Below are positions 1 through 47,349 of a stretch of 47,349 nucleotides of DNA, in pieces. Location: positions 34,305 through 81,653 of the forward strand of contig CAZTOS010000002.1 of the NCBI GenBank assembly GCA_964615185.1, in the 5' to 3' direction. Position 1 is the stretch's first letter. Each line of letters begins with the position of its first letter. Under the pieces are notes generated by a model that ran no database searches, had not been told where the DNA came from, and saw nothing but the letters and a program-made list of their open reading frames with translations. The position numbers and the translations under genes are program-made. This DNA comes from an uncultured Thermococci archaeon. GTDB lineage: Archaea; Methanobacteriota_B; Thermococci; Thermococcales; Thermococcaceae.

Positions 1-171
1 ATTGCCGTTGACAAGAAGGGCAGGATTGTCGTTGACTCAAGGCATATGACAAGCAAGGAAGGAGTGTTTGCTGCTGGTGACGTTGTCATTGGACCGTCAA
101 AGGTTGGTAGGGCTGTGTTGGATGGACTGCTGGCTGCTGAAAGCATGCACATGTGGCTTCTTGGGAGGTGA
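1..171 (+). CDS. 3' end of FAD/NAD(P)-dependent oxidoreductase (glutamate synthase small subunit/SudA-like), partial
   Basis: Frame 1 reads IAVDKKGRIVVDSRHMTSKEGVFAAGDVVIGPSKVGRAVLDGLLAAESMHMWLLGR*; TSxxGVFAAGD is the C-terminal FAD motif; TGA at 169-171. Confidence 0.85.
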   Translation: MAVDKKGRIVVDSRHMTSKEGVFAAGDVVIGPSKVGRAVLDGLLAAESMHMWLLGR

Positions 172-176
172 TTAAA

Positions 177-683
177 ATGGCAAGGAGAATTCTTCACGTT
201 GATTATAGCTTATGTATTGGATGTGAAACCTGTCAAAGCGTTTGTGAGTTTATTCACCATGGGAAACCCAATATAAGGATTTACTACACGGAATCAGGTC
301 TGCCAATTCCAATAAACTGTAGACACTGTGAGAAAGCCCCATGTATGAATGTATGTCCATCAAATGCTATCTACAAGGACACCGATGGTGCGGTAGTCAT
401 TGATCCCAAGAAGTGTATTGGCTGTCTTATGTGTCTTGCCGTTTGTCCCTTCGGTGCTCCAAGCTATGATGCAAGGGTTAAGGTGGTCACAAAGTGTGAC
501 ATGTGTGCTGACAGAAGAAGGGTCGGCTTAGAGCCCGCGTGCAGTGAAATGTGTCCAGCAGAGGCAATATTCTTCGGAAGACCGGAGGAAGTTGAGGATG
601 AAATAAGAAGAAGAACAGCAGAAAAGATTGCAAGGGAGAGGATTTCTTCCACCGTCATGGAGAGCATTGGAAGAATTCTCTAA
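177..683 (+). CDS. 4Fe-4S dicluster electron-transfer protein (HycB/CooF/DmsB-like)
   Basis: CIGCETC, CRHCEKAPC..CP, CIGCLMC..CP, KCDMC..PAC..CP motifs; GGAGGTGA RBS before ATG 177. Confidence 0.9.
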   Translation: MARRILHVDYSLCIGCETCQSVCEFIHHGKPNIRIYYTESGLPIPINCRHCEKAPCMNVCPSNAIYKDTDGAVVIDPKKCIGCLMCLAVCPFGAPSYDARVKVVTKCDMCADRRRVGLEPACSEMCPAEAIFFGRPEEVEDEIRRRTAEKIARERISSTVMESIGRIL

Positions 684-1632
684 AAGCATCTATTAGGTTG
701 TCGTTTTCTTCTCTTTTTCTCACACTGAAGCGGATGTATTCTGGCAGACCAAAAGAGGTGCAGTCTCTAACTGCTATTCCCCTCTTCTTGAAGAATTCAA
801 CTGCTCTTTTTGCATCTCCAACATTTTTTATGAAGAAGTTCGCATCGCTTTTGACATCAAGGGCTTTTTCTATTCTTTCTTTTTCTTTCCAGATTAGTGG
901 CATTGTCTTCTTTAAGTGCTGAAATTCATCTTTGATAATGAACTCTAAAAAAGCATAGCCTGAAGAGCCAATACTCCAAGGCATTCTGACGCTTTTGAAT
1001 GCTTCGCTGAAGCCAATAACATAGCCAACTCTGATTCCGGGCAAACCGTAACTTTTTGTAAATGTTCTCAGCTTTACAATGTTTTCTCCTTCTGGGCTTT
1101 TTGCATTTTTTATGAAGTCTATAAAAGCTTCATCCAGGACAAGGAGTGAATCTGTATCCTCCACTGCTTGAATTAAAGGTTTAAGTTTTCTTGGGGAATA
1201 ATAATAGCCATCAGGATTGTTGGGATTGCAAAAGAAGACAATACTACTTTTATCAACTCTTTCAGCCACTGCATTTGGATTATTAGGGGTCTTTATAACT
1301 TCGGCACCAAAAATTCTTGCAATCCTCTCATATTCCTCGTAGGTATGCTCTGGGATAATTACCTTCCTTCTTTCTTTCATCGTAAGGATGCCAAGTAAAT
1401 ATAAAGCCTCAGTTATCCCTGCTGTGACTGTTACGTTTTCGCCAATCAAATTCGAGAGTTCCTCCTCAAGCTTTTCCCAATAAATGTAGCGATTGCTTAA
1501 GGCTTTAGCACGTTCAACCATATCATCGACCCATTCTGGAAGGTAGGGATTTAAAGAGGCGGAAAAATCTAACAGTCCCTCTTCTCTTGCGCCGCCGTGA
1601 TGGGCTTTAAATTTAACTGGTTTAAGCATCAT
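655..1632 (-). CDS. cobD: L-threonine-O-3-phosphate decarboxylase (PLP class I/II aminotransferase fold)
   Basis: HHGG...LLDFSASLNP start, CNPNNPDG, DEAFIDF, RTFTKSYGLPGIRVG; cob cluster context. Confidence 0.85.
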   Translation of the reverse strand: MMLKPVKFKAHHGGAREEGLLDFSASLNPYLPEWVDDMVERAKALSNRYIYWEKLEEELSNLIGENVTVTAGITEALYLLGILTMKERRKVIIPEHTYEEYERIARIFGAEVIKTPNNPNAVAERVDKSSIVFFCNPNNPDGYYYSPRKLKPLIQAVEDTDSLLVLDEAFIDFIKNAKSPEGENIVKLRTFTKSYGLPGIRVGYVIGFSEAFKSVRMPWSIGSSGYAFLEFIIKDEFQHLKKTMPLIWKEKERIEKALDVKSDANFFIKNVGDAKRAVEFFKKRGIAVRDCTSFGLPEYIRFSVRKREENDNLIDAFREFFQCSP

Positions 1633-1970
1633 ATTTCCTCCAGCAAGCTGATTACAGCGTTCTTTAATTCGGGAAGCTGCTTTTTAATAATCACCCAAAC
1701 TATGCTCAAATCAACACCAAAATAATGATGGATAACTACATTTCTTAATCCAATCACGCGCTTCCATGGAATTTCAGGATGTTGCGTCTGTATATTCTCG
1801 GGAATATGCTTGGCAGCTTCTCCAATTATCTCCAGATTTCTCAAAACAGCATCAACAGTTTTTCTGTCTTTTGTAAAGGTTTCGAAATCATATCCTTCTG
1901 TATATTCCTCAATTCGTTCAATACTTTCCAGTATGTCCTGAAGAAAAAGCCGATAATCCCTTTTAGACAT
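1629..1970 (-). CDS. HepT-like (DUF86/HEPN) ribonuclease toxin
   Basis: DAVLRNLEIIGEAAK and RNVVIHHY (Rx4HxY) motifs; directly downstream of an MNT gene. Confidence 0.9.
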   Translation of the reverse strand: MSKRDYRLFLQDILESIERIEEYTEGYDFETFTKDRKTVDAVLRNLEIIGEAAKHIPENIQTQHPEIPWKRVIGLRNVVIHHYFGVDLSIVWVIIKKQLPELKNAVISLLEEI

Positions 1971-2259
1971 AAACAATGTCCCTCCTAATTTGTTCCCACA
2001 GCCTTTTTCGGCTTAATGCAGCGTTTTTAGTAATCAAATCAACCCTAATTCCAAGGATCTCCTCGAGATACTCTTTTAAATCTACAATCTCCCAACCAAT
2101 TGGTCTCTCAAACTCAACGAGGATGTCAACATCACTAAGCTCATTGGCTTCTCCTCTCGCATATGATCCAAAAATTGCAATCTTTTTTACACCAAATCTT
2201 TTATGGAGTTCATCTTTATGCATGCGCAGAATTTTCTCAATTTCCTCAAGGGACTTCAT
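1963..2259 (-). CDS. Minimal nucleotidyltransferase (MntA-like) antitoxin
   Basis: FGSYARGEANELSDVD (GSx10DxD); start placed at MKSLEE after AGGGGAT (alternative start 2274). Confidence 0.9.
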   Translation of the reverse strand: MKSLEEIEKILRMHKDELHKRFGVKKIAIFGSYARGEANELSDVDILVEFERPIGWEIVDLKEYLEEILGIRVDLITKNAALSRKRLWEQIRRDIVYV

Positions 2260-2270
2260 AACTATCCCCT

Positions 2271-3158
2271 TCATTTATTGTACAAAAACGATTTAACGAT
2301 TTCGGATATAAGTATAAAAGCCATCCATTCTCCAACTACAATCCAATAAATCTTTAAGGCTCTTCTAATATCTTCCAATGTCGGTTCTTTCCCCTCAAAT
2401 CTATAAACACCTTTTTTCTCAAGCCAAACCCCTAAAACGGCACTCATAGCTGATATTGGCTTATCACTATTTATCTTGAACTTAGCTTTTCTCCAGTATT
2501 CTATGACCTTCCTTGGATTAAAGGGTAAGAATAGCAAAACAGTAATGCGGGCTGGAATGAAATTAAGAAAATCATCCAAACGGGCGGCAAACTTGCCAAA
2601 ATAAAGATAGCGTTCATTTTTGTATCCTATCATGGCATCGAGGGTGTTTACAGCTCTATAAATTAGGGCACCACTTAGGCCAAAGATGAGATAATAGAAC
2701 AGAGGGGCAACTATACTGTCCGTTATATTTTCCGCTAAGCTTTCAATTGCCGCTGAATTTAAATGAGCCCTATCCAGGTTTGATACATCTCTGCTCACAA
2801 TCAACCTCACGTATTTTCTCTGCTCCTCAATATCCTCCTTTATTGTATTTTTCACATGCTGAGCAAGGCTTTTGATAGCAAAAGAGCTCTTTAGGAGGTA
2901 AACACTCAAAGCAAAGCCTATCCATTTAGGTAAAAACTCTGGAAGCCTCGAAAGAGCAAAAGCAAACGCAATCACAAATAGGGAAGCAAAAGTTCCTACA
3001 GCAAAATCTAAAGCTGAGCTCCTCCTTTTGCAACGCCTATCAAAAAAGCCGATTAGCTTACCAAACCACACTGTAGGGTGAAGCAAAACGGAAGGCTCAC
3101 CCAGAGTTAAGTCCCAGATGATGGCGAGTATGAATATCCAGATGTACTCCATGTCCAT
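2271..3158 (-). CDS. cbiB: Adenosylcobinamide-phosphate synthase
   Basis: [53 protein letters not shown]. Confidence 0.92.
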
Positions 3159-3167
3159 CCTGAATAG

Positions 3168-3184
3168 CTGGATATTTTGTCCTT
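3168..3184. promoter_or_regulatory. Putative cobamide-regulon operator, copy 1 (cbiB promoter)
   Basis: CTGGATATTTTGTCCTT between a TTAAAA element and the cbiB start. Confidence 0.6.
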
Positions 3185-3335
3185 TTAACTTTTGAGTTTC
3201 TTTTGTTGTTCACTCACGAGAGCTTTTTAAGGACGAGCATTTTAAGCTCGCCAACTCTTCCATTTCCTTCCTAAATCTTTCGTTTTCCCCCTCAAGCTCT
3301 GAAGTTCTCTTTGAATCTCAAGCAGAAATGAGGAT

Positions 3336-3812
3336 TTAACCCCTTTCCCAGAATTCCTCCGGGACGAGCTTGATGATGTCCTTCACCGTTCCAAAGTCCT
3401 CGTCGAGAGTGGCGAGCTTGTCGCAGTTGTACTCTAAGGCTGTAGCAAGAATTCGTGCATCATGAGGAAGAAGGGAATAATCGTAAACAAATGTAGCAAC
3501 AGTCAGCCAATCCCTTGAATCTGAAACGATAAGCACATTTTTCACATCAACGAGAGCAAGAATATCGGATATTGTGTTCGACGCACATCTCTTGAATTCT
3601 GCGTCTCTTCTGAGTAGCCTTTTAACTCCCCAAATTGAAGAAACACCGTAATTTTTCTCTGCAATCTTTCGAATTAGGATGTAAAAAAGTTCGTCAATCA
3701 CAGTGTCTGAAGTTAATTTTCCTTCTCCAGAATCTAGTATGTTAACCGCGTACTCTGTAAGTTTGGTCTCTACTAAATAGTTATAAAGAACACTCGAATC
3801 AATGAATATCAC
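3336..3812 (-). CDS. vapC: PIN-domain (VapC) toxin
   Basis: IFIDSSVL, DE, LLPHDARILATA, LATLDEDF acidic tetrad. Confidence 0.88.
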   Translation of the reverse strand: MIFIDSSVLYNYLVETKLTEYAVNILDSGEGKLTSDTVIDELFYILIRKIAEKNYGVSSIWGVKRLLRRDAEFKRCASNTISDILALVDVKNVLIVSDSRDWLTVATFVYDYSLLPHDARILATALEYNCDKLATLDEDFGTVKDIIKLVPEEFWERG

Positions 3813-3982
3813 TGCTCATACACCTCAAGTTTGTATTTTTTAAACTCATTAGTACTCCCTTTTCCGAACATACCGGGATGAATTTCCTTTTTCTTTTCTT
3901 CAATCAGCTTTCTAAATTCAAGGGCTTCTTTAAGCAGGTGAGAGTATAATTTTAATGCTTTCTCATGTGCTATCTCCGACAT
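3809..3982 (-). CDS. Putative VapB-type antitoxin
   Basis: Small charged ORF overlapping the PIN start (GTGA), AGGTGA RBS, C-terminal EVYEQ typical of Thermococcales antitoxins. Confidence 0.65.
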   Translation of the reverse strand: MSEIAHEKALKLYSHLLKEALEFRKLIEEKKKEIHPGMFGKGSTNEFKKYKLEVYEQ

Positions 3983-4103
3983 AAGTATCACCTACATTTT
4001 TAAATTTGAGTTAAACGGATAAAACATTTTCCATCAAGTTCTTTCTCTTCAGAAAAGGAGAACATCTGATTGTGACTAAAAAATTTCAAATTTTCCTTGT
4101 GAA

Positions 4104-5522
4104 TCAGAAGTACATATGTTTTGATATACTTTCTTCTCTCCCTATCAAATCTTCAAGATCAAACACCAGAAAACCCTTCTCCAAAAAATGCTCCTTATCC
4201 TCAACGCTCCTGGCGATAACACCCAACCGGAGGCTTCCGGTAGAAGGCAAAAGTTTGGACTTTTTCTTGAGCTTCCTGAGAACTCTTGAGACATCGATTT
4301 TTCTCAAATCACTCCACTTAACTTCAAACAATGCAATATTCTCCCTATCATACGCAACAACATCTATTTCCTCTCTCTTATGCCACCAGCGGCCAACTCT
4401 CAGAGGTTTAAAGCCCAGATTTATCCGCTTAACGAATTCAAGGGCTGCCCTCTCATACGTTTTTCCAACAAAGGCGGAAAAGTTCCTTTCCAAATCATCG
4501 AGCACTAAATCAAGGTTTCCTTCCTCCAGGTATGTGTAGTTGTGATAGACGAATCGGAACCAGAAGTTGAAGAACTCATCAGCAACTCTGTATGCTACTT
4601 TCCTTGTCTTTCGCGGATCTTCGGTGGCGGGCACTTCTTTCCTCAGGTATTCGTAATGATTGGTCAGTTCACTGAGATACTTGCCTACGGTGAGAAGCTT
4701 AAGCCCGGTCTTGTCGCTTATCTCCTTTGGTGTAACATAACCAAGACTGACAGCCTCCAGTATCGAGAAGTACGAGCGGTAAAATCTGCCAAATTCGAGC
4801 TTGAGAGTATTTAAGCCTTCTTCACGGAGAGGGGCAAACTCATCAAAAAAGAGGTTGTTGAGGGTTTCAGCCACGTTTCCTGTGTAGTATCTCTTCAGAT
4901 AAAGAAGGTACCGAGGCATGCCGCCGAGAGCAGAGTAAAGCTCAACAAAATAATCAGGGGGTACATCAGCAAAGGTATTCACAAAATCATAGGCAGTCCA
5001 GAAGTCAAACGGTCTCAGCTTTATCCACTCATCAACCCTGCCAAAAAGCGGCTCCTTGTTATCCATGAAGATGCGCTTCATCATGCCAACGTATGATCCC
5101 ACCGCAATGAGCATAAGATTGGAATTCCCTTTCATGTCCCACAGCTTTTGAAGGGAAGAGAAGAAAGAGGGCTTAACTGAGCGGAAGTTCTGAAACTCAT
5201 CAAAGACAACGACGAGTTTTCGTTCCTTAGAAAAGTTAAGCAAAAATTCAAAGAGCTCTTCAAGGGATGAAAATTTTGGTTTAACATAGCTCGGAAGGTG
5301 TTCACCGAGAACGGTTTCTACCTCCTTCAAATATTCTTCAATCAGCATTGTTTCATCCTTCTCCCCAACAAAAAAGTAAAGACCAAGCTTACTCCTGAGG
5401 AACTCTCTAACGAGCGCTGTTTTTCCTACTCTTCTGCGCCCATAGATGAGGACGAAAGTTGAACCCGGGTGGGCGTAAATTTTTTCAAGCTTCTCAAGTT
5501 CAGCATTCCTGTTGTAGAACAT
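4104..5522 (-). CDS. Archaeal ATPase (AAA + wHTH + DUF234 PD-(D/E)xK-like domain)
   Basis: MFYNRxxE, YGRRRVGKT, VFDEFQ, GGMPRYL, GRWW..EEIDVV..EVKW. Confidence 0.88.
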   Translation of the reverse strand: MFYNRNAELEKLEKIYAHPGSTFVLIYGRRRVGKTALVREFLRSKLGLYFFVGEKDETMLIEEYLKEVETVLGEHLPSYVKPKFSSLEELFEFLLNFSKERKLVVVFDEFQNFRSVKPSFFSSLQKLWDMKGNSNLMLIAVGSYVGMMKRIFMDNKEPLFGRVDEWIKLRPFDFWTAYDFVNTFADVPPDYFVELYSALGGMPRYLLYLKRYYTGNVAETLNNLFFDEFAPLREEGLNTLKLEFGRFYRSYFSILEAVSLGYVTPKEISDKTGLKLLTVGKYLSELTNHYEYLRKEVPATEDPRKTRKVAYRVADEFFNFWFRFVYHNYTYLEEGNLDLVLDDLERNFSAFVGKTYERAALEFVKRINLGFKPLRVGRWWHKREEIDVVAYDRENIALFEVKWSDLRKIDVSRVLRKLKKKSKLLPSTGSLRLGVIARSVEDKEHFLEKGFLVFDLEDLIGREESISKHMYF

Positions 5523-5543
5523 ATTACCCACCAAGTATATTAC

Positions 5544-6286
5544 TCATTTGGTAATATTTAAGCTTTTCCTTATAACCTCATACTCTCCCAGCATCTCATC
5601 ATTTGGCTCTCTCAAGCCTCTGCGCACATACCAGGCTGGATGTCTCAAATAGACAGCATCAAAGCCAATTCTTTTCAACGCTTTTTCTGCTGTCCTGCCC
5701 AGAGCAAACATTGTTCCTGGTCTTAAAATTTCAAGCTCTTTCCTGAGAAGAGAAAGCTCTCGCTTATCGAATCCCTTGAGCTTATTCTCCAGAGGATTGC
5801 ACTTGACGACGTTGGTGATGTATAAAAAATCGGGGTTTATTCCGAGAGAGAATAGAGCCCTTCTGAGCAGCATTCCAGAAGCATCTCTATAGAAGCATAT
5901 TCCCGCGTATCCACATCCCTTCCTTCCCGGAGCTTCTCCAACTAAAACAACTCTCGAACCAACCCAGCCATTGGCAAAAGGCAAGCCCTCAAACTGCTTA
6001 ACTTTAAGCTGGTACTCGTAATATTCTTTGTGGCAGAACTTGGTGGGATTTTTAAGCAATTCATTGTACAGCTCCACAAGTTTGAATGCTTTTTGCTCAT
6101 CTTTCTCGCTTTTAATTAAAAAGCGCTCTTTTGGATTGTAGATAGTCTTGGCATAAAGCCCATACGTCTTTTCATCCAGAGAGAGCAAATCTCTCCAGGT
6201 TCTCAGAGACAGAGGCATATTTTGAAATTTCTTGGGTTTATGTAAATTTCGCCGACCCTCTTTAAGCTCTCAAACATCAGCAGCAT
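5544..6286 (-). pseudogene. Uracil-DNA glycosylase superfamily protein with an apparent 1-bp frameshift near the 5' end
   Basis: VGEAPG, TNVVKCNP, ALGRTA, HPAW motifs in 5544-6218; upstream ATG 6286 (MLLMFESLKRVGEIYINPRNFKI) is 68 nt away, out of frame, and has a TATA at leaderless spacing; could be a sequencing error. Confidence 0.7.
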
Positions 6287-6287
6287 A

Positions 6288-6304
6288 AAGGATAAAACGT
6301 CCAG
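6288..6304. promoter_or_regulatory. Putative cobamide-regulon operator, copy 2 (divergent UDG-like / Zn-ribbon-DUF71-cobZ promoter)
   Basis: AAGGATAAAACGTCCAG; reverse complement CTGGACGTTTTATCCTT matches copy 1 at 14 of 17 positions; next to TTTATAA at 6309-6315. Confidence 0.6.
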
Positions 6305-6328
6305 CGTGTTTATAATTTTGGTGGTGTT

Positions 6329-6577
6329 ATGGAGACGAAAAAGTGTCCCCTCTGTGGAGGAACAATGATAAAAGGGAAGAACCCACAGGAAGGATACGCG
6401 GTGTATTTCTGGAAAGCTCCTTGGAAAAAAGGACTAAAGGCGGCATTCACCGGCACAGTCAAGGCATATCCATGGCTTTGCATTGATTGTGGCGCAATAA
6501 TACCATACGTTGATGAGGCAGAGCTTCAGAAGATAAGGGAGGAATATGAGCAGGCAAAGTTGGAGGGAAGCTTTTGA
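6329..6577 (+). CDS. Small zinc-ribbon protein
   Basis: CPLCGG...CIDCG; GGTGGTG RBS; overlaps the next start codon. Confidence 0.8.
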   Translation: METKKCPLCGGTMIKGKNPQEGYAVYFWKAPWKKGLKAAFTGTVKAYPWLCIDCGAIIPYVDEAELQKIREEYEQAKLEGSF

Positions 6578-7215
6578 GAGGTATAGCTTTCTTTTCAGGC
6601 GGCAAAGATGGGCTTTATGCAACATATCTATCTGAAAAACAAGGAATTGAAATTCCCTACCTTTTGGCACTGAAAACTACAATCGGGACTTCACCGCACT
6701 ATGAAAACTTAAGCGAGCTGAAAAAGCTTGCAGATGCAATGAATAAGGAGCTCTTAACCTTTGATATGGCCAAAGGAAGTGAAGCCCTATCTGAGTTTAT
6801 AGCATCCCTTGGTGTTGATTACATAATTGCTGGGGATGTCCTACTTGAAGACCATCTAAAGTGGGTTGAGTGGTTCGCTGAGAAGAGCGGAACAAAAGCT
6901 TTAGAGCCGCTATGGGGAAGGAACACATTTGAGCTTGCGAAGGATATGATAAACGCTGGCTTCGAGTATTCAATAATTGCCGTGAATAAGGAAAAGCTTT
7001 CCAAAGAGTGGCTTGGCTACACATTTCGCTCAATTAGAGATTTGGAGCAATTTTTGAAGGCAAATCCTAATGTTGACCCTGTCGGAGAATTTGCAGAGTT
7101 CCACACGGTGGTTTTGAAATGTCCGCTATTTGAGAAAAGCTTTGAGCTAAAGCCAGCGGAAGTTAAGGAGAGTGAAAGATATTGGTGGCTGAGGTTCAGG
7201 CTGGTGAGAGCATGA
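6574..7215 (+). CDS. DUF71/Dph6-paralog PP-loop ATP pyrophosphatase associated with B12 salvage
   Basis: FFSGGKDG PP-loop, AGDV, EPLWG, DPVGEFAEFHT. Confidence 0.82.
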   Translation: MRGIAFFSGGKDGLYATYLSEKQGIEIPYLLALKTTIGTSPHYENLSELKKLADAMNKELLTFDMAKGSEALSEFIASLGVDYIIAGDVLLEDHLKWVEWFAEKSGTKALEPLWGRNTFELAKDMINAGFEYSIIAVNKEKLSKEWLGYTFRSIRDLEQFLKANPNVDPVGEFAEFHTVVLKCPLFEKSFELKPAEVKESERYWWLRFRLVRA

Positions 7216-7661
7216 AAGCTGAAGAAATTCTTCGAAGACTTGAACAAAAAGGTATAACCCTCGAAAAGATGCTCGACACAGCTATGGAGCTTTACATTGG
7301 TGATGATGCTGAAAAAATTAGAGAGAAGCTTAGGTCTATGATGCTCCATTATCTCACTGACATCAACGTGCAATCACTATTAATAGCCGCCATTCTGCTT
7401 GAGGAGAACTTTAAAGTCGAAGGGGATCCGGTTAATTTGATTGCAGATGAGTTGATTGGCATCAACCTTGCAGAATACATCGGCGGAAAGATGGCGCTCT
7501 TCAACTTCTTTTACTATGACACCAAAAAGCCGGGAATCTTAAAAGAGCTACCTCCATTTTTGGATGACGCAATTGGGGGATTCATAGCCGGTTGCATGAC
7601 AAAACTCTTCGAGACTACCTCAGCCGGGAGTCCCAGCGAAGAAAGAGAAACAGAAATATGA
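7212..7661 (+). CDS. cobZ: Alpha-ribazole phosphatase (archaeal CobZ)
   Basis: DINVQSLL, DPVNLIADELIG, YIGGKMALFNFFYYDTKKPGIL, PFLDDAIGG; GGTGAG RBS and ATGA coupling. Confidence 0.85.
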   Translation: MKAEEILRRLEQKGITLEKMLDTAMELYIGDDAEKIREKLRSMMLHYLTDINVQSLLIAAILLEENFKVEGDPVNLIADELIGINLAEYIGGKMALFNFFYYDTKKPGILKELPPFLDDAIGGFIAGCMTKLFETTSAGSPSEERETEI

Positions 7662-7779
7662 AGAGAAGCGTAATGTAATAACTGACCATAAAAGGCAAAA
7701 TTCCAGCTAAGCCGAGTGTGTATACGAAGGCGAGAACCAACACAATGACAAGCAAGATTCGATAGTGTTCCTTCTTCAT
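7615..7779 (-). CDS. 54-aa two-TM membrane protein (not in the ORF track)
   Basis: MKKEHYRILLVIVLVLAFVYTLGLAGILPFMVSYYITLLFIFLFLFLRWDSRLR*; its TATA lies on the far side of the IS. Confidence 0.7.
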   Translation of the reverse strand: MKKEHYRILLVIVLVLAFVYTLGLAGILPFMVSYYITLLFIFLFLFLRWDSRLR

Positions 7780-7793
7780 TGCACAAATAGTTG

Positions 7794-8567
7794 GATACTG
7801 TCAGGATAACTTTGGCATCACCTTCTGAAGCCATTCAGTAACATCACCAGGAGGAGCATTAAACCGAGAATGACGCCGAGCAAAATTATACCAGAAAGCA
7901 AACAGAAAAACAAACCTGTGAATCCTCTTCCAGTCCCTACTCCTGAAATTATTCCAGAAACGCTTTGTTCTTTCTTTAACAGTCCTGAACCAGCGCTCAA
8001 CACTGTTCCTCAGCCCGAAAGTCACATGCAAGTAATCCAGCCCCAGACTGTTAAACGCTGATTTATACCAAGGCCCGCCATCAGCCAGAAAAATTGGCCG
8101 CCCCTCACAGGAATTCAAAACAATCAGGAGGAAATCTCTGGCAATCCACCAGTTCCTGGTTGTTGTAATCCAGACTGCAAGCTGCTTTCAACGTCAATGG
8201 CAGCCCAAAGGTATCTTTTCTTCCCGTTGATTTTTATCACTGTCTCGTCAACTGCAATAAAATTCCTGTGTTTCTTTACTGCGAGAGTTTTCGGCGTGTA
8301 AACGGATTCTGCGAGTTTTTGAAGTGTCTCCCAGACTGTTGTGTGGCTGATTTCCAAGATTTCTGCGACTTGCCTGTAACTGAGGCCTCTCAAGTATAAT
8401 TCTACTGCCCTGATTTTCTTTTCTGGTGGGATTTTGTTGCGGCGAAAAGGTTTTAAGGCTGAAAACAGCAAGTAAATAATGATTTCAGCCTTCATGGTTC
8501 CCCTTTCTTTTCTGAAGAGGCATCAGAAACTTAAGCCTAACGTCCTACTACTTATCCTGACAGTATC
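7794..8567 (-). mobile_element. IS6-family insertion sequence (774 bp)
   Basis: Perfect 16-bp terminal IRs GATACTGTCAGGATAA (7794-7809 / 8552-8567); 8-bp target duplication AATAGTTG (7786-7793 / 8568-8575). Confidence 0.95.
7801..8495 (-). pseudogene. IS6 DDE transposase, frameshifted
   Basis: HTH and IAVDETVIKING..LWAAIDVES in one frame; LAVWITTTRNWW..LADGGPWY..RNSVERWFRTVKER in another; shift near 8180-8185. Confidence 0.9.
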
Positions 8568-8636
8568 AATAGTTGGAGGAAATTTTTTATAAAACTTGCT
8601 TGAGATCATGCAACTTTTTAAGCAAAAGATGACAAC

Positions 8637-9335
8637 CTAATCTTCCCTAAACTCAATAGCAAAAATCAACATTAAGCATAAAATCAACCAAAACCCCAAT
8701 GATGTGATAGACAAACCCGCATATTGTGGATGCCTGTATGCCATTAGGTGTGATGCGCTGACGGTGGGCACCAATAGGAGAACATAGCGCAATTTCTCGG
8801 GTGCGAGAGTTAGGGGGTAATAAACCGGAAGAAAAACCGTTAGCAGGGTTGTTAAAACCGTTGACAACCTCATAACCGTAAGTGGTTCCCTAATTTTGAC
8901 GCCCATGTACATTCCGAGAGTTGTGCTCCATATCCACAAAGAAATCACACTTAACATTACATATTTTATATGAGAAAACCCAAGCTTTGCAAGGAGAATG
9001 AGGATGAGTATTATCAAATATGGCAGGGCTGGTAAGCTCATACCTATCGATATTCCGAGCATCTTCTCTGCTGAATTTCCGGGTAGGGTCATTATTATAT
9101 CATAAAATTTTGAACGAACTTTCATTCCCACTAATTCTATTGGAAGGTCTGCCATTCCAACCCCGACAATGAAGCTAACAACAGCTCCCGCAATAGCTGA
9201 TGAAAGAAATCTGCCTTCGCTAATCACATAAACGATGAAGATGAATGAGATCGGCTGTATGGCAAAACTTAAGATTGAGCTTTTGCTCTTCATTAGTGCA
9301 TTTTTATGATACTCAATTATTGCCCAAATGCTCAC
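8637..9335 (-). CDS. ABC-2 type exporter permease
   Basis: About 6 TM segments, PVYYP motif, start overlaps the ABC ATPase stop. Confidence 0.85.
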   Translation of the reverse strand: MSIWAIIEYHKNALMKSKSSILSFAIQPISFIFIVYVISEGRFLSSAIAGAVVSFIVGVGMADLPIELVGMKVRSKFYDIIMTLPGNSAEKMLGISIGMSLPALPYLIILILILLAKLGFSHIKYVMLSVISLWIWSTTLGMYMGVKIREPLTVMRLSTVLTTLLTVFLPVYYPLTLAPEKLRYVLLLVPTVSASHLMAYRHPQYAGLSITSLGFWLILCLMLIFAIEFRED

Positions 9336-10219
9336 CTTAGATCCCCCACGAGAAAGATATCCTCTATAGTTAGTTCTTCCCTTTTAAAAGGAAGCCCAAT
9401 CTCCTCTAATTTATTAATTACATCTCTTTCTTCCAATTTTGATTTAACATAAACAAGAGTGTTTTTCCCTGCTCTTTTTGTTATGTACCCATCCTTGATA
9501 AACTCTCCAAAGACAACTATCTTTGAGTGGAACTGGGAAAGATATTGCCGCCCAATTTTTTCTGGCTCACCAAAGGCAACTACTCTCCCTTTTTTAAGGA
9601 GAAGTACCTTGTCGCATATAGTAGAAATTTCATTTAAATAGTGGCTTGTTATCACTATAGTGGAATTTTTGCTTTTTTCTCTTAGTATTTCCCATAATTT
9701 CAGGCGATTTTCAACATCAAGCCCCACTGTAGGTTCATCAAGATAATAAATGTTAACATCAGCTGATAAAATCATAGCAAGCAGAGTTTTCCTAACCATA
9801 CCACCTGAAAGCGTTGACATTATCCTATTGGCATAATCAATGTTAAACTCCTCTATAGCCTGTTCAGCTCGAACCTTGGCTTCTTCTTTTGAAAACCCTC
9901 TCATCCTAAGGTAATGGTAAATATACTCGAAAGGTGTGAGGGTATAAAAATGAGCCTTTGCCTCTTGGGGTAAGAGTGCAAAGAGGTTTTTGATGTCACT
10001 TTTGCAGGAAGAAGGATTAATTTCACGGCCGTATAGAAATACCCTGCCACTATCCGGTTTAAGCAGGCAACTAAGAATTCGTACTAAAGTTGTTTTTCCT
10101 GCACCATTCGGTCCAATAATTCCAAGAATGCTCCCTTCTTGAACTGAAAAAGTTAAAGAATCAAGAGCTTTGGTTTTTCCGTAGCTCTTAGTGAGCTCTT
10201 CAACTGATATTGCCTCCAT
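9332..10219 (-). CDS. ABC exporter ATP-binding subunit (DrrA-like)
   Basis: GPNGAGKTT, LSGG, LDEPTVGLD, TSHYL, TIEDIFL. Confidence 0.93.
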   Translation of the reverse strand: MEAISVEELTKSYGKTKALDSLTFSVQEGSILGIIGPNGAGKTTLVRILSCLLKPDSGRVFLYGREINPSSCKSDIKNLFALLPQEAKAHFYTLTPFEYIYHYLRMRGFSKEEAKVRAEQAIEEFNIDYANRIMSTLSGGMVRKTLLAMILSADVNIYYLDEPTVGLDVENRLKLWEILREKSKNSTIVITSHYLNEISTICDKVLLLKKGRVVAFGEPEKIGRQYLSQFHSKIVVFGEFIKDGYITKRAGKNTLVYVKSKLEERDVINKLEEIGLPFKREELTIEDIFLVGDLR

Positions 10220-11612
10220 TGTTCTCCCTCAACTTGGAGGTGTATAATTGGTTTAATGGTGAATCTGGTATATCTCTCGTGCAGTACAGTTCCCGAGGTA
10301 TGGCTTTGCAGAACGTGTTGCAGTATCCTTTCTTATAAAGAATACATTGCCTGCACTCAGGATCAACTAGCTTGAATTTATCCTCTTCAGGATTATCAAT
10401 GCCAATTCTGAAGTATTCTGCAAGAGGGGATGCCAATATCTCCTTTAAAGATTTTTGAAAAATATTGCCTAATTTAAACCTTTCTTCCCTAAGAAAGACG
10501 CAGGGGTACACATCTCCATTGGTGTGTATTTGTATTTGAAAATTAACTGCACCGCATCTGGCAGTTGGTTTTGTAGGGGGTGGATCAAGAGGAGTCACGC
10601 CTGCCAAAGACTTCAACACAGTTACATTATTTGCCTGTTTTGATCCTTGAATTATTAAATGGTATGCCTCCACTAGTTCGTTAGGTGAGAGCCCTTCCGA
10701 TTTTATGAACTTTCCTCTACCAATAGGAATTAATGCTCCATAAACCCAGCTATCTGCTCCCAATGAATCAACGAGTTTAATGATATCAGGTAATTCATGT
10801 AGGTTTCTTTTACCTATGGTAGTGCCAACAACAATCATTGTCCTATGGTGGTTTTTGTCCCTAGCAAGGTTTTTGATTGTCCAGATTACTTTATCGTAAG
10901 TCCCATATCCACGATAAAATTCATGAGTTTCTCGCGTTGCACCGTCCAATGCAATCTGTATTTCGTCAACATAATTCTTAACAACAGATAATAATTTTTG
11001 ATTTTTATACAGAGGAGTTCCATTAGTGGCAAGTATTACATAGAATCCTCGATCTTGAGCTTCTTTTAATATTCTGTCAATCTCAGGATGGAGAAGGGGT
11101 TCTCCTCCAGTAATCCATAAAATTGGAATTTCAAGAGTTTCAAGTTCATTGAATACATGTAAAACCTGCTCAAAACTCATGTACAGATTTACGTGAGGTC
11201 CAGAGTAGGCATAACAGTAATTGCAGGTCAAATTACAGTGGGTTGTAATTTCTACTGCTGCTAAATGAGGAGCAGAGTAAGAGTATGGGTGTGCTTGGGG
11301 GTATGGAGAAAGGAATTCTGTAGTAAATCCCAGCAATTTGCTTAGGCGTTCATATAGTATGGCTTCGGCATTTTCTCGGCTCATTCCAAAATTATTTTGT
11401 ATCATTGAAACAATTTGTTCATAAGGTAGGTGCAACTTAGCAAGTTCAAGCAGTGCAATAGTTCCTAGATCTGTGTAGACTTCAAAGCCTTTTGTATCCT
11501 TTTTGCTACTAATCTTATGAAGTATCAACCCACGCCCATCCTCTTTTCTCCAGTAAAAAACCCTTGAGTCAACAAGCTCCTGAAGTTTAAGATACATATC
11601 TCTAACTTCCAT
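10200..11612 (-). CDS. Radical SAM/SPASM peptide maturase with N-terminal RRE (PqqD-like) domain
   Basis: CNLTCNYC, TGGEPLLH, SPASM C-x13-GDVYPC...CRQC..C..FC..C; about 100-aa N-terminal beta3-alpha3 extension; GGTGAGGGAG RBS before ATG 11612. Confidence 0.88.
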   Translation of the reverse strand: MEVRDMYLKLQELVDSRVFYWRKEDGRGLILHKISSKKDTKGFEVYTDLGTIALLELAKLHLPYEQIVSMIQNNFGMSRENAEAILYERLSKLLGFTTEFLSPYPQAHPYSYSAPHLAAVEITTHCNLTCNYCYAYSGPHVNLYMSFEQVLHVFNELETLEIPILWITGGEPLLHPEIDRILKEAQDRGFYVILATNGTPLYKNQKLLSVVKNYVDEIQIALDGATRETHEFYRGYGTYDKVIWTIKNLARDKNHHRTMIVVGTTIGKRNLHELPDIIKLVDSLGADSWVYGALIPIGRGKFIKSEGLSPNELVEAYHLIIQGSKQANNVTVLKSLAGVTPLDPPPTKPTARCGAVNFQIQIHTNGDVYPCVFLREERFKLGNIFQKSLKEILASPLAEYFRIGIDNPEEDKFKLVDPECRQCILYKKGYCNTFCKAIPRELYCTRDIPDSPLNQLYTSKLRENNGGNIS

Positions 11613-11661
11613 TTTTACTCCCTCACCAGACTCATACAAAAATAGCTTAGAAAAATAAAAG

Positions 11662-11808
11662 TCAAAATCCATAAATTTGCCATGCTCTTGAGTTGCACTG
11701 TCTACCAGCACATAATGGAGGAATTTGGGAGTAATTGAATTCTGGTTTAGTCTCAACTATATTTCTAATCAGTTCTAAAATCTCTACTTCTTGTTTAGCG
11801 TCGATCAT
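11662..11808 (-). CDS. Putative RiPP precursor peptide (48 aa)
   Basis: MIDAKQEVEILELIRNIVETKPEFNYSQIPPLCAGRQCNSRAWQIYGF*; GGTGGTTGAT before the ATG, TTTATAAA about 30 nt upstream, T-tracts after the stop; first gene of the rSAM-ABC operon. Confidence 0.72.
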   Translation of the reverse strand: MIDAKQEVEILELIRNIVETKPEFNYSQIPPLCAGRQCNSRAWQIYGF

Positions 11809-11835
11809 ATCAACCACCATTAGTATTTTTTTAGG

Positions 11836-11852
11836 ATTTATAAATTTTTTGA
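11836..11852 (-). promoter_or_regulatory. BRE/TATA promoter of the precursor-rSAM-ABC operon
   Basis: CAAAAAATTTATAAA on the minus strand, about 30 nt upstream of ATG 11808. Confidence 0.65.
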
Positions 11853-11934
11853 TCCTTACCATGAACTTAAACCTATCACTCTACAGCTTAGGAGTACCCA
11901 AAGTGAAGCGGAGAGCTTTTAAGGCTTTTCAACG

Positions 11935-11951
11935 TTGGATTAATTAGCCGG
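11935..11951. promoter_or_regulatory. Putative cobamide-regulon operator, copy 3 (cobS promoter)
   Basis: TTGGATTAATTAGCCGG downstream of TTTTAAG (11917-11923), abutting the RBS. Confidence 0.5.
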
Positions 11952-11959
11952 GTGGTTCA

Positions 11960-12655
11960 ATGAGAAACCTCATACCCTTCATGACAAGAATCCCATTACA
12001 TGGAGACTTTGAAAAAGCAAGGCAGGAAATTTGGGCATTTCCCATGCTGGCAGTCATCACCTCTGCTTTATCTACAATTGCCCTTTATTTCAACATTCCT
12101 CTGAAAAATGTGCTTGCCCTTCTGCTCCTTTATTTCACCATAGGTCTACTCCACCTTGACGGATTAGCGGACTGGGCTGATGGAATAATGGTCAAAGGCG
12201 ACCGTGAAAGGAAGATCAAGGCAATGAAAGACTTGAACACCGGCATAGCGGGAATTTTTGCTGTCGTAATGGTTCTATTCATCCAAGTCTACTCTTTGAG
12301 CTACGCCCCGTTCTATGCCCTTTTTCTGGCAGAGCTTAACTCGAAGTATGCGATGGTTCTTGCACTGGCAACAAAAAAGCCTCTCGGAAAAGCATTGGGA
12401 GCCTACTTTATGGAGACCATGAACAGAAAGCAGCTTTTTATTGGAAGTTTAATTTACACAGCATTGCTTCTTTCGCTGGTAGCTTATGACCAAAAAGCAG
12501 TGTTCTCAGTTTTGGGTCTTTTAATTGGGGCTTACATCATAAAGCTCAGCCTGGATAATTTTGGAGGGATTAACGGCGACTGCATTGGAGCAACAGCTGA
12601 AATAACAAGGACCGGAACACTTTTGATCTTGGCTTTCGTTTGGTGGTATCTATGA
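11960..12655 (+). CDS. cobS: Adenosylcobinamide-GDP ribazoletransferase (cobalamin synthase)
   Basis: [35 protein letters not shown]. Confidence 0.95.
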
Positions 12656-13227
12656 TAATCATCTTAGCAGGTGGAAAATCTACAAGAATGGGAAAGGAAA
12701 AGCCTGTCCTCAAGATAGCCAATAAACCCATGCTTCTCTGGGTTTATGAGCAGGCCTCAAAGATAGATGACGTTTTAGTCGCAGTGAGCAGAAATACTCC
12801 AAAAACTAAGGAGTTCTGCATTAAAGAGGGAATTCCTTTTGTTGAAACTTCTGGAAAAGGTTACGTGCATGACATTCAAGAGCTTTTACGAGAATTTGGA
12901 CCGTTTATAAGCATCTCTGCAGATGTTCCTTTTGTGAAAGCAAGTGATTTCTGGCTCATCAAGAAAGCCTTTGATGGAAAGACGAGCTTAACAGGGGTTC
13001 TTTCCCTAAGCATTGTCCCAAAAGACCTCAATCCTGTAGTTTATAAGGGGTATGCAATCGTCGGGCTAAATGCCGTGGCTGAAGGAGGGGAAGAGTTCTT
13101 CGAGCTTACAAACCCGCTACTGGCTTTGAATGTGAACACCCCAGAAGAGCTGGAAAGAGCAGAACGGATAGCATCACTGTTTTTCTCCTTCAAAGAGAGG
13201 TATCAACAGCAGAACAGCTATCGCTGA
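12652..13227 (+). CDS. cobY: Adenosylcobinamide-phosphate guanylyltransferase
   Basis: [28 protein letters not shown]; coupled to cobS. Confidence 0.88.
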
Positions 13228-13980
13228 CACAATCATTTGGATTATAAGCTGCGGATTTGGCAGTGAGAGGCTTTTGGGGAATACATAAAGGCTAACCATA
13301 TATTCCCCCGGAGGAATGCTTTCTGGATTGAACCCCTCATCACAGGAGCTGATAGTGGCATTGTACCTCGAAAGTGCATCTTTAACGAGATACCTCTTAT
13401 CCTGAGGTATTTTTTCCAATAGTCTCTTCGTCTTTTCTATAACCTCCAACTCCTCCTTGGTGAGCTGTTTATGGCAGTTGTATCCATATGAATCAAGACC
13501 GCATTCTTTAGAGAGCAGAAACCTTTGAGGGTTCCCATCCACGAACATCACATGAAGCCACATGCCCTTTAACGAATGTTCAATTCCAATAACATTTGAT
13601 GAATTGACTGTAGCCAGTAGATTTTCTATTTCATAGGGTTTGCTAACATAGCATGAGAGTCCAACGCTTCCATTCAGGCTTTTATAAGATGCCCAATTAA
13701 AGGATTTTTCAGGCATCTCTGTTATGTAGTCAATGGTTTTCTCGTGCATGTTCAGAGCCTTTTCGTACATGGCGAATTGATACGCCGGAACCGTCAGGAA
13801 AAGAAAGGATATAAGGAACACCGCCCTTATTTTTCTGTCCCTCTCAAGGAGTGCAAGGAGGATCAAGGCAAATTCAGCGAGCAGGATAACCGTCAGGTCT
13901 GAGGATAAATCCGGATATTCCGTGCCGTGTGGCTGTATGAGCTCGATTTCATAAAATTCAAGCCCTTTATGGGTGAGCAT
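13174..13980 (-). CDS. Hypothetical membrane protein (possibly the C-terminal part of a frameshifted gene)
   Basis: Two N-terminal TMs, a soluble domain and a C-terminal TM; overlaps the upstream ORF just after an A7 run. Confidence 0.6.
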   Translation of the reverse strand: MLTHKGLEFYEIELIQPHGTEYPDLSSDLTVILLAEFALILLALLERDRKIRAVFLISFLFLTVPAYQFAMYEKALNMHEKTIDYITEMPEKSFNWASYKSLNGSVGLSCYVSKPYEIENLLATVNSSNVIGIEHSLKGMWLHVMFVDGNPQRFLLSKECGLDSYGYNCHKQLTKEELEVIEKTKRLLEKIPQDKRYLVKDALSRYNATISSCDEGFNPESIPPGEYMVSLYVFPKSLSLPNPQLIIQMIVSAIAVLLLIPLFEGEKQ

Positions 13981-14485
13981 GAATTTTTTTCGCCCGTTCC
14001 ATTCTCCCCATATCCTCGCTCCGCGCTCTAAGTCTGTCCAGCAGGTAGTCTCTGATGGGCTCTGGAAAGCTGTAATTTGTTAGAAGAAAGTTTAAATCGC
14101 CATACTCTTTCTCAAGCCTTTGAGGAGTCCAGTAGTCACCTGCCGGGAGTTGGGTTACATCAGAATAATCGGCAAGCTCTAATATCTTTGTGAGAATCTC
14201 CCTCTTCATGAGAACGTCCGCATGCGTGCCATCGGAGGTTATCACAACTGAATTGTTCCGTATAAATGAGGCAAATTTTTCGGCATTTTCTCTGTTCTCA
14301 AAGAGAACCAGAACCCTTGATGCGTTTGTGAAATATCTGACATAGAAAAGGCTGGGGGTTTCATTTGGAAAGGTTAGGGGAGTTATATATTCTGGAGAAG
14401 GTTGTAGTTCGGAATGCACATGAAAAGCTGTAAGCGAAAGGGCAATCATGAGGATTACGGTTGGTATAACCGCAGCTTTCTTCAT
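13967..14485 (-). CDS. Hypothetical secreted/membrane protein (possibly the N-terminal part of a frameshifted gene)
   Basis: MKK + hydrophobic signal peptide; TTTTAAG about 25 nt upstream. Confidence 0.6.
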   Translation of the reverse strand: MKKAAVIPTVILMIALSLTAFHVHSELQPSPEYITPLTFPNETPSLFYVRYFTNASRVLVLFENRENAEKFASFIRNNSVVITSDGTHADVLMKREILTKILELADYSDVTQLPAGDYWTPQRLEKEYGDLNFLLTNYSFPEPIRDYLLDRLRARSEDMGRMERAKKIHAHP

Positions 14486-14565
14486 GTTTGCATGTTAAAT
14501 GTTTGAGCTTAAAAATATTTCCCACTCTGATTAGTGCTGTCTTTCCATTGATGAAAGGTTCCACA

Positions 14566-15912
14566 TCACCGCAAGCCGGATTTTCTTCTCCTCGCCACTC
14601 TGACCTCGCTTGTCCCTGCTGAAACAAGCTCATACAATATAGCCCTTTCCTTACCGGGAGCGGGTCTCAAAATCCTACCGAGCCTCTGAATGAACTCCCT
14701 TGATGAACCTGTCCCGCTTATTATAACCCCAACGCTGGCATCAGGAACATCTATACCTTCATCAAGAACTTGACTGCTGACTATCGCTTTGTATTCACCG
14801 TCTCTGAATTTTTTCAATATCTCCCTTCTTTCGGCTTTATCGGTTTTGTGAGTTATAGCCGGGATTAGGAATTTCTTTGATATTGCATAGACTAAATCGT
14901 TGTGCCTTGTAAAGATAATTATCTTCTCCCCTCTGTGCTTTTCAAGAATCATTCTCAGCTTTTCAATCTTTTTCTTTGAGTTGAACGCTATTCTTCTTGC
15001 CTGTTCTAAAGCTCTTAAAGCCTTGAATGCATTCTCATCGCTTCCCGTTCTCATGACTATCCTTTGAAAATCCTCAAGGCTTCTGAACCTTATCTTCCTG
15101 CTTTCGATGTAACTCCTGAATACCTCATAGTGTCTTTTGTAAAGCTCTTTTTCCTCCTTGCTCAGGGGAACGTGAATCTTTACAACTTCATATGGGGCTA
15201 AAAATTTGCCCACAAGCTCCTCTGGACTTTTTTCATATATTATTCCCCCGATAAGATCTGGCAGAAGTTCATGAAGTTCATCAGCTCTTTCGGGAGAAGC
15301 AGTTAAGCCAAGACGATAAGGAGCGGCACTCATCTGGGCTATGTTCCTGTAAGCCTCGCTTGGCAGATGATGACACTCGTCAAAAATCAGAAGAAAGAAC
15401 TTGTCTCCCAAGAGCTCGGCGTTTATGTACGCAGAATCGTAGGTTGTGACAGTTATCGGCTTAAGCTCCTTCTTCTTTCCAGAAAACTCTCCAACTTCAC
15501 CAAAGATTGAAAGCCTGTCCTTCCACTGTTCAAGCAGAGCCAACGTAGGGACAACAACAAGTGTTGATACGGAAAGCCTCCTGATAATCTCCAAGGCGAT
15601 TATGGTTTTTCCAGCTCCAGTTGGCAGAACTACAACACCTCTCTTAAACCTCAAAAACCTTTCAACGGCTTCCTTTTGGTAGTCCCTCAACTCAAAATCA
15701 AACTCCACATCGTAAAAGGGGGAGGGAATTGCATTATCAAATACATGATCCTCGAACTCAATGCCTTCCTGCTCTAAGAATTCCACTATGTCCCTGTATT
15801 TATAAGCCAGAGCTCTGTAACTTTTACTCCTCTCATCCCATTTTGCAAATGGCACATGCACGTTGCCCTTTATAACAATCGTTCCTCTGTGGTAAAAGAG
15901 CCTTACTTTCAT
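14566..15912 (-). CDS. xpb: XPB/Rad25 SF2 helicase
   Basis: [41 protein letters not shown]. Confidence 0.92.
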
Positions 15913-15963
15913 AATATTCAGTTCATCAGCAACTCATTTAAACTTTCCTTTCCAACTTTTTCC

Positions 15964-17097
15964 ATGCTTCCGAAGGAACTGCTTGACGCACGCAAGGTAA
16001 AAGGAAAGATTTATCTAAAATTTGCAAGTGAGGAGCACTTGAAATTAGCTAAAGCGATAATAGCAACATTTAAGTCTAACATTGGAAAGAGCTATGGGCA
16101 ACTTCTGGAAAAAATAAGCCATATGGAGAAGGCGAGCAACTACAAAAAGGTCAGAGGATTTGCAAGGATAATTGAAAGACAGAGTGAATTTGAGATTCTA
16201 ACAAGGCTCAACCCCGTTGAAGTCAGAAGATTCCTATTCGAAAGGGGCTATGTTACAAATGATTTTGAGAGGCTTAGAGTTCTGCAGGAGGCGTCGGAGC
16301 ACTTTGGTGTTTCCACTTCCGAAATAGAGAATGCAATATTTGCCGATAGGGATGAGGAGAGAATCCTCGTGAAGATTCCCGAAATAACACCAGAGGAGCT
16401 TATACGGCAGTATAATCTATCACTTCTGCAGACGCTCATGTTTTCCTCCTTAAGAATTAACTTTAGAGTCTCATCTAACCATCAAAGGATTTTCAGGAAG
16501 ATAAAGCACCTCGGGCTGATGTATCAGATTCAGGACGAGCTCGTTGAAATCACAGGACCGGCTTCTATACTCAAGCTAACCCGAAAGTATGGCGTTTCCA
16601 TGGCGAAGCTCATTCCCGAAATTGTGAAAGCTGAGGATTGGTTTATAAGAGCAGAGATACTTGACGAGCACTCAAAGCGAATCCACATCTTTGAGCTCTC
16701 AAGCTCCGATGGGGTGATGCTACCGGCAATTGAGGAGCGCATTGAATATGATTCTTCACTCGAGAGACAGTTTGCGGCAAAGATAAAGTTCCTCCTTGGA
16801 GCTGAGGTCATCAGAGAGCCCGGCATATTGAAAGCTGGGGATTATGCATACATTCCGGATTTTCTTGTGAGGAAAAATGGCAAAGAGGTTTACGTTGAAA
16901 TTGCCGGCTTCTGGACCGAGGAATATTTGAAAACAAAGATGGAAAAGCTTTCCCAACTTAAAGTACCAATGCTTGTCATAGCAAATGATGAACTGTTTGC
17001 GGGCAAGCTCAAGAGAATTCATAACGTCATGCTGATGAAAAAGGGCAAGATTCCATACAAAGACATTATGAGGAAGCTTAAGGAGATGCTCAGATAA
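15964..17097 (+). CDS. bax1: Bax1 nuclease (DUF790)
   Basis: [37 protein letters not shown]...VEIAGFWT; adjacent to xpb. Confidence 0.9.
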
Positions 17098-18538
17098 GAC
17101 TCTGCAGGATATAGTCAACATCAATATTCTCTGCAACGATTTTTGAAAATCTCTCGATTTCCTCTTCAATACTCCACTTCTGCACTGTTATTGGTTCAAG
17201 ACCTTTCTCTAAGCGAAGCATGTTCAAAAACTGCTCCGTAAATTCAAAGTTGTGGAATATTCCATGAAGGTAAGTGCCAAAAACTCTTTCACCAACTGCC
17301 CCTTCTGGTTCAAACGCCTTAGTTCCATTTATTTCACGTATTATTGAGAATGGCTTTTTTGATACAGAGCGCCCCATCCTAATCTCATAACCTTCAATGT
17401 TTAAGCCCCTTACCGGCTCCCATAGGATTTCGGCCTTCAAATGGTTTGTTCTCTTGGTCTCAGCAAACACCGTTTTAGCTTTCAGCAAACCAATGCCCCT
17501 AATCTCACCACGCTTTGATTCTATGTTGTCAATGATCTTTTCCCCTAACATCTGAAAACCGCCGCAGATTCCTACAACGAATGCCCCCTCTCTATGTGCC
17601 TGGATTATTGAATCTTCGATGCCGTTTTCCCTCATCCAAAATAAATCCTCCACCGTGTTTTTGCTTCCGGGAATTATTATTAAATCACCCTTGATCTCCT
17701 CTGCTTTTGTGACATAATCAACGCCATTTGCCCAGTGAAGCGGCTCAAAATCTGTGAAGTTGCTTATGTGCGGAAGCTTAACAATCTGGATATGCAAATC
17801 ACCTTTGACTTTTGGAAATTCAACGAGAGAGTCTTCCTCTGGAATTTTGTGCTCCATATGGGGTATCACGCCCAAAACTTTCTTGCCGTATTTTTTCTCA
17901 AGATAGTCAAAACCTGGTTTTAAAAGGGAGGCATCTCCTCTAAACTTGTTGAATACAAAGCCCATAACCAGTTCTTGCTCTTCTTCACTTAAAAGCTCCA
18001 TTGTGCCAACTATAGAGGCAAAACTACCGCCTCGATCTATGTCCGTAACGAGAATGACTTTGGCATTTGCATGTTTTGCAACCCGCATATTTGCAATATC
18101 ATAATCCTTAAGGTTTATCTCCACCGGAGAGCCAGCACCTTCAATCACGACTATGTCATGCTTTTCCAAAAGCTCATCTAAAATCTGCATGGCTTTTCTA
18201 AAAAGCTCTTCCTTCTTTGAGAGCATATATTCACGAGCAGAGACACTTCCAATGGGTTTGCCCATGAAGACAACTTGACTTCTCATGTTTCCTTCTGGCT
18301 TGAGCAAAATTGGGTTAAACTTTACTGAGGGCTTCTTCCTGCATGCTAAAGCCTGTAAATACTGTGCCCTGCTGATCTCTCCGCCTTCTATACTTGGAGC
18401 AGAGTTTAGGCTCATGTTTTGGCTTTTAAATGGAACCACATCATAGCCAAGATTTGAGAAAATTCTGCACAGAGCTAATGCTAAGAGGGATTTTCCAGCT
18501 CCAGATGAAGTACCCTGAATCATGAGGGCTTTTCCCAT
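17090..18538 (-). CDS. cbiP: Cobyric acid synthase
   Basis: [65 protein letters not shown]. Confidence 0.95.
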
Positions 18539-18611
18539 TCGAGTCTCCTCCAAATGTCGTAATGAAACGGAGGCATCACAATACTCACAAAAATTAAGAA
18601 GAAAATAAAAA

Positions 18612-19670
18612 TCATCCAGTAGCTTCAGCTTTACAAGCAAACGGCATGAATTGAATATTGAAGGATTCTGGGTGGAGATACTTAGCCAATGCTTCAATAC
18701 CATAGACAATTCTTGGACCAGGACGTGAGAGCATATTGTCCTCTTCTTGAGTTAAAACATAAACCCTTCCATTTTTCACTGCATTTATTTTCTCTAATGG
18801 TGTTCCACAGATTGTGTTTGGATCAGCATAACCACCCATTGAAGACATTATTATAACATCTGGATTTCTTGCGAGTATATCCTCTATGCTGACCTCCTTC
18901 CAACCTTGCACGTCATGGAATGTATTCTCTCCTCCAGCTAAGCTTATTGCCTCATCCATAAAAGTTCCACTTCCAGCAGTCCAGATACCGGATTGACCGG
19001 GGCTTAAGTAGATGAACACCTTAACTTTGGGCCTGTCTTTTACTCTGTTCTGAACCTCCGATACCTTTGCTTTCATGAATTCAACAACTGCTTTTGCTTC
19101 ACTTTCCCTGTTTACAATTTTTCCAATGAGCTCAATTTTCCTATATATGTCATCAATGCTCGTTGGGTTTACTATGACGACTGGAGCAATCTCTTCAAGT
19201 TTATCGAGGATTGACAAACTCATGCTGTCTGCCAAGATTAAGTCGGGCTTGAGGGATGCTATTATCTCTATGTTGGCATACTTTCCATAGCCTCCAACCT
19301 TTGTAATTTTCTCAACCTGTGGTGGATAATCTGCCCACTGAGTTACTCCGACTAACTTATCCCCGGCACCTATGAAAAACAGTGTTTCAGTAATGCTTGG
19401 TGCCAGCGATACAATTCTCTGGGGTTCTTTTTCGATTGTGACTTTTCGTCCGTTGTCATCGGTTATGGTGAGGGGATACTTCTTTGGAGTTACAGTTATT
19501 GTAACGGTCTCAGTTACAGTCTTTGCCGCAGTCTCAGTCTTTGTATAGGTCTCGGTTTTTGTGACTTCTTTTGTTACTGTCGAGGCAGTAGGTGTTTGCT
19601 GTCCAATACAGCCTGCTATTATCACCCCAAACATCAAAATTGTCAAAATCAGGGCAACTTTTCTTTTCAT
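18612..19670 (-). CDS. btuF: Cobalamin/corrinoid ABC transporter substrate-binding lipoprotein
   Basis: Lipobox IAGC, Thr-rich linker, [20 protein letters not shown]; cob cluster context. Confidence 0.8.
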
Positions 19671-19682
19671 AACCTTCACCTT

Positions 19683-19699
19683 TTGGATTATTTGTCCAA
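19683..19699. promoter_or_regulatory. Putative cobamide-regulon operator, copy 4 (btuF-cbiP side)
   Basis: TTGGA-TTATTTG-TCCAA with perfect 5-bp arms. Confidence 0.65.
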
Positions 19700-19737
19700 C
19701 CTTCAGCAAAAATATGAACGAAGGGTATATAAGTTTG

Positions 19738-19754
19738 TTGGATAAAATTGCCAG
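19738..19754. promoter_or_regulatory. Putative cobamide-regulon operator, copy 5 (cobT side)
   Basis: TTGGATAAAATTGCCAG just downstream of TATATAA (19726-19732). Confidence 0.55.
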
Positions 19755-19765
19755 AGGGGATTATC

Positions 19766-20767
19766 ATGATGCTGTTGGTTTTAGGGAACACTGAGATAAG
19801 CACAATTCCGGGAATAAGTGTTGCTGGAGCAACTCCGGAATTAACCAAATTGACGCCGCCTGCTGATGCCGAATATCTATTTTATGAAAAGCCTAAAATC
19901 ATCGATGCTATTCCCGTAACTCCAGAAGGGCATCCAACACCGGCTATAATTACTAAAGCCGCTAAGGAACTGGCTGATTTTCCAATTGTAATTGTTAGGG
20001 GAGGGACTTATTTAGCTCCTTTAGTTCCCCATGTTCACATAAGCGACGTAGTTGGAAGGGACTTCCGCAGAGAGAAGGCTCTTCCAGAGGCCAAGGAAAT
20101 AATAGAGAAGGCAAAGCTCTTTGGAGAGCAGATGAGCAAACTTAATCTGAGAGAAATCGTAATTGGTGAATCAACACCGGGAGGAACGACAACGGCTCAA
20201 GCTGTTCTTTGGGCTTTGGGGTATGAGGGTAGGACTTCATCCGCTTCTCCAGAAAATCCACAAAGCTTGAAGGAGCAGGTAATCATGGAAGGCTTTAAGA
20301 GGGCTGGTATTGAAAAAGGTGGATTTGCAGATGAGCCTTTAGGAGCACTGGAGGAGTTTGGAGACCCGATGATGGCAACCGTCATTGGAATTTCTCAAGG
20401 ATTTAAAGGTGAGGTTGTCTTGGCTAGCGGAACTCAGATGCTGGCAATAGCCGCTCTGCTCAAGGCTATGGGAGAAGATTTGAGCAGATTCATGATTGCC
20501 ACAACAAAATGGGTTGTGAACGATGAGAGTTCAACGTTCAAGGAGACAGCAAAAGAGATTGGCATGATCTACTACTATGCTGAGCTTGACTTTTCGAAGA
20601 GCAAGTTCAAGGGTCTGCAAGATTATGAGAAGGGCTATGTGAAAGAAGGCGTTGGAGCTGGAGGAGCAGTTTGGCTGGCCATTAAGAAAGGATTTACAGT
20701 TGAGGATGTTGCAAAGAAGGTTGATGAGCTTTACGAGAGGCTAATGAAGATTGGTGGAAAGGCTTAA
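19766..20767 (+). CDS. cobT: Archaeal nicotinate-nucleotide:lower-base phosphoribosyltransferase
   Basis: [39 protein letters not shown]-like motif, [11 protein letters not shown]. Confidence 0.9.
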
Positions 20768-21024
20768 TCTGTTGATTTTTCTCTTAGTTTCATGAAAAAT
20801 AAAATGAAACAAAACCATCCAAAAAGAATCTTAAGCTCCTTCATAAAAACCTTGAGATTGACTATGAGGTGACCAATGATAAGGATGTTCATAATGAGAG
20901 CGACTTTTGTTCTAAGTGCAAAGATTTGAGCCTTTATCATTCCGAGGAACATTCCGTTTTTTGTGGTCCATAGCATGCCCATTGCAGTGAACAACGCTAA
21001 GAGAAACATTTTTACACTTCCCAT
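20764..21024 (-). CDS. Small hydrophobic protein, possibly a decayed DUF4405-like membrane protein
   Basis: Hydrophobic segments with a [15 protein letters not shown] pattern; fills the cobT-cbiZ gap. Confidence 0.35.
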
Positions 21025-21100
21025 GCCTCATAAACACTTAAAAGTATTCCGAAACTTTTGCATCGTCAAGCTCTTAAACGAAAAAAGAGTATTAAAATCC

Positions 21101-21688
21101 ATGGTCAGCAAACACTACATCCATCCCTTCAAGGAGCCAATGCTCAGCTTAAGCAATGCCCCCCATAACGGCGGATTATTCAAGGCCAACGGGTTCTTCT
21201 TCATGCACGTTCACAAAAACTACAGTGGCAACTACAAAAAGGTCTGCCTCAGCTTTGAAAGACAGAATGGATTAAGGAACTTTGTGGGCTTTATGACAGC
21301 AGTGGATATTCCTAAAGTTCTCGCTCATGCAAAAAGCGGAAGAGTTGAGGCGTTTATAACAGCTGGGATGACAAATCCAGCCATAGCAGGTGACGAGCCT
21401 CCACTATGGAAGCCCGGAACGATAAACATTGCTCTCATAGTACATAGGGGTTTAACCGTTGGAGCATTGGCAAATGCTATAATGACTGCAACAGAGGCAA
21501 AGACTTACACTTTGCTGAAGCTTGGTTATAACGCAACGGGAACAACAAGCGATGGAATTGGAGTGTTTGCTTACGAGGGAAGCGAAGAATGGACAGGAAC
21601 TGCAACTGAAATTGGAATATCCATTGGAAGGGCTGTAAGAAGTGCGCTGGAGGAGAGCATAAAGAGATGGGAGAAAATCAAGGATTAG
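21101..21688 (+). CDS. cbiZ: Adenosylcobinamide amidohydrolase
   Basis: LSNAPHNGG, GFMTAV, TAG..NP, PGTINI, ATEAK, ATGTTSD. Confidence 0.9.
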   Translation: MVSKHYIHPFKEPMLSLSNAPHNGGLFKANGFFFMHVHKNYSGNYKKVCLSFERQNGLRNFVGFMTAVDIPKVLAHAKSGRVEAFITAGMTNPAIAGDEPPLWKPGTINIALIVHRGLTVGALANAIMTATEAKTYTLLKLGYNATGTTSDGIGVFAYEGSEEWTGTATEIGISIGRAVRSALEESIKRWEKIKD

Positions 21689-21753
21689 CTAAATGTCATC
21701 ATAACAGAAATCAGAAAAATTTATTGAGTAAAAAATAAACGCTGAATGGTGAT

Positions 21754-22314
21754 TCACTTAAGCTTAAATAAGTCCGATCGAGTTATTATCCCCACAGGTT
21801 TACCTTCCTTATTCTGAACTATAACAGCCGGGTGTTCTTCAAGCAGGTACTTCACGACTTCAATGTCTTCCTCCTCATTAACTATTGGAAAAGGCTCCTC
21901 CATGACTTCCATGGCCTTTCTTTCGTAAATATCTTCATATTCCAGGCTTTTCCTGACTAATGTCTTTTCCGTTACCGAACCAACGACTTTGTTTCCCGCA
22001 ATCACTGGAACCTGGGATATGTTATGTTCATTCATCAGCTTAATAACTTTCTCAACACCATCATATGGCTTAACAGCAATTATCGGAGAAGACATGACAT
22101 CTTTAGCCCTCAGCTGGGCTTTCTTACACTGAAGAAGGGCTTCAAGAATTCGATTAAAAGTTGAAAGTCTGGGATCAACTTTTCCACTTTCAAGCTTTGC
22201 TATATACGCTTGGGTTACCCCCGCTTTTCTTGCAAGTTCCTCCTGAGTAATTCCAAGCTCTTTTCTGATTCGCCTTATCTCTCGCGGATCAATTGGACGG
22301 GGAAGAATTACCAT
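21754..22314 (-). CDS. XRE-HTH + CBS-pair transcriptional regulator
   Basis: RKELGITQEELARKAGVTQAYIAKLESG followed by two CBS domains. Confidence 0.9.
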   Translation of the reverse strand: MVILPRPIDPREIRRIRKELGITQEELARKAGVTQAYIAKLESGKVDPRLSTFNRILEALLQCKKAQLRAKDVMSSPIIAVKPYDGVEKVIKLMNEHNISQVPVIAGNKVVGSVTEKTLVRKSLEYEDIYERKAMEVMEEPFPIVNEEEDIEVVKYLLEEHPAVIVQNKEGKPVGIITRSDLFKLK

Positions 22315-22332
22315 AATAACCACCAGTTATTA
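22314..22332. promoter_or_regulatory. Putative autoregulatory operator of the HTH-CBS gene
   Basis: Perfect palindrome TAATAAC-CACCA-GTTATTA over the RBS/start. Confidence 0.55.
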
Positions 22333-22363
22333 AAATTAACTTTGAAGATTATAAAAGTTTTGA

Positions 22364-22526
22364 AGGTGTGGGCCGGCAACAGAGACTCCCCGCTCATGGC
22401 TCACGGGGGCGGATGCACCGGCCCTATGGGCTCGGCGTGAGCACACTCCGCTCATTGAGCCCGAGTTCTTGCGGAGGCGGGTTCGACCGAGCCCCTGCGA
22501 GGGTATTGTACCCTCGCTGTCGGCAG
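22364..22526 (-). ncRNA. Box H/ACA pseudouridylation guide RNA (HgcF/Pab35-like)
   Basis: GC-rich hairpins GGGCTCGG..CCGAGCCC-ATA and GGGCCGG..CCGGCCC-ACA with ATGA K-loop motifs; TATA-like element at about 22545-22553; family name from recollection. Confidence 0.8.
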
Positions 22527-22555
22527 TAGTAATTAGGATAATGAAAATTTAACCT

Positions 22556-23425
22556 TTATGCCGTGCTTGTCAATATTACACCAGTCACCGCCATCACTAA
22601 ACCCGTCAAAATTTTGCTGTTTGGAGGTTCTCTTAGAATAAGAATAGCCAATGTTGCTGAGATAATCGGATTTACAGCTGTAATTGGGGCCGCAATTGGG
22701 GAACCAACCAAACTAACGGCCTTCACAAAGGAATACTGCCCAACAAACAAGCCCAAAAATGCCGCTCCTGTTAATGCCGCAAATTCTCTTTTTGTAATTG
22801 CTCTTATTTCACTCTTATGCTTTCCTAAGAACATAGTAATTCCCAAAGCAGCGAACATAATTCTAAGTCCAGTCAATGTGAAAGGTGAAATTTGAGCAGA
22901 GAGCCATTCCATGGTAATTATGGCAAAGCTCCACGATAACGGAGCTAAGAGAGCAAATATAAATCCTTTCATGTTCACATGTTCCTCTATTTCTCCCTGT
23001 CTTACAATTATAATGGCGAGGACTATTAAAAATGCACCAAATATGATTTGCAGGCTGATATTTCTCCCGAGAAACAAATAAGCCCATAAAATTGCCCAGA
23101 GAGGATAAGATGAAGTTATGGGAACTGTTCTTGAGACTCCCATAATTTTCATGGCATTAAAGAAGAAATAATCACCAATAACAAATCCAAACTGGGCAGA
23201 GATAAACGCAACCATAAGCTGAAGAGGTGTAAGATTCAGAACCTCTCTCCAATTTCCATTGATCATAAAGAAAACTGCATAAACCACTGCAATAATATAA
23301 AGCCTAACTATGTTCACCGTTATGGCACTTTTGTCTTTCATGCTAATCTTTAGCAGTATTGAAGAGATGCCCCATCCAAATGCCGACAACAGTGATAGCA
23401 TCACTCCAAGTATCACAGTGTTCAT
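22556..23425 (-). CDS. EamA/DMT family transporter
   Basis: 10 TM in two EamA repeats; GVSRTVPITSSYP, LILREP. Confidence 0.9.
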   Translation of the reverse strand: MNTVILGVMLSLLSAFGWGISSILLKISMKDKSAITVNIVRLYIIAVVYAVFFMINGNWREVLNLTPLQLMVAFISAQFGFVIGDYFFFNAMKIMGVSRTVPITSSYPLWAILWAYLFLGRNISLQIIFGAFLIVLAIIIVRQGEIEEHVNMKGFIFALLAPLSWSFAIITMEWLSAQISPFTLTGLRIMFAALGITMFLGKHKSEIRAITKREFAALTGAAFLGLFVGQYSFVKAVSLVGSPIAAPITAVNPIISATLAILILREPPNSKILTGLVMAVTGVILTSTA

Positions 23426-23512
23426 GTGGTCTAACTTCTTCTGTTAATTTAAAAACTTAACGTTTCGACAAATATCATAAATGAATTTATAAGCTTTAGG
23501 ATGGAAAAATTT

Positions 23513-23571
23513 CAGATGATGACCTCGGCAGAACTGAGCTCTGCAATGATGATGATCTTGAGTGCTGAGTT
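23513..23571 (+). ncRNA. Box C/D guide sRNA (sR47-like; predicted target C34 of tRNA-Leu(CAA))
   Basis: C ATGATGA 23516-22, D' CTGA 23534-37, C' ATGATGA 23546-52, D CTGA 23565-68; TTTATAA at 23486-92; T-tract after. Confidence 0.88.
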
Positions 23572-23659
23572 TTTGCAAAAGGATTAAAACTCATAATATC
23601 CACAATGTTTATTGGGTTTGAATTAATGGGGATTAATGATTGCTAAGATGGTGGGAAAA

Positions 23660-25123
23660 ATGAGAGTACTCATATTGGGTGGAGGGGGAACAGGTAGGAC
23701 AATTGCAGAAGCGCTAAAGGGGAAATTTGAGGTAATAATTATTGAAAAAGACGATTTAAGAGCCAGGGCATTAGCTGAAAGTGGCTTTCAAGTTATTCAT
23801 GGTGATTTTTCATATACAGCCACCCTCCTCAAAGCTCATATAGAGAAAGCCGATCTGGCGATAATTACAACAATGGATGTACCCACAATAAAACGCACAA
23901 TTCAGGTTATTCGCTCAAATAACAAAACAATTCCAATTCTTACGATCCTTCCAGATGACATAAGTCAGGAAGATATTATAAATCAGATTAAAGAGGAATT
24001 TGAAACAGAAGTTGAAATAGATTTTGCTGTTTCTCCAAGAAAAGCCATATCCAAGGTCATTGTTGATATAGTTGAGATGTTTGGAGAAAAGAAAAATGCA
24101 AATCTTCTTGCTAAAAAATTCCAGCATCTCAAACAGAAGGGAGATGCTCTTCTCATAGTCATGCATGATAATCCCGATCCAGACTCTATGGCAAGTGCTG
24201 CGGCATTGAAAGCAATCGCACAAAATTTTGGATTTAAGGCACACATGATCTATGGTGGGGAAATAACACATCATGAAAACAAAGCTCTGCTCAATGTTCT
24301 TGGGGTTGATATGAGCAAGGTTTCAAGAGGTTCATACGAAATTAAAAGGTATCCGTTCATAGCACTTGTAGATTGTCAGCCTAATGGAAACCTAACGATT
24401 CTTGAAGAGGAAGATCTCCAGAAAGTGCAAATTATAATTGATCATCATCAACTCCTTCAAAGTCTTAAAGAAAAGCTACCACAAGATGCCTTTGTTGATA
24501 TACGACCCGAAGTTAATGCAACTTCCTCAATACTTGCTGAATATTTTAAGGCGCTTAATATTCCTCTTAGCGAAACTCTCTCAACTGGACTGTTTTATGG
24601 AATTTACGTAGACACAAAGAGATTTTCAAAGCTCAGCCACGTGGACTTAAAGGCAATTGAATTCCTCGCCGAGAAGGTCAATTATGAGCTCCTTGATAAA
24701 ATTGAGCATCCAGATATATCAACAGAAACCGCTGAAATTCTTGCAAGGGCAATACTCAACAGAAAGATATACAAAAATGTGGTTATATCTAATGTTGGAT
24801 TTATAACCAACAGGGATGCAATAGCTGAATCTGCGGATTTTCTTCTTAGATTGGAGGGTATAACAACTGTACTTGTTTTTGGAATAGTTGATGATAGAAT
24901 TGAGATATCCGCGCGAACAAGGGATGTTAGAATTAACATTGGAAAAGTTCTAAAGGATGCATTTGGAGACATAGGTAGCGGAGGAGGTCATGCACAATCT
25001 GGAGGCGCGAGAATAAGTCTTGGAATATTCAAACTGGCAAAAGACAAGAACTCCCTACTTAGACTTGCGGAAGAAGCAATAACAGAAAAATTCTTAGAGG
25101 CATTGGGAGTAAAGGAAGGATGA
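23660..25123 (+). CDS. TrkA-N (RCK) + DHH/DHHA1 phosphoesterase
   Basis: ILGGGGTG Rossmann motif; HDNPDPDS, DHH, DT, GSGGGH. Confidence 0.9.
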   Translation: MRVLILGGGGTGRTIAEALKGKFEVIIIEKDDLRARALAESGFQVIHGDFSYTATLLKAHIEKADLAIITTMDVPTIKRTIQVIRSNNKTIPILTILPDDISQEDIINQIKEEFETEVEIDFAVSPRKAISKVIVDIVEMFGEKKNANLLAKKFQHLKQKGDALLIVMHDNPDPDSMASAAALKAIAQNFGFKAHMIYGGEITHHENKALLNVLGVDMSKVSRGSYEIKRYPFIALVDCQPNGNLTILEEEDLQKVQIIIDHHQLLQSLKEKLPQDAFVDIRPEVNATSSILAEYFKALNIPLSETLSTGLFYGIYVDTKRFSKLSHVDLKAIEFLAEKVNYELLDKIEHPDISTETAEILARAILNRKIYKNVVISNVGFITNRDAIAESADFLLRLEGITTVLVFGIVDDRIEISARTRDVRINIGKVLKDAFGDIGSGGGHAQSGGARISLGIFKLAKDKNSLLRLAEEAITEKFLEALGVKEG

Positions 25124-25333
25124 TCACTCTTTCTTTGCCTTAACCAGTATTATGTCCCCAATTGCTGTAACCCTGTTATAGGGGATTCCAACTTTTTCAC
25201 CAGGTAGTCCAAGTGCTAAAACCTTTCCATAACCCCTGTCAATTTCAATTAGAACCTCGTCAACATACCCCACATAGTACCCTTTTGTATTGTATATTTG
25301 CTTTCCATAAAGTTTTGATAACCTCATTACCAT
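25124..25333 (-). CDS. PRC-barrel domain protein
   Basis: LSKLYGKQIYNTKGYYVGYVDE...IPYNRVTAIGDIILV. Confidence 0.85.
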   Translation of the reverse strand: MVMRLSKLYGKQIYNTKGYYVGYVDEVLIEIDRGYGKVLALGLPGEKVGIPYNRVTAIGDIILVKAKKE

Positions 25334-25367
25334 TCCAACCACCACATCTAAGTTCCCCTTTATGCTT

Positions 25368-25892
25368 TTAAATTTTCTTCCTGACTGTCTGGGTTGCTTC
25401 AATAAATGCCTTAAACAGACTCATCACAAGACTTATTCCCGCCCCTGCAACACCAACAAGAACTATGCTCATTACCGAGCCTTCAATCTTGTACATTTCT
25501 ACATTCCGGAATATGAGGGTTGCAAGGATAAATCCTCCAAAATATGCAAATGGGACAACCGCTATATCCAGAGTACTTGTTGATTCAACAAGCCACATTA
25601 CGAAGACGACCAAAGCTAAAAAAGCAAAAGCATAAGATACTTTGAAAGGAAAACTAATCCACAAGAGATGAAGGGTAGTAGTTATCAAAAACCCCAATAT
25701 GAATGCATATCCGCTGGCATTAATATTTCCTTTAAACATACCAAAAATTCCGCCCAGTATTAAACCTCCGAGATAAAGAGGCATGAGTTTTTCCATGGCT
25801 GTATATGAAGGATACACCATAACTATCAGAAAGAAGCTTAAAGTAATGCCCAGTCCTCCAAAGCCGAATATGCTCATAAGTTCCTTCTTCAT
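25368..25892 (-). CDS. Hypothetical membrane protein (about 6 TM)
   Basis: Hydrophobic ORF coupled to rbkR by ATGA overlap. Confidence 0.75.
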
Positions 25893-26524
25893 CTTATCAC
25901 CTTCAGTTTTATCCTTGAACCATCTTCCAAGTTAAGTTCCTTTCTTAAATAAACGGGTGCTATAATCTCGGCGATCTTTGGAGGATGTATTGTTCTGGAA
26001 GGTATCACTATGGCACCTTCAATTCCATTTATTTTAACTTTATACGCTCTAACATCCCCAAAAGTTCTTCCATTCCTAACAAAGCCTGGAATCAATATTG
26101 GTTTGACGTTGCACAATGCATCAAAAATAGTCTTTGGGAAAATTATCTTTATGTTAAGTGTGCCGGGATATGGTTCAAATCCAAGATACTCCTTAATTAG
26201 GGGGGCATACTGTCTCACATAGTATGCTCCTTCTCCAAGTCCCGAAATAACTTCTCCAATTATTAATCCTTGATATAAAACATTCGAGAGTTCTTCATAA
26301 AGCTCTTCCAGATACATCAGAGCTTTGTCAGTCAGCTCAATGCAGGTTTTCTTTCCTTCAACTGTACGCGTTATATAACCTTCCTTTTCAAGTTCATCAA
26401 GCCATCTTAAAACAGTTTGAGGGGAAACCTCAAGTTCTTTTGCCAATTCTCTAAGAGTAATCCTAGCCTTCTCACCAATTGCACCGTTTTTTGCAATCTG
26501 AAGGATTAATTTAAGCTTTTTCAT
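25889..26524 (-). CDS. ribK: CTP-dependent riboflavin kinase with N-terminal wHTH (RibK/RbkR)
   Basis: wHTH then [29 protein letters not shown]. Confidence 0.92.
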
Positions 26525-27095
26525 TTTCAGCACCCTTTGAAAGTTTATCTGCAATTTTAAGTGGCTTTGGATAGCCGCTCTCATTTATCATTTCCACGAT
26601 TTTTGATGCAGAGTTTAAATCAATTAAATTTCCAACGCTTACATAAGCTTTTCCCACTTTTACAAGAGAGTTTTCTGGGTAGCCTCTCAAAGGTTTCTTG
26701 GCAACTCCAATCGTCGGTTTTTTAAGTAACAAACCAATGTGAGATGCCAAACCGTAGCCCCTTGGATGTGCCCTGCCGTGTCCCTCAACTAAGAGGACAT
26801 CAAAGCTTTCTCCTTTGACTGCCAGCAAAACTGGTCTTGTTTCCCTCAAAAAGAAAAATGTTGGGACATAAGGAAAATTAATATCGGTTTCGATGATTTT
26901 GGTCTTCAGAATTTTACATGAAGGAAAGGAACATAAAACAAAAGCCGCCCTTGCCCTGCCTTTTTTATACGAAACATCAACTGCACCAATCGTTCTAATT
27001 CGCGAAATATCCAACGGTTTTTCAACTATCCTTTTGCTGAGCTTTCTCTGAACTTCAGCGATCTTTTTGAAATTCACATTACCCTTGCTCATCAT
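26511..27095 (-). CDS. nfi: Endonuclease V
   Basis: [42 protein letters not shown]. Confidence 0.92.
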
Positions 27096-27709
27096 CTCTT
27101 CAAAGCCTCTTTGAGTTTTTCCTCTAAAGCTTTGTTTATCTTTGCTCTCGTTAAATCCTCAAGTGTTCTCTCCAGAATGTAGCGAGCCTGGTCTTGTTTC
27201 TGCCTTATGTTCACTAATCCCTTTGGATATTCAAGGGTCATTAGTTCTTCATAAATACTCTCCATGAAATGATAAACTTCCTCTGCTTTTGCAATGTTTC
27301 CATTCATAAGCAAAATTAGGAAATATCTTCTCAGCTCGCCAATGAAGTCTCCAATGCCCAATACATAATCCGCCTCTGGAATTTCAAGTTCTCCTGGAGA
27401 AGGGAATTCTTTGTCTTTCAGATAGCTGTAAAAGAGCATCGCTTCCACAAACTCTTGATGGGCATTTTGAACATAACCCGTGAAATATAAGTCTTGGTGA
27501 TTTTTGAGCATCTCTTTGAGATGTTTAACCAATTCTTGGGCTTTATTGAGCCTTTCCTCAGCCAAGGCGAAATCTCCCCTATGAAGGGCTTTTATTGCAT
27601 CTCCACTGAGCCGAACAATGTCTCTCGTAATTTTTAGAGCCTCTTCCCTCAGCGCGTCTTTCTCATCAAGAACCTCTCTGATCTGTATAATAAGCTCAGA
27701 CATCCTCAT
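27092..27709 (-). CDS. Translin/Trax (C3PO) family protein
   Basis: [30 protein letters not shown]. Confidence 0.88.
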
Positions 27710-28874
27710 GTGAATCCCCCTCCAACTTCATCAAGAACCTTGGTATATCATCTTCTCCAAGAATTATTACATCTCTGGGATATCTTCTGTGGGCTTTTCC
27801 AGCTTTTACTTCAATCTTGAGTCCGTTGGCTATTGCATCTATCTCATAACTGTTTCTGTAGTAGTAGATTTCCCCAAACTTCCTATATATATGCTCCTGA
27901 ACTATCCATTCATAAAGGAAATCTTTTCTGACCTCCAGACTGTAAAGCCGAGCAAATGCTCTTGCTATAAATGGATCCCTTAAAAAGAGCTTTTTTTCCT
28001 TCCTGAAATTTATCTTCCCATTTTCTCTGTGGTATGCAATTTTTAGGAGAAACATCTCCTCAAGGAGTTCGGCGTACTCTCTGGCAGTTACATGGTTTAA
28101 ATCTACTTCTTTGCCCAGCGCTGAAAATGATAGTGCGGAAGGTGCTTTTTTGATAATGCTGTAGATTATTCTGCGTGCTATTTTTGGGCTCCTATCCACT
28201 CTTGAGATTTCTCTATCAACGCTCATGATGAACTCCTCAAGAAATGACTCATCTTCGTTAACTGATCTTGGGAATCCACCTCTTTGAATGTACATCTCAA
28301 AAGCTCTGCTTAATCTTAATCCGTGTTCCATTTTCAATATTTTCGCAAACTTGGGGAAACTTAAAGGAAGGACAACTACATTCTTCCCTTTTCCCCTTCT
28401 CCCACTAAATGCTTCACTATACCTGAGGAGACTTACGGAAGAAGATCCGGAAGCTATTATGCTAAATTTTTGAAGCTTCCCTAAGTCTATGAGCCCCTTA
28501 ATTACCTTCCACCAGTTTTCAACAGAAGTTACCTCATCAAGTATCAAAATACCCTCGTTCTGTATTTTGAGAACTGTTGACATCAATCTCCTCAGTTCTT
28601 CAAAGCTGGCTATTAAGTCACAGTTTAGATAGATTATCTTTTTTGGTTCAACACCTTTTTCAATGACCTCCTTGATAAGGATCTTAAGTCCAGTTGTCTT
28701 TCCAACCTGTCTGGGACCAATCACAAAGTTCAATGAAAAGGATTCAAGAGGAATTACCTTAATCCACTCTGGAATCCACTTTATTTTTTGACTTCTCCAT
28801 TTTCTGAGGGTTATCTCATCTCTATCCCATCTCTCAGAAAACCACCAAGGGTTCATTTCCTCAATCCATTCCAT
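27696..28874 (-). CDS. AAA_14 ATPase with DUF4143-like C-terminus
   Basis: NPWW, GPRQVGKTT, LDEV, GGFP, YEIDAI..IEVK. Confidence 0.85.
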   Translation of the reverse strand: MEWIEEMNPWWFSERWDRDEITLRKWRSQKIKWIPEWIKVIPLESFSLNFVIGPRQVGKTTGLKILIKEVIEKGVEPKKIIYLNCDLIASFEELRRLMSTVLKIQNEGILILDEVTSVENWWKVIKGLIDLGKLQKFSIIASGSSSVSLLRYSEAFSGRRGKGKNVVVLPLSFPKFAKILKMEHGLRLSRAFEMYIQRGGFPRSVNEDESFLEEFIMSVDREISRVDRSPKIARRIIYSIIKKAPSALSFSALGKEVDLNHVTAREYAELLEEMFLLKIAYHRENGKINFRKEKKLFLRDPFIARAFARLYSLEVRKDFLYEWIVQEHIYRKFGEIYYYRNSYEIDAIANGLKIEVKAGKAHRRYPRDVIILGEDDIPRFLMKLEGDSHEDV

Positions 28875-28926
28875 AATTGAAAATTGAATTTCAATCACTT
28901 ATAAATCTTTTGAAATTACACTTTCA

Positions 28927-29083
28927 AAATGTAGGCTTGGCATATCCCACCGCCTTCATCGTCAGCCATTGTCGGCTTTCCTCGAGCGGCCCCGGAGGCC
29001 AAGCCCTGTCTGCCCGGCATCGTCCCTCGCGCTCATTGCTGCCCGGACGCTCCCGCGGTCGGGCCACCGGGCAGGGTCGGATG
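28927..29083 (-). ncRNA. Box H/ACA guide RNA, two hairpins (probably HgcE/Pab105-like)
   Basis: CTGCCCGG..CCGGGCAG-ACA then GGCTTGGC..GCCAAGCC-T-ACA, each with an ATGA K-turn motif; TATA-like element at about 29108-29116. Confidence 0.8.
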
Positions 29084-29225
29084 TTCAAATAATTAAATTC
29101 CGAACAGAAATTTAAGAATTTCCATTTTTAATAACTTTCAGTTATATTCTCAAAACAAAGATATGCCGAAAAATATATAAGCAGACTTTCAGAGCTATGC
29201 ATGAAAAACTTCATGGGTGATGCTC

Positions 29226-30443
29226 ATGGCGGAGAAAAAGAGAAATATAGTTGTGGAAGAGCTCATTAGAACTCCAATAGAGATGCAAAAGGTTGAATTA
29301 GTTGAAAGAAAGGGAATTGGGCACCCGGACAGCATAGCTGATGGAATAGCAGAGGCAGTCAGCAGAGCCCTTTCAAGAGAATACATCAAAAGATATGGGA
29401 TTATACTCCACCATAACACCGACCAGGTTGAAGTTGTAGGTGGTAGGGCCTATCCAAGGTTTGGTGGTGGAGAGGTCATAAAACCAATTTATATTCTTCT
29501 CTCGGGAAGAGCAGTGGAGTTTGTTGACAGAGAAATGTTTCCAGTCCATGAAGTTGCCATAAAGGCTGCAAAAGAGTATCTGAGAAAAGCCGTTAGACAC
29601 TTGAACGTTGAGGAACATGTTGTTATTGATTCAAGAATTGGACAGGGAAGTGTCGATTTGGTAAGCGTATTTAACAAAGCAAAAGAAAATCCAATCCCTC
29701 TGGCCAATGATACATCATTCGGAGTTGGATATGCTCCCCTTAGTGAGACAGAGAAGATCGTCCTTGAGACTGAGAAGCTCTTAAACAGTCCAGAATTCAA
29801 AAAGAAGTGGCCAGCTGTTGGTGAAGACATCAAGGTTATGGGTCTCAGGAAGGGAGATGAGATTGACCTCACAATTGCCGCTGCTATTATTGACAGTGAA
29901 GTTGCCAATCCAAAGGAGTATATGGAAGTCAAGCAGGGAATTTATGATGCCGTTAAGGAGTTAGTTGAGCAGCACACAAACAGAAAGGTCAACATCTTTG
30001 TGAACACTGCCGATGACCCAGAAAAGGACATATACTACATAACAGTCACTGGAACCTCAGCCGAAGCCGGTGATGATGGTTCAGTTGGTAGAGGCAACAG
30101 AGTCAACGGATTAATTACACCAAACAGGCACATGAGCATGGAGGCTGCCGCAGGAAAGAACCCAGTCAGCCACGTTGGTAAGATTTATAACCTTCTTGCA
30201 ATGCTGATTGCAAATAACATCGCCGAGCAGATTGAAGGGGTTCAGGAGGTTTATGTCAGAATTCTCAGCCAGATTGGAAAGCCAATTGATGAACCTTTAG
30301 TTGCAAGCATACAGATAATTCCAAAGCAAGGCTACAAGGTTGAGAGCTTTGAGAAAGATGCGTATGAAATTGCGGATGAATGGTTGGCAAACATAACAAA
30401 AATACAAAGGATGATCATAGAGGACAAGCTGAATGTTTTCTGA
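29226..30443 (+). CDS. mat: Archaeal S-adenosylmethionine synthetase
   Basis: [43 protein letters not shown]. Confidence 0.97.
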
Positions 30444-30480
30444 CTTCCCTTGATTTTTTAAATTTTCAACAGCAAAATTT

Positions 30481-30702
30481 TCAAACAGCTGGAGTTCTAC
30501 TATTCTGCTTGAGGATTCTTAAAAGTTTAGCTTCCTGAGCTAATGCCATGACCTTCTCTCTCTTAACAACAGCCAGCTTTTTTGAAACACCGGCTTTTCT
30601 CTGGTACATCATTCTAACAAGCTTAGCCTCTTCAAGCATAAGCAACTCTTTATGTTTCTTGACAACTTCCAATTTTTTCTGGATTAACCTCAAATTCCTC
30701 AT
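30481..30702 (-). CDS. Small basic coiled-coil hypothetical protein with internal repeat
   Basis: KKLEVVKKHKE..EEAKL / KKLAVVKREK..QEAKL duplication; AGGTGA RBS. Confidence 0.7.
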   Translation of the reverse strand: MRNLRLIQKKLEVVKKHKELLMLEEAKLVRMMYQRKAGVSKKLAVVKREKVMALAQEAKLLRILKQNSRTPAV

Positions 30703-30837
30703 AACGGTTCACCTGAATTTATTATTCGCTTCTTCCTTAAAAAACTTTCGTTTAATACCTAAGTTTACTTCGACAATCAACTTAAATAAACCATATCTTT
30801 AAAAAGCCAGAAGGTTAAATTAATTTTAGGTGAGAAA

Positions 30838-31380
30838 ATGATAATTGCAGTGAGCGGAACCCCAGGAGTTGGAAAGACTACAGTTGCAAAACTTTTGGCA
30901 GAAAAACTTGGATACACGTATGTTGACCTTAAGAAATTCGCAATTGAGCATGGAATTGGCGAGATTAAAGAAGATGAGCTTGAAGTTGAAATTGACGAGC
31001 TATCATACTTCATTGAAAAAGAGCTTAAAGGAAAAAATGTTGTTCTTGATGGACACCTGAGTCATCTTATGCCTGCCGATCAGGTCATAATCCTACGCTT
31101 GCATCCGAAGATTATTGGGGAAAGACTAAAGGAAAGAGGCTACAGCAGAGAAAAGATAAGCGAGAACGTCGAGGCTGAATTGGTTGACGTCTGCTTAGTA
31201 GAAGCAGTTGACGAGCATGAAAATGTAATCGAAGTAGATACTACAGGAAAAACTCCAGAGCAAGTCGTTGAAGAAATTTTAGAGCTTTTGAATAAGGGCA
31301 TTAAAAAAAGAGTTGGGATTGTAGATTGGACTCAAGTTTATGATGAAGTAATTCCATACTTAAATTTAGGGGGTGAGTGA
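30838..31380 (+). CDS. AK6/Fap7-type adenylate kinase
   Basis: [31 protein letters not shown]. Confidence 0.9.
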
Positions 31381-31381
31381 G

Positions 31382-32260
31382 ATGGGACTTGGGTTATGGC
31401 TAAGGACTGGCATATTAATGGCGTTCCTTACTGGATTGTTGATGGCGCTTGGATACGTACTTGGCAATGAAACTGGATTAATCTTCGCATTTATATTTGC
31501 TTTAGTCATGAACTTTTTCAGCTACTGGTACAGTGATAAGATTGTTTTAACGTGGTACAGAGCAAGGATAGTTGATGAAATGGAAGCCCCAGAGCTTTAC
31601 CGCATAGTTGAGGGACTTGCGAGGGAGGCTGGTATTCCAACTCCAAAAATAGCTATAGTACCCACTGATGTTCCAAATGCATTTGCAACGGGGAGAGATC
31701 CGAAACATGCAGTTGTTGCAGTAACCCAAGGCTTGCTGAGAATTTTAGACAGAGATGAGCTTGAAGGAGTGCTGGCTCACGAGATAAGCCACATAAAGAA
31801 CAGGGATATACTTATCCAAACTCTGGCAGCGGTTTTGGCTGGAGCAATTATCATGATTGCCAGATGGGCTGGCTGGATACTCTGGCTTGGCGGCTTTGGG
31901 GGCAGAGATAGAGATAGAGATGCTGGAAGCGCTTTAGGCGCGATATTATTAATAGTTCTTGCTCCAATAGCTGCAATGATGATTCAGATGGCAATAAGCA
32001 GAACAAGGGAGTATTTAGCAGATGAAACTGGAGCAAAGATAAGCGGCAAACCATGGGCATTGGCAAGAGCACTTGAGAAAATTGAATATTACGTCTCAAG
32101 GAGACCTTTGAAAGAGGGCAATCCAGCTACAGCTCATATGTTTATTGTAAACCCGTTTAGAGGAGTAAGCCTTGCAGAGCTGTTCTCAACACACCCACCA
32201 ACTCAAAAGAGAATCGAAAGGCTTAGGAAGATAGCAATGGAGATGGGAATGTACTTCTAA
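31382..32260 (+). CDS. htpX: Zinc metalloprotease HtpX
   Basis: [27 protein letters not shown]. Confidence 0.95.
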
Positions 32261-32414
32261 CGCAGGAGAGGAATCTCCTCCATCTCCTATCCTACCCACT
32301 CTTTTCTACTATTGGGGAAACTATGTTTCCCTTACCCTTCCTTAATTGTTTAATATGTAATTAAGTCATCGACAAGCATTTAAGCGCTCTTATGGAATTT
32401 ATTTGGTGGTCACT

Positions 32415-33557
32415 ATGAAAGCAGTAAAAGCAACTCTTTTATACGATGGATTGGGCAACATCAAAAAAGATGTCTACATTGTTTTTGACAAAGAGATTAA
32501 GGAAATCACAAAAGAAAAGCCCAAAGATGCTGAAATAATAGCGGAAGGTGTTGTGACGCCCGCATTTATTGACGGACACTCACACATTGGAATGGAGCGC
32601 TATGGTGAGCCTTATCAAGAGGGAGAAGCGAATGAAGAAATGGATTCAGTTCTGCCTTTAGTTGACGCTTTGTATTCAATCTACATGGATGACAAAGCCT
32701 TCAAGCACTCAATTGAGTTTGGAGTTCTGTATTCCTCAGTTCTGCCGGGAAGCGGAAACATCGTCGGGGGAAGGGCTGTTCTGATTAAAAACTATGGAAG
32801 GGACATTGAAGATGCATTCATGAAGTATGTGGGTGTTAAGGCAGCTTTTGGCTACAATCCAAGGTCAACTAAAGAGTGGAAGGGAACAAGGCCAAGCACA
32901 AGGATGGGAGCAATTGGAATTCTTCTCAACTGGCTCATAAAGACACAGAAGACAATTGCCCTGCTTGAAAAAGGTAAGAAAGAGCCAGAGGAAATTGAAC
33001 CAACTGTTGAAGCATTAATTCCAGTTTTGAAAGGGGAGGAACCTCTAAGAGTTCACGTGCATAAAGAGGATGATATAGCAGCGTTACTCATGATAAAGCG
33101 CAAGTTTAATCTCAAGATGACAATTGAGCATGCTTGTGATGTTCACAGCAAGGAAACGTTTGAGAAGATCAAGAAAGAAGGAGTCCCATTGGTTTATGGT
33201 CCGTTTGATGCTTTGCCATACAAGGTTGAGCTGAAGCATGAAGACTGGAAGAACGCAAAGTATCTCCTCGAAGTGAAGCCCCTATTTGGACTTATGAGCG
33301 ACCACCCGGTAACTCTGCAGTCAAATCTCTACCTCCAGCTTAGGCACTTCATACGCTTAGGAATGAGCAAGGAAGAGGCAATAAAGATTATAACATACAA
33401 CAACGCCAAGATTCTTGGAGTAGATGACATTTTAGGAAGCATCGAGAAGGGCAAGTGGGCTTCATTAGTTGTCTGGAACGGAGATCCGTTCCATCTTGAG
33501 AATTATCCAACACATGTGTTTGCAGAGGGAGAGCTGATTCACGAATGGGAGGTTTGA
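32415..33557 (+). CDS. Metal-dependent amidohydrolase
   Basis: PAFIDGHSHIG, HVH, EH, SDHPV, GSIEKGKWASLVVW. Confidence 0.9.
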   Translation: MKAVKATLLYDGLGNIKKDVYIVFDKEIKEITKEKPKDAEIIAEGVVTPAFIDGHSHIGMERYGEPYQEGEANEEMDSVLPLVDALYSIYMDDKAFKHSIEFGVLYSSVLPGSGNIVGGRAVLIKNYGRDIEDAFMKYVGVKAAFGYNPRSTKEWKGTRPSTRMGAIGILLNWLIKTQKTIALLEKGKKEPEEIEPTVEALIPVLKGEEPLRVHVHKEDDIAALLMIKRKFNLKMTIEHACDVHSKETFEKIKKEGVPLVYGPFDALPYKVELKHEDWKNAKYLLEVKPLFGLMSDHPVTLQSNLYLQLRHFIRLGMSKEEAIKIITYNNAKILGVDDILGSIEKGKWASLVVWNGDPFHLENYPTHVFAEGELIHEWEV

Positions 33558-33982
33558 TTTTCTAATATCCTTCTAATTTTCTCTACAAACTGTTTTGCTA
33601 ATTTTAAAGCTTCTTCTGCTTCTTCTGTAGGTGAGTAACTAACATCATACTGATCAGCATGTCTGAGTTCTCTCATTCTATCAAGTAGATCAACCCATTC
33701 CTGTTCTAATTTTCCTGTTTTTACATAGAATTCCTCAAGAAATCTGGCTACACAGAAATGGCTTTTCTCCCGCCATCCATCTCTAAAAAGCAAAGCTCTT
33801 GCAGAATGAAACATTGCTAAATATGAAGCAATTAATGAAGTTCTGTATGAGCCAAATTTTAAATTTGCTCCTGCTTCAACAAGCCATTCTTCAGCTCTTT
33901 TTAAGCTCAAAAAAGCTTTTTCCTTTGAGGGATCAATCCTTGTCAAAAGCCTCCTTCTTACACAGAGTTCAAAGTTGTTCAA
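33539..33982 (-). CDS. HEPN domain protein
   Basis: SYLAMFHSARALL, KSH, RELRHADQY; paired with an MNT gene. Confidence 0.85.
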   Translation of the reverse strand: MNNFELCVRRRLLTRIDPSKEKAFLSLKRAEEWLVEAGANLKFGSYRTSLIASYLAMFHSARALLFRDGWREKSHFCVARFLEEFYVKTGKLEQEWVDLLDRMRELRHADQYDVSYSPTEEAEEALKLAKQFVEKIRRILENQTSHS

Positions 33983-34508
33983 GACTTTCCCCCCATATTA
34001 TCATCGAACCATACACTAAGCTGTAATAAAAAATAGGATCTTCTTTTTTTAGTCTTTCGACTTTCTCAGGCGTGAGGACTAATAAATCCACTTTTCTTTC
34101 TAAGGCATCTTGAAGTTTTCTTTGAAACTTTGCAGTCCTCATGATGTCCTCTCTTTCTGTATAAATCCAAATATCAACGTCGCTGTCCTTTTTATTTTCC
34201 CCCCTTGAAAAACTCCCATATACAGCTAAACTCTTAATCCAGTCTTCCTTAAGCTGGGAAAGTTTTGGATACAGAATTAAGAAATTCAAAAATCTCTTAA
34301 GTCCCCTTGTTTTTGGAGAATCAAAAATCCTAAACTTTCTATCTTCTTTTTTTGCAATGCCCTCTTTTTCCAGCATATGGAGAACTTTTGACACAAGTCC
34401 TTTACTGACTCCCAGATTTTTCGCAGTTTCCTCTACCCCAACAATTTCCAGTTCAAGGACATAACTTAAAATTTTGATTCGTTCTTTTGTTGAGAGTAGC
34501 TCATGCAT
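33969..34508 (-). CDS. wHTH-fused minimal nucleotidyltransferase
   Basis: N-terminal HTH (VEETAKNLGVSKGLVSKVL) + YGSFSRGENKKDSDVD. Confidence 0.88.
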   Translation of the reverse strand: MHELLSTKERIKILSYVLELEIVGVEETAKNLGVSKGLVSKVLHMLEKEGIAKKEDRKFRIFDSPKTRGLKRFLNFLILYPKLSQLKEDWIKSLAVYGSFSRGENKKDSDVDIWIYTEREDIMRTAKFQRKLQDALERKVDLLVLTPEKVERLKKEDPIFYYSLVYGSMIIWGESLEQL

Positions 34509-34521
34509 GTTAGTAAATTTC

Positions 34522-34582
34522 GTTCATGATTTATGAACTTTTCGTTCACGTTTTGTGAACAGATTGTTCATGATTTGTGAAC
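34522..34582. promoter_or_regulatory. Three tandem palindromic operators GTTCA-N7-TGAAC at a 22-bp period
   Basis: Copies at 34522-38, 34544-60 and 34566-82. Confidence 0.8.
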
Positions 34583-34605
34583 AAGGAAAAAAGCTTTTAT
34601 ATCTT

Positions 34606-34623
34606 GTGCAACATATGTAACAC
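34606..34623. promoter_or_regulatory. Putative RHH antitoxin operator
   Basis: GTG-ca-ACATATGT-aa-CAC imperfect palindrome between TTTTATAT and the RBS. Confidence 0.45.
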
Positions 34624-34635
34624 GTAGGTGAGAGC

Positions 34636-34953
34636 ATGGAAGCTTTGAATGTAAAAGCTAAAAAGCGTTCACGAACGGTTCATGTTAGCGTAAGAGCACC
34701 GGAAAATGTTGTCCGAGGAATTGACTTGTTAGTTGACCTCGGATTATTTAAGGATAAGAGCGATTTCATAAATTACGCTCTCCAGGAGACACTGAGGAAA
34801 TACCTCTCAAACATAAAGCTCAACTTAACTCCCGAGATAGTGAATAAATATTTCGAAGCAGTAAAAGAGGCAAGCCCAAAGCTTTCTGAGGAGGAAATTC
34901 TTGAATTGCTGGAGGAAGTCCGCAATGAGCGCAAAATCAAAAGCGGTAGTTGA
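34636..34953 (+). CDS. Ribbon-helix-helix (CopG-like) antitoxin
   Basis: VHVSVRAP...IDLLVDLGLFKDKSDFINYAL. Confidence 0.82.
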   Translation: MEALNVKAKKRSRTVHVSVRAPENVVRGIDLLVDLGLFKDKSDFINYALQETLRKYLSNIKLNLTPEIVNKYFEAVKEASPKLSEEEILELLEEVRNERKIKSGS

Positions 34954-35377
34954 TACAAGTGTTATCGTTTCAGCAATTCTCGGAGATCCAGAGAAGGCGC
35001 CTGCAAAAGTGTTAAGGGCTATGCTTGAGGGAAAGTTTGAGGCCTACTCTTCTCGTGAAGCGATGGAGGAATTATATGATGTGCTCTTTAGTGAGAAAAT
35101 CATTGGACTTTTAAAGGGTAAAGGAGAGGTAGCAACACTAACATACGTTCTTGTGAATAGCGTCGTCAAAATTGTGAATCCAAAGAGGAAGATAGAACTT
35201 TGTAGAGACTCGGAGGACAACAAGTTCTTAGAGATCGCATATGAAGCAAAAGCGGAGTATATTGTTACACTCGACAGGGATTTACTTGAGCTAAGAGATG
35301 AGAAGAAAGAAGTGAAACTTTTTGAGCATCAGGTTAAAGTTTTGAGACCTGAGGAGTTTTTGGAAATTGTGGGGTGA
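34925..35377 (+). CDS. PIN-domain toxin (PIN_3 type)
   Basis: AVVDTSVIVSA, CRDSEDNKFLEIA, YIVTLDRDLL. Confidence 0.88.
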   Translation: MSAKSKAVVDTSVIVSAILGDPEKAPAKVLRAMLEGKFEAYSSREAMEELYDVLFSEKIIGLLKGKGEVATLTYVLVNSVVKIVNPKRKIELCRDSEDNKFLEIAYEAKAEYIVTLDRDLLELRDEKKEVKLFEHQVKVLRPEEFLEIVG

Positions 35378-35380
35378 AAG

Positions 35381-35910
35381 CTAAAATTTTTCAACTATAA
35401 GCCTCATCAGCTCCTCGTCCGGTCTGCCATAAACAAAGGTCAAGAGAATGTAGTCCATTTCCCCTTCATGAGACCGAAGACATCCTTCGCTATAATTGCC
35501 TCAAGCTCCGCCCGGATTTCCCTGTGCTCATCTTCGTCGGTGATTTCTTTTGCTTTTATTCCAAGTTCCTTAGTCATCTCATCATATGCATCCTCACGGT
35601 AGAGGAGTTTAAAGGCAAGCTCAACTGTGGTTCCAGTTTTTATGAGGTAATCAACCCATCCCCTTTTATCGAGTCTTATCTCCGGTGCCCATTCGAGACC
35701 CAGATGATCAAGAAGAGGTCTGAATAGAAATTCAGAAAGAAGAAATTCAGGTTTTGCAATCCCAATGCTCTCAATATAGCGTTTTGCATTATCCGTTCTT
35801 AGCCTTGACTTTATTTCCTCAATTTTAAAAGAATCAAGTTTTCCCTCAATACTGCCCAGAACAGCAATGTCATGCAGGTAATCCTCCACAAGCTTTTTAT
35901 TTATCCCCAT
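35381..35910 (-). pseudogene. Type IIG (Eco57I-like) restriction-modification gene remnant with large internal deletion and frameshift
   Basis: N-terminal PE..GWVDY nuclease start joined to C-terminal IRAELEAIIAKDVFGL; a shifted frame continues EMDYILLTFVYGRPDEELMRLIVEKF* (stop 35381-83). Confidence 0.7.
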
Positions 35911-35977
35911 AATGCTTCCACCTTATATACTTCAGACAAACGAATTTAAAAATTTAGCCAAAATGAAATCCACAGGA

Positions 35978-37252
35978 TTAAATCACCTTTAAAACCTTCT
36001 CCTCCCCAAGCGGCAACACTAAAGGCCTTGATAGATGCCTCCTTGCATCTGGCGGTACCTCATAGATTTTCCTCTCAAGCTTTCTTGGTACTTCAACTGG
36101 AATCAACCGCTTTGGCATTTTGTAACCGCACTTTTTGCACTTTAGATAATCCCCTTTGCTCTTCATCGTTCCGCCACATTTTGGACACTTCGGCTTCTTA
36201 TACTCAATTTTCTTAGCCAGCTTTATTGGATAGAACTTCTCAAGGTTGAGCGTCAAAACGCCTTCAAACTCCTTTACTCCTCCTCCTGCTATAATCTCGT
36301 CCCCTTCAATCAGCATTCTCACGTATTTTCTAAATCCTTTTGTCGGCTCGAATGCAGCAACCCTTAGCCTTCCAGTTCCGTCGTCAACTTCAAAGAAGAC
36401 ATGCCTTCCTTTCTCCCAGTATCTTCTCACGACTTTTGCTTTAATTACAGCATTATCGAATTGTTTAAGCTCTGCAATCTTTTTGAACCTTAAATGTTCA
36501 TCCGTGCTCTGATTCGTCTTGAAAATCTGGTAAAATTCGACCGGCTCTTCGATTGTTATGCTCTCAAAAGCCAGCAGAATTCTGTTTTTGTTAATTCCTC
36601 TAATCCCAACCAGAACAGGATCTTTGCCATGTGGGGTAATTAAGACTGTTCCCTTATATGGATCAACATTATCGTAGGTGAAAGGATAGAACTGCTTATC
36701 CATTTCAAAAACGCTCTCTCTATTTACTTTTCTTGGAGTTCCCCAGAACTCTCTTTTGCGGTATGCTAAAAGCTCGTAAGTGAATTCTTTAAGAGGATGC
36801 CCAATAGCAGCTAAAGCTCCCACAATTCCCCTTCCACACTTAAACTTGTGGATTTCAGCATTAACATCTTTAGCGACTTTCTCTGCCTCTTCAATTGTCA
36901 CATGCTCCCAAATAGTCCTGTAGGTAAACTCAGTCAGCTCTTCTGGAATTTCTCCCTCTAAGAATACCACACCTGGATTCGTGTTCTCATGAGTTAAATC
37001 AGCCAATTTTTCAACCATCTCAAGAACAAGTCTTTTAATTTTCGGAACATCTTCTTCATTAGCTTCAAAGTTCATCGCAACTGCGCCATTCCCTCTCGTT
37101 TTATAGGGAACATTAGGATTCAGCCTAATCAGCTTCGGCAAATCTAAAGGCTCCGCTAACCTTGAGATTTCTCTATAGAGCAAAGCTCCAAGATAAGTTG
37201 TGCACATGCCGTTTGGTGAGTCAGTATCATCAATTCCTATGTGGAGCATCAT
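35978..37252 (-). CDS. tiaS: tRNA(Ile2) 2-agmatinylcytidine synthetase
   Basis: [34 protein letters not shown] fold, CPKC..CKKC, RRHLSRP. Confidence 0.95.
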
Positions 37253-37851
37253 GTTTCTTCCTCTAAGAGCTTTATAGCCTCAACAAGGGCTTTAAAAGCT
37301 TTTTCAAGGTTTTCAAGTTTAGACGTCTGAATTAACTTTGTACGCTTTTTAATGCCTGTTGTCCTGAGAAAAGTTTTAATTGCACTTTTTAATGCTTTTA
37401 TATCTAAATGGGGAACTGCAACGAGCTTTTCTCCAGTTTCCAGCCATATCAACTCCGCTATATGTTCCTCTATAGCCTTTTCTTTTCCGAGGACGACAAG
37501 ACAAATTTCAATCTCTCTTGATCTTATTTGATACGGGTTATTTCCTGAGAGCGAATATTGCGTAAATATTTCTGAGAGCTTCTGGTGAAGTTTCTCTTCG
37601 CTGAAATGCTCTCTATCGAGTAGAATCAAATAACGAGTATGGCTAGTCAGTTTAAAAACCTCGTCAACGGCATTTAATGCTTCCAGTCCAGTCTTCTTGG
37701 AATAGCTACCCTTTGGAAAGAGGAGAACCTTATCTCTTCCATTGTATCTTTCTGCAAGTGCAGACAACACTTCTTTCTCAGTTCTCCCATCTCCCGTGAT
37801 TACAAAAGCTACAACTCGCTTGTTTCCTGAACGCTCATCAATTACCCTCAC
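37249..37851 (-). CDS. TOPRIM-like hypothetical protein
   Basis: VITGDGRTE and ILLDRE resemble degenerate TOPRIM E and DxD motifs; follows an ABC-type ATPase. Confidence 0.55.
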
Positions 37852-37862
37852 TGAAAAACACC

Positions 37863-38828
37863 TCAGATTTTGAGCTCGCTCACCAGCAATCTTGGGTCAA
37901 TATTCCCCTCGAGTATATCCTCGAGTTCGTCTATATCAAGCTCTTTATGATGCAGAATATCCTCTTGATCTTTTCTGAGGAGTATAAGCTGGGCATCGAA
38001 GTTGTCAAGTTCTTCATTTAGGTCTGCTAAGTAATAAAGCACGTCAATGCTGTGCGTTGCTATGACTACCTGCCAGTCTCCTTGTGCGAGCCACTTAAGG
38101 AGCATTTTAATCATTGAGGGATGCAGAGATGTGTCAAAATCGTCCCAGAGTATGAGCTTAGGCTTCAAAAGCTCAGCAACCATCATTATTCTTGCCGCTT
38201 TTTTTACGCCATCCCCCATATCATCAATGTGTATGTATGAGGCATCTTCTCTTCTCAGATACCAGCCATCTTTTTTGAGGACTATCTCGGTGAACCTCTC
38301 ATCGAGATGCTTACTTATCATTTTGGCAACTTTTGTGTGGATGTTTTCTTTAATTAATGCTTCTTCATTTTCATCTAAGAACTCGTCTAACTCTTTTATG
38401 AACTGAGTGTCATGTGGAAAATATAAGCTCTCTTTAAATTTTAACAACCTAGATTCTACTTTTCGATTGTTTTGGAAAACTTTACTCTCTCCCTTAGAGG
38501 ACATAGTGATAGTCCATTCATCAATGCCTCTTCCAATTTCGGCTTTAAATTTTAATGATGTTATCCCCTCATATTTGTATATGAGACTTTTGAGACCACT
38601 CCGTCTATTTCCAATAAAACTCTTTATCCCCCAAGGTTTAGGGAATAGTTGATACGTTCTGTCTGGATCAGGAAACAAAAACAAAGCCTCAAGCAAAGCC
38701 GATTTTCCCGAATTATTTTTCCCGATGAGAACATTAAACTTTCTGAGCGGTAAAGGTTCAGCAAGCTCCTTAATTCCTCTAAATTCCCTGATCTCTACAA
38801 TTTCCCCAATTAACATTCTGCTCACCAT
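37863..38828 (-). CDS. ABC-type (AAA_15/AAA_21, OLD-like) ATPase
   Basis: EFRGI, IGKNNSGKS, MGDG, LILWDDFDTSLHP, IATHS. Confidence 0.85.
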   Translation of the reverse strand: MVSRMLIGEIVEIREFRGIKELAEPLPLRKFNVLIGKNNSGKSALLEALFLFPDPDRTYQLFPKPWGIKSFIGNRRSGLKSLIYKYEGITSLKFKAEIGRGIDEWTITMSSKGESKVFQNNRKVESRLLKFKESLYFPHDTQFIKELDEFLDENEEALIKENIHTKVAKMISKHLDERFTEIVLKKDGWYLRREDASYIHIDDMGDGVKKAARIMMVAELLKPKLILWDDFDTSLHPSMIKMLLKWLAQGDWQVVIATHSIDVLYYLADLNEELDNFDAQLILLRKDQEDILHHKELDIDELEDILEGNIDPRLLVSELKI

Positions 38829-39398
38829 TTACCTGTTGTCCCCAACATTCTTAATGTTTTCCCATTCCTCTTTAAACAGCTCGTAAAATAAAACATCCGC
38901 AAAGCCTTCCTCTGGAATGTGAACGTGCTTTCTTAGCCTTCCCACAAGCTTAAAGCCGTTCTTTTCAAGAACTTTTTGTGAAGCGACATTGTATTCATAG
39001 ACTCTTGCATAAACTTTCCTTAAATTAAGCCATTTGAAGCAGTACTCCAAGACTAATTTCACAGCCTCCGTTGCATATCCCCTTCCCCAATATTCCTTGT
39101 TCAAAAAGTACCCTATTTCAGCATGCCCATTCTTGTGGTCAATTTTATGAACCCCAATCAGCCCAACGAGAGAGTCACTCTTATTCTCAATAACTGCAAA
39201 AATTCTGTGTCTCTCCTTTTCTCTTCGAATTCTCTCGTACCACTCCATTTCATCCTCAAAATAGAACACAGCGTCTGGTGAAGATAAATACCTCCTCACA
39301 TCCCTATCATTGTACCACAGCCAGACCTTTGGGATGTCCTCTCTCAATAGAACACCGAGAGAAACCCTTTTTCCAGTTAGGATTATAGGTCTCTGCAT
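38829..39398 (-). CDS. RimJ/RimL-family GNAT acetyltransferase
   Basis: AEIGY, YWGRGYATEA, NVASQKVLEKNGF. Confidence 0.9.
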   Translation of the reverse strand: MQRPIILTGKRVSLGVLLREDIPKVWLWYNDRDVRRYLSSPDAVFYFEDEMEWYERIRREKERHRIFAVIENKSDSLVGLIGVHKIDHKNGHAEIGYFLNKEYWGRGYATEAVKLVLEYCFKWLNLRKVYARVYEYNVASQKVLEKNGFKLVGRLRKHVHIPEEGFADVLFYELFKEEWENIKNVGDNR

Positions 39399-39440
39399 GT
39401 CATACACCTTAAATTTTTAAGTTCCTTTTCCTATTTATAA

Positions 39441-40403
39441 ATGATGATGGGAAAGGAAAGACTGATTAGAGTTGTTGAGAGCATCTTGCGGGGCACGGGA
39501 TTTAGGACCGCGAGAATGGAATTTAAAGGTGCATGCTTCGATTTAGTGGGGAGTAGGTTATTCTTATTGCTCTTCATCAAAGTTTTACAGAACATTGACA
39601 CGCTTACAAAGGAACAAGCTGAAGATTTAAAGCGCTTGGCTAAGTTCTTCCAAGCCTCACCGCTGATAGTTGGGCTCAAGACCAAAAACGATGAGCTTGA
39701 GGAAGGGGTAGTTTACGAGCGTTTTGGAATCTACGCATTAAATCCGCAAACCCTCTACGATGTGATAGTTGAAAATGAATTGCCAGCAATTTTCGCCGAA
39801 AGAGGAGGTTTTTATGTCAAAATTAATGGCGAATATCTCAGATATTTGAGGGAGAAGTATGGATACAGTATTGGTGAACTCGCCGAGTTATTAGGGGTTT
39901 CAAGAAAAAGCTTGCAGAATTATGAAAGAGGGGAACAAGCTGTCAGCTTGGATATTGCCCTCAGATTAGAAGAGATATTTAACGAGCCTCTGGCTAAGCC
40001 TATTGACATTCTGCACGCAAAAGTTGAGGCCAAGCTTGATGTAAAGCCAGAGAACAAGCTTGAAAGGGAAATCTTTGAGCGCTTAAAAGCTCTTGGGATG
40101 GGTGTTGTTAAAATCAAGAAAGCTCCATTCAATGCAATTTCAAAAGAGGATGAGTTTAAGATTTTAACAGGGATAGATCAAAGAAAAACCAAAACAACTG
40201 TAAAGAGGGCTCAGATGGTTAACGAGGTCAGTAAAATAATCCACAGCGATGGAGTGTTCATTTTGGAAAAAACGAAGACAGAAGTTGTTGGGGAAATTCC
40301 GTTGATACCTAAAAAAGCTCTCTCAGAAATTAGGGATGCTGACGAGCTAATTAAGATGATTGAAGAGCTGAAGAAAGAGATAAAGAAAAAGGTCTTTAGC
40401 TGA
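39441..40403 (+). CDS. Conserved archaeal HTH transcriptional regulator (COG1395-like)
   Basis: CFDLV..IKVLQNID, GVVYERFG, RGGFYV, HTH ELAELLGVSRKSLQNYERG. Confidence 0.85.
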   Translation: MMMGKERLIRVVESILRGTGFRTARMEFKGACFDLVGSRLFLLLFIKVLQNIDTLTKEQAEDLKRLAKFFQASPLIVGLKTKNDELEEGVVYERFGIYALNPQTLYDVIVENELPAIFAERGGFYVKINGEYLRYLREKYGYSIGELAELLGVSRKSLQNYERGEQAVSLDIALRLEEIFNEPLAKPIDILHAKVEAKLDVKPENKLEREIFERLKALGMGVVKIKKAPFNAISKEDEFKILTGIDQRKTKTTVKRAQMVNEVSKIIHSDGVFILEKTKTEVVGEIPLIPKKALSEIRDADELIKMIEELKKEIKKKVFS

Positions 40404-41646
40404 AAATCACTTTTTTCCAGATTTCCCTAACCTTATTCACGTATTTTGCTGGTGAAGCAATGAGCACAGCCCATCTTGGAGTTTGCCTTCTCTTTAAGGC
40501 ATTCGCCAGGGGGGTCACTTTTGTAAGGGGTTGCAGTTCTCCAGTGTGGAGCAATACATTGATTTCCGTGGCTTTTAGCCTTGGTTCACTCAGCATTAAA
40601 TCGGCAATTGAGAATTCAAGAATTACTTCCCCTTCTTTAGCTCCAACAGCATCTGCCAAGTTTCTCTCGATTTCCTGTCTTCTCTTGACGTTTCTGTATG
40701 CACTTAGCAATTCTTTTTTCTCCTCTGCAGAAAGCTCATCTGCACTTGCCAATACAGCTGCTTTGTATATGTCCCTGTATTTAATGCGCCTTACGATTTC
40801 ACCGGGATAACCTTCAAGATCCTCAAGCTCTACAAGAACTCTACAATCAGTCATTTTCCAGAAGTCCCAAAGATGACCTTCTTCAAGAGCAAACTCTAAA
40901 GCTCTCGTTAGCATTCCTTCAGCAATTTTAACTGCATGATGGAAGTAGACCCTTGAATACATCAAAGCTCTGGCAACCATCATTCCCTCTACTGCTTCAA
41001 TTCCTTTCTCATCCACCACAAGCTGACCGTTATAGATTTTTAGAACTTTTAAGAGCCTCTCAATGTCAATTATTCCGTGAGCAACACCAGTATAATGGGC
41101 ATCTCTCATGAGGTAGTCAATCTGATCAACATCAACATCCCCATGGAGCATCTGACCCAGATAACGCTTCTCATATTTGCCTAAAATCAGGTCAGCAACT
41201 TCCTTCGGTGAATAACCATAACTCTCAATTATCTCTGAAATGAACTCTCTGCCCTCTATCTCTCCATCAATGATATCTATTTTCCCGAGGATTATGTTCT
41301 GACCAAGATGCATGTGGTCATATTCTTTGACATAGTGCCTGTAAATCTGCTCAAATGTGTGAGAGAACGGTCCATGTCCAATGTCATGTAACAATGCTCC
41401 TATTTCAAGCAAAGTTTTCTCATCTTTATCAAGCTCGACCTCTTGAGATAGTCTGCTCGCTATGTTATAGGATCCAAGGGAATGCTCAAATCGTGAGTGA
41501 TTTGCTCCTGGGTATACAAGATATGCCAATCCAAGCTGCTTTATGCTCCTAAGTCTTTGAAACTCCGGAGTTTTCACTAAATCCAGAATGATTCCTTTAA
41601 TTTTCATGCTTCCGTGAATGGGATCGTGGATTATCTTTCCATCCAT
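40396..41646 (-). CDS. HD-domain phosphohydrolase (SAMHD1/dNTPase-like)
   Basis: DPIHG, FQRLR.IKQLG, HSRFEHSLG, LLHDIGHGPFSH, DVDQIDY..RD. Confidence 0.92.
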   Translation of the reverse strand: MDGKIIHDPIHGSMKIKGIILDLVKTPEFQRLRSIKQLGLAYLVYPGANHSRFEHSLGSYNIASRLSQEVELDKDEKTLLEIGALLHDIGHGPFSHTFEQIYRHYVKEYDHMHLGQNIILGKIDIIDGEIEGREFISEIIESYGYSPKEVADLILGKYEKRYLGQMLHGDVDVDQIDYLMRDAHYTGVAHGIIDIERLLKVLKIYNGQLVVDEKGIEAVEGMMVARALMYSRVYFHHAVKIAEGMLTRALEFALEEGHLWDFWKMTDCRVLVELEDLEGYPGEIVRRIKYRDIYKAAVLASADELSAEEKKELLSAYRNVKRRQEIERNLADAVGAKEGEVILEFSIADLMLSEPRLKATEINVLLHTGELQPLTKVTPLANALKRRQTPRWAVLIASPAKYVNKVREIWKKVIFS

Positions 41647-41764
41647 CTCTCTCACCTAAGAAGAATGTCAGAAAGAGCTTTTAAATAGATTTTGGCAATT
41701 TGACAATTTATCTTGCCTGACTATTGTCTCAATAAGAAATTGAGTATCAAAGAGAAGAAAAAAG

Positions 41765-43054
41765 TCAAATATCCTTTCCAACTATGAAAATTCTCTTCGT
41801 TTTGCCGGGCTTTTGTGGAAGCCTTTCCCTAACCTTTTCTGCAGGTACTGCTTCAATTATAAGCTCTGCCTGTTTTGAATCTTCAACCTCATACCTGACT
41901 GGGTTGTTTCCTTCATATATTAGGCTCCTAATTTCGTCTTCTACGCCCACAGGCTTCTCTCCGACATATCCAACCCTTATGATGGCTTTTGGCTTTGGAT
42001 TGCTGGGGGATAGCGGATGATATATAATCACAAAGTCAACTAAGAATGGATATCTATGAACAATACTAATGACTTGATCGAGATAAAGCGTTGCACCAGC
42101 TAAGCTTATTGCATCATGCGTCCTTATGATGCTCTTTATTTCACCATTTTCAATCCTTGCTAAATCTCCAGCATCATAATTGAACAAGGGCAAACCAGTT
42201 AGTTCTCCTTCTTTCATTACTTTTGTTACGTATATTTTATGATATGCCTTATACTCCTCGTCTTCTATACTATCTAAAACTATTATGGATTCTGGAAATG
42301 AAAAGTTAGTTGTCTTTTTCTTTGTTACAATTCGGTATCCAACACCGCCTTCCTCAGACATTCCCAAGGCGTCTATTATCATTGCATTTGGGAAGTTTTC
42401 CAACGTTGCCTTTGCAAGTTCTTCAGTTAAAGTTTCTCCTCCTACAAGAATAACTCTGATGTCTTTGCGGATATCTTCTGGAAGCTTTAATCCAAGCAAA
42501 AAAGCAGTTGTTGTCAGAGAGAATAACACTGTTGGTCTTATTGCTCTTAGTTCATTCACTAACAGGTTGGGCATGCGGATGAACTGGATAGGAATCTGAA
42601 AGTATACAACCTTGGCTCTAATCTCTTCAAGTCCACCGTATCCCATAATACCCGAAGCTGAGGGCAGTGGAGGGAAGAAAGATGCTATCCTGTCTCCTTT
42701 CTCAAGATATTGCTTAACCCATGGAATTAGCTGTCTCGCAACCCTTTTTTTATCATCAAGAGTGTAGGGGATTCTCTTTGGTTGACCTGTTGTTCCACTT
42801 GTTCTTACCACAGTATAAAATATGTCACAGTTTTTTATGTAATCTGGCCATACCTTTTCAGTATCGTAGAGATTCTTGGGGGTTATATACAGGGAGTTCA
42901 AATTTGAAACAAGAGTTTCCGGGGTCATGCTTTCAATGTCTATTCCAGAGAACCTTTCTTTCCAGTATTCGGTTGTTTCCACGGCTTTCTTTACAGTGTA
43001 TCGAAGGTCTTCAAAATCCTTCGGTGAAGTTTTACCAACCACCAACTCTGGCAT
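41765..43054 (-). CDS. PaaK-like ANL-superfamily adenylating enzyme
   Basis: RTSGTTGQPK, GGETL, GMSE, YDAGDLARI, KPGKTKRI; GGTGG RBS. Confidence 0.82.
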   Translation of the reverse strand: MPELVVGKTSPKDFEDLRYTVKKAVETTEYWKERFSGIDIESMTPETLVSNLNSLYITPKNLYDTEKVWPDYIKNCDIFYTVVRTSGTTGQPKRIPYTLDDKKRVARQLIPWVKQYLEKGDRIASFFPPLPSASGIMGYGGLEEIRAKVVYFQIPIQFIRMPNLLVNELRAIRPTVLFSLTTTAFLLGLKLPEDIRKDIRVILVGGETLTEELAKATLENFPNAMIIDALGMSEEGGVGYRIVTKKKTTNFSFPESIIVLDSIEDEEYKAYHKIYVTKVMKEGELTGLPLFNYDAGDLARIENGEIKSIIRTHDAISLAGATLYLDQVISIVHRYPFLVDFVIIYHPLSPSNPKPKAIIRVGYVGEKPVGVEDEIRSLIYEGNNPVRYEVEDSKQAELIIEAVPAEKVRERLPQKPGKTKRIFIVGKDI

Positions 43055-43179
43055 AGAAAACCACCATTTAAGGTATTTCTGAAAATATTTAAGTCTTTGG
43101 GAACTAAATTGATAATACTTCAATTTTTAATTGCAGATTATACAAAACTTTTAAAAACTTGTGAAACAAAAAAGATTTC

Positions 43180-44241
43180 ATGAGATATGGAGAAGTGAAA
43201 GAAATTTACGATGATCCTTTTCATGTCTCTGAGGATACTACAATAAGCTATCTAAAGAACATCTTTGAATTTCATTTCGAAAACACACCTTACTGGAATG
43301 CAGTAAGAAAAAGCCAAAAGACAAATTTAGAATCAATTTTTGAAGGTAATCTCGAGGAGACTGTTGAAAAAATATTCAACTCCCATCTCTTTATTAATAA
43401 CAATGAGTTCAGAGAGAACTGGCTTAGCTTTTTGCCAAGGAACTATAAGGGCAAACTTAGATTTTACCAATCTTCTGGAACTACCGGGCCAAGGTCTTTA
43501 TGCCATTGGGACTATGAATACGTTAAACTGCTGGTTTTTTATCTACGGGAAGCTCTTGATGAAATTTATCATCTTGATGAAATTTATAACGAATTCCATC
43601 AAATGAAAGCATTGCTTCATGGCCCATATGGCTGGTACCAGGAAGAGATGAGTGAACTGGTGTGGTCGTACGGAGGAGTTCTATATTTTATCGCCACGGA
43701 GACCGAAGGTCTGAAAAGAGTCCTTGAAAAGGAAGGTATTCGGGGTGCAATGAAGTTTTTGGAACCCCTTGTTAAATACTCCCAGAGAGTCCTTGAAAAG
43801 GACAGGATAAACCTGACAAGAACCGCTGTACAGCTACTGGATATATTTGTCCCATATAGAGAAAATCTGGAAATAATCATGCTGAGTGGAACCAGCACTA
43901 CCCTTGATGCACTCAAGCGATATCAAAAAGAGTTTGAAGATTCAACTTTCATTCCGCTTTATGGACACTTTGCATTTGGCGATGTCATTGGAATGTACAC
44001 AGAAAAAGAAATACGATATTATCCCAACTATCCCTTCACAGTAATCTTGCCTCTTGTTCTCGAAGATGGAACATACCGAATCGCCAAGTATGGAGAGAGG
44101 GGTTACACGGGCATTATAATAGCGAGACCAGAAATATTGATAGTCAAAATAGAGAACGAGCTTATAACAAGAGTTCCACCAGTAAAACCATTTAAATGGG
44201 ATGGGTTTGCTAATCCAAATAGGGAGGGGATAATATGTTAG
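43180..44241 (+). CDS. Divergent PaaK/LuxE-like adenylating-fold protein
   Basis: HFENTPYW, YQSSGTTGP, LSGT, PLYG, YGERG; lacks the small C-terminal ANL domain. Confidence 0.65.
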   Translation: MRYGEVKEIYDDPFHVSEDTTISYLKNIFEFHFENTPYWNAVRKSQKTNLESIFEGNLEETVEKIFNSHLFINNNEFRENWLSFLPRNYKGKLRFYQSSGTTGPRSLCHWDYEYVKLLVFYLREALDEIYHLDEIYNEFHQMKALLHGPYGWYQEEMSELVWSYGGVLYFIATETEGLKRVLEKEGIRGAMKFLEPLVKYSQRVLEKDRINLTRTAVQLLDIFVPYRENLEIIMLSGTSTTLDALKRYQKEFEDSTFIPLYGHFAFGDVIGMYTEKEIRYYPNYPFTVILPLVLEDGTYRIAKYGERGYTGIIIARPEILIVKIENELITRVPPVKPFKWDGFANPNREGIIC

Positions 44242-45332
44242 GAGTTCCTGCATATATTCTCGCTGAGCTTTTACTTGTTATGGCACTGGATTTATTAGCA
44301 TTTATGTTTGTTTTTAGGGCTTATCTAAAAACTAAAAGAAAATCTGCCCTGGTTTTTTCCCTCGCGTGGTTATCGGATTTCCTTACAATACTTTTTACAG
44401 GTTTTAATAAGCATGTATCGAGTTCATTCTTTATCGCATTGTTTGGAGCTCTGATTACTTATGGAATACTCATATTTTTAGAGGAAGAGAAGGAAGCTTT
44501 GCCGTTGAATCAAGTTAAGACAGCTACCATGCTCCCTCCAATTTTTGTCATATACCTGGTTCTTCTAAAAAACTATGCAGGAATCAGTGAATGGACACTA
44601 ATAGTAGGTGGTTCTTGGTTTTTAGCTGGAGCATTTTCGATTTTTGCTGGCGTTTTCATAAGGAATTTGGCGAATATCTACGAAAAAAGTGTACGTTATC
44701 TTTACTATGGTTTTGTCCTTTTTGGTCTCCATCTTTTGCCGTTTCCATTCTTTGCTCGTTATGAGTGGTACGCCCCAATTGGACTTACAGCTTCAACAAT
44801 TTTGATAGTCTTCCTGACAACAACCATGATTCATTTGGTGTTATCCCCACGGTTTACAAAATTATATGAGGTATCAAAGGAATCAAAGAGAATGAAAATT
44901 GATATAAAACCGGGAGTTTTGATCGTAAACCAAAATGAATACAAACAATTGGAAGTAAAACTAAAGGAAATGCCAGCATTAGCATTTTTGAGAAACATAA
45001 TAAGTGTCCCAGAGAAGTGGGAATACTTTTTTGTAACCACAGTAATCAAAGATAACACTCGAAAAGTGGTATCTCCCACAGATCTACCAAAGATAACCGA
45101 ACTTGTATATAGATACCTCAAAGCCGCTGCAGACGCTAATACTCCGGGTATTATAATTATTGACTGCTTGGAATATCTATTAGTCTATAACGAGCCTACT
45201 TCGGTTATGAAGTTCCTTACCAAGCTAAGGGATTTAATCTTAGTTCACAAAGGTACTCTAATCCTTGTTGCTGAGAAATCGGCATTAGGAGATAAGAACT
45301 GGGCTCTGCTCACCAAGTTGTTAGGTGACTGA
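44235..45332 (+). CDS. Multi-TM (about 7 TM) membrane protein with C-terminal DUF835 domain
   Basis: Hydrophobic N-terminus; SPTDL, IIIIDCLEYLLVYN, KFLTKLRD. Confidence 0.85.
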   Translation: MLGVPAYILAELLLVMALDLLAFMFVFRAYLKTKRKSALVFSLAWLSDFLTILFTGFNKHVSSSFFIALFGALITYGILIFLEEEKEALPLNQVKTATMLPPIFVIYLVLLKNYAGISEWTLIVGGSWFLAGAFSIFAGVFIRNLANIYEKSVRYLYYGFVLFGLHLLPFPFFARYEWYAPIGLTASTILIVFLTTTMIHLVLSPRFTKLYEVSKESKRMKIDIKPGVLIVNQNEYKQLEVKLKEMPALAFLRNIISVPEKWEYFFVTTVIKDNTRKVVSPTDLPKITELVYRYLKAAADANTPGIIIIDCLEYLLVYNEPTSVMKFLTKLRDLILVHKGTLILVAEKSALGDKNWALLTKLLGD

Positions 45333-45629
45333 CCTCCTTTACCTTTTGCGAGGGTTTCAGCGACTTGCCATTGGACGGAGAGGTTTGCGAGCTCATCACC
45401 CCCAGAGGCCACTTCAAGAGTTTTAACTACTTAAGGGCGGTTCTTAGGAAGATGCCTTATGGCTTTAACCCTCCGAGAGCGGAGGATAACATGAAACCTC
45501 TTTGAGGGGTATGGGGCTTTTTCAATGCCATTACGCTGGCTCTCTGCACATCCCCACCCCGAGGCTTTCAAAAGGAAAATGTAAGGTATAAAAAGAAGAA
45601 CTTATAAGCCTCACGAACATAAGAATATA

Positions 45630-45849
45630 ATGCCCCTGCGCGAGGACCCCGGGGAAAATGAACCGGGGGGCGATGCGGGGGCAACAGCTCGGTCATAGCG
45701 AGGTCCCCACGGGAGAGCCTTCCGCGTTACGGAGCACGATGACCGTGGGTAACCCTGACCGAGCACAATTCTGCCCGCCTGGGTTAACCCGCTTGAGAAT
45801 GCCGTTCTCTGGCTTCGATGAAGGCGGGGGTTACGGGCGGGCAACATAT
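45630..45849 (+). ncRNA. Box H/ACA guide RNA, three hairpins (HgcG/Pab40-like)
   Basis: GCCCC..GGGGC-A-ACA, GCTCGGTCA..TGACCGAGC-ACA, GCCCGCC..GGCGGGC-A-ACA; TTATAA at 45602-07. Confidence 0.85.
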
Positions 45850-45937
45850 CCTTGTCTCTTCCCAAAATTTAGTGGGTCATGTTATAAGTCGTTATTACCA
45901 AAAATATAAAGCATAGAAAAGTAGAAGAAACAACCGA

Positions 45938-47349
45938 TCAACCCATCATATTCATGCTGCCCATTCCGCCCATGCCTTCCATTCCCTGCCCAGAACCTTC
46001 GCTCTTAACTCTCTTTGCAGCTATGACGTCGTCTATTCTGAGGATCATGACTGCTGCTTCGCTTGCGCTCTTGATTGCCTGCTTCTTAACTCTCACAGGC
46101 TCAATGACACCCCTCTCAAGCATATCAGCAGGCTCACCAGCAAAGACGTCAATTCCTATTGCCTTACCCTTAGTCTTGTGTTCACTGATGACCTTAACAA
46201 GCACGTCAATTGTGTCAAGTCCAGCATTCTCTGCTAAAGTTTTTGGAATTATCTTAAGTGCTTCTGAGAATGCTTCAACTGCTAAAGCTTCTTTGCCTCC
46301 AACTTGCTTTCCGTACTCATCAAGTCTGATAGAAAGCTCAATCTCAGTTGCGCCTCCTCCTGGGAGAATTGCACCGTCTTCCATAACATCCTTGACGACT
46401 TTAACGGCATCTTCAAGGGCTCTCTCAACTTCATCAATTACGTGTTCTGTTCCACCTCTGATGAGGATTGTTACTGCCTTTGGATTTCTACAACCCTCAA
46501 CAGAGATCATGCTCTCTCCGGCAATTTTGCGCTCTTCAACAAGCTCTGCATAACCCAGATCATCTGAAGTTAGATCTTTTACATTTGTGACGATCTTAGC
46601 TCCCGTTGCTTTTGCAAGCTTCTCCATATCACTCTTCTTGACCCTTCTCACTGCCAAGATTCCAGCCTTGGCTAAATAGTGCTGTGCCAAGTCATCAATA
46701 CCCTTCTGGACAAACACAACGTTTGTACCAGTAGCAATAATTTGGTCAACCATCTCCTTGAGCATTTTCTCCTCCTGCTCAAGGAACGCATAAAGCTGGT
46801 CTGGTGCTGTGATGTTGATTTTTGCATCTGTCTCTGTCTTTTTAACTTCAAGAGCATCATTAATTAGAGCTATTTTTGCGTTTTCAACTCTCTTTGGCAT
46901 TCTTGGGTGAACCCTCTCTTTGTCTATTACAACACCCTTGATAAGCTGACTTTCTTCAACGCTCTCTCCTTCCTTCTTCTCAATCTTGATGTTGTCAATG
47001 TCCACATGATATCTGTCACCATCCTTCTCCGCAACCTGCTTAACCGCCTCAACAGCCAACTTAGCCAGGTGTTCTCTGTGAGACTCAGCACTCTTACCAG
47101 TGATTGCGGTTTTTGCTATTTTGAGCAAAGTTTCCTCGTCTTCTGGGTCAACTTTTATGGCAATATTCTCAAGTATCTCTTGAGCTTTTTCAACAGCTAA
47201 AGTGTAACCTTTAACAATTATTGAAGGATGAATGTTCTGGTCGAGTAACTCTTCAGCTTTTCTTAAAAGCTCACCGGCAATAACAACAGCCGTCGTTGTA
47301 CCGTCACCAGCCTCCTTGTCCTGGGTCTTAGCAACCTCAACCATCATTT
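45938..47349 (-). CDS. thsA: Thermosome (group II chaperonin) subunit with GGM tail (alpha/CpkA-type), 5' end outside the window
   Basis: [24 protein letters not shown]-terminal [15 protein letters not shown]. Confidence 0.93.

Follow-up and report, generated by a model that had tools for sequence, protein, structure and literature searches.

A palindromic operator at vitamin B12 genes of Thermococcales, with the winged-helix protein DUF4443 (PH0730) as a candidate regulator

The window analyzed here, a 47,349-nt stretch of DNA from an uncultured Thermococci archaeon, contains a cluster of cob genes for corrinoid uptake and salvage together with five putative operators (Table 1). Two members also recur elsewhere: the UDG-superfamily gene in 10 of 20 cob loci, and the small cysteine-pair ORF in nine of the 20.

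Table 1. Positions of the cob-cluster genes, the putative operators and the candidate regulator gene (window coordinates except in the last row).
Feature	Position	Strand	Remarks
cobD-like threonine-phosphate decarboxylase/aminotransferase	655..1632	-	PRK08354 above cut-off; TIGR01140 E 5e-55, below cut-off
cbiB, adenosylcobinamide-phosphate synthase	2271..3158	-	TIGR00380
Putative operator	3168..3184	.	cbiB-(mntA-hepT)-cobD; ends 9 nt 5' of ATG 3158 (minus strand)
UDG-superfamily gene	5544..6218	-	Divergent from 6288 site
Putative operator	6288..6304	.	82-aa ORF-DUF71-cobZ operon; 20 nt 3' of TATA 6260, 24 nt 5' of ATG 6329
82-aa cysteine-pair ORF	6329..6577	+	First gene of DUF71-cobZ operon
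DUF71/PAB0415-family ATP pyrophosphatase	6574..7215	+	NF052346
cobZ, alpha-ribazole phosphatase	7182..7661	+	TIGR03161
Putative operator	11935..11951	.	cobS-cobY; 11 nt 3' of TATA 11916, 8 nt 5' of ATG 11960
cobS and cobY	11960..13227 (cobS 11960-12655)	+	TIGR00317; cobY models below cut-off
cbiP/cobQ, cobyric acid synthase	17090..18530, start approximate	-	PRK00784, TIGR00313
btuF-like substrate-binding protein	18612..19670	-	Domain profiles and promoter position
Putative operator	19683..19699	.	btuF-cbiP; 26 nt past shared TATA box, 12 nt 5' of ATG 19670 (minus strand)
Bidirectional TATA box	19726..19733	.	Common to btuF-cbiP and cobT; one operator on each side
Putative operator	19738..19754	.	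cobT; 4 nt past TATA box, 11 nt 5' of ATG 19766
cobT, archaeal type	19766..20767	+	TIGR00303
cbiZ, adenosylcobinamide amidohydrolase	20963..21688	+	PF01955; without own site
Candidate regulator DUF4443/PH0730, winged helix	G000:C34:9591-10190		Directly behind mcmA

An earlier note on this DNA had reported 17-nt palindromes at five promoters. All five are present, starting at 3168, 6288, 11935, 19683, and 19738, and each does have a TATA-like box on one side and a start codon on the other. The proposed assignments to cbiB, cobS, btuF-cbiP, cobT, and DUF71-cobZ stand, while that of the 6288 site to the UDG-like gene does not: the distances from this site to its TATA box and to the downstream ATG place it with the operon that starts with the 82-aa ORF. 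It is the weakest of the five (10.1 bits with a matrix from other genera), and is kept at the same place in eight of 12 DUF71 loci. The site is found in all 11 btuF loci and in 29 of 30 cobT loci, there 10–11 nt from the start; in 10 of 14 cbiB loci examined, the window copy abutting a weak TATA-like box; and in six of 13 cobS loci, the remaining seven cobS genes being located behind another gene.

How the motif is defined matters for its statistics. With two mismatches allowed, the loose consensus of the earlier note (TGGA-N7-TCCA) is at chance level within the window, with 210 matches vs. 239 expected, but a refined motif is above chance. A matrix of 43 cobT and nrdD sites from genera other than the host's gave four of the five window sites scores of at least 12 bits, compared with a mean of 0.7 matches in 30 Markov-shuffled windows; cobT and nrdD loci belong to its training set. 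The improved consensus from 74 sites is HTGGAYAWWWTRTCCAD, in which GG and CC alone are invariant, partly by construction because the sites were chosen with the matrix. With a matrix from other genera, over 2.26 Mb, all seven sites of at least 18 bits and nine of 11 at 16 bits are at B12 genes, the top-ranked ones in the host genome being nrdD, mcmB, btuF, btuC, nrdJ, cobA, mcmA, and meaB. When the matrix was built solely from the five window sites, its top five matches outside the window were in the regions preceding nrdD, mcmB, btuC, nrdJ, and mcmA. The site expected at btuCD from a genome-wide scan is there, and among 2392 upstream regions the motif is limited to B12 genes.

The exact core is found in 87 of 87 Thermococcaceae genomes, and in all 82 Thermococcales genomes of a comparison in which a reversed control gave four matches. 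A Thermococcaceae genome lacking the regulon was sought among these and none was found, the motif being present even in genomes without cobT. The genomes are related, so that these counts represent some five independent gene arrangements. In the loci compared, the motif is retained through gene rearrangements: it is present in 30 of 30 mcmA loci and in 15 of 21 nrdJ loci (168–181 nt away, despite a changing upstream gene), the other six nrdJ promoters having no site. Sites also precede cobalt-transport genes (cbiM and a NicO-type gene), an acyl-CoA synthetase alpha subunit gene in four of five loci and a carboxyltransferase subunit gene in one of two, bearing in mind that the small sets btuC, mcmB, meaB, acs, cobA, and mmdA were fetched because they contained a match. 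The cobT genes of two genomes (G034 and G047) stand alone without a site, and no site was seen at the cobT loci of one Archaeoglobus and one DHVE2 record, whose genomes, of unstated completeness, also gave no DUF4443 match.

The palindrome thus marks every examined promoter class of B12 uptake, salvage, and B12 use, and is almost certainly the operator of a B12 regulon. As the earlier note had supposed, it is kept at orthologous promoters and rare at unrelated ones, and no B12 riboswitch is apparent, the only Rfam matches across 102,540 bases, made up of the window plus six regulon loci, being snoRNAs and one tRNA. The salvage genes that it named as the regulated set do belong there, but the set was drawn too narrowly, since the B12-independent nrdDG and the B12-dependent mcmA, mcmB, and nrdJ are included too. 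That the palindrome arose by chance, is part of the core promoter, or folds as an RNA hairpin is a reading with almost nothing left to it: the chance-level behavior of the loose consensus within the window speaks for it, but the restriction to B12 genes, the persistence through rearrangements, the position outside the transcript at mcmA, and the lack of an Rfam match all speak against it.

The position of the site relative to the TATA box (called by a simple matrix rather than from mapped start sites) differs between gene classes. At cobT, cobS, cbiB, btuF, btuC, meaB, and nrdD it is 0–26 nt past the box. At mcmA, mcmB, and nrdJ it comes before the box at a fixed gap, of 33 nt (in 29 of 30 mcmA loci), 30–31 nt, and 80–83 nt, respectively. 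The classes with opposed roles are therefore split, sites being past the box in one and before it in the other. In families f2 and f5 the site is likewise past the box at synthesis genes and just before it at methyltransferase genes. At nrdJ, the 80-nt interval is long for a bound factor to contact TFB directly. The start-site tables of PMC4247193, in the files covered and by gene name, held no usable entries. For Tgr/TrmBL1, binding past the box is described as blocking polymerase recruitment and binding before it as aiding TBP/TFB loading, in the sections consulted (PMC4158304). Because mcmA, mcmB, and nrdJ have their sites upstream of the box, a repressor-activator is favored over a pure repressor, and on this positional argument the factor is likely to act in both ways. 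A factor that only represses, with the upstream sites serving a divergent gene or blocking an upstream activator, seems distinctly improbable. It would fit the location of both mcm sites of the host genome between divergent genes, the second, upstream site at 17 of 30 nrdD promoters, and the other words conserved at nrdJ in the interval from the site to the box. The constancy of the mcmA gap while the neighboring gene varies among the loci read is not what it would lead one to expect, and repressing B12-dependent enzymes together with B12 uptake would make little sense.

The regulator, which the earlier note could not identify from the window, is not encoded there. The candidate proposed here lies outside the window, with a PH0730-like N-terminal domain (PF22167, 112 bits) and a DUF4443 domain (PF14544, 97 bits), both above cut-off. 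It is orthologous to PH0730 of Pyrococcus horikoshii (PDB 2p8t; E 4e-70, 57–58% identity, Z 29.7), which was deposited as a hypothetical protein and is listed merely as a winged-helix family in the part of PMC6316755 available. Fold searches relate it to the DNA-binding domains of CggR and MarR. Residues R29, E40, and R44 are invariant in 24 sequences, and R111, D112, P135, and D161 are invariant too. The gene is single-copy in 87 of 87 Thermococcaceae (f1), two of two f2, six of six f5, 12 of 15 f4, two of four f6, and none of five f3 genomes; in f3, the motif matches inspected are inside genes, and B12-binding domains are almost absent. The wider family comprises 932 clusters at 50% identity (E up to 1e-10) in several archaeal lineages. 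A homodimer prediction scored 0.06 against a mark of 0.42, neither for nor against. No published report of such a regulator was found in the open-access literature.

Several arrangements tie DUF4443 to the site or its targets. It adjoins mcmA, with its own TATA-like box, in seven of 28 Thermococcaceae loci, all in one genus. In G121 and G122 the site covers its start codon, and in G003 it shares a strong site with a divergent mcmB. The core precedes btuF/btuC, cobT, cbiP-cobD, and corrinoid methyltransferase genes in f2 and f5. In f4 the site is 19 bp long, a doubled core with a 4-bp offset, and occurs at corrinoid-protein promoters of 15 of 15 genomes; the recognition helix differs as well (EASIRS vs. 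EGSVRT); there DUF4443 is the last gene of a site-controlled DUF4430 operon facing an ECF transporter (five loci, with coordinates that fit in six more). Among 80 metagenome loci of distant DUF4443 genes, the most frequent neighbor, at 43 loci, is an ECF S component, others including btuF, cobZ, cbiB, and cobB, and the core is found within 200 nt upstream of 27 of 77 such genes vs. one of 77 control windows.

From these associations, DUF4443 is predicted with good confidence to read the palindrome. Should a different transcription factor read it, DUF4443 would merely be a frequent member or neighbor of B12 loci, which is improbable. The other 21 of 28 Thermococcaceae DUF4443 loci could be taken that way, having housekeeping neighbors (pyrF and others), no B12 neighbor, and no strong site, as could G127 (91% complete), where btuF is preceded by a 19-bp site and no DUF4443 match was obtained; G128, G106, and G118 (84–87% complete) have no match to the family either. 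The host genome has 67 listed helix-turn-helix proteins, a list that itself missed DUF4443; one candidate besides DUF4443 was profiled across the class. Those common to G124 (f5) and the host are general (Lrp, DtxR-type, RbkR, BirA, etc.), however, with none seen beside B12 genes within 3-kb loci, and DUF4443, which has a DNA-binding fold, is linked with the site or with its targets through five different arrangements. Other candidates were set aside individually. The HTH-CBS gene beside cbiZ (21754-22323) adjoins the cluster in just three of 20 loci, in one genus. A Lrp-type gene (C69:5594) is missing from f5, where the motif occurs, and was found in f3 and f6, and the acyl-CoA synthetase of G004 keeps its site without the two ArsR genes found beside it elsewhere (C99). 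No fusion of a helix-turn-helix with a B12-binding domain turned up in the host genome, its three PF02310 matches above cut-off being absent from the 67 listed proteins. RbkR, also encoded in the window (25889-26584), recognizes a different motif, given for Thermococci as TnnCA-N4-TGnnA in the portion of PMC5397151 available.

In the proposed mechanism, DUF4443/PH0730 would bind the palindrome when corrinoid is plentiful, two winged-helix heads presumably reading the half-sites TGG and CCA at a distance of 9 bp, and the C-terminal DUF4443 domain binding the signal. If the Tgr/TrmBL1 position rule carries over to these sites, from which the opposed responses are deduced, B12 would turn off uptake and salvage along with NrdDG, the reductase that needs no B12, and levels of methylmalonyl-CoA mutase and of NrdJ, the reductase that needs it, would rise; the absence of B12 would do the reverse, with uptake, salvage, and NrdDG up and mutase and NrdJ down.

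The nature of the signal is less certain. The 100-residue C-terminal domain matched no B12-binding family in profile searches and has no DxHxxG motif in the alignment, and no B12-binding fold was among the fold-search results, which would not prove its absence. Result lists for the whole protein were filled by winged helices; beyond its own family, the C-domain is closest in fold to the insertion domain of aspartyl-tRNA synthetase (Z 11.8, rmsd 3.0, 111 aligned), a likeness that is uninformative on ligand. The fusions seen, to DUF2111 and a fumarase C-terminus, give no pointer to one, and no longer fused forms were found, a weak test. DUF4443 might instead read the site in response to cobalt, alpha-ribazole phosphate (the lower-ligand nucleotide), a mutase-pathway acyl-CoA, or a B12-loaded partner such as a small mutase subunit. 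This is unlikely, if more plausible than the other alternatives. The absence of a known B12-binding fold or motif would suit it, as would the sites at cobalt-transport, acyl-CoA synthetase, and carboxyltransferase genes. Against it, the regulon sets the two reductases in opposite positions according to their B12 dependence, corrinoid binders and importers (btuF, DUF4430, ECF S components) are its most frequent members, and the alignments have no invariant His/Cys metal ligand. Direct binding of corrinoid by DUF4443 is predicted with modest confidence, and the whole explanation, a palindrome bound by DUF4443 with corrinoid and dual action, is put at the same level, slightly favored overall.

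The regulon by which archaeal B12 genes would be controlled without riboswitches has been listed with an unknown regulator. The present proposal points to a single gene in each genome, with the structure 2p8t already solved, defines the sites exactly, and predicts opposite effects at nrdD and mcmA. The broadest form of the proposal is offered tentatively, as a possibility falling a little short of even: that DUF4443/PH0730 is the missing archaeal B12 regulator, a light-independent corrinoid sensor of dual action, spread over several archaeal lineages, whose B12-binding domain would have a fold in which such binding is not known and which toggles the two ribonucleotide reductases. If so, it would be a new kind of B12 sensor doing the job of bacterial RNA switches, with uptake off and B12-dependent enzymes on, and the site would serve as a tag by which uncultured archaea could be searched for transporters of corrinoids and for enzymes that depend on B12.

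The term "CBL-box" is said to appear in Rodionov et al. 2003. A cobalamin regulon is listed as "CblrR (unknown)" for Pyrococcus furiosus, Thermococcales, citing RegPrecise, in the sections available of PMC10746257; the available portion of the RegPrecise paper has no CblR passage. The present regulon is probably this predicted CblR regulon/CBL-box, with the same organisms and pathway (in both, the targets are Thermococcales genes for making and salvaging cobalamin) and a DNA motif without an assigned regulator, the match being judged by targets rather than by motif. New beyond that listing are a named candidate regulator, the division of sites by their side of the TATA box, and the double form with a 4-bp offset that other families carry.

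Among the dual regulators of Thermococcales, Tgr/TrmBL1 and SurR also repress from a palindrome past the BRE/TATA and activate from one before it, as far as the sections available describe (PMC4158304; SurR is also named as a Thermococcales regulator in those of PMC10746257). Tgr/TrmBL1 differs in its targets and in its motif, the TGM, given there as TATCAC-N5-GTGATA (PMC4158304), and a profile search of the candidate for the TrmB domains PF01978 and PF11495 found none at E 0.01. RbkR (PMC5397151) and ThiR (PMC10746257), in the parts consulted, are likewise proteins that replace a bacterial vitamin riboswitch and have lineage-specific motif variants. Both combine a helix-turn-helix with a pathway enzyme domain; the DUF4443 domain, in whole-protein searches whose lists the winged helix filled, showed no match to a B12 enzyme. 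Membership in SorC/CggR is not indicated, since CggR_N matches (31.7 bits) but the C-domain is DUF4443 and the length 199 aa vs. 345.

CarH and LitR are B12 photoreceptor repressors with a Rossmann B12-binding domain and are light-dependent. DNA binding by DUF4443 would similarly depend on B12, but profile searches find neither PF02310 nor PF02607 in it, and its targets are B12 supply and use. Bacterial cobalamin riboswitches (Rfam RF00174) govern the uptake and salvage of B12 as well as isoenzymes that do without it, ribonucleotide reductase among them. The same gene classes are found here, with a DNA palindrome at the promoter in place of a riboswitch, and with B12-dependent enzymes apparently raised.

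All five 17-bp palindromes in the window (at 3168, 6288, 11935, 19683 and 19738) are exactly where the earlier note placed them, each with a TATA-like box on one side and a start codon on the other. The loose consensus proposed for them does not survive on its own, occurring at chance level (210 matches vs. 239 expected), so specificity was tested with matrices, and by these it holds. With matrix 1, from the five window sites only, the top sites outside the window precede nrdD, mcmB, btuC, nrdJ and mcmA; lower-ranked matches include meaB-mce and cobA. Matrix 2 was made from 43 sites at cobT and nrdD in other genera. In the genome containing the window (G000; 2.26 Mb in 138 contigs, the window being on C2) it finds B12 genes at 7/7 sites (18 bits), 9/11 (16 bits) and 11/24 (13 bits), and its ten best among 2392 upstream regions are eight B12 genes and two divergent partners of them. 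Four of the five window sites reach at least 12 bits, compared with a mean of 0.7 matches in shuffled windows; the one at 6288 scores 10.1 bits. B12-related genes, btuC among them, rank top genome-wide, as the earlier note had anticipated.

A DUF512 radical-SAM-like gene is a possible further regulon member, having a 16.7-bit site (G000:C84:5429) immediately upstream of its TATA box. A 334-aa helix-turn-helix and NMT1-like protein starts on two contigs (C1:12164-13168 and C27:22988-23992), each time with a motif match nearby, likely an assembly duplication.

The cob cluster in the window is interrupted by toxin-antitoxin and other insertions, one of which, the radical SAM cassette, is also present in loci L083 and L007. 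Its CobT is 87–97% identical to named Thermococcus records. The UDG-superfamily gene is a cob cluster member in 10 of 20 loci and still adjoins cobT in genomes G034 and G047, where other cob genes are outside the fetched stretch; G000 has a second paralogue (32% identity). It may serve in release of the base for the lower ligand. The DUF71-operon promoter is almost identical to that of G004, from another genus; same-genus genomes have a different promoter and a 390-aa insertion at that place, and transfer is possible. The regulator candidates encoded in the window failed.

Features of the window and their coordinates
Feature	Position (strand)	Remark
Cobamide salvage cluster	655-21688	cobD, cbiB, DUF71, cobZ, cobS, cobY, cbiP, btuF, cobT, cbiZ
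mntA-hepT	1629-2274	insertion between cbiB and cobD
UDG-superfamily gene	5544-6218 (-)	
DUF71-operon promoter	6240-6330	
IS6 remnants	7801-8495	insertion
Radical SAM/SPASM + ABC cassette	8637-11756	insertion
xpb-bax1	13174-17097	insertion
HgcF	22356-22524	H/ACA RNA
HgcE	28914-29044	H/ACA RNA
HgcG	45574-45851	H/ACA RNA

The exact core TGGAYAWWWWRTCCA occurs in 82/82 Thermococcales genomes that are 89% complete or better (reversed control: four matches in three genomes) and in 87/87 Thermococcaceae genomes at 80% completeness, counts that are partly circular because the pattern was derived from some of these genomes. At a threshold of 11 bits, the motif is kept at orthologous promoters: cobT in 30/30 loci (best 30 of 81 genomes with a match) and nrdD in 30/30 (best 30 of 47), both training loci; mcmA in 30/30 (best 30 of 61), where only the G000 site was in training; and btuF in 11/11. 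It precedes nrdJ in 15 of 21 loci, cbiB in 10 of 14 and cobS in six of 13, the cbiB and cobS loci lacking it being mostly behind another cluster gene. Among loci fetched for holding a match, it precedes btuC (3/3), mcmB (5/5), meaB (5/5), acyl-CoA synthetase alpha (4/5), cobA (2/2) and mmdA (1/2). Neither the window nor six regulon loci yielded a cobalamin riboswitch. The palindrome is almost certainly a real, family-wide B12 operator. Such an operator has probably been predicted already, and the earlier regulon prediction may count nrdD, nrdJ or mcm among its targets; what is new and testable is DUF4443 as candidate regulator, and the probable two-way action.

Five other archaeal families (f2–f6) were compared. 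In f2 the core precedes cobT, and it also occurs upstream of btuF and of btuF-btuC, there as tandem pairs with a 14-bp spacing. In both f2 genomes (L165, G002:C11; L170, G001:C45) tandem sites precede a short ORF without a Pfam match, itself downstream of a beta-CASP gene. In f5 the core precedes corrinoid methyltransferase, RACo, cbiP-cobD and cobC-cobT-cobS genes. The exact-core matches inspected in f4 are inside genes; corrinoid-protein promoters there carry TGGAYGG-N5-CCRTCCA, a 19-mer equivalent to two TGG-N9-CCA cores 4 bp apart. With at most one mismatch it occurs 3–7 times per genome in 15/15 f4 and 3–9 times in 4/4 f6 genomes; the 0–5 matches in Thermococcaceae are at chance level, and none of 199 sites there is a 4-bp twin. 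In f3 the sole exact-core match and three 19-mer matches are all within reading frames.

The ORF directly behind mcmA in G000 encodes a DUF4443 protein, orthologue of PH0730 (PDB 2p8t), modeled (pLDDT 93) as a CggR/MarR-like winged helix followed by a C-domain similar to the insertion domain of aspartyl-tRNA synthetase. It is present in one copy in 87/87 Thermococcaceae, 2/2 f2, 6/6 f5, 12/15 f4, 2/4 f6 and 0/5 f3 genomes, the last with B12-binding domains in only two; relatedness of the genomes makes these counts non-independent. DUF4443 is behind mcmA in seven of 28 Thermococcaceae loci, all of one genus. In G003 it has a 23-bit site in common with divergent mcmB, and a site covers its start codon in G121, as do half-sites in G122. 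In f4 a DUF4430 operon that carries twin sites and stands opposite an ECF transporter has DUF4443 as its final gene (five loci read; coordinates fit in G107, where DUF4443 is cut at the contig end, and in G111, G113, G114, G115 and G116). Among metagenome loci retrieved by means of a single distant homologue (best 80 of 455), its commonest neighbor is an ECF S component (43 loci), and TGGA-N7-TCCA occurs 60 times vs. 5–24 for other spacers. In 27/77 of these the 200 nt ahead of DUF4443 contain the core, often as 4-bp doublets, compared with 1/77 control windows. Against DUF4443, 21 of 28 Thermococcaceae loci link it to neither site nor B12, and G127 has the site and no DUF4443 match. Neither sequence nor fold gives a clue to a ligand. 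On balance DUF4443 is quite likely the regulator. No paper tying it or PH0730 to B12 was found in listings and abstract openings of the open-access literature; in a passage of PMC6316755, PH0730 appears only as a winged-helix family. Four proteins are DUF4443 fusions (P0198, P0233, P0241, P0256): three have DUF2111 as the partner, the fourth a fumarase C-terminal domain.

Site position relative to the TATA box, as called by a simple matrix, differs by gene. Genes with the site downstream of the box are cobT (by 3–5 nt in 26/30), cobS (11 nt, 6/6), btuF (19–26 nt, 11/11), btuC, meaB (4–6 nt in 3/5) and nrdD (0–22 nt, 30/30). Those with it upstream are mcmA (33 nt in 29/30), mcmB (30–31 nt, 5/5), mmdA (29 nt, one locus) and nrdJ (80–83 nt in 12/15). 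In G000 meaB-mce (C9:11617), directly behind mcmB, has its own promoter, and these neighbors are in opposite classes in 5/5 loci. Upstream of nrdJ (G000:C58; L021, L135-L154) are three more conserved words at fixed positions, TGTCA/CGTCA near -118 (15/21), GCTGAT/ACTGAT near -57 (15/21) and a TGACAG-like word at -15/-16 (20/21), perhaps for a second regulator. The acyl-CoA synthetase alpha gene, with two ArsR genes and DUF211 at G000:C99:1608-4708, has a strong site in four other genomes and a weak one (8.9 bits) in G000; alongside mutase, epimerase and decarboxylase, it points to a route from succinyl-CoA to propionyl-CoA that B12 would switch.

Tgr and TrmBL1, dual regulators of Thermococcales, repress where their site follows the BRE/TATA box and activate where it precedes the box, according to PMC4158304. 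If this rule carries over to the B12 site, the bound factor would turn up the B12-dependent enzymes and turn off the B12-independent reductase along with uptake and salvage, which makes sense only at plentiful B12, so that is presumably when it binds DNA. Judged by this likeness, a two-way action at B12 promoters seems fairly probable, as for Tgr and TrmBL1.

Follow-up and report, generated by a model that had tools for sequence, protein, structure and literature searches.

A candidate RiPP cluster of precursor peptide, RRE-radical SAM-SPASM maturase and ABC exporter at the cobZ-cobS site of an uncultured Thermococci archaeon

Radical SAM peptide systems and archaeal precedents

RiPP clusters of the radical SAM type are widely predicted in archaea, and their products are scarce (PMC12144867, 2025, in part). 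One characterised archaeal thioether enzyme was found, CrpC of the Crp system (CrpA/B/C) of Methanococcus voltae, a TIGR04463 member of RRE-radical SAM-SPASM architecture with seven SPASM cysteines and a predicted open AuxI-type site, which installs thioethers at C-X-X-Q/D motifs of a large, 28.8-kDa Cys-repeat protein (PMC13692751, in part). In addition, genome predictions for Thermococcus celer and T. nautili include subtilosin-like sboA/albA/albC clusters, with an AlbA-like enzyme and precursors that retain three cysteines and the Phe acceptors (bioRxiv 10.64898/2026.07.27.741052, in part). The sactipeptide systems SkfA/SkfB, SboA/AlbA and StsA/StsB pair a Cys-containing precursor with an RRE-radical SAM enzyme carrying a C-terminal Fe-S domain, the sbo-alb locus adds ABC export, and CteB (SCIFF) has an RRE-radical SAM-SPASM architecture in which the open AuxI site binds a substrate Cys (PMC8172795, in part).

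The four-gene mobile set described here lies in a 47,349-nt stretch of DNA from an uncultured Thermococci archaeon (GCA_964615185.1, CAZTOS010000002.1:34305-81653; hereafter the window) and, judged from sequence comparison, looks like an undescribed modified-peptide family whose relatives occur in other archaea and in some bacteria. It shares the above architecture and, with the predicted Thermococcus clusters, a minimal precursor-radical SAM-ABC layout without a peptidase and a patchy distribution thought, in those clusters, to reflect horizontal acquisition. However, its precursor has two cysteines rather than three and a core unrelated to those of the Thermococcus clusters, a distinction drawn from the description in the available part of that source, not from alignment. 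The sactipeptide systems likewise differ in core and in cysteine number, and in that no peptidase gene is present here, while CteB and PapB differ in that no six-Cys or C-x3-D precursor is found here. Unlike in Crp, the substrate is a 48-aa single-core peptide with two cysteines, and it is accompanied by an exporter. The preliminary description regarded this layout as characterised almost solely in bacteria, a rarity that needs softening, since CrpC and the predicted subtilosin clusters are archaeal radical SAM RiPP-like precedents and the source genome holds further radical SAM-peptide clusters. The accessions and core motifs of the present family were found neither in the literature searched, where the supplements of PMC10288494 and of bioRxiv preprints may list it, nor in a spreadsheet of a 14,550-row RRE-radical SAM compendium.

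Organisation of the operon

Four minus-strand ORFs are present in the window at the positions first described. They encode a precursor peptide (11662-11808; 48 aa from ATG), an RRE-radical SAM-SPASM maturase (10200-11612; 470 aa), the ATPase of an ABC transporter of the DrrA-like exporter type (9332-10219) and an ABC-2 type permease (8637-9335). The maturase and ATPase genes overlap by 20 nt and the ATPase and permease genes by 4 nt, and the coordinates, the CxxxCxxC (residues 126-133) and GDVYPC (366-371) motifs of the maturase and the Pfam matches all agree with the layout of overlapping starts and stops proposed earlier. The maturase matches Radical_SAM (PF04055, 82 bits) and SPASM (PF13186, 49.1 bits) and the ATPase matches ABC_tran (PF00005, 95.2 bits), each above the Pfam cut-off; the best NCBIfam model of the ATPase, drrA, is reached at 194.8 bits, below its cut-off of 312.45. 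Neither Pfam nor NCBIfam matches the permease, which has no paralogue in the source genome by tblastn and resembles archaeal ABC-2 permease clusters in the ESM Atlas (0.98), with PF01061 on 34% of the members of the top cluster. The ATPase accompanies the maturase in all six orthologue-bearing genomes, as does the permease (6/6 loci). The block encodes no peptidase, as claimed before. An S9 peptidase directly upstream of the block in one genome (G020) was considered as a dedicated leader peptidase and rejected, as 16 of the 21 genomes sampled have a match, among them all 12 other family members in the sample.

A promoter-like BRE and TATA box (11837-11850, minus strand) lies 36 nt upstream of the peptide ATG. 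This is the only match to a BRE-TATA consensus in the window, against a chance mean of 0.08 (8 of 100 shuffled windows held one), and 24 matches occur genome-wide. A comparable AT-rich box occupies the same place in the five homologous loci. A sigma-70 promoter and terminator scan was uninformative for an archaeon. The peptide and maturase genes are separated by a 49-nt T-rich spacer with a ribosome-binding site (11613-11661, minus strand), a putative weak read-through terminator. The T-tracts noted earlier are there (three runs of T4 or more, the longest T5), but a special signal is unsupported: 30 of 190 co-directional spacers of 30-80 nt equal it in T4+ runs by crude gene calls, and its folding is no better than that of shuffles (z -1.14). 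Attenuation at these tracts giving an excess of precursor is plausible, with the commonness of such tracts as its support.

A conserved precursor peptide

The 48-codon ORF is a genuine gene under purifying selection. It lies upstream of the maturase in all six orthologue-bearing genomes among 99 Thermococcales and on a metagenome contig (L080) whose enzyme shares 61% identity, and the peptide profile gives strong matches in only those six of 133 genomes. Four weaker profile matches (E 0.006-0.009, two with stops) were taken as noise, and an 8-residue core match on contig C42, antisense inside another gene, was judged to be chance. The preliminary description had named beforehand, as a refuting outcome, homologous enzymes lacking a conserved upstream peptide; besides the loci above, bacterial relatives on contigs L050 and L051 also have one. 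Across the peptide, pN is far below pS: 12 synonymous and 2 non-synonymous changes separate G000 and G085 over 32 codons, and the variable columns of the 14 core codons number 4, 2 and 12 by codon position.

The peptide consists of a helical leader (~1-29) and a core (~30-48) with Cys33, Cys38, Ser40 and Trp43, within the near-invariant motif PPLCAGR[Q/E]CNS[R/S]AW. Both cysteines and the Ser are invariant in 8/8 aligned peptides and likewise in P0205-P0207. The archaeal peptides share an invariant Asn39 and an invariant Trp43; the Trp is also present in four of the five bacterial peptides and missing from P0205. The distance from the second Cys to the Trp is nearly fixed, at x4 in archaea and x3 in bacteria. 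Pro-Pro is missing from peptide P0201 and from the bacterial peptides. The peptide could also start in frame further upstream, from a GTG (11817; 51 aa) or an ATG (11820; 52 aa).

The maturase and its N-terminal RRE

The preliminary description had taken the ~100-aa N-terminal extension of the maturase (residues ~1-100; 11313-11612, minus strand) to be an RRE, and it models as an RRE fold. The model comprises a helix, strands 19-24, 27-32 and 44-47, and helices 49-59, 64-75 and 79-98. When the N-terminus was modelled separately (pLDDT 70.7), the three best structural matches were stand-alone RREs: 6jx3 (Z 8.4, rmsd 2.6, 81 aligned), 5v1u (Z 7.8) and PqqD 5sxy (Z 6.9), the next row scoring 5.8. 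Foldseek ranked the same three on top with weak E-values (best 0.13), and the ESM Atlas gave only lead-level PqqD matches (0.87).

The radical SAM cluster cysteines are C126, C130 and C133, and the SPASM domain has seven cysteines (353, 371, 420, 423, 431, 435 and 444) that are invariant in 16/16 aligned sequences and align with those of CteB. The SPASM domain of SuiB is fully Cys-ligated; by contrast, no conserved eighth SPASM Cys occurs among the aligned sequences here. The top Foldseek matches of the maturase are CteB (E 3.2e-16, TM 0.52), SkfB and SuiB, and its best sequence matches among solved structures are SkfB (E 5.9e-31) and CteB.

Among the best 25 of 82 NCBIfam matches, the maturase reaches no curated cut-off, and neither TIGR04463 nor a cyclophane model is found. 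It stays far below the cut-offs of all three sactisynthase families (StsB 109.2/625, AlbA 101.5/850, SkfB 63.3/300) and below those of PapB (75.7/340), of WgkB, the second match (115.5/650), and of MftC (TIGR03962, 112.8/265). Six residues close to the catalytic site (Y134, T168, A195, A221, V372 and F373) were compared with those of characterised enzymes: two of the six are identical in StsB, which has the Tyr and Thr of positions 1-2 and differs at positions 3-6, and none in CteB.

Peptide binding and proposed chemistry

A peptide-maturase complex model scored 0.84, while the best of three controls scored 0.00. Of 157 solved complexes, 116 came up to this mark, as did 2 of 215 mismatched pairs. 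The runs share at least 73% of contacts, with a partner pLDDT of at least 67, and the modelled contacts include maturase residues 43-109, 353, 371-373 and 434-435. This modelled docking may owe its score to a resemblance to RRE-leader complexes of solved structure. For peptide residues 42-48 the model gives no confident contacts, which, according to the tool, is evidence neither way.

The locus very probably encodes a RiPP system of one chemistry or another, and we lean modestly towards two Cys-derived aliphatic thioether cross-links followed by ABC export. The bond and its acceptors, leader removal, export and function are inferred as follows. Leader residues ~10-25 would bind the N-terminal RRE, and the core would thread into the radical SAM barrel, where a 5'-deoxyadenosyl radical would abstract a hydrogen from an acceptor residue. 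A core Cys held at the open iron site of auxiliary cluster I, for which C353, C371 and C435 are the predicted ligands, would then join the acceptor, closing at most two rings by aliphatic thioethers (Cys33 and Cys38, -2 Da each), with C-alpha likelier than C-beta and Ser40, Arg36 and Ala42/Trp43 as candidate acceptors. A housekeeping protease would cut off the leader, with the invariant Pro-Pro perhaps marking the site just before the cut. The ABC-2 transporter would export the product and may also protect the producer; the product would probably serve competition or signalling.

This thioether chemistry is favoured by the co-occurrence of peptide and maturase in the same six genomes and on L080, by the purifying selection on the peptide, by the modelled RRE, by the open AuxI sites described for CteB and predicted for CrpC, by invariant cysteines in the core, as in sactipeptides, together with the invariant Ser, by the seven CteB-like SPASM cysteines, by the complex model, and by SkfB and CteB, the closest solved structures, both being thioether formers. 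On the other hand, the poor agreement of the site residues with StsB and CteB weighs against it, as do the non-thioether families AhbD, WgkB and MftC among the best NCBIfam scores. Moreover, two cysteines five residues apart could simply form a disulfide, and the conservation of Trp43 is not explained by thioether chemistry alone. The peptides without Pro-Pro, a divergent relative whose enzyme and ABC genes lack a motif peptide (G215), and the GNAT genes that directly follow the enzymes of L050 and L051 in place of this exporter also speak against it.

The same RiPP logic with a cross-link through the Trp43 indole is rather unlikely. The link could be an aryl Cys-Trp thioether (from Cys38 or Cys33) or a C-C bond, either Asn39-Trp43, with streptide-like spacing, or Trp43-Ile45, which would be triceptide-like, the other Cys forming a thioether or disulfide. 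A core Trp is shared with the streptide (SuiB/StrB), tryglysin (WgkB) and triceptide systems, SuiB is a top fold match, and the invariance of Trp43 and Asn39 in the archaeal peptides, the near-fixed Cys-Trp distance and the second rank of the WgkB model point the same way, although that model lies far below its cut-off. A CPR radical SAM enzyme reportedly joins Cys and Trp within motifs of the C-x3-W type; no such paper was found in the literature searched, and one such motif occurs in the bacterial relatives, the archaeal peptides having C-x4-W. Against a Trp link stand the Trp-less P0205, the unlike Cys-Trp spacing of the two clades, and the four of five bacterial peptides that end one residue past the Trp, so that a Trp-x-x ring is excluded there; the unplaced residues 42-48 of the complex model also offer it no contact, a point that, per the tool, counts neither way.

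Quite improbable is a non-cross-linking or cofactor-type radical chemistry, such as epimerisation, decarboxylation or an MftC/PqqE-like reaction, the two cysteines forming a disulfide or a site for metal and the product perhaps remaining in the cell or binding metal. The full-length similarity of the maturase to MftC, AhbD and NirJ models is as high as that to sactisynthases, and its site profile fits no characterised enzyme compared. However, full-length likeness to MftC proved misleading for StsB, and MftC requires a precursor ending in Val-Tyr (PMC10288494, in part), unlike the present peptide, which ends in Gly-Phe. No tailoring genes lie downstream, and the exporter appears to be co-transcribed in 6/6 genomes.

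Little is known of RiPP chemistry in archaea, and the cluster offers a minimal testable case, with a 48-aa substrate, an invariant core and one soluble enzyme. It could reveal the substances that hyperthermophilic archaea secrete against, or towards, each other and provide a thermostable SPASM enzyme for structural studies of the debated role of auxiliary cluster I.

Distribution and bacterial relatives

A search for the maturase in Thermococcales genomes gave 12 matches, from which six weaker ones (E ~1e-31, 31-32% identity) were dropped as other radical SAM proteins, leaving orthologues in 6/99. In G215, the motif peptide is absent from the ~340 bp to the contig end and, by profile, from elsewhere. 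Wider genome samples held a relative in 2/400 (with only four candidates scored per genome), 1/83, 1/301 and 1/401; one of the two in the first sample, G342, falls outside the clade in a quick tree. No close relative was found on viral contigs (best E 9e-15) or on the plasmids searched. A homologous peptide, P0198, is NCBI-named Thermococcus eurythermalis, a cultured species.

The bacterial sister cassette, found in Thermoanaerobaculia (L050) and Saccharibacteria (L051), with P0048 and P0206 named Pendulispora albinea, shares the seven cysteines, the RRE-sized N-terminus and an upstream peptide of the C-x4-C-x-S-x-W type. Its enzymes lie on the same branch as the archaeal ones (SH-aLRT 99) in the quick tree, which has 19 rows and includes no characterised enzyme. 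They differ in having ~26% identity to the archaeal enzyme and S/Q/K where the archaeal site has A/V/F; the peptides have one residue fewer between Ser and Trp and no tail after the Trp, and the downstream genes encode a GNAT, nucleotidyltransferase or cupin protein, not the exporter. Archaeal and bacterial peptide profiles compare at 81%, a value that is not independent because one alignment included an archaeal-type peptide. With P0201 of Ca. Methanodesulfokora as a weak match (E 0.16), the family could extend to Korarchaeota-type archaea and to bacteria. A broader picture, which we consider unlikely as a whole, would be one archaeal-bacterial RiPP family whose maturase turns a C-x4-C-x-S-x(1-2)-W core into a compact bicycle, with an aryl Cys-Trp or other link new for SPASM enzymes. 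In Thermococcales, the product would then be heat-stable and secreted, would act as a weapon or a signal passed among genera by way of cobZ-cobS, and would be one of the first small radical SAM peptides to be characterised in a hyperthermophilic archaeon.

A mobile island at cobZ-cobS

The block is a mobile island. It had been placed between cobZ and cobS, and both of these genes pass their NCBIfam cut-offs: cobZ on the left (7182-7661, plus strand; TIGR03161, 180.1 bits against 152.5) and, divergent from the operon, cobS on the right (11960-12655, plus strand; TIGR00317, 154 bits against 110). Two features between cobZ and the block had been missed, an IS6-family element and a 54-aa hydrophobic ORF. 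The block has a patchy distribution, genomes without it have empty cobZ-cobS sites, as the proposed comparison of synteny in relatives revealed, and its identity exceeds that of its flanks. The suggested horizontal acquisition is supported by these three observations more than by AT content. The block is indeed mildly AT-richer, as described, but this is weak proof of transfer: its GC of 38.3%, against a genome mean of 40.6%, is matched or undercut by 15.6% of 1893 equal-sized windows, and its GC3 of 0.32 is matched by 101 of 1142 genes.

It is very improbable that the block is a mere passenger, a decaying island whose peptide is no longer made and which sits in the cob cluster by chance or through a tie to cobalamin. 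Decay would fit the loss of the peptide ATG position, which reads ATA in G072 and GCG in G080, the IS6 sequences flanking the block in 5/6 genomes, and several database relatives of the maturase that are fragments. Yet all four genes are intact in 6/6 genomes, the peptide is under purifying selection and the in-frame GTG start is retained in all six. In G020, the block lies ~208 kb away from cobS, so a cobalamin link is not needed.

The IS6-family element lies directly downstream of the block (7794-8567, minus strand) and has 16-bp perfect terminal inverted repeats, of which 14 copies occur in the genome. Its transposase is frameshifted and split (8124-8495 and 7801-8118), with NF033587 matching both pieces below cut-off. 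The 54-aa ORF (7615-7779, minus strand) lies outside the island and belongs to the ancestral cobZ-cobS interval of the genus, as six same-genus genomes without the block carry it between their cobZ and cobS genes, at 83-89% identity.

Organization of the operon

The block consists of four minus-strand genes, whose positions and overlaps the preliminary description had read correctly: a 48-aa peptide gene (11662-11808), a radical SAM (rSAM) protein of 470 aa in which the Pfam models Radical_SAM and SPASM both exceed their cut-offs (10200-11612), an ABC ATPase (9332-10219; Pfam ABC_tran over cut-off), and a membrane protein of 232 aa (8637-9335) that resembles archaeal ABC-2 permease clusters with a score of 0.98 and has no Pfam or NCBIfam match. 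The overlaps measure 20 and 4 nt. The proposal that the operon has its own TATA element agrees with a match to a BRE-TATA consensus at 11837-11850; the window has no second one, and on average 0.08 would arise by chance. A T-rich spacer does follow the peptide gene and could attenuate read-through, yet it is not special, as 30 of 190 comparable spacers are equally T-rich. The flanking genes had been named correctly as cobZ and cobS, both exceeding their NCBIfam cut-offs, but a split IS6 element with 16-bp terminal repeats and a frameshifted transposase (7794-8567) and a hydrophobic 54-aa ORF between cobZ and the block (7615-7779, minus strand) had been overlooked. The latter is convergent with cobZ, overlaps its end, and is conserved in many Thermococcales cob loci. 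Beside cobY, two ORFs of 268 and 172 aa without Pfam match (13174-14485, minus strand) appear as a single 438-aa frame in genome G072.

A conserved candidate precursor peptide

The 48-aa ORF is a real gene. Searching 99 genomes of the order with the maturase gave matches in 12 genomes at E 1e-30 or better, six of which are orthologs of 78-95% identity (the genome under study, G000, and G072, G080, G084, G085, and G020), while the other six are different rSAM proteins of 31-32% identity. Strong matches to a profile of five peptides (E under 1e-28) occurred in 6 of 133 genomes, exactly the ortholog carriers; four further matches at E 0.006-0.009 were counted as noise. On metagenome contig L080, the same peptide core lies upstream of an enzyme of 61% identity, and the expectation of a conserved short ORF upstream of rSAM homologs thus holds in all six ortholog genomes and this contig. 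Glu7, Ser27, residues 30-36 and 38-40, Ala42, and Trp43 are invariant among the five aligned peptides. Across 32 codons, the comparison with G072 shows six synonymous and one non-synonymous differences and that with G085 shows 12 and two, while the variable columns of 14 core codons number 4, 2, and 12 by codon position. Alongside this pattern, a block persisting as a dead passenger appears highly improbable.

The aligned sequences leave more than one candidate start codon: at the ATG position G072 has ATA and G080 has GCG, whereas all six carriers retain a GTG in frame three codons upstream, and a 51-aa product is therefore possible. A protein search with the peptide profile returned six proteins from 142 candidates, several of which duplicate genome-derived sequences and are not independent; one is named from Thermococcus eurythermalis. 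Another of the six, a weak match (E 0.16) from Ca. Methanodesulfokora washburnensis, has C-x4-C-N-S-S-A-W.

The maturase and its predicted interaction with the peptide

In the model of the full enzyme (pLDDT 79), the barrel is preceded by one helix, then three strands, then three further helices, and the best Foldseek matches are CteB, SkfB, and SuiB. Modeled alone (pLDDT 70.7), the N-terminal 110 residues most resemble stand-alone RREs (6jx3, Z 8.4; 5v1u, Z 7.8; PqqD, Z 6.9), which supports the suggested N-terminal RRE at the level of predicted structure; Foldseek gave identical top rows, but at E 0.13 or worse. The predicted peptide-enzyme complex scored 0.84 (best control 0.00), a mark that 116 of 157 solved complexes attained, as did 2 of 215 mismatched pairs, although this pass may stem from likeness because similar complexes are already solved. 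Contact agreement across runs was at least 73% and partner pLDDT at least 67. In the model, peptide residues 10-25 sit on the RRE, and the remaining confident interface, up to peptide residue 41, involves barrel residues together with 353, 371-373, and 434-435.

Seven SPASM cysteines, invariant in all 16 aligned sequences, align with those of CteB, and the query lacks an eighth. The first auxiliary cluster of CteB has an open site for a substrate cysteine (PMC8172795), and archaeal CrpC is predicted to share this arrangement (PMC13692751). None of the best 25 NCBIfam models for the maturase reached its own cut-off. At the six catalytic-site-proximity positions defined in PMC10288494, the maturase has Y, T, A, A, V, and F, identical to StsB at two and to CteB at none, and the lean toward a C-alpha thioether is therefore only slight. 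That the enzyme performs some other radical chemistry is improbable.

Proposed route to the product

That the block is a RiPP system of some chemistry is very probable, and aliphatic thioethers are somewhat favored as its product linkage. In the most likely route, which would work like the sactipeptide and ranthipeptide pathways, the RRE would bind the leader, a radical would take hydrogen from core acceptor residues, Cys33 and Cys38 would form thioether rings through the open site of auxiliary cluster I, a housekeeping protease would release the core, and the ABC-2 system would export it. The block encodes no peptidase, as had been stated. An S9 peptidase adjoining the G020 block was rejected as a dedicated protease, being widespread (16 of 21 genomes), and G000 carries S9 homologs on other contigs; leader cleavage in trans is thus possible.

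Relatives and known systems

Among 1.84 billion representatives searched by profile, six proteins scored above 400 bits, with a gap below. A quick 55-row tree, whose context was 35 profile matches of 400-520 aa and one genome match and which includes no characterized enzyme, places the query and its relatives in a 14-row branch (SH-aLRT 99; one member, P0038, is named Thermoprotei archaeon). Five more rows complete a 19-row branch (SH-aLRT 99) separate from the other 36, and these include P0048 (Pendulispora albinea) and the enzymes of bacterial loci L050 (Thermoanaerobaculia) and L051 (Saccharibacteria). The peptides upstream of the latter two enzymes end in C-T-K-Q-x-C-x-S-x-W-x, and three additional peptides of this type were found, one without Trp. 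A Trp-based cross-link is possible but doubtful. A Cys-Trp cross-linking rSAM has reportedly been described from CPR bacteria, and if the bacterial sister clade is that family, the novelty shrinks to its archaeal branch. GNAT genes are present in both bacterial loci; in L050 the cassette (4425-8404) directly follows, by eye, a tRNA-like sequence and has cupin/JmjC and GNAT genes downstream, where L051 has a nucleotidyltransferase and GNAT. In genome G215 the enzyme is divergent and split, with an ABC ATPase and a probable permease after it, but a motif peptide is absent from the ~340 bp of upstream contig and, by profile, elsewhere. This absence and the differing site residues of its sub-branch (read in P0007, P0035, P0036, and P0038) count against a uniform family.

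The runnable membership tests for AlbA, SkfB, StsB, PapB, WgkB, MftC, and the Crp system placed the block with none of them. CrpC, which is archaeal, was characterized on a large protein substrate (PMC13692751), two Thermococcus species have predicted subtilosin-like clusters (bioRxiv 10.64898/2026.07.27.741052), and archaeal rSAM RiPP clusters reportedly occur widely but are uncharacterized (PMC12144867). The literature searched, with most subscription papers and some supplements outside its scope, contains no description of this peptide family, and neither core motif occurs in the searched RRE-rSAM spreadsheet of PMC10288494. The block is a real, mobile RRE-rSAM-SPASM peptide system of Thermococcales, undescribed in that literature.

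Mobility of the block

Among the 30 best-scoring cobS loci found, cobZ lies within 1.5 kb of cobS in 28; the remaining two are G072, which has the block, and a locus in which no cobZ is seen. The synteny comparison showed cobZ, the 54-aa ORF, and cobS without the block in six same-genus genomes, and the block at this site in five of six carriers, G020 having it elsewhere. When G000 is compared with G072, which belongs to a different genus, identity is 93.8% across the 3239 nt of the block and 78.3%, 72.8%, and 85.8% in the flanks; for G085 the values are 84.0% and about 70-77%. G072, G080, G084, and G085 each have an IS6-type terminal repeat between cobS and the peptide gene. Block identity above that of the flanks, empty sites in relatives, and nearby IS6-type repeats fit the view that genera have recently exchanged the block at a common site, perhaps through recombination in the flanking cob sequences or aided by IS6. 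Horizontal acquisition, as previously suggested, is thus supported more by patchy distribution, identity, and empty sites than by AT-richness; block GC, at the 15.6th percentile, is by itself unremarkable; the GC3 of enzyme and ATPase (0.32) is equalled by 101 of 1142 genes. No tie between function and cobalamin was found. The IS6 terminal repeat has 14 copies in the genome, and the single repeats of those four relatives lie on the opposite side of the block.

Other RiPP-like and defense-like loci

A second RiPP-like operon of G000 (L212, C78:1500-6100; 3893-4186 and 837-3858, minus strand) has two tandem peptides of 42-47 aa that share an N-terminus and carry a C-x-x-C core. They are accompanied by a radical SAM/SPASM gene broken into two frames that overlap, by an ABC ATPase, and by genes for membrane proteins, with no NCBIfam model over cut-off. 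At L213 (C39:1000-10600; 2089-8447, plus strand), several radical SAM/SPASM genes (479, 433, and a third that is split) come after a 62-aa peptide rich in Cys and Gly and are accompanied by a divergent ABC ATPase, the best models being CefB and TIGR04463, under cut-off. At L214 (C36:11000-15700; 2875-4406, minus strand), a 37-aa ORF comes directly after a 473-aa radical SAM gene. Charged at its N-terminus and with a single Cys close to its end, this ORF may encode a further precursor. Within the window, a HEPN-nucleotidyltransferase pair, a PIN gene, and an AAA_21 ATPase plus a partner gene (33539-35377 and 37249-38828) look like toxin-antitoxin or defense genes. Finally, L127 (G342:C26) has an unrelated RRE-sized rSAM-SPASM gene after a 484-aa protein whose C-terminal repeated Cys-Gly-x-x-Ile-x motifs recall Cys-repeat protein substrates.
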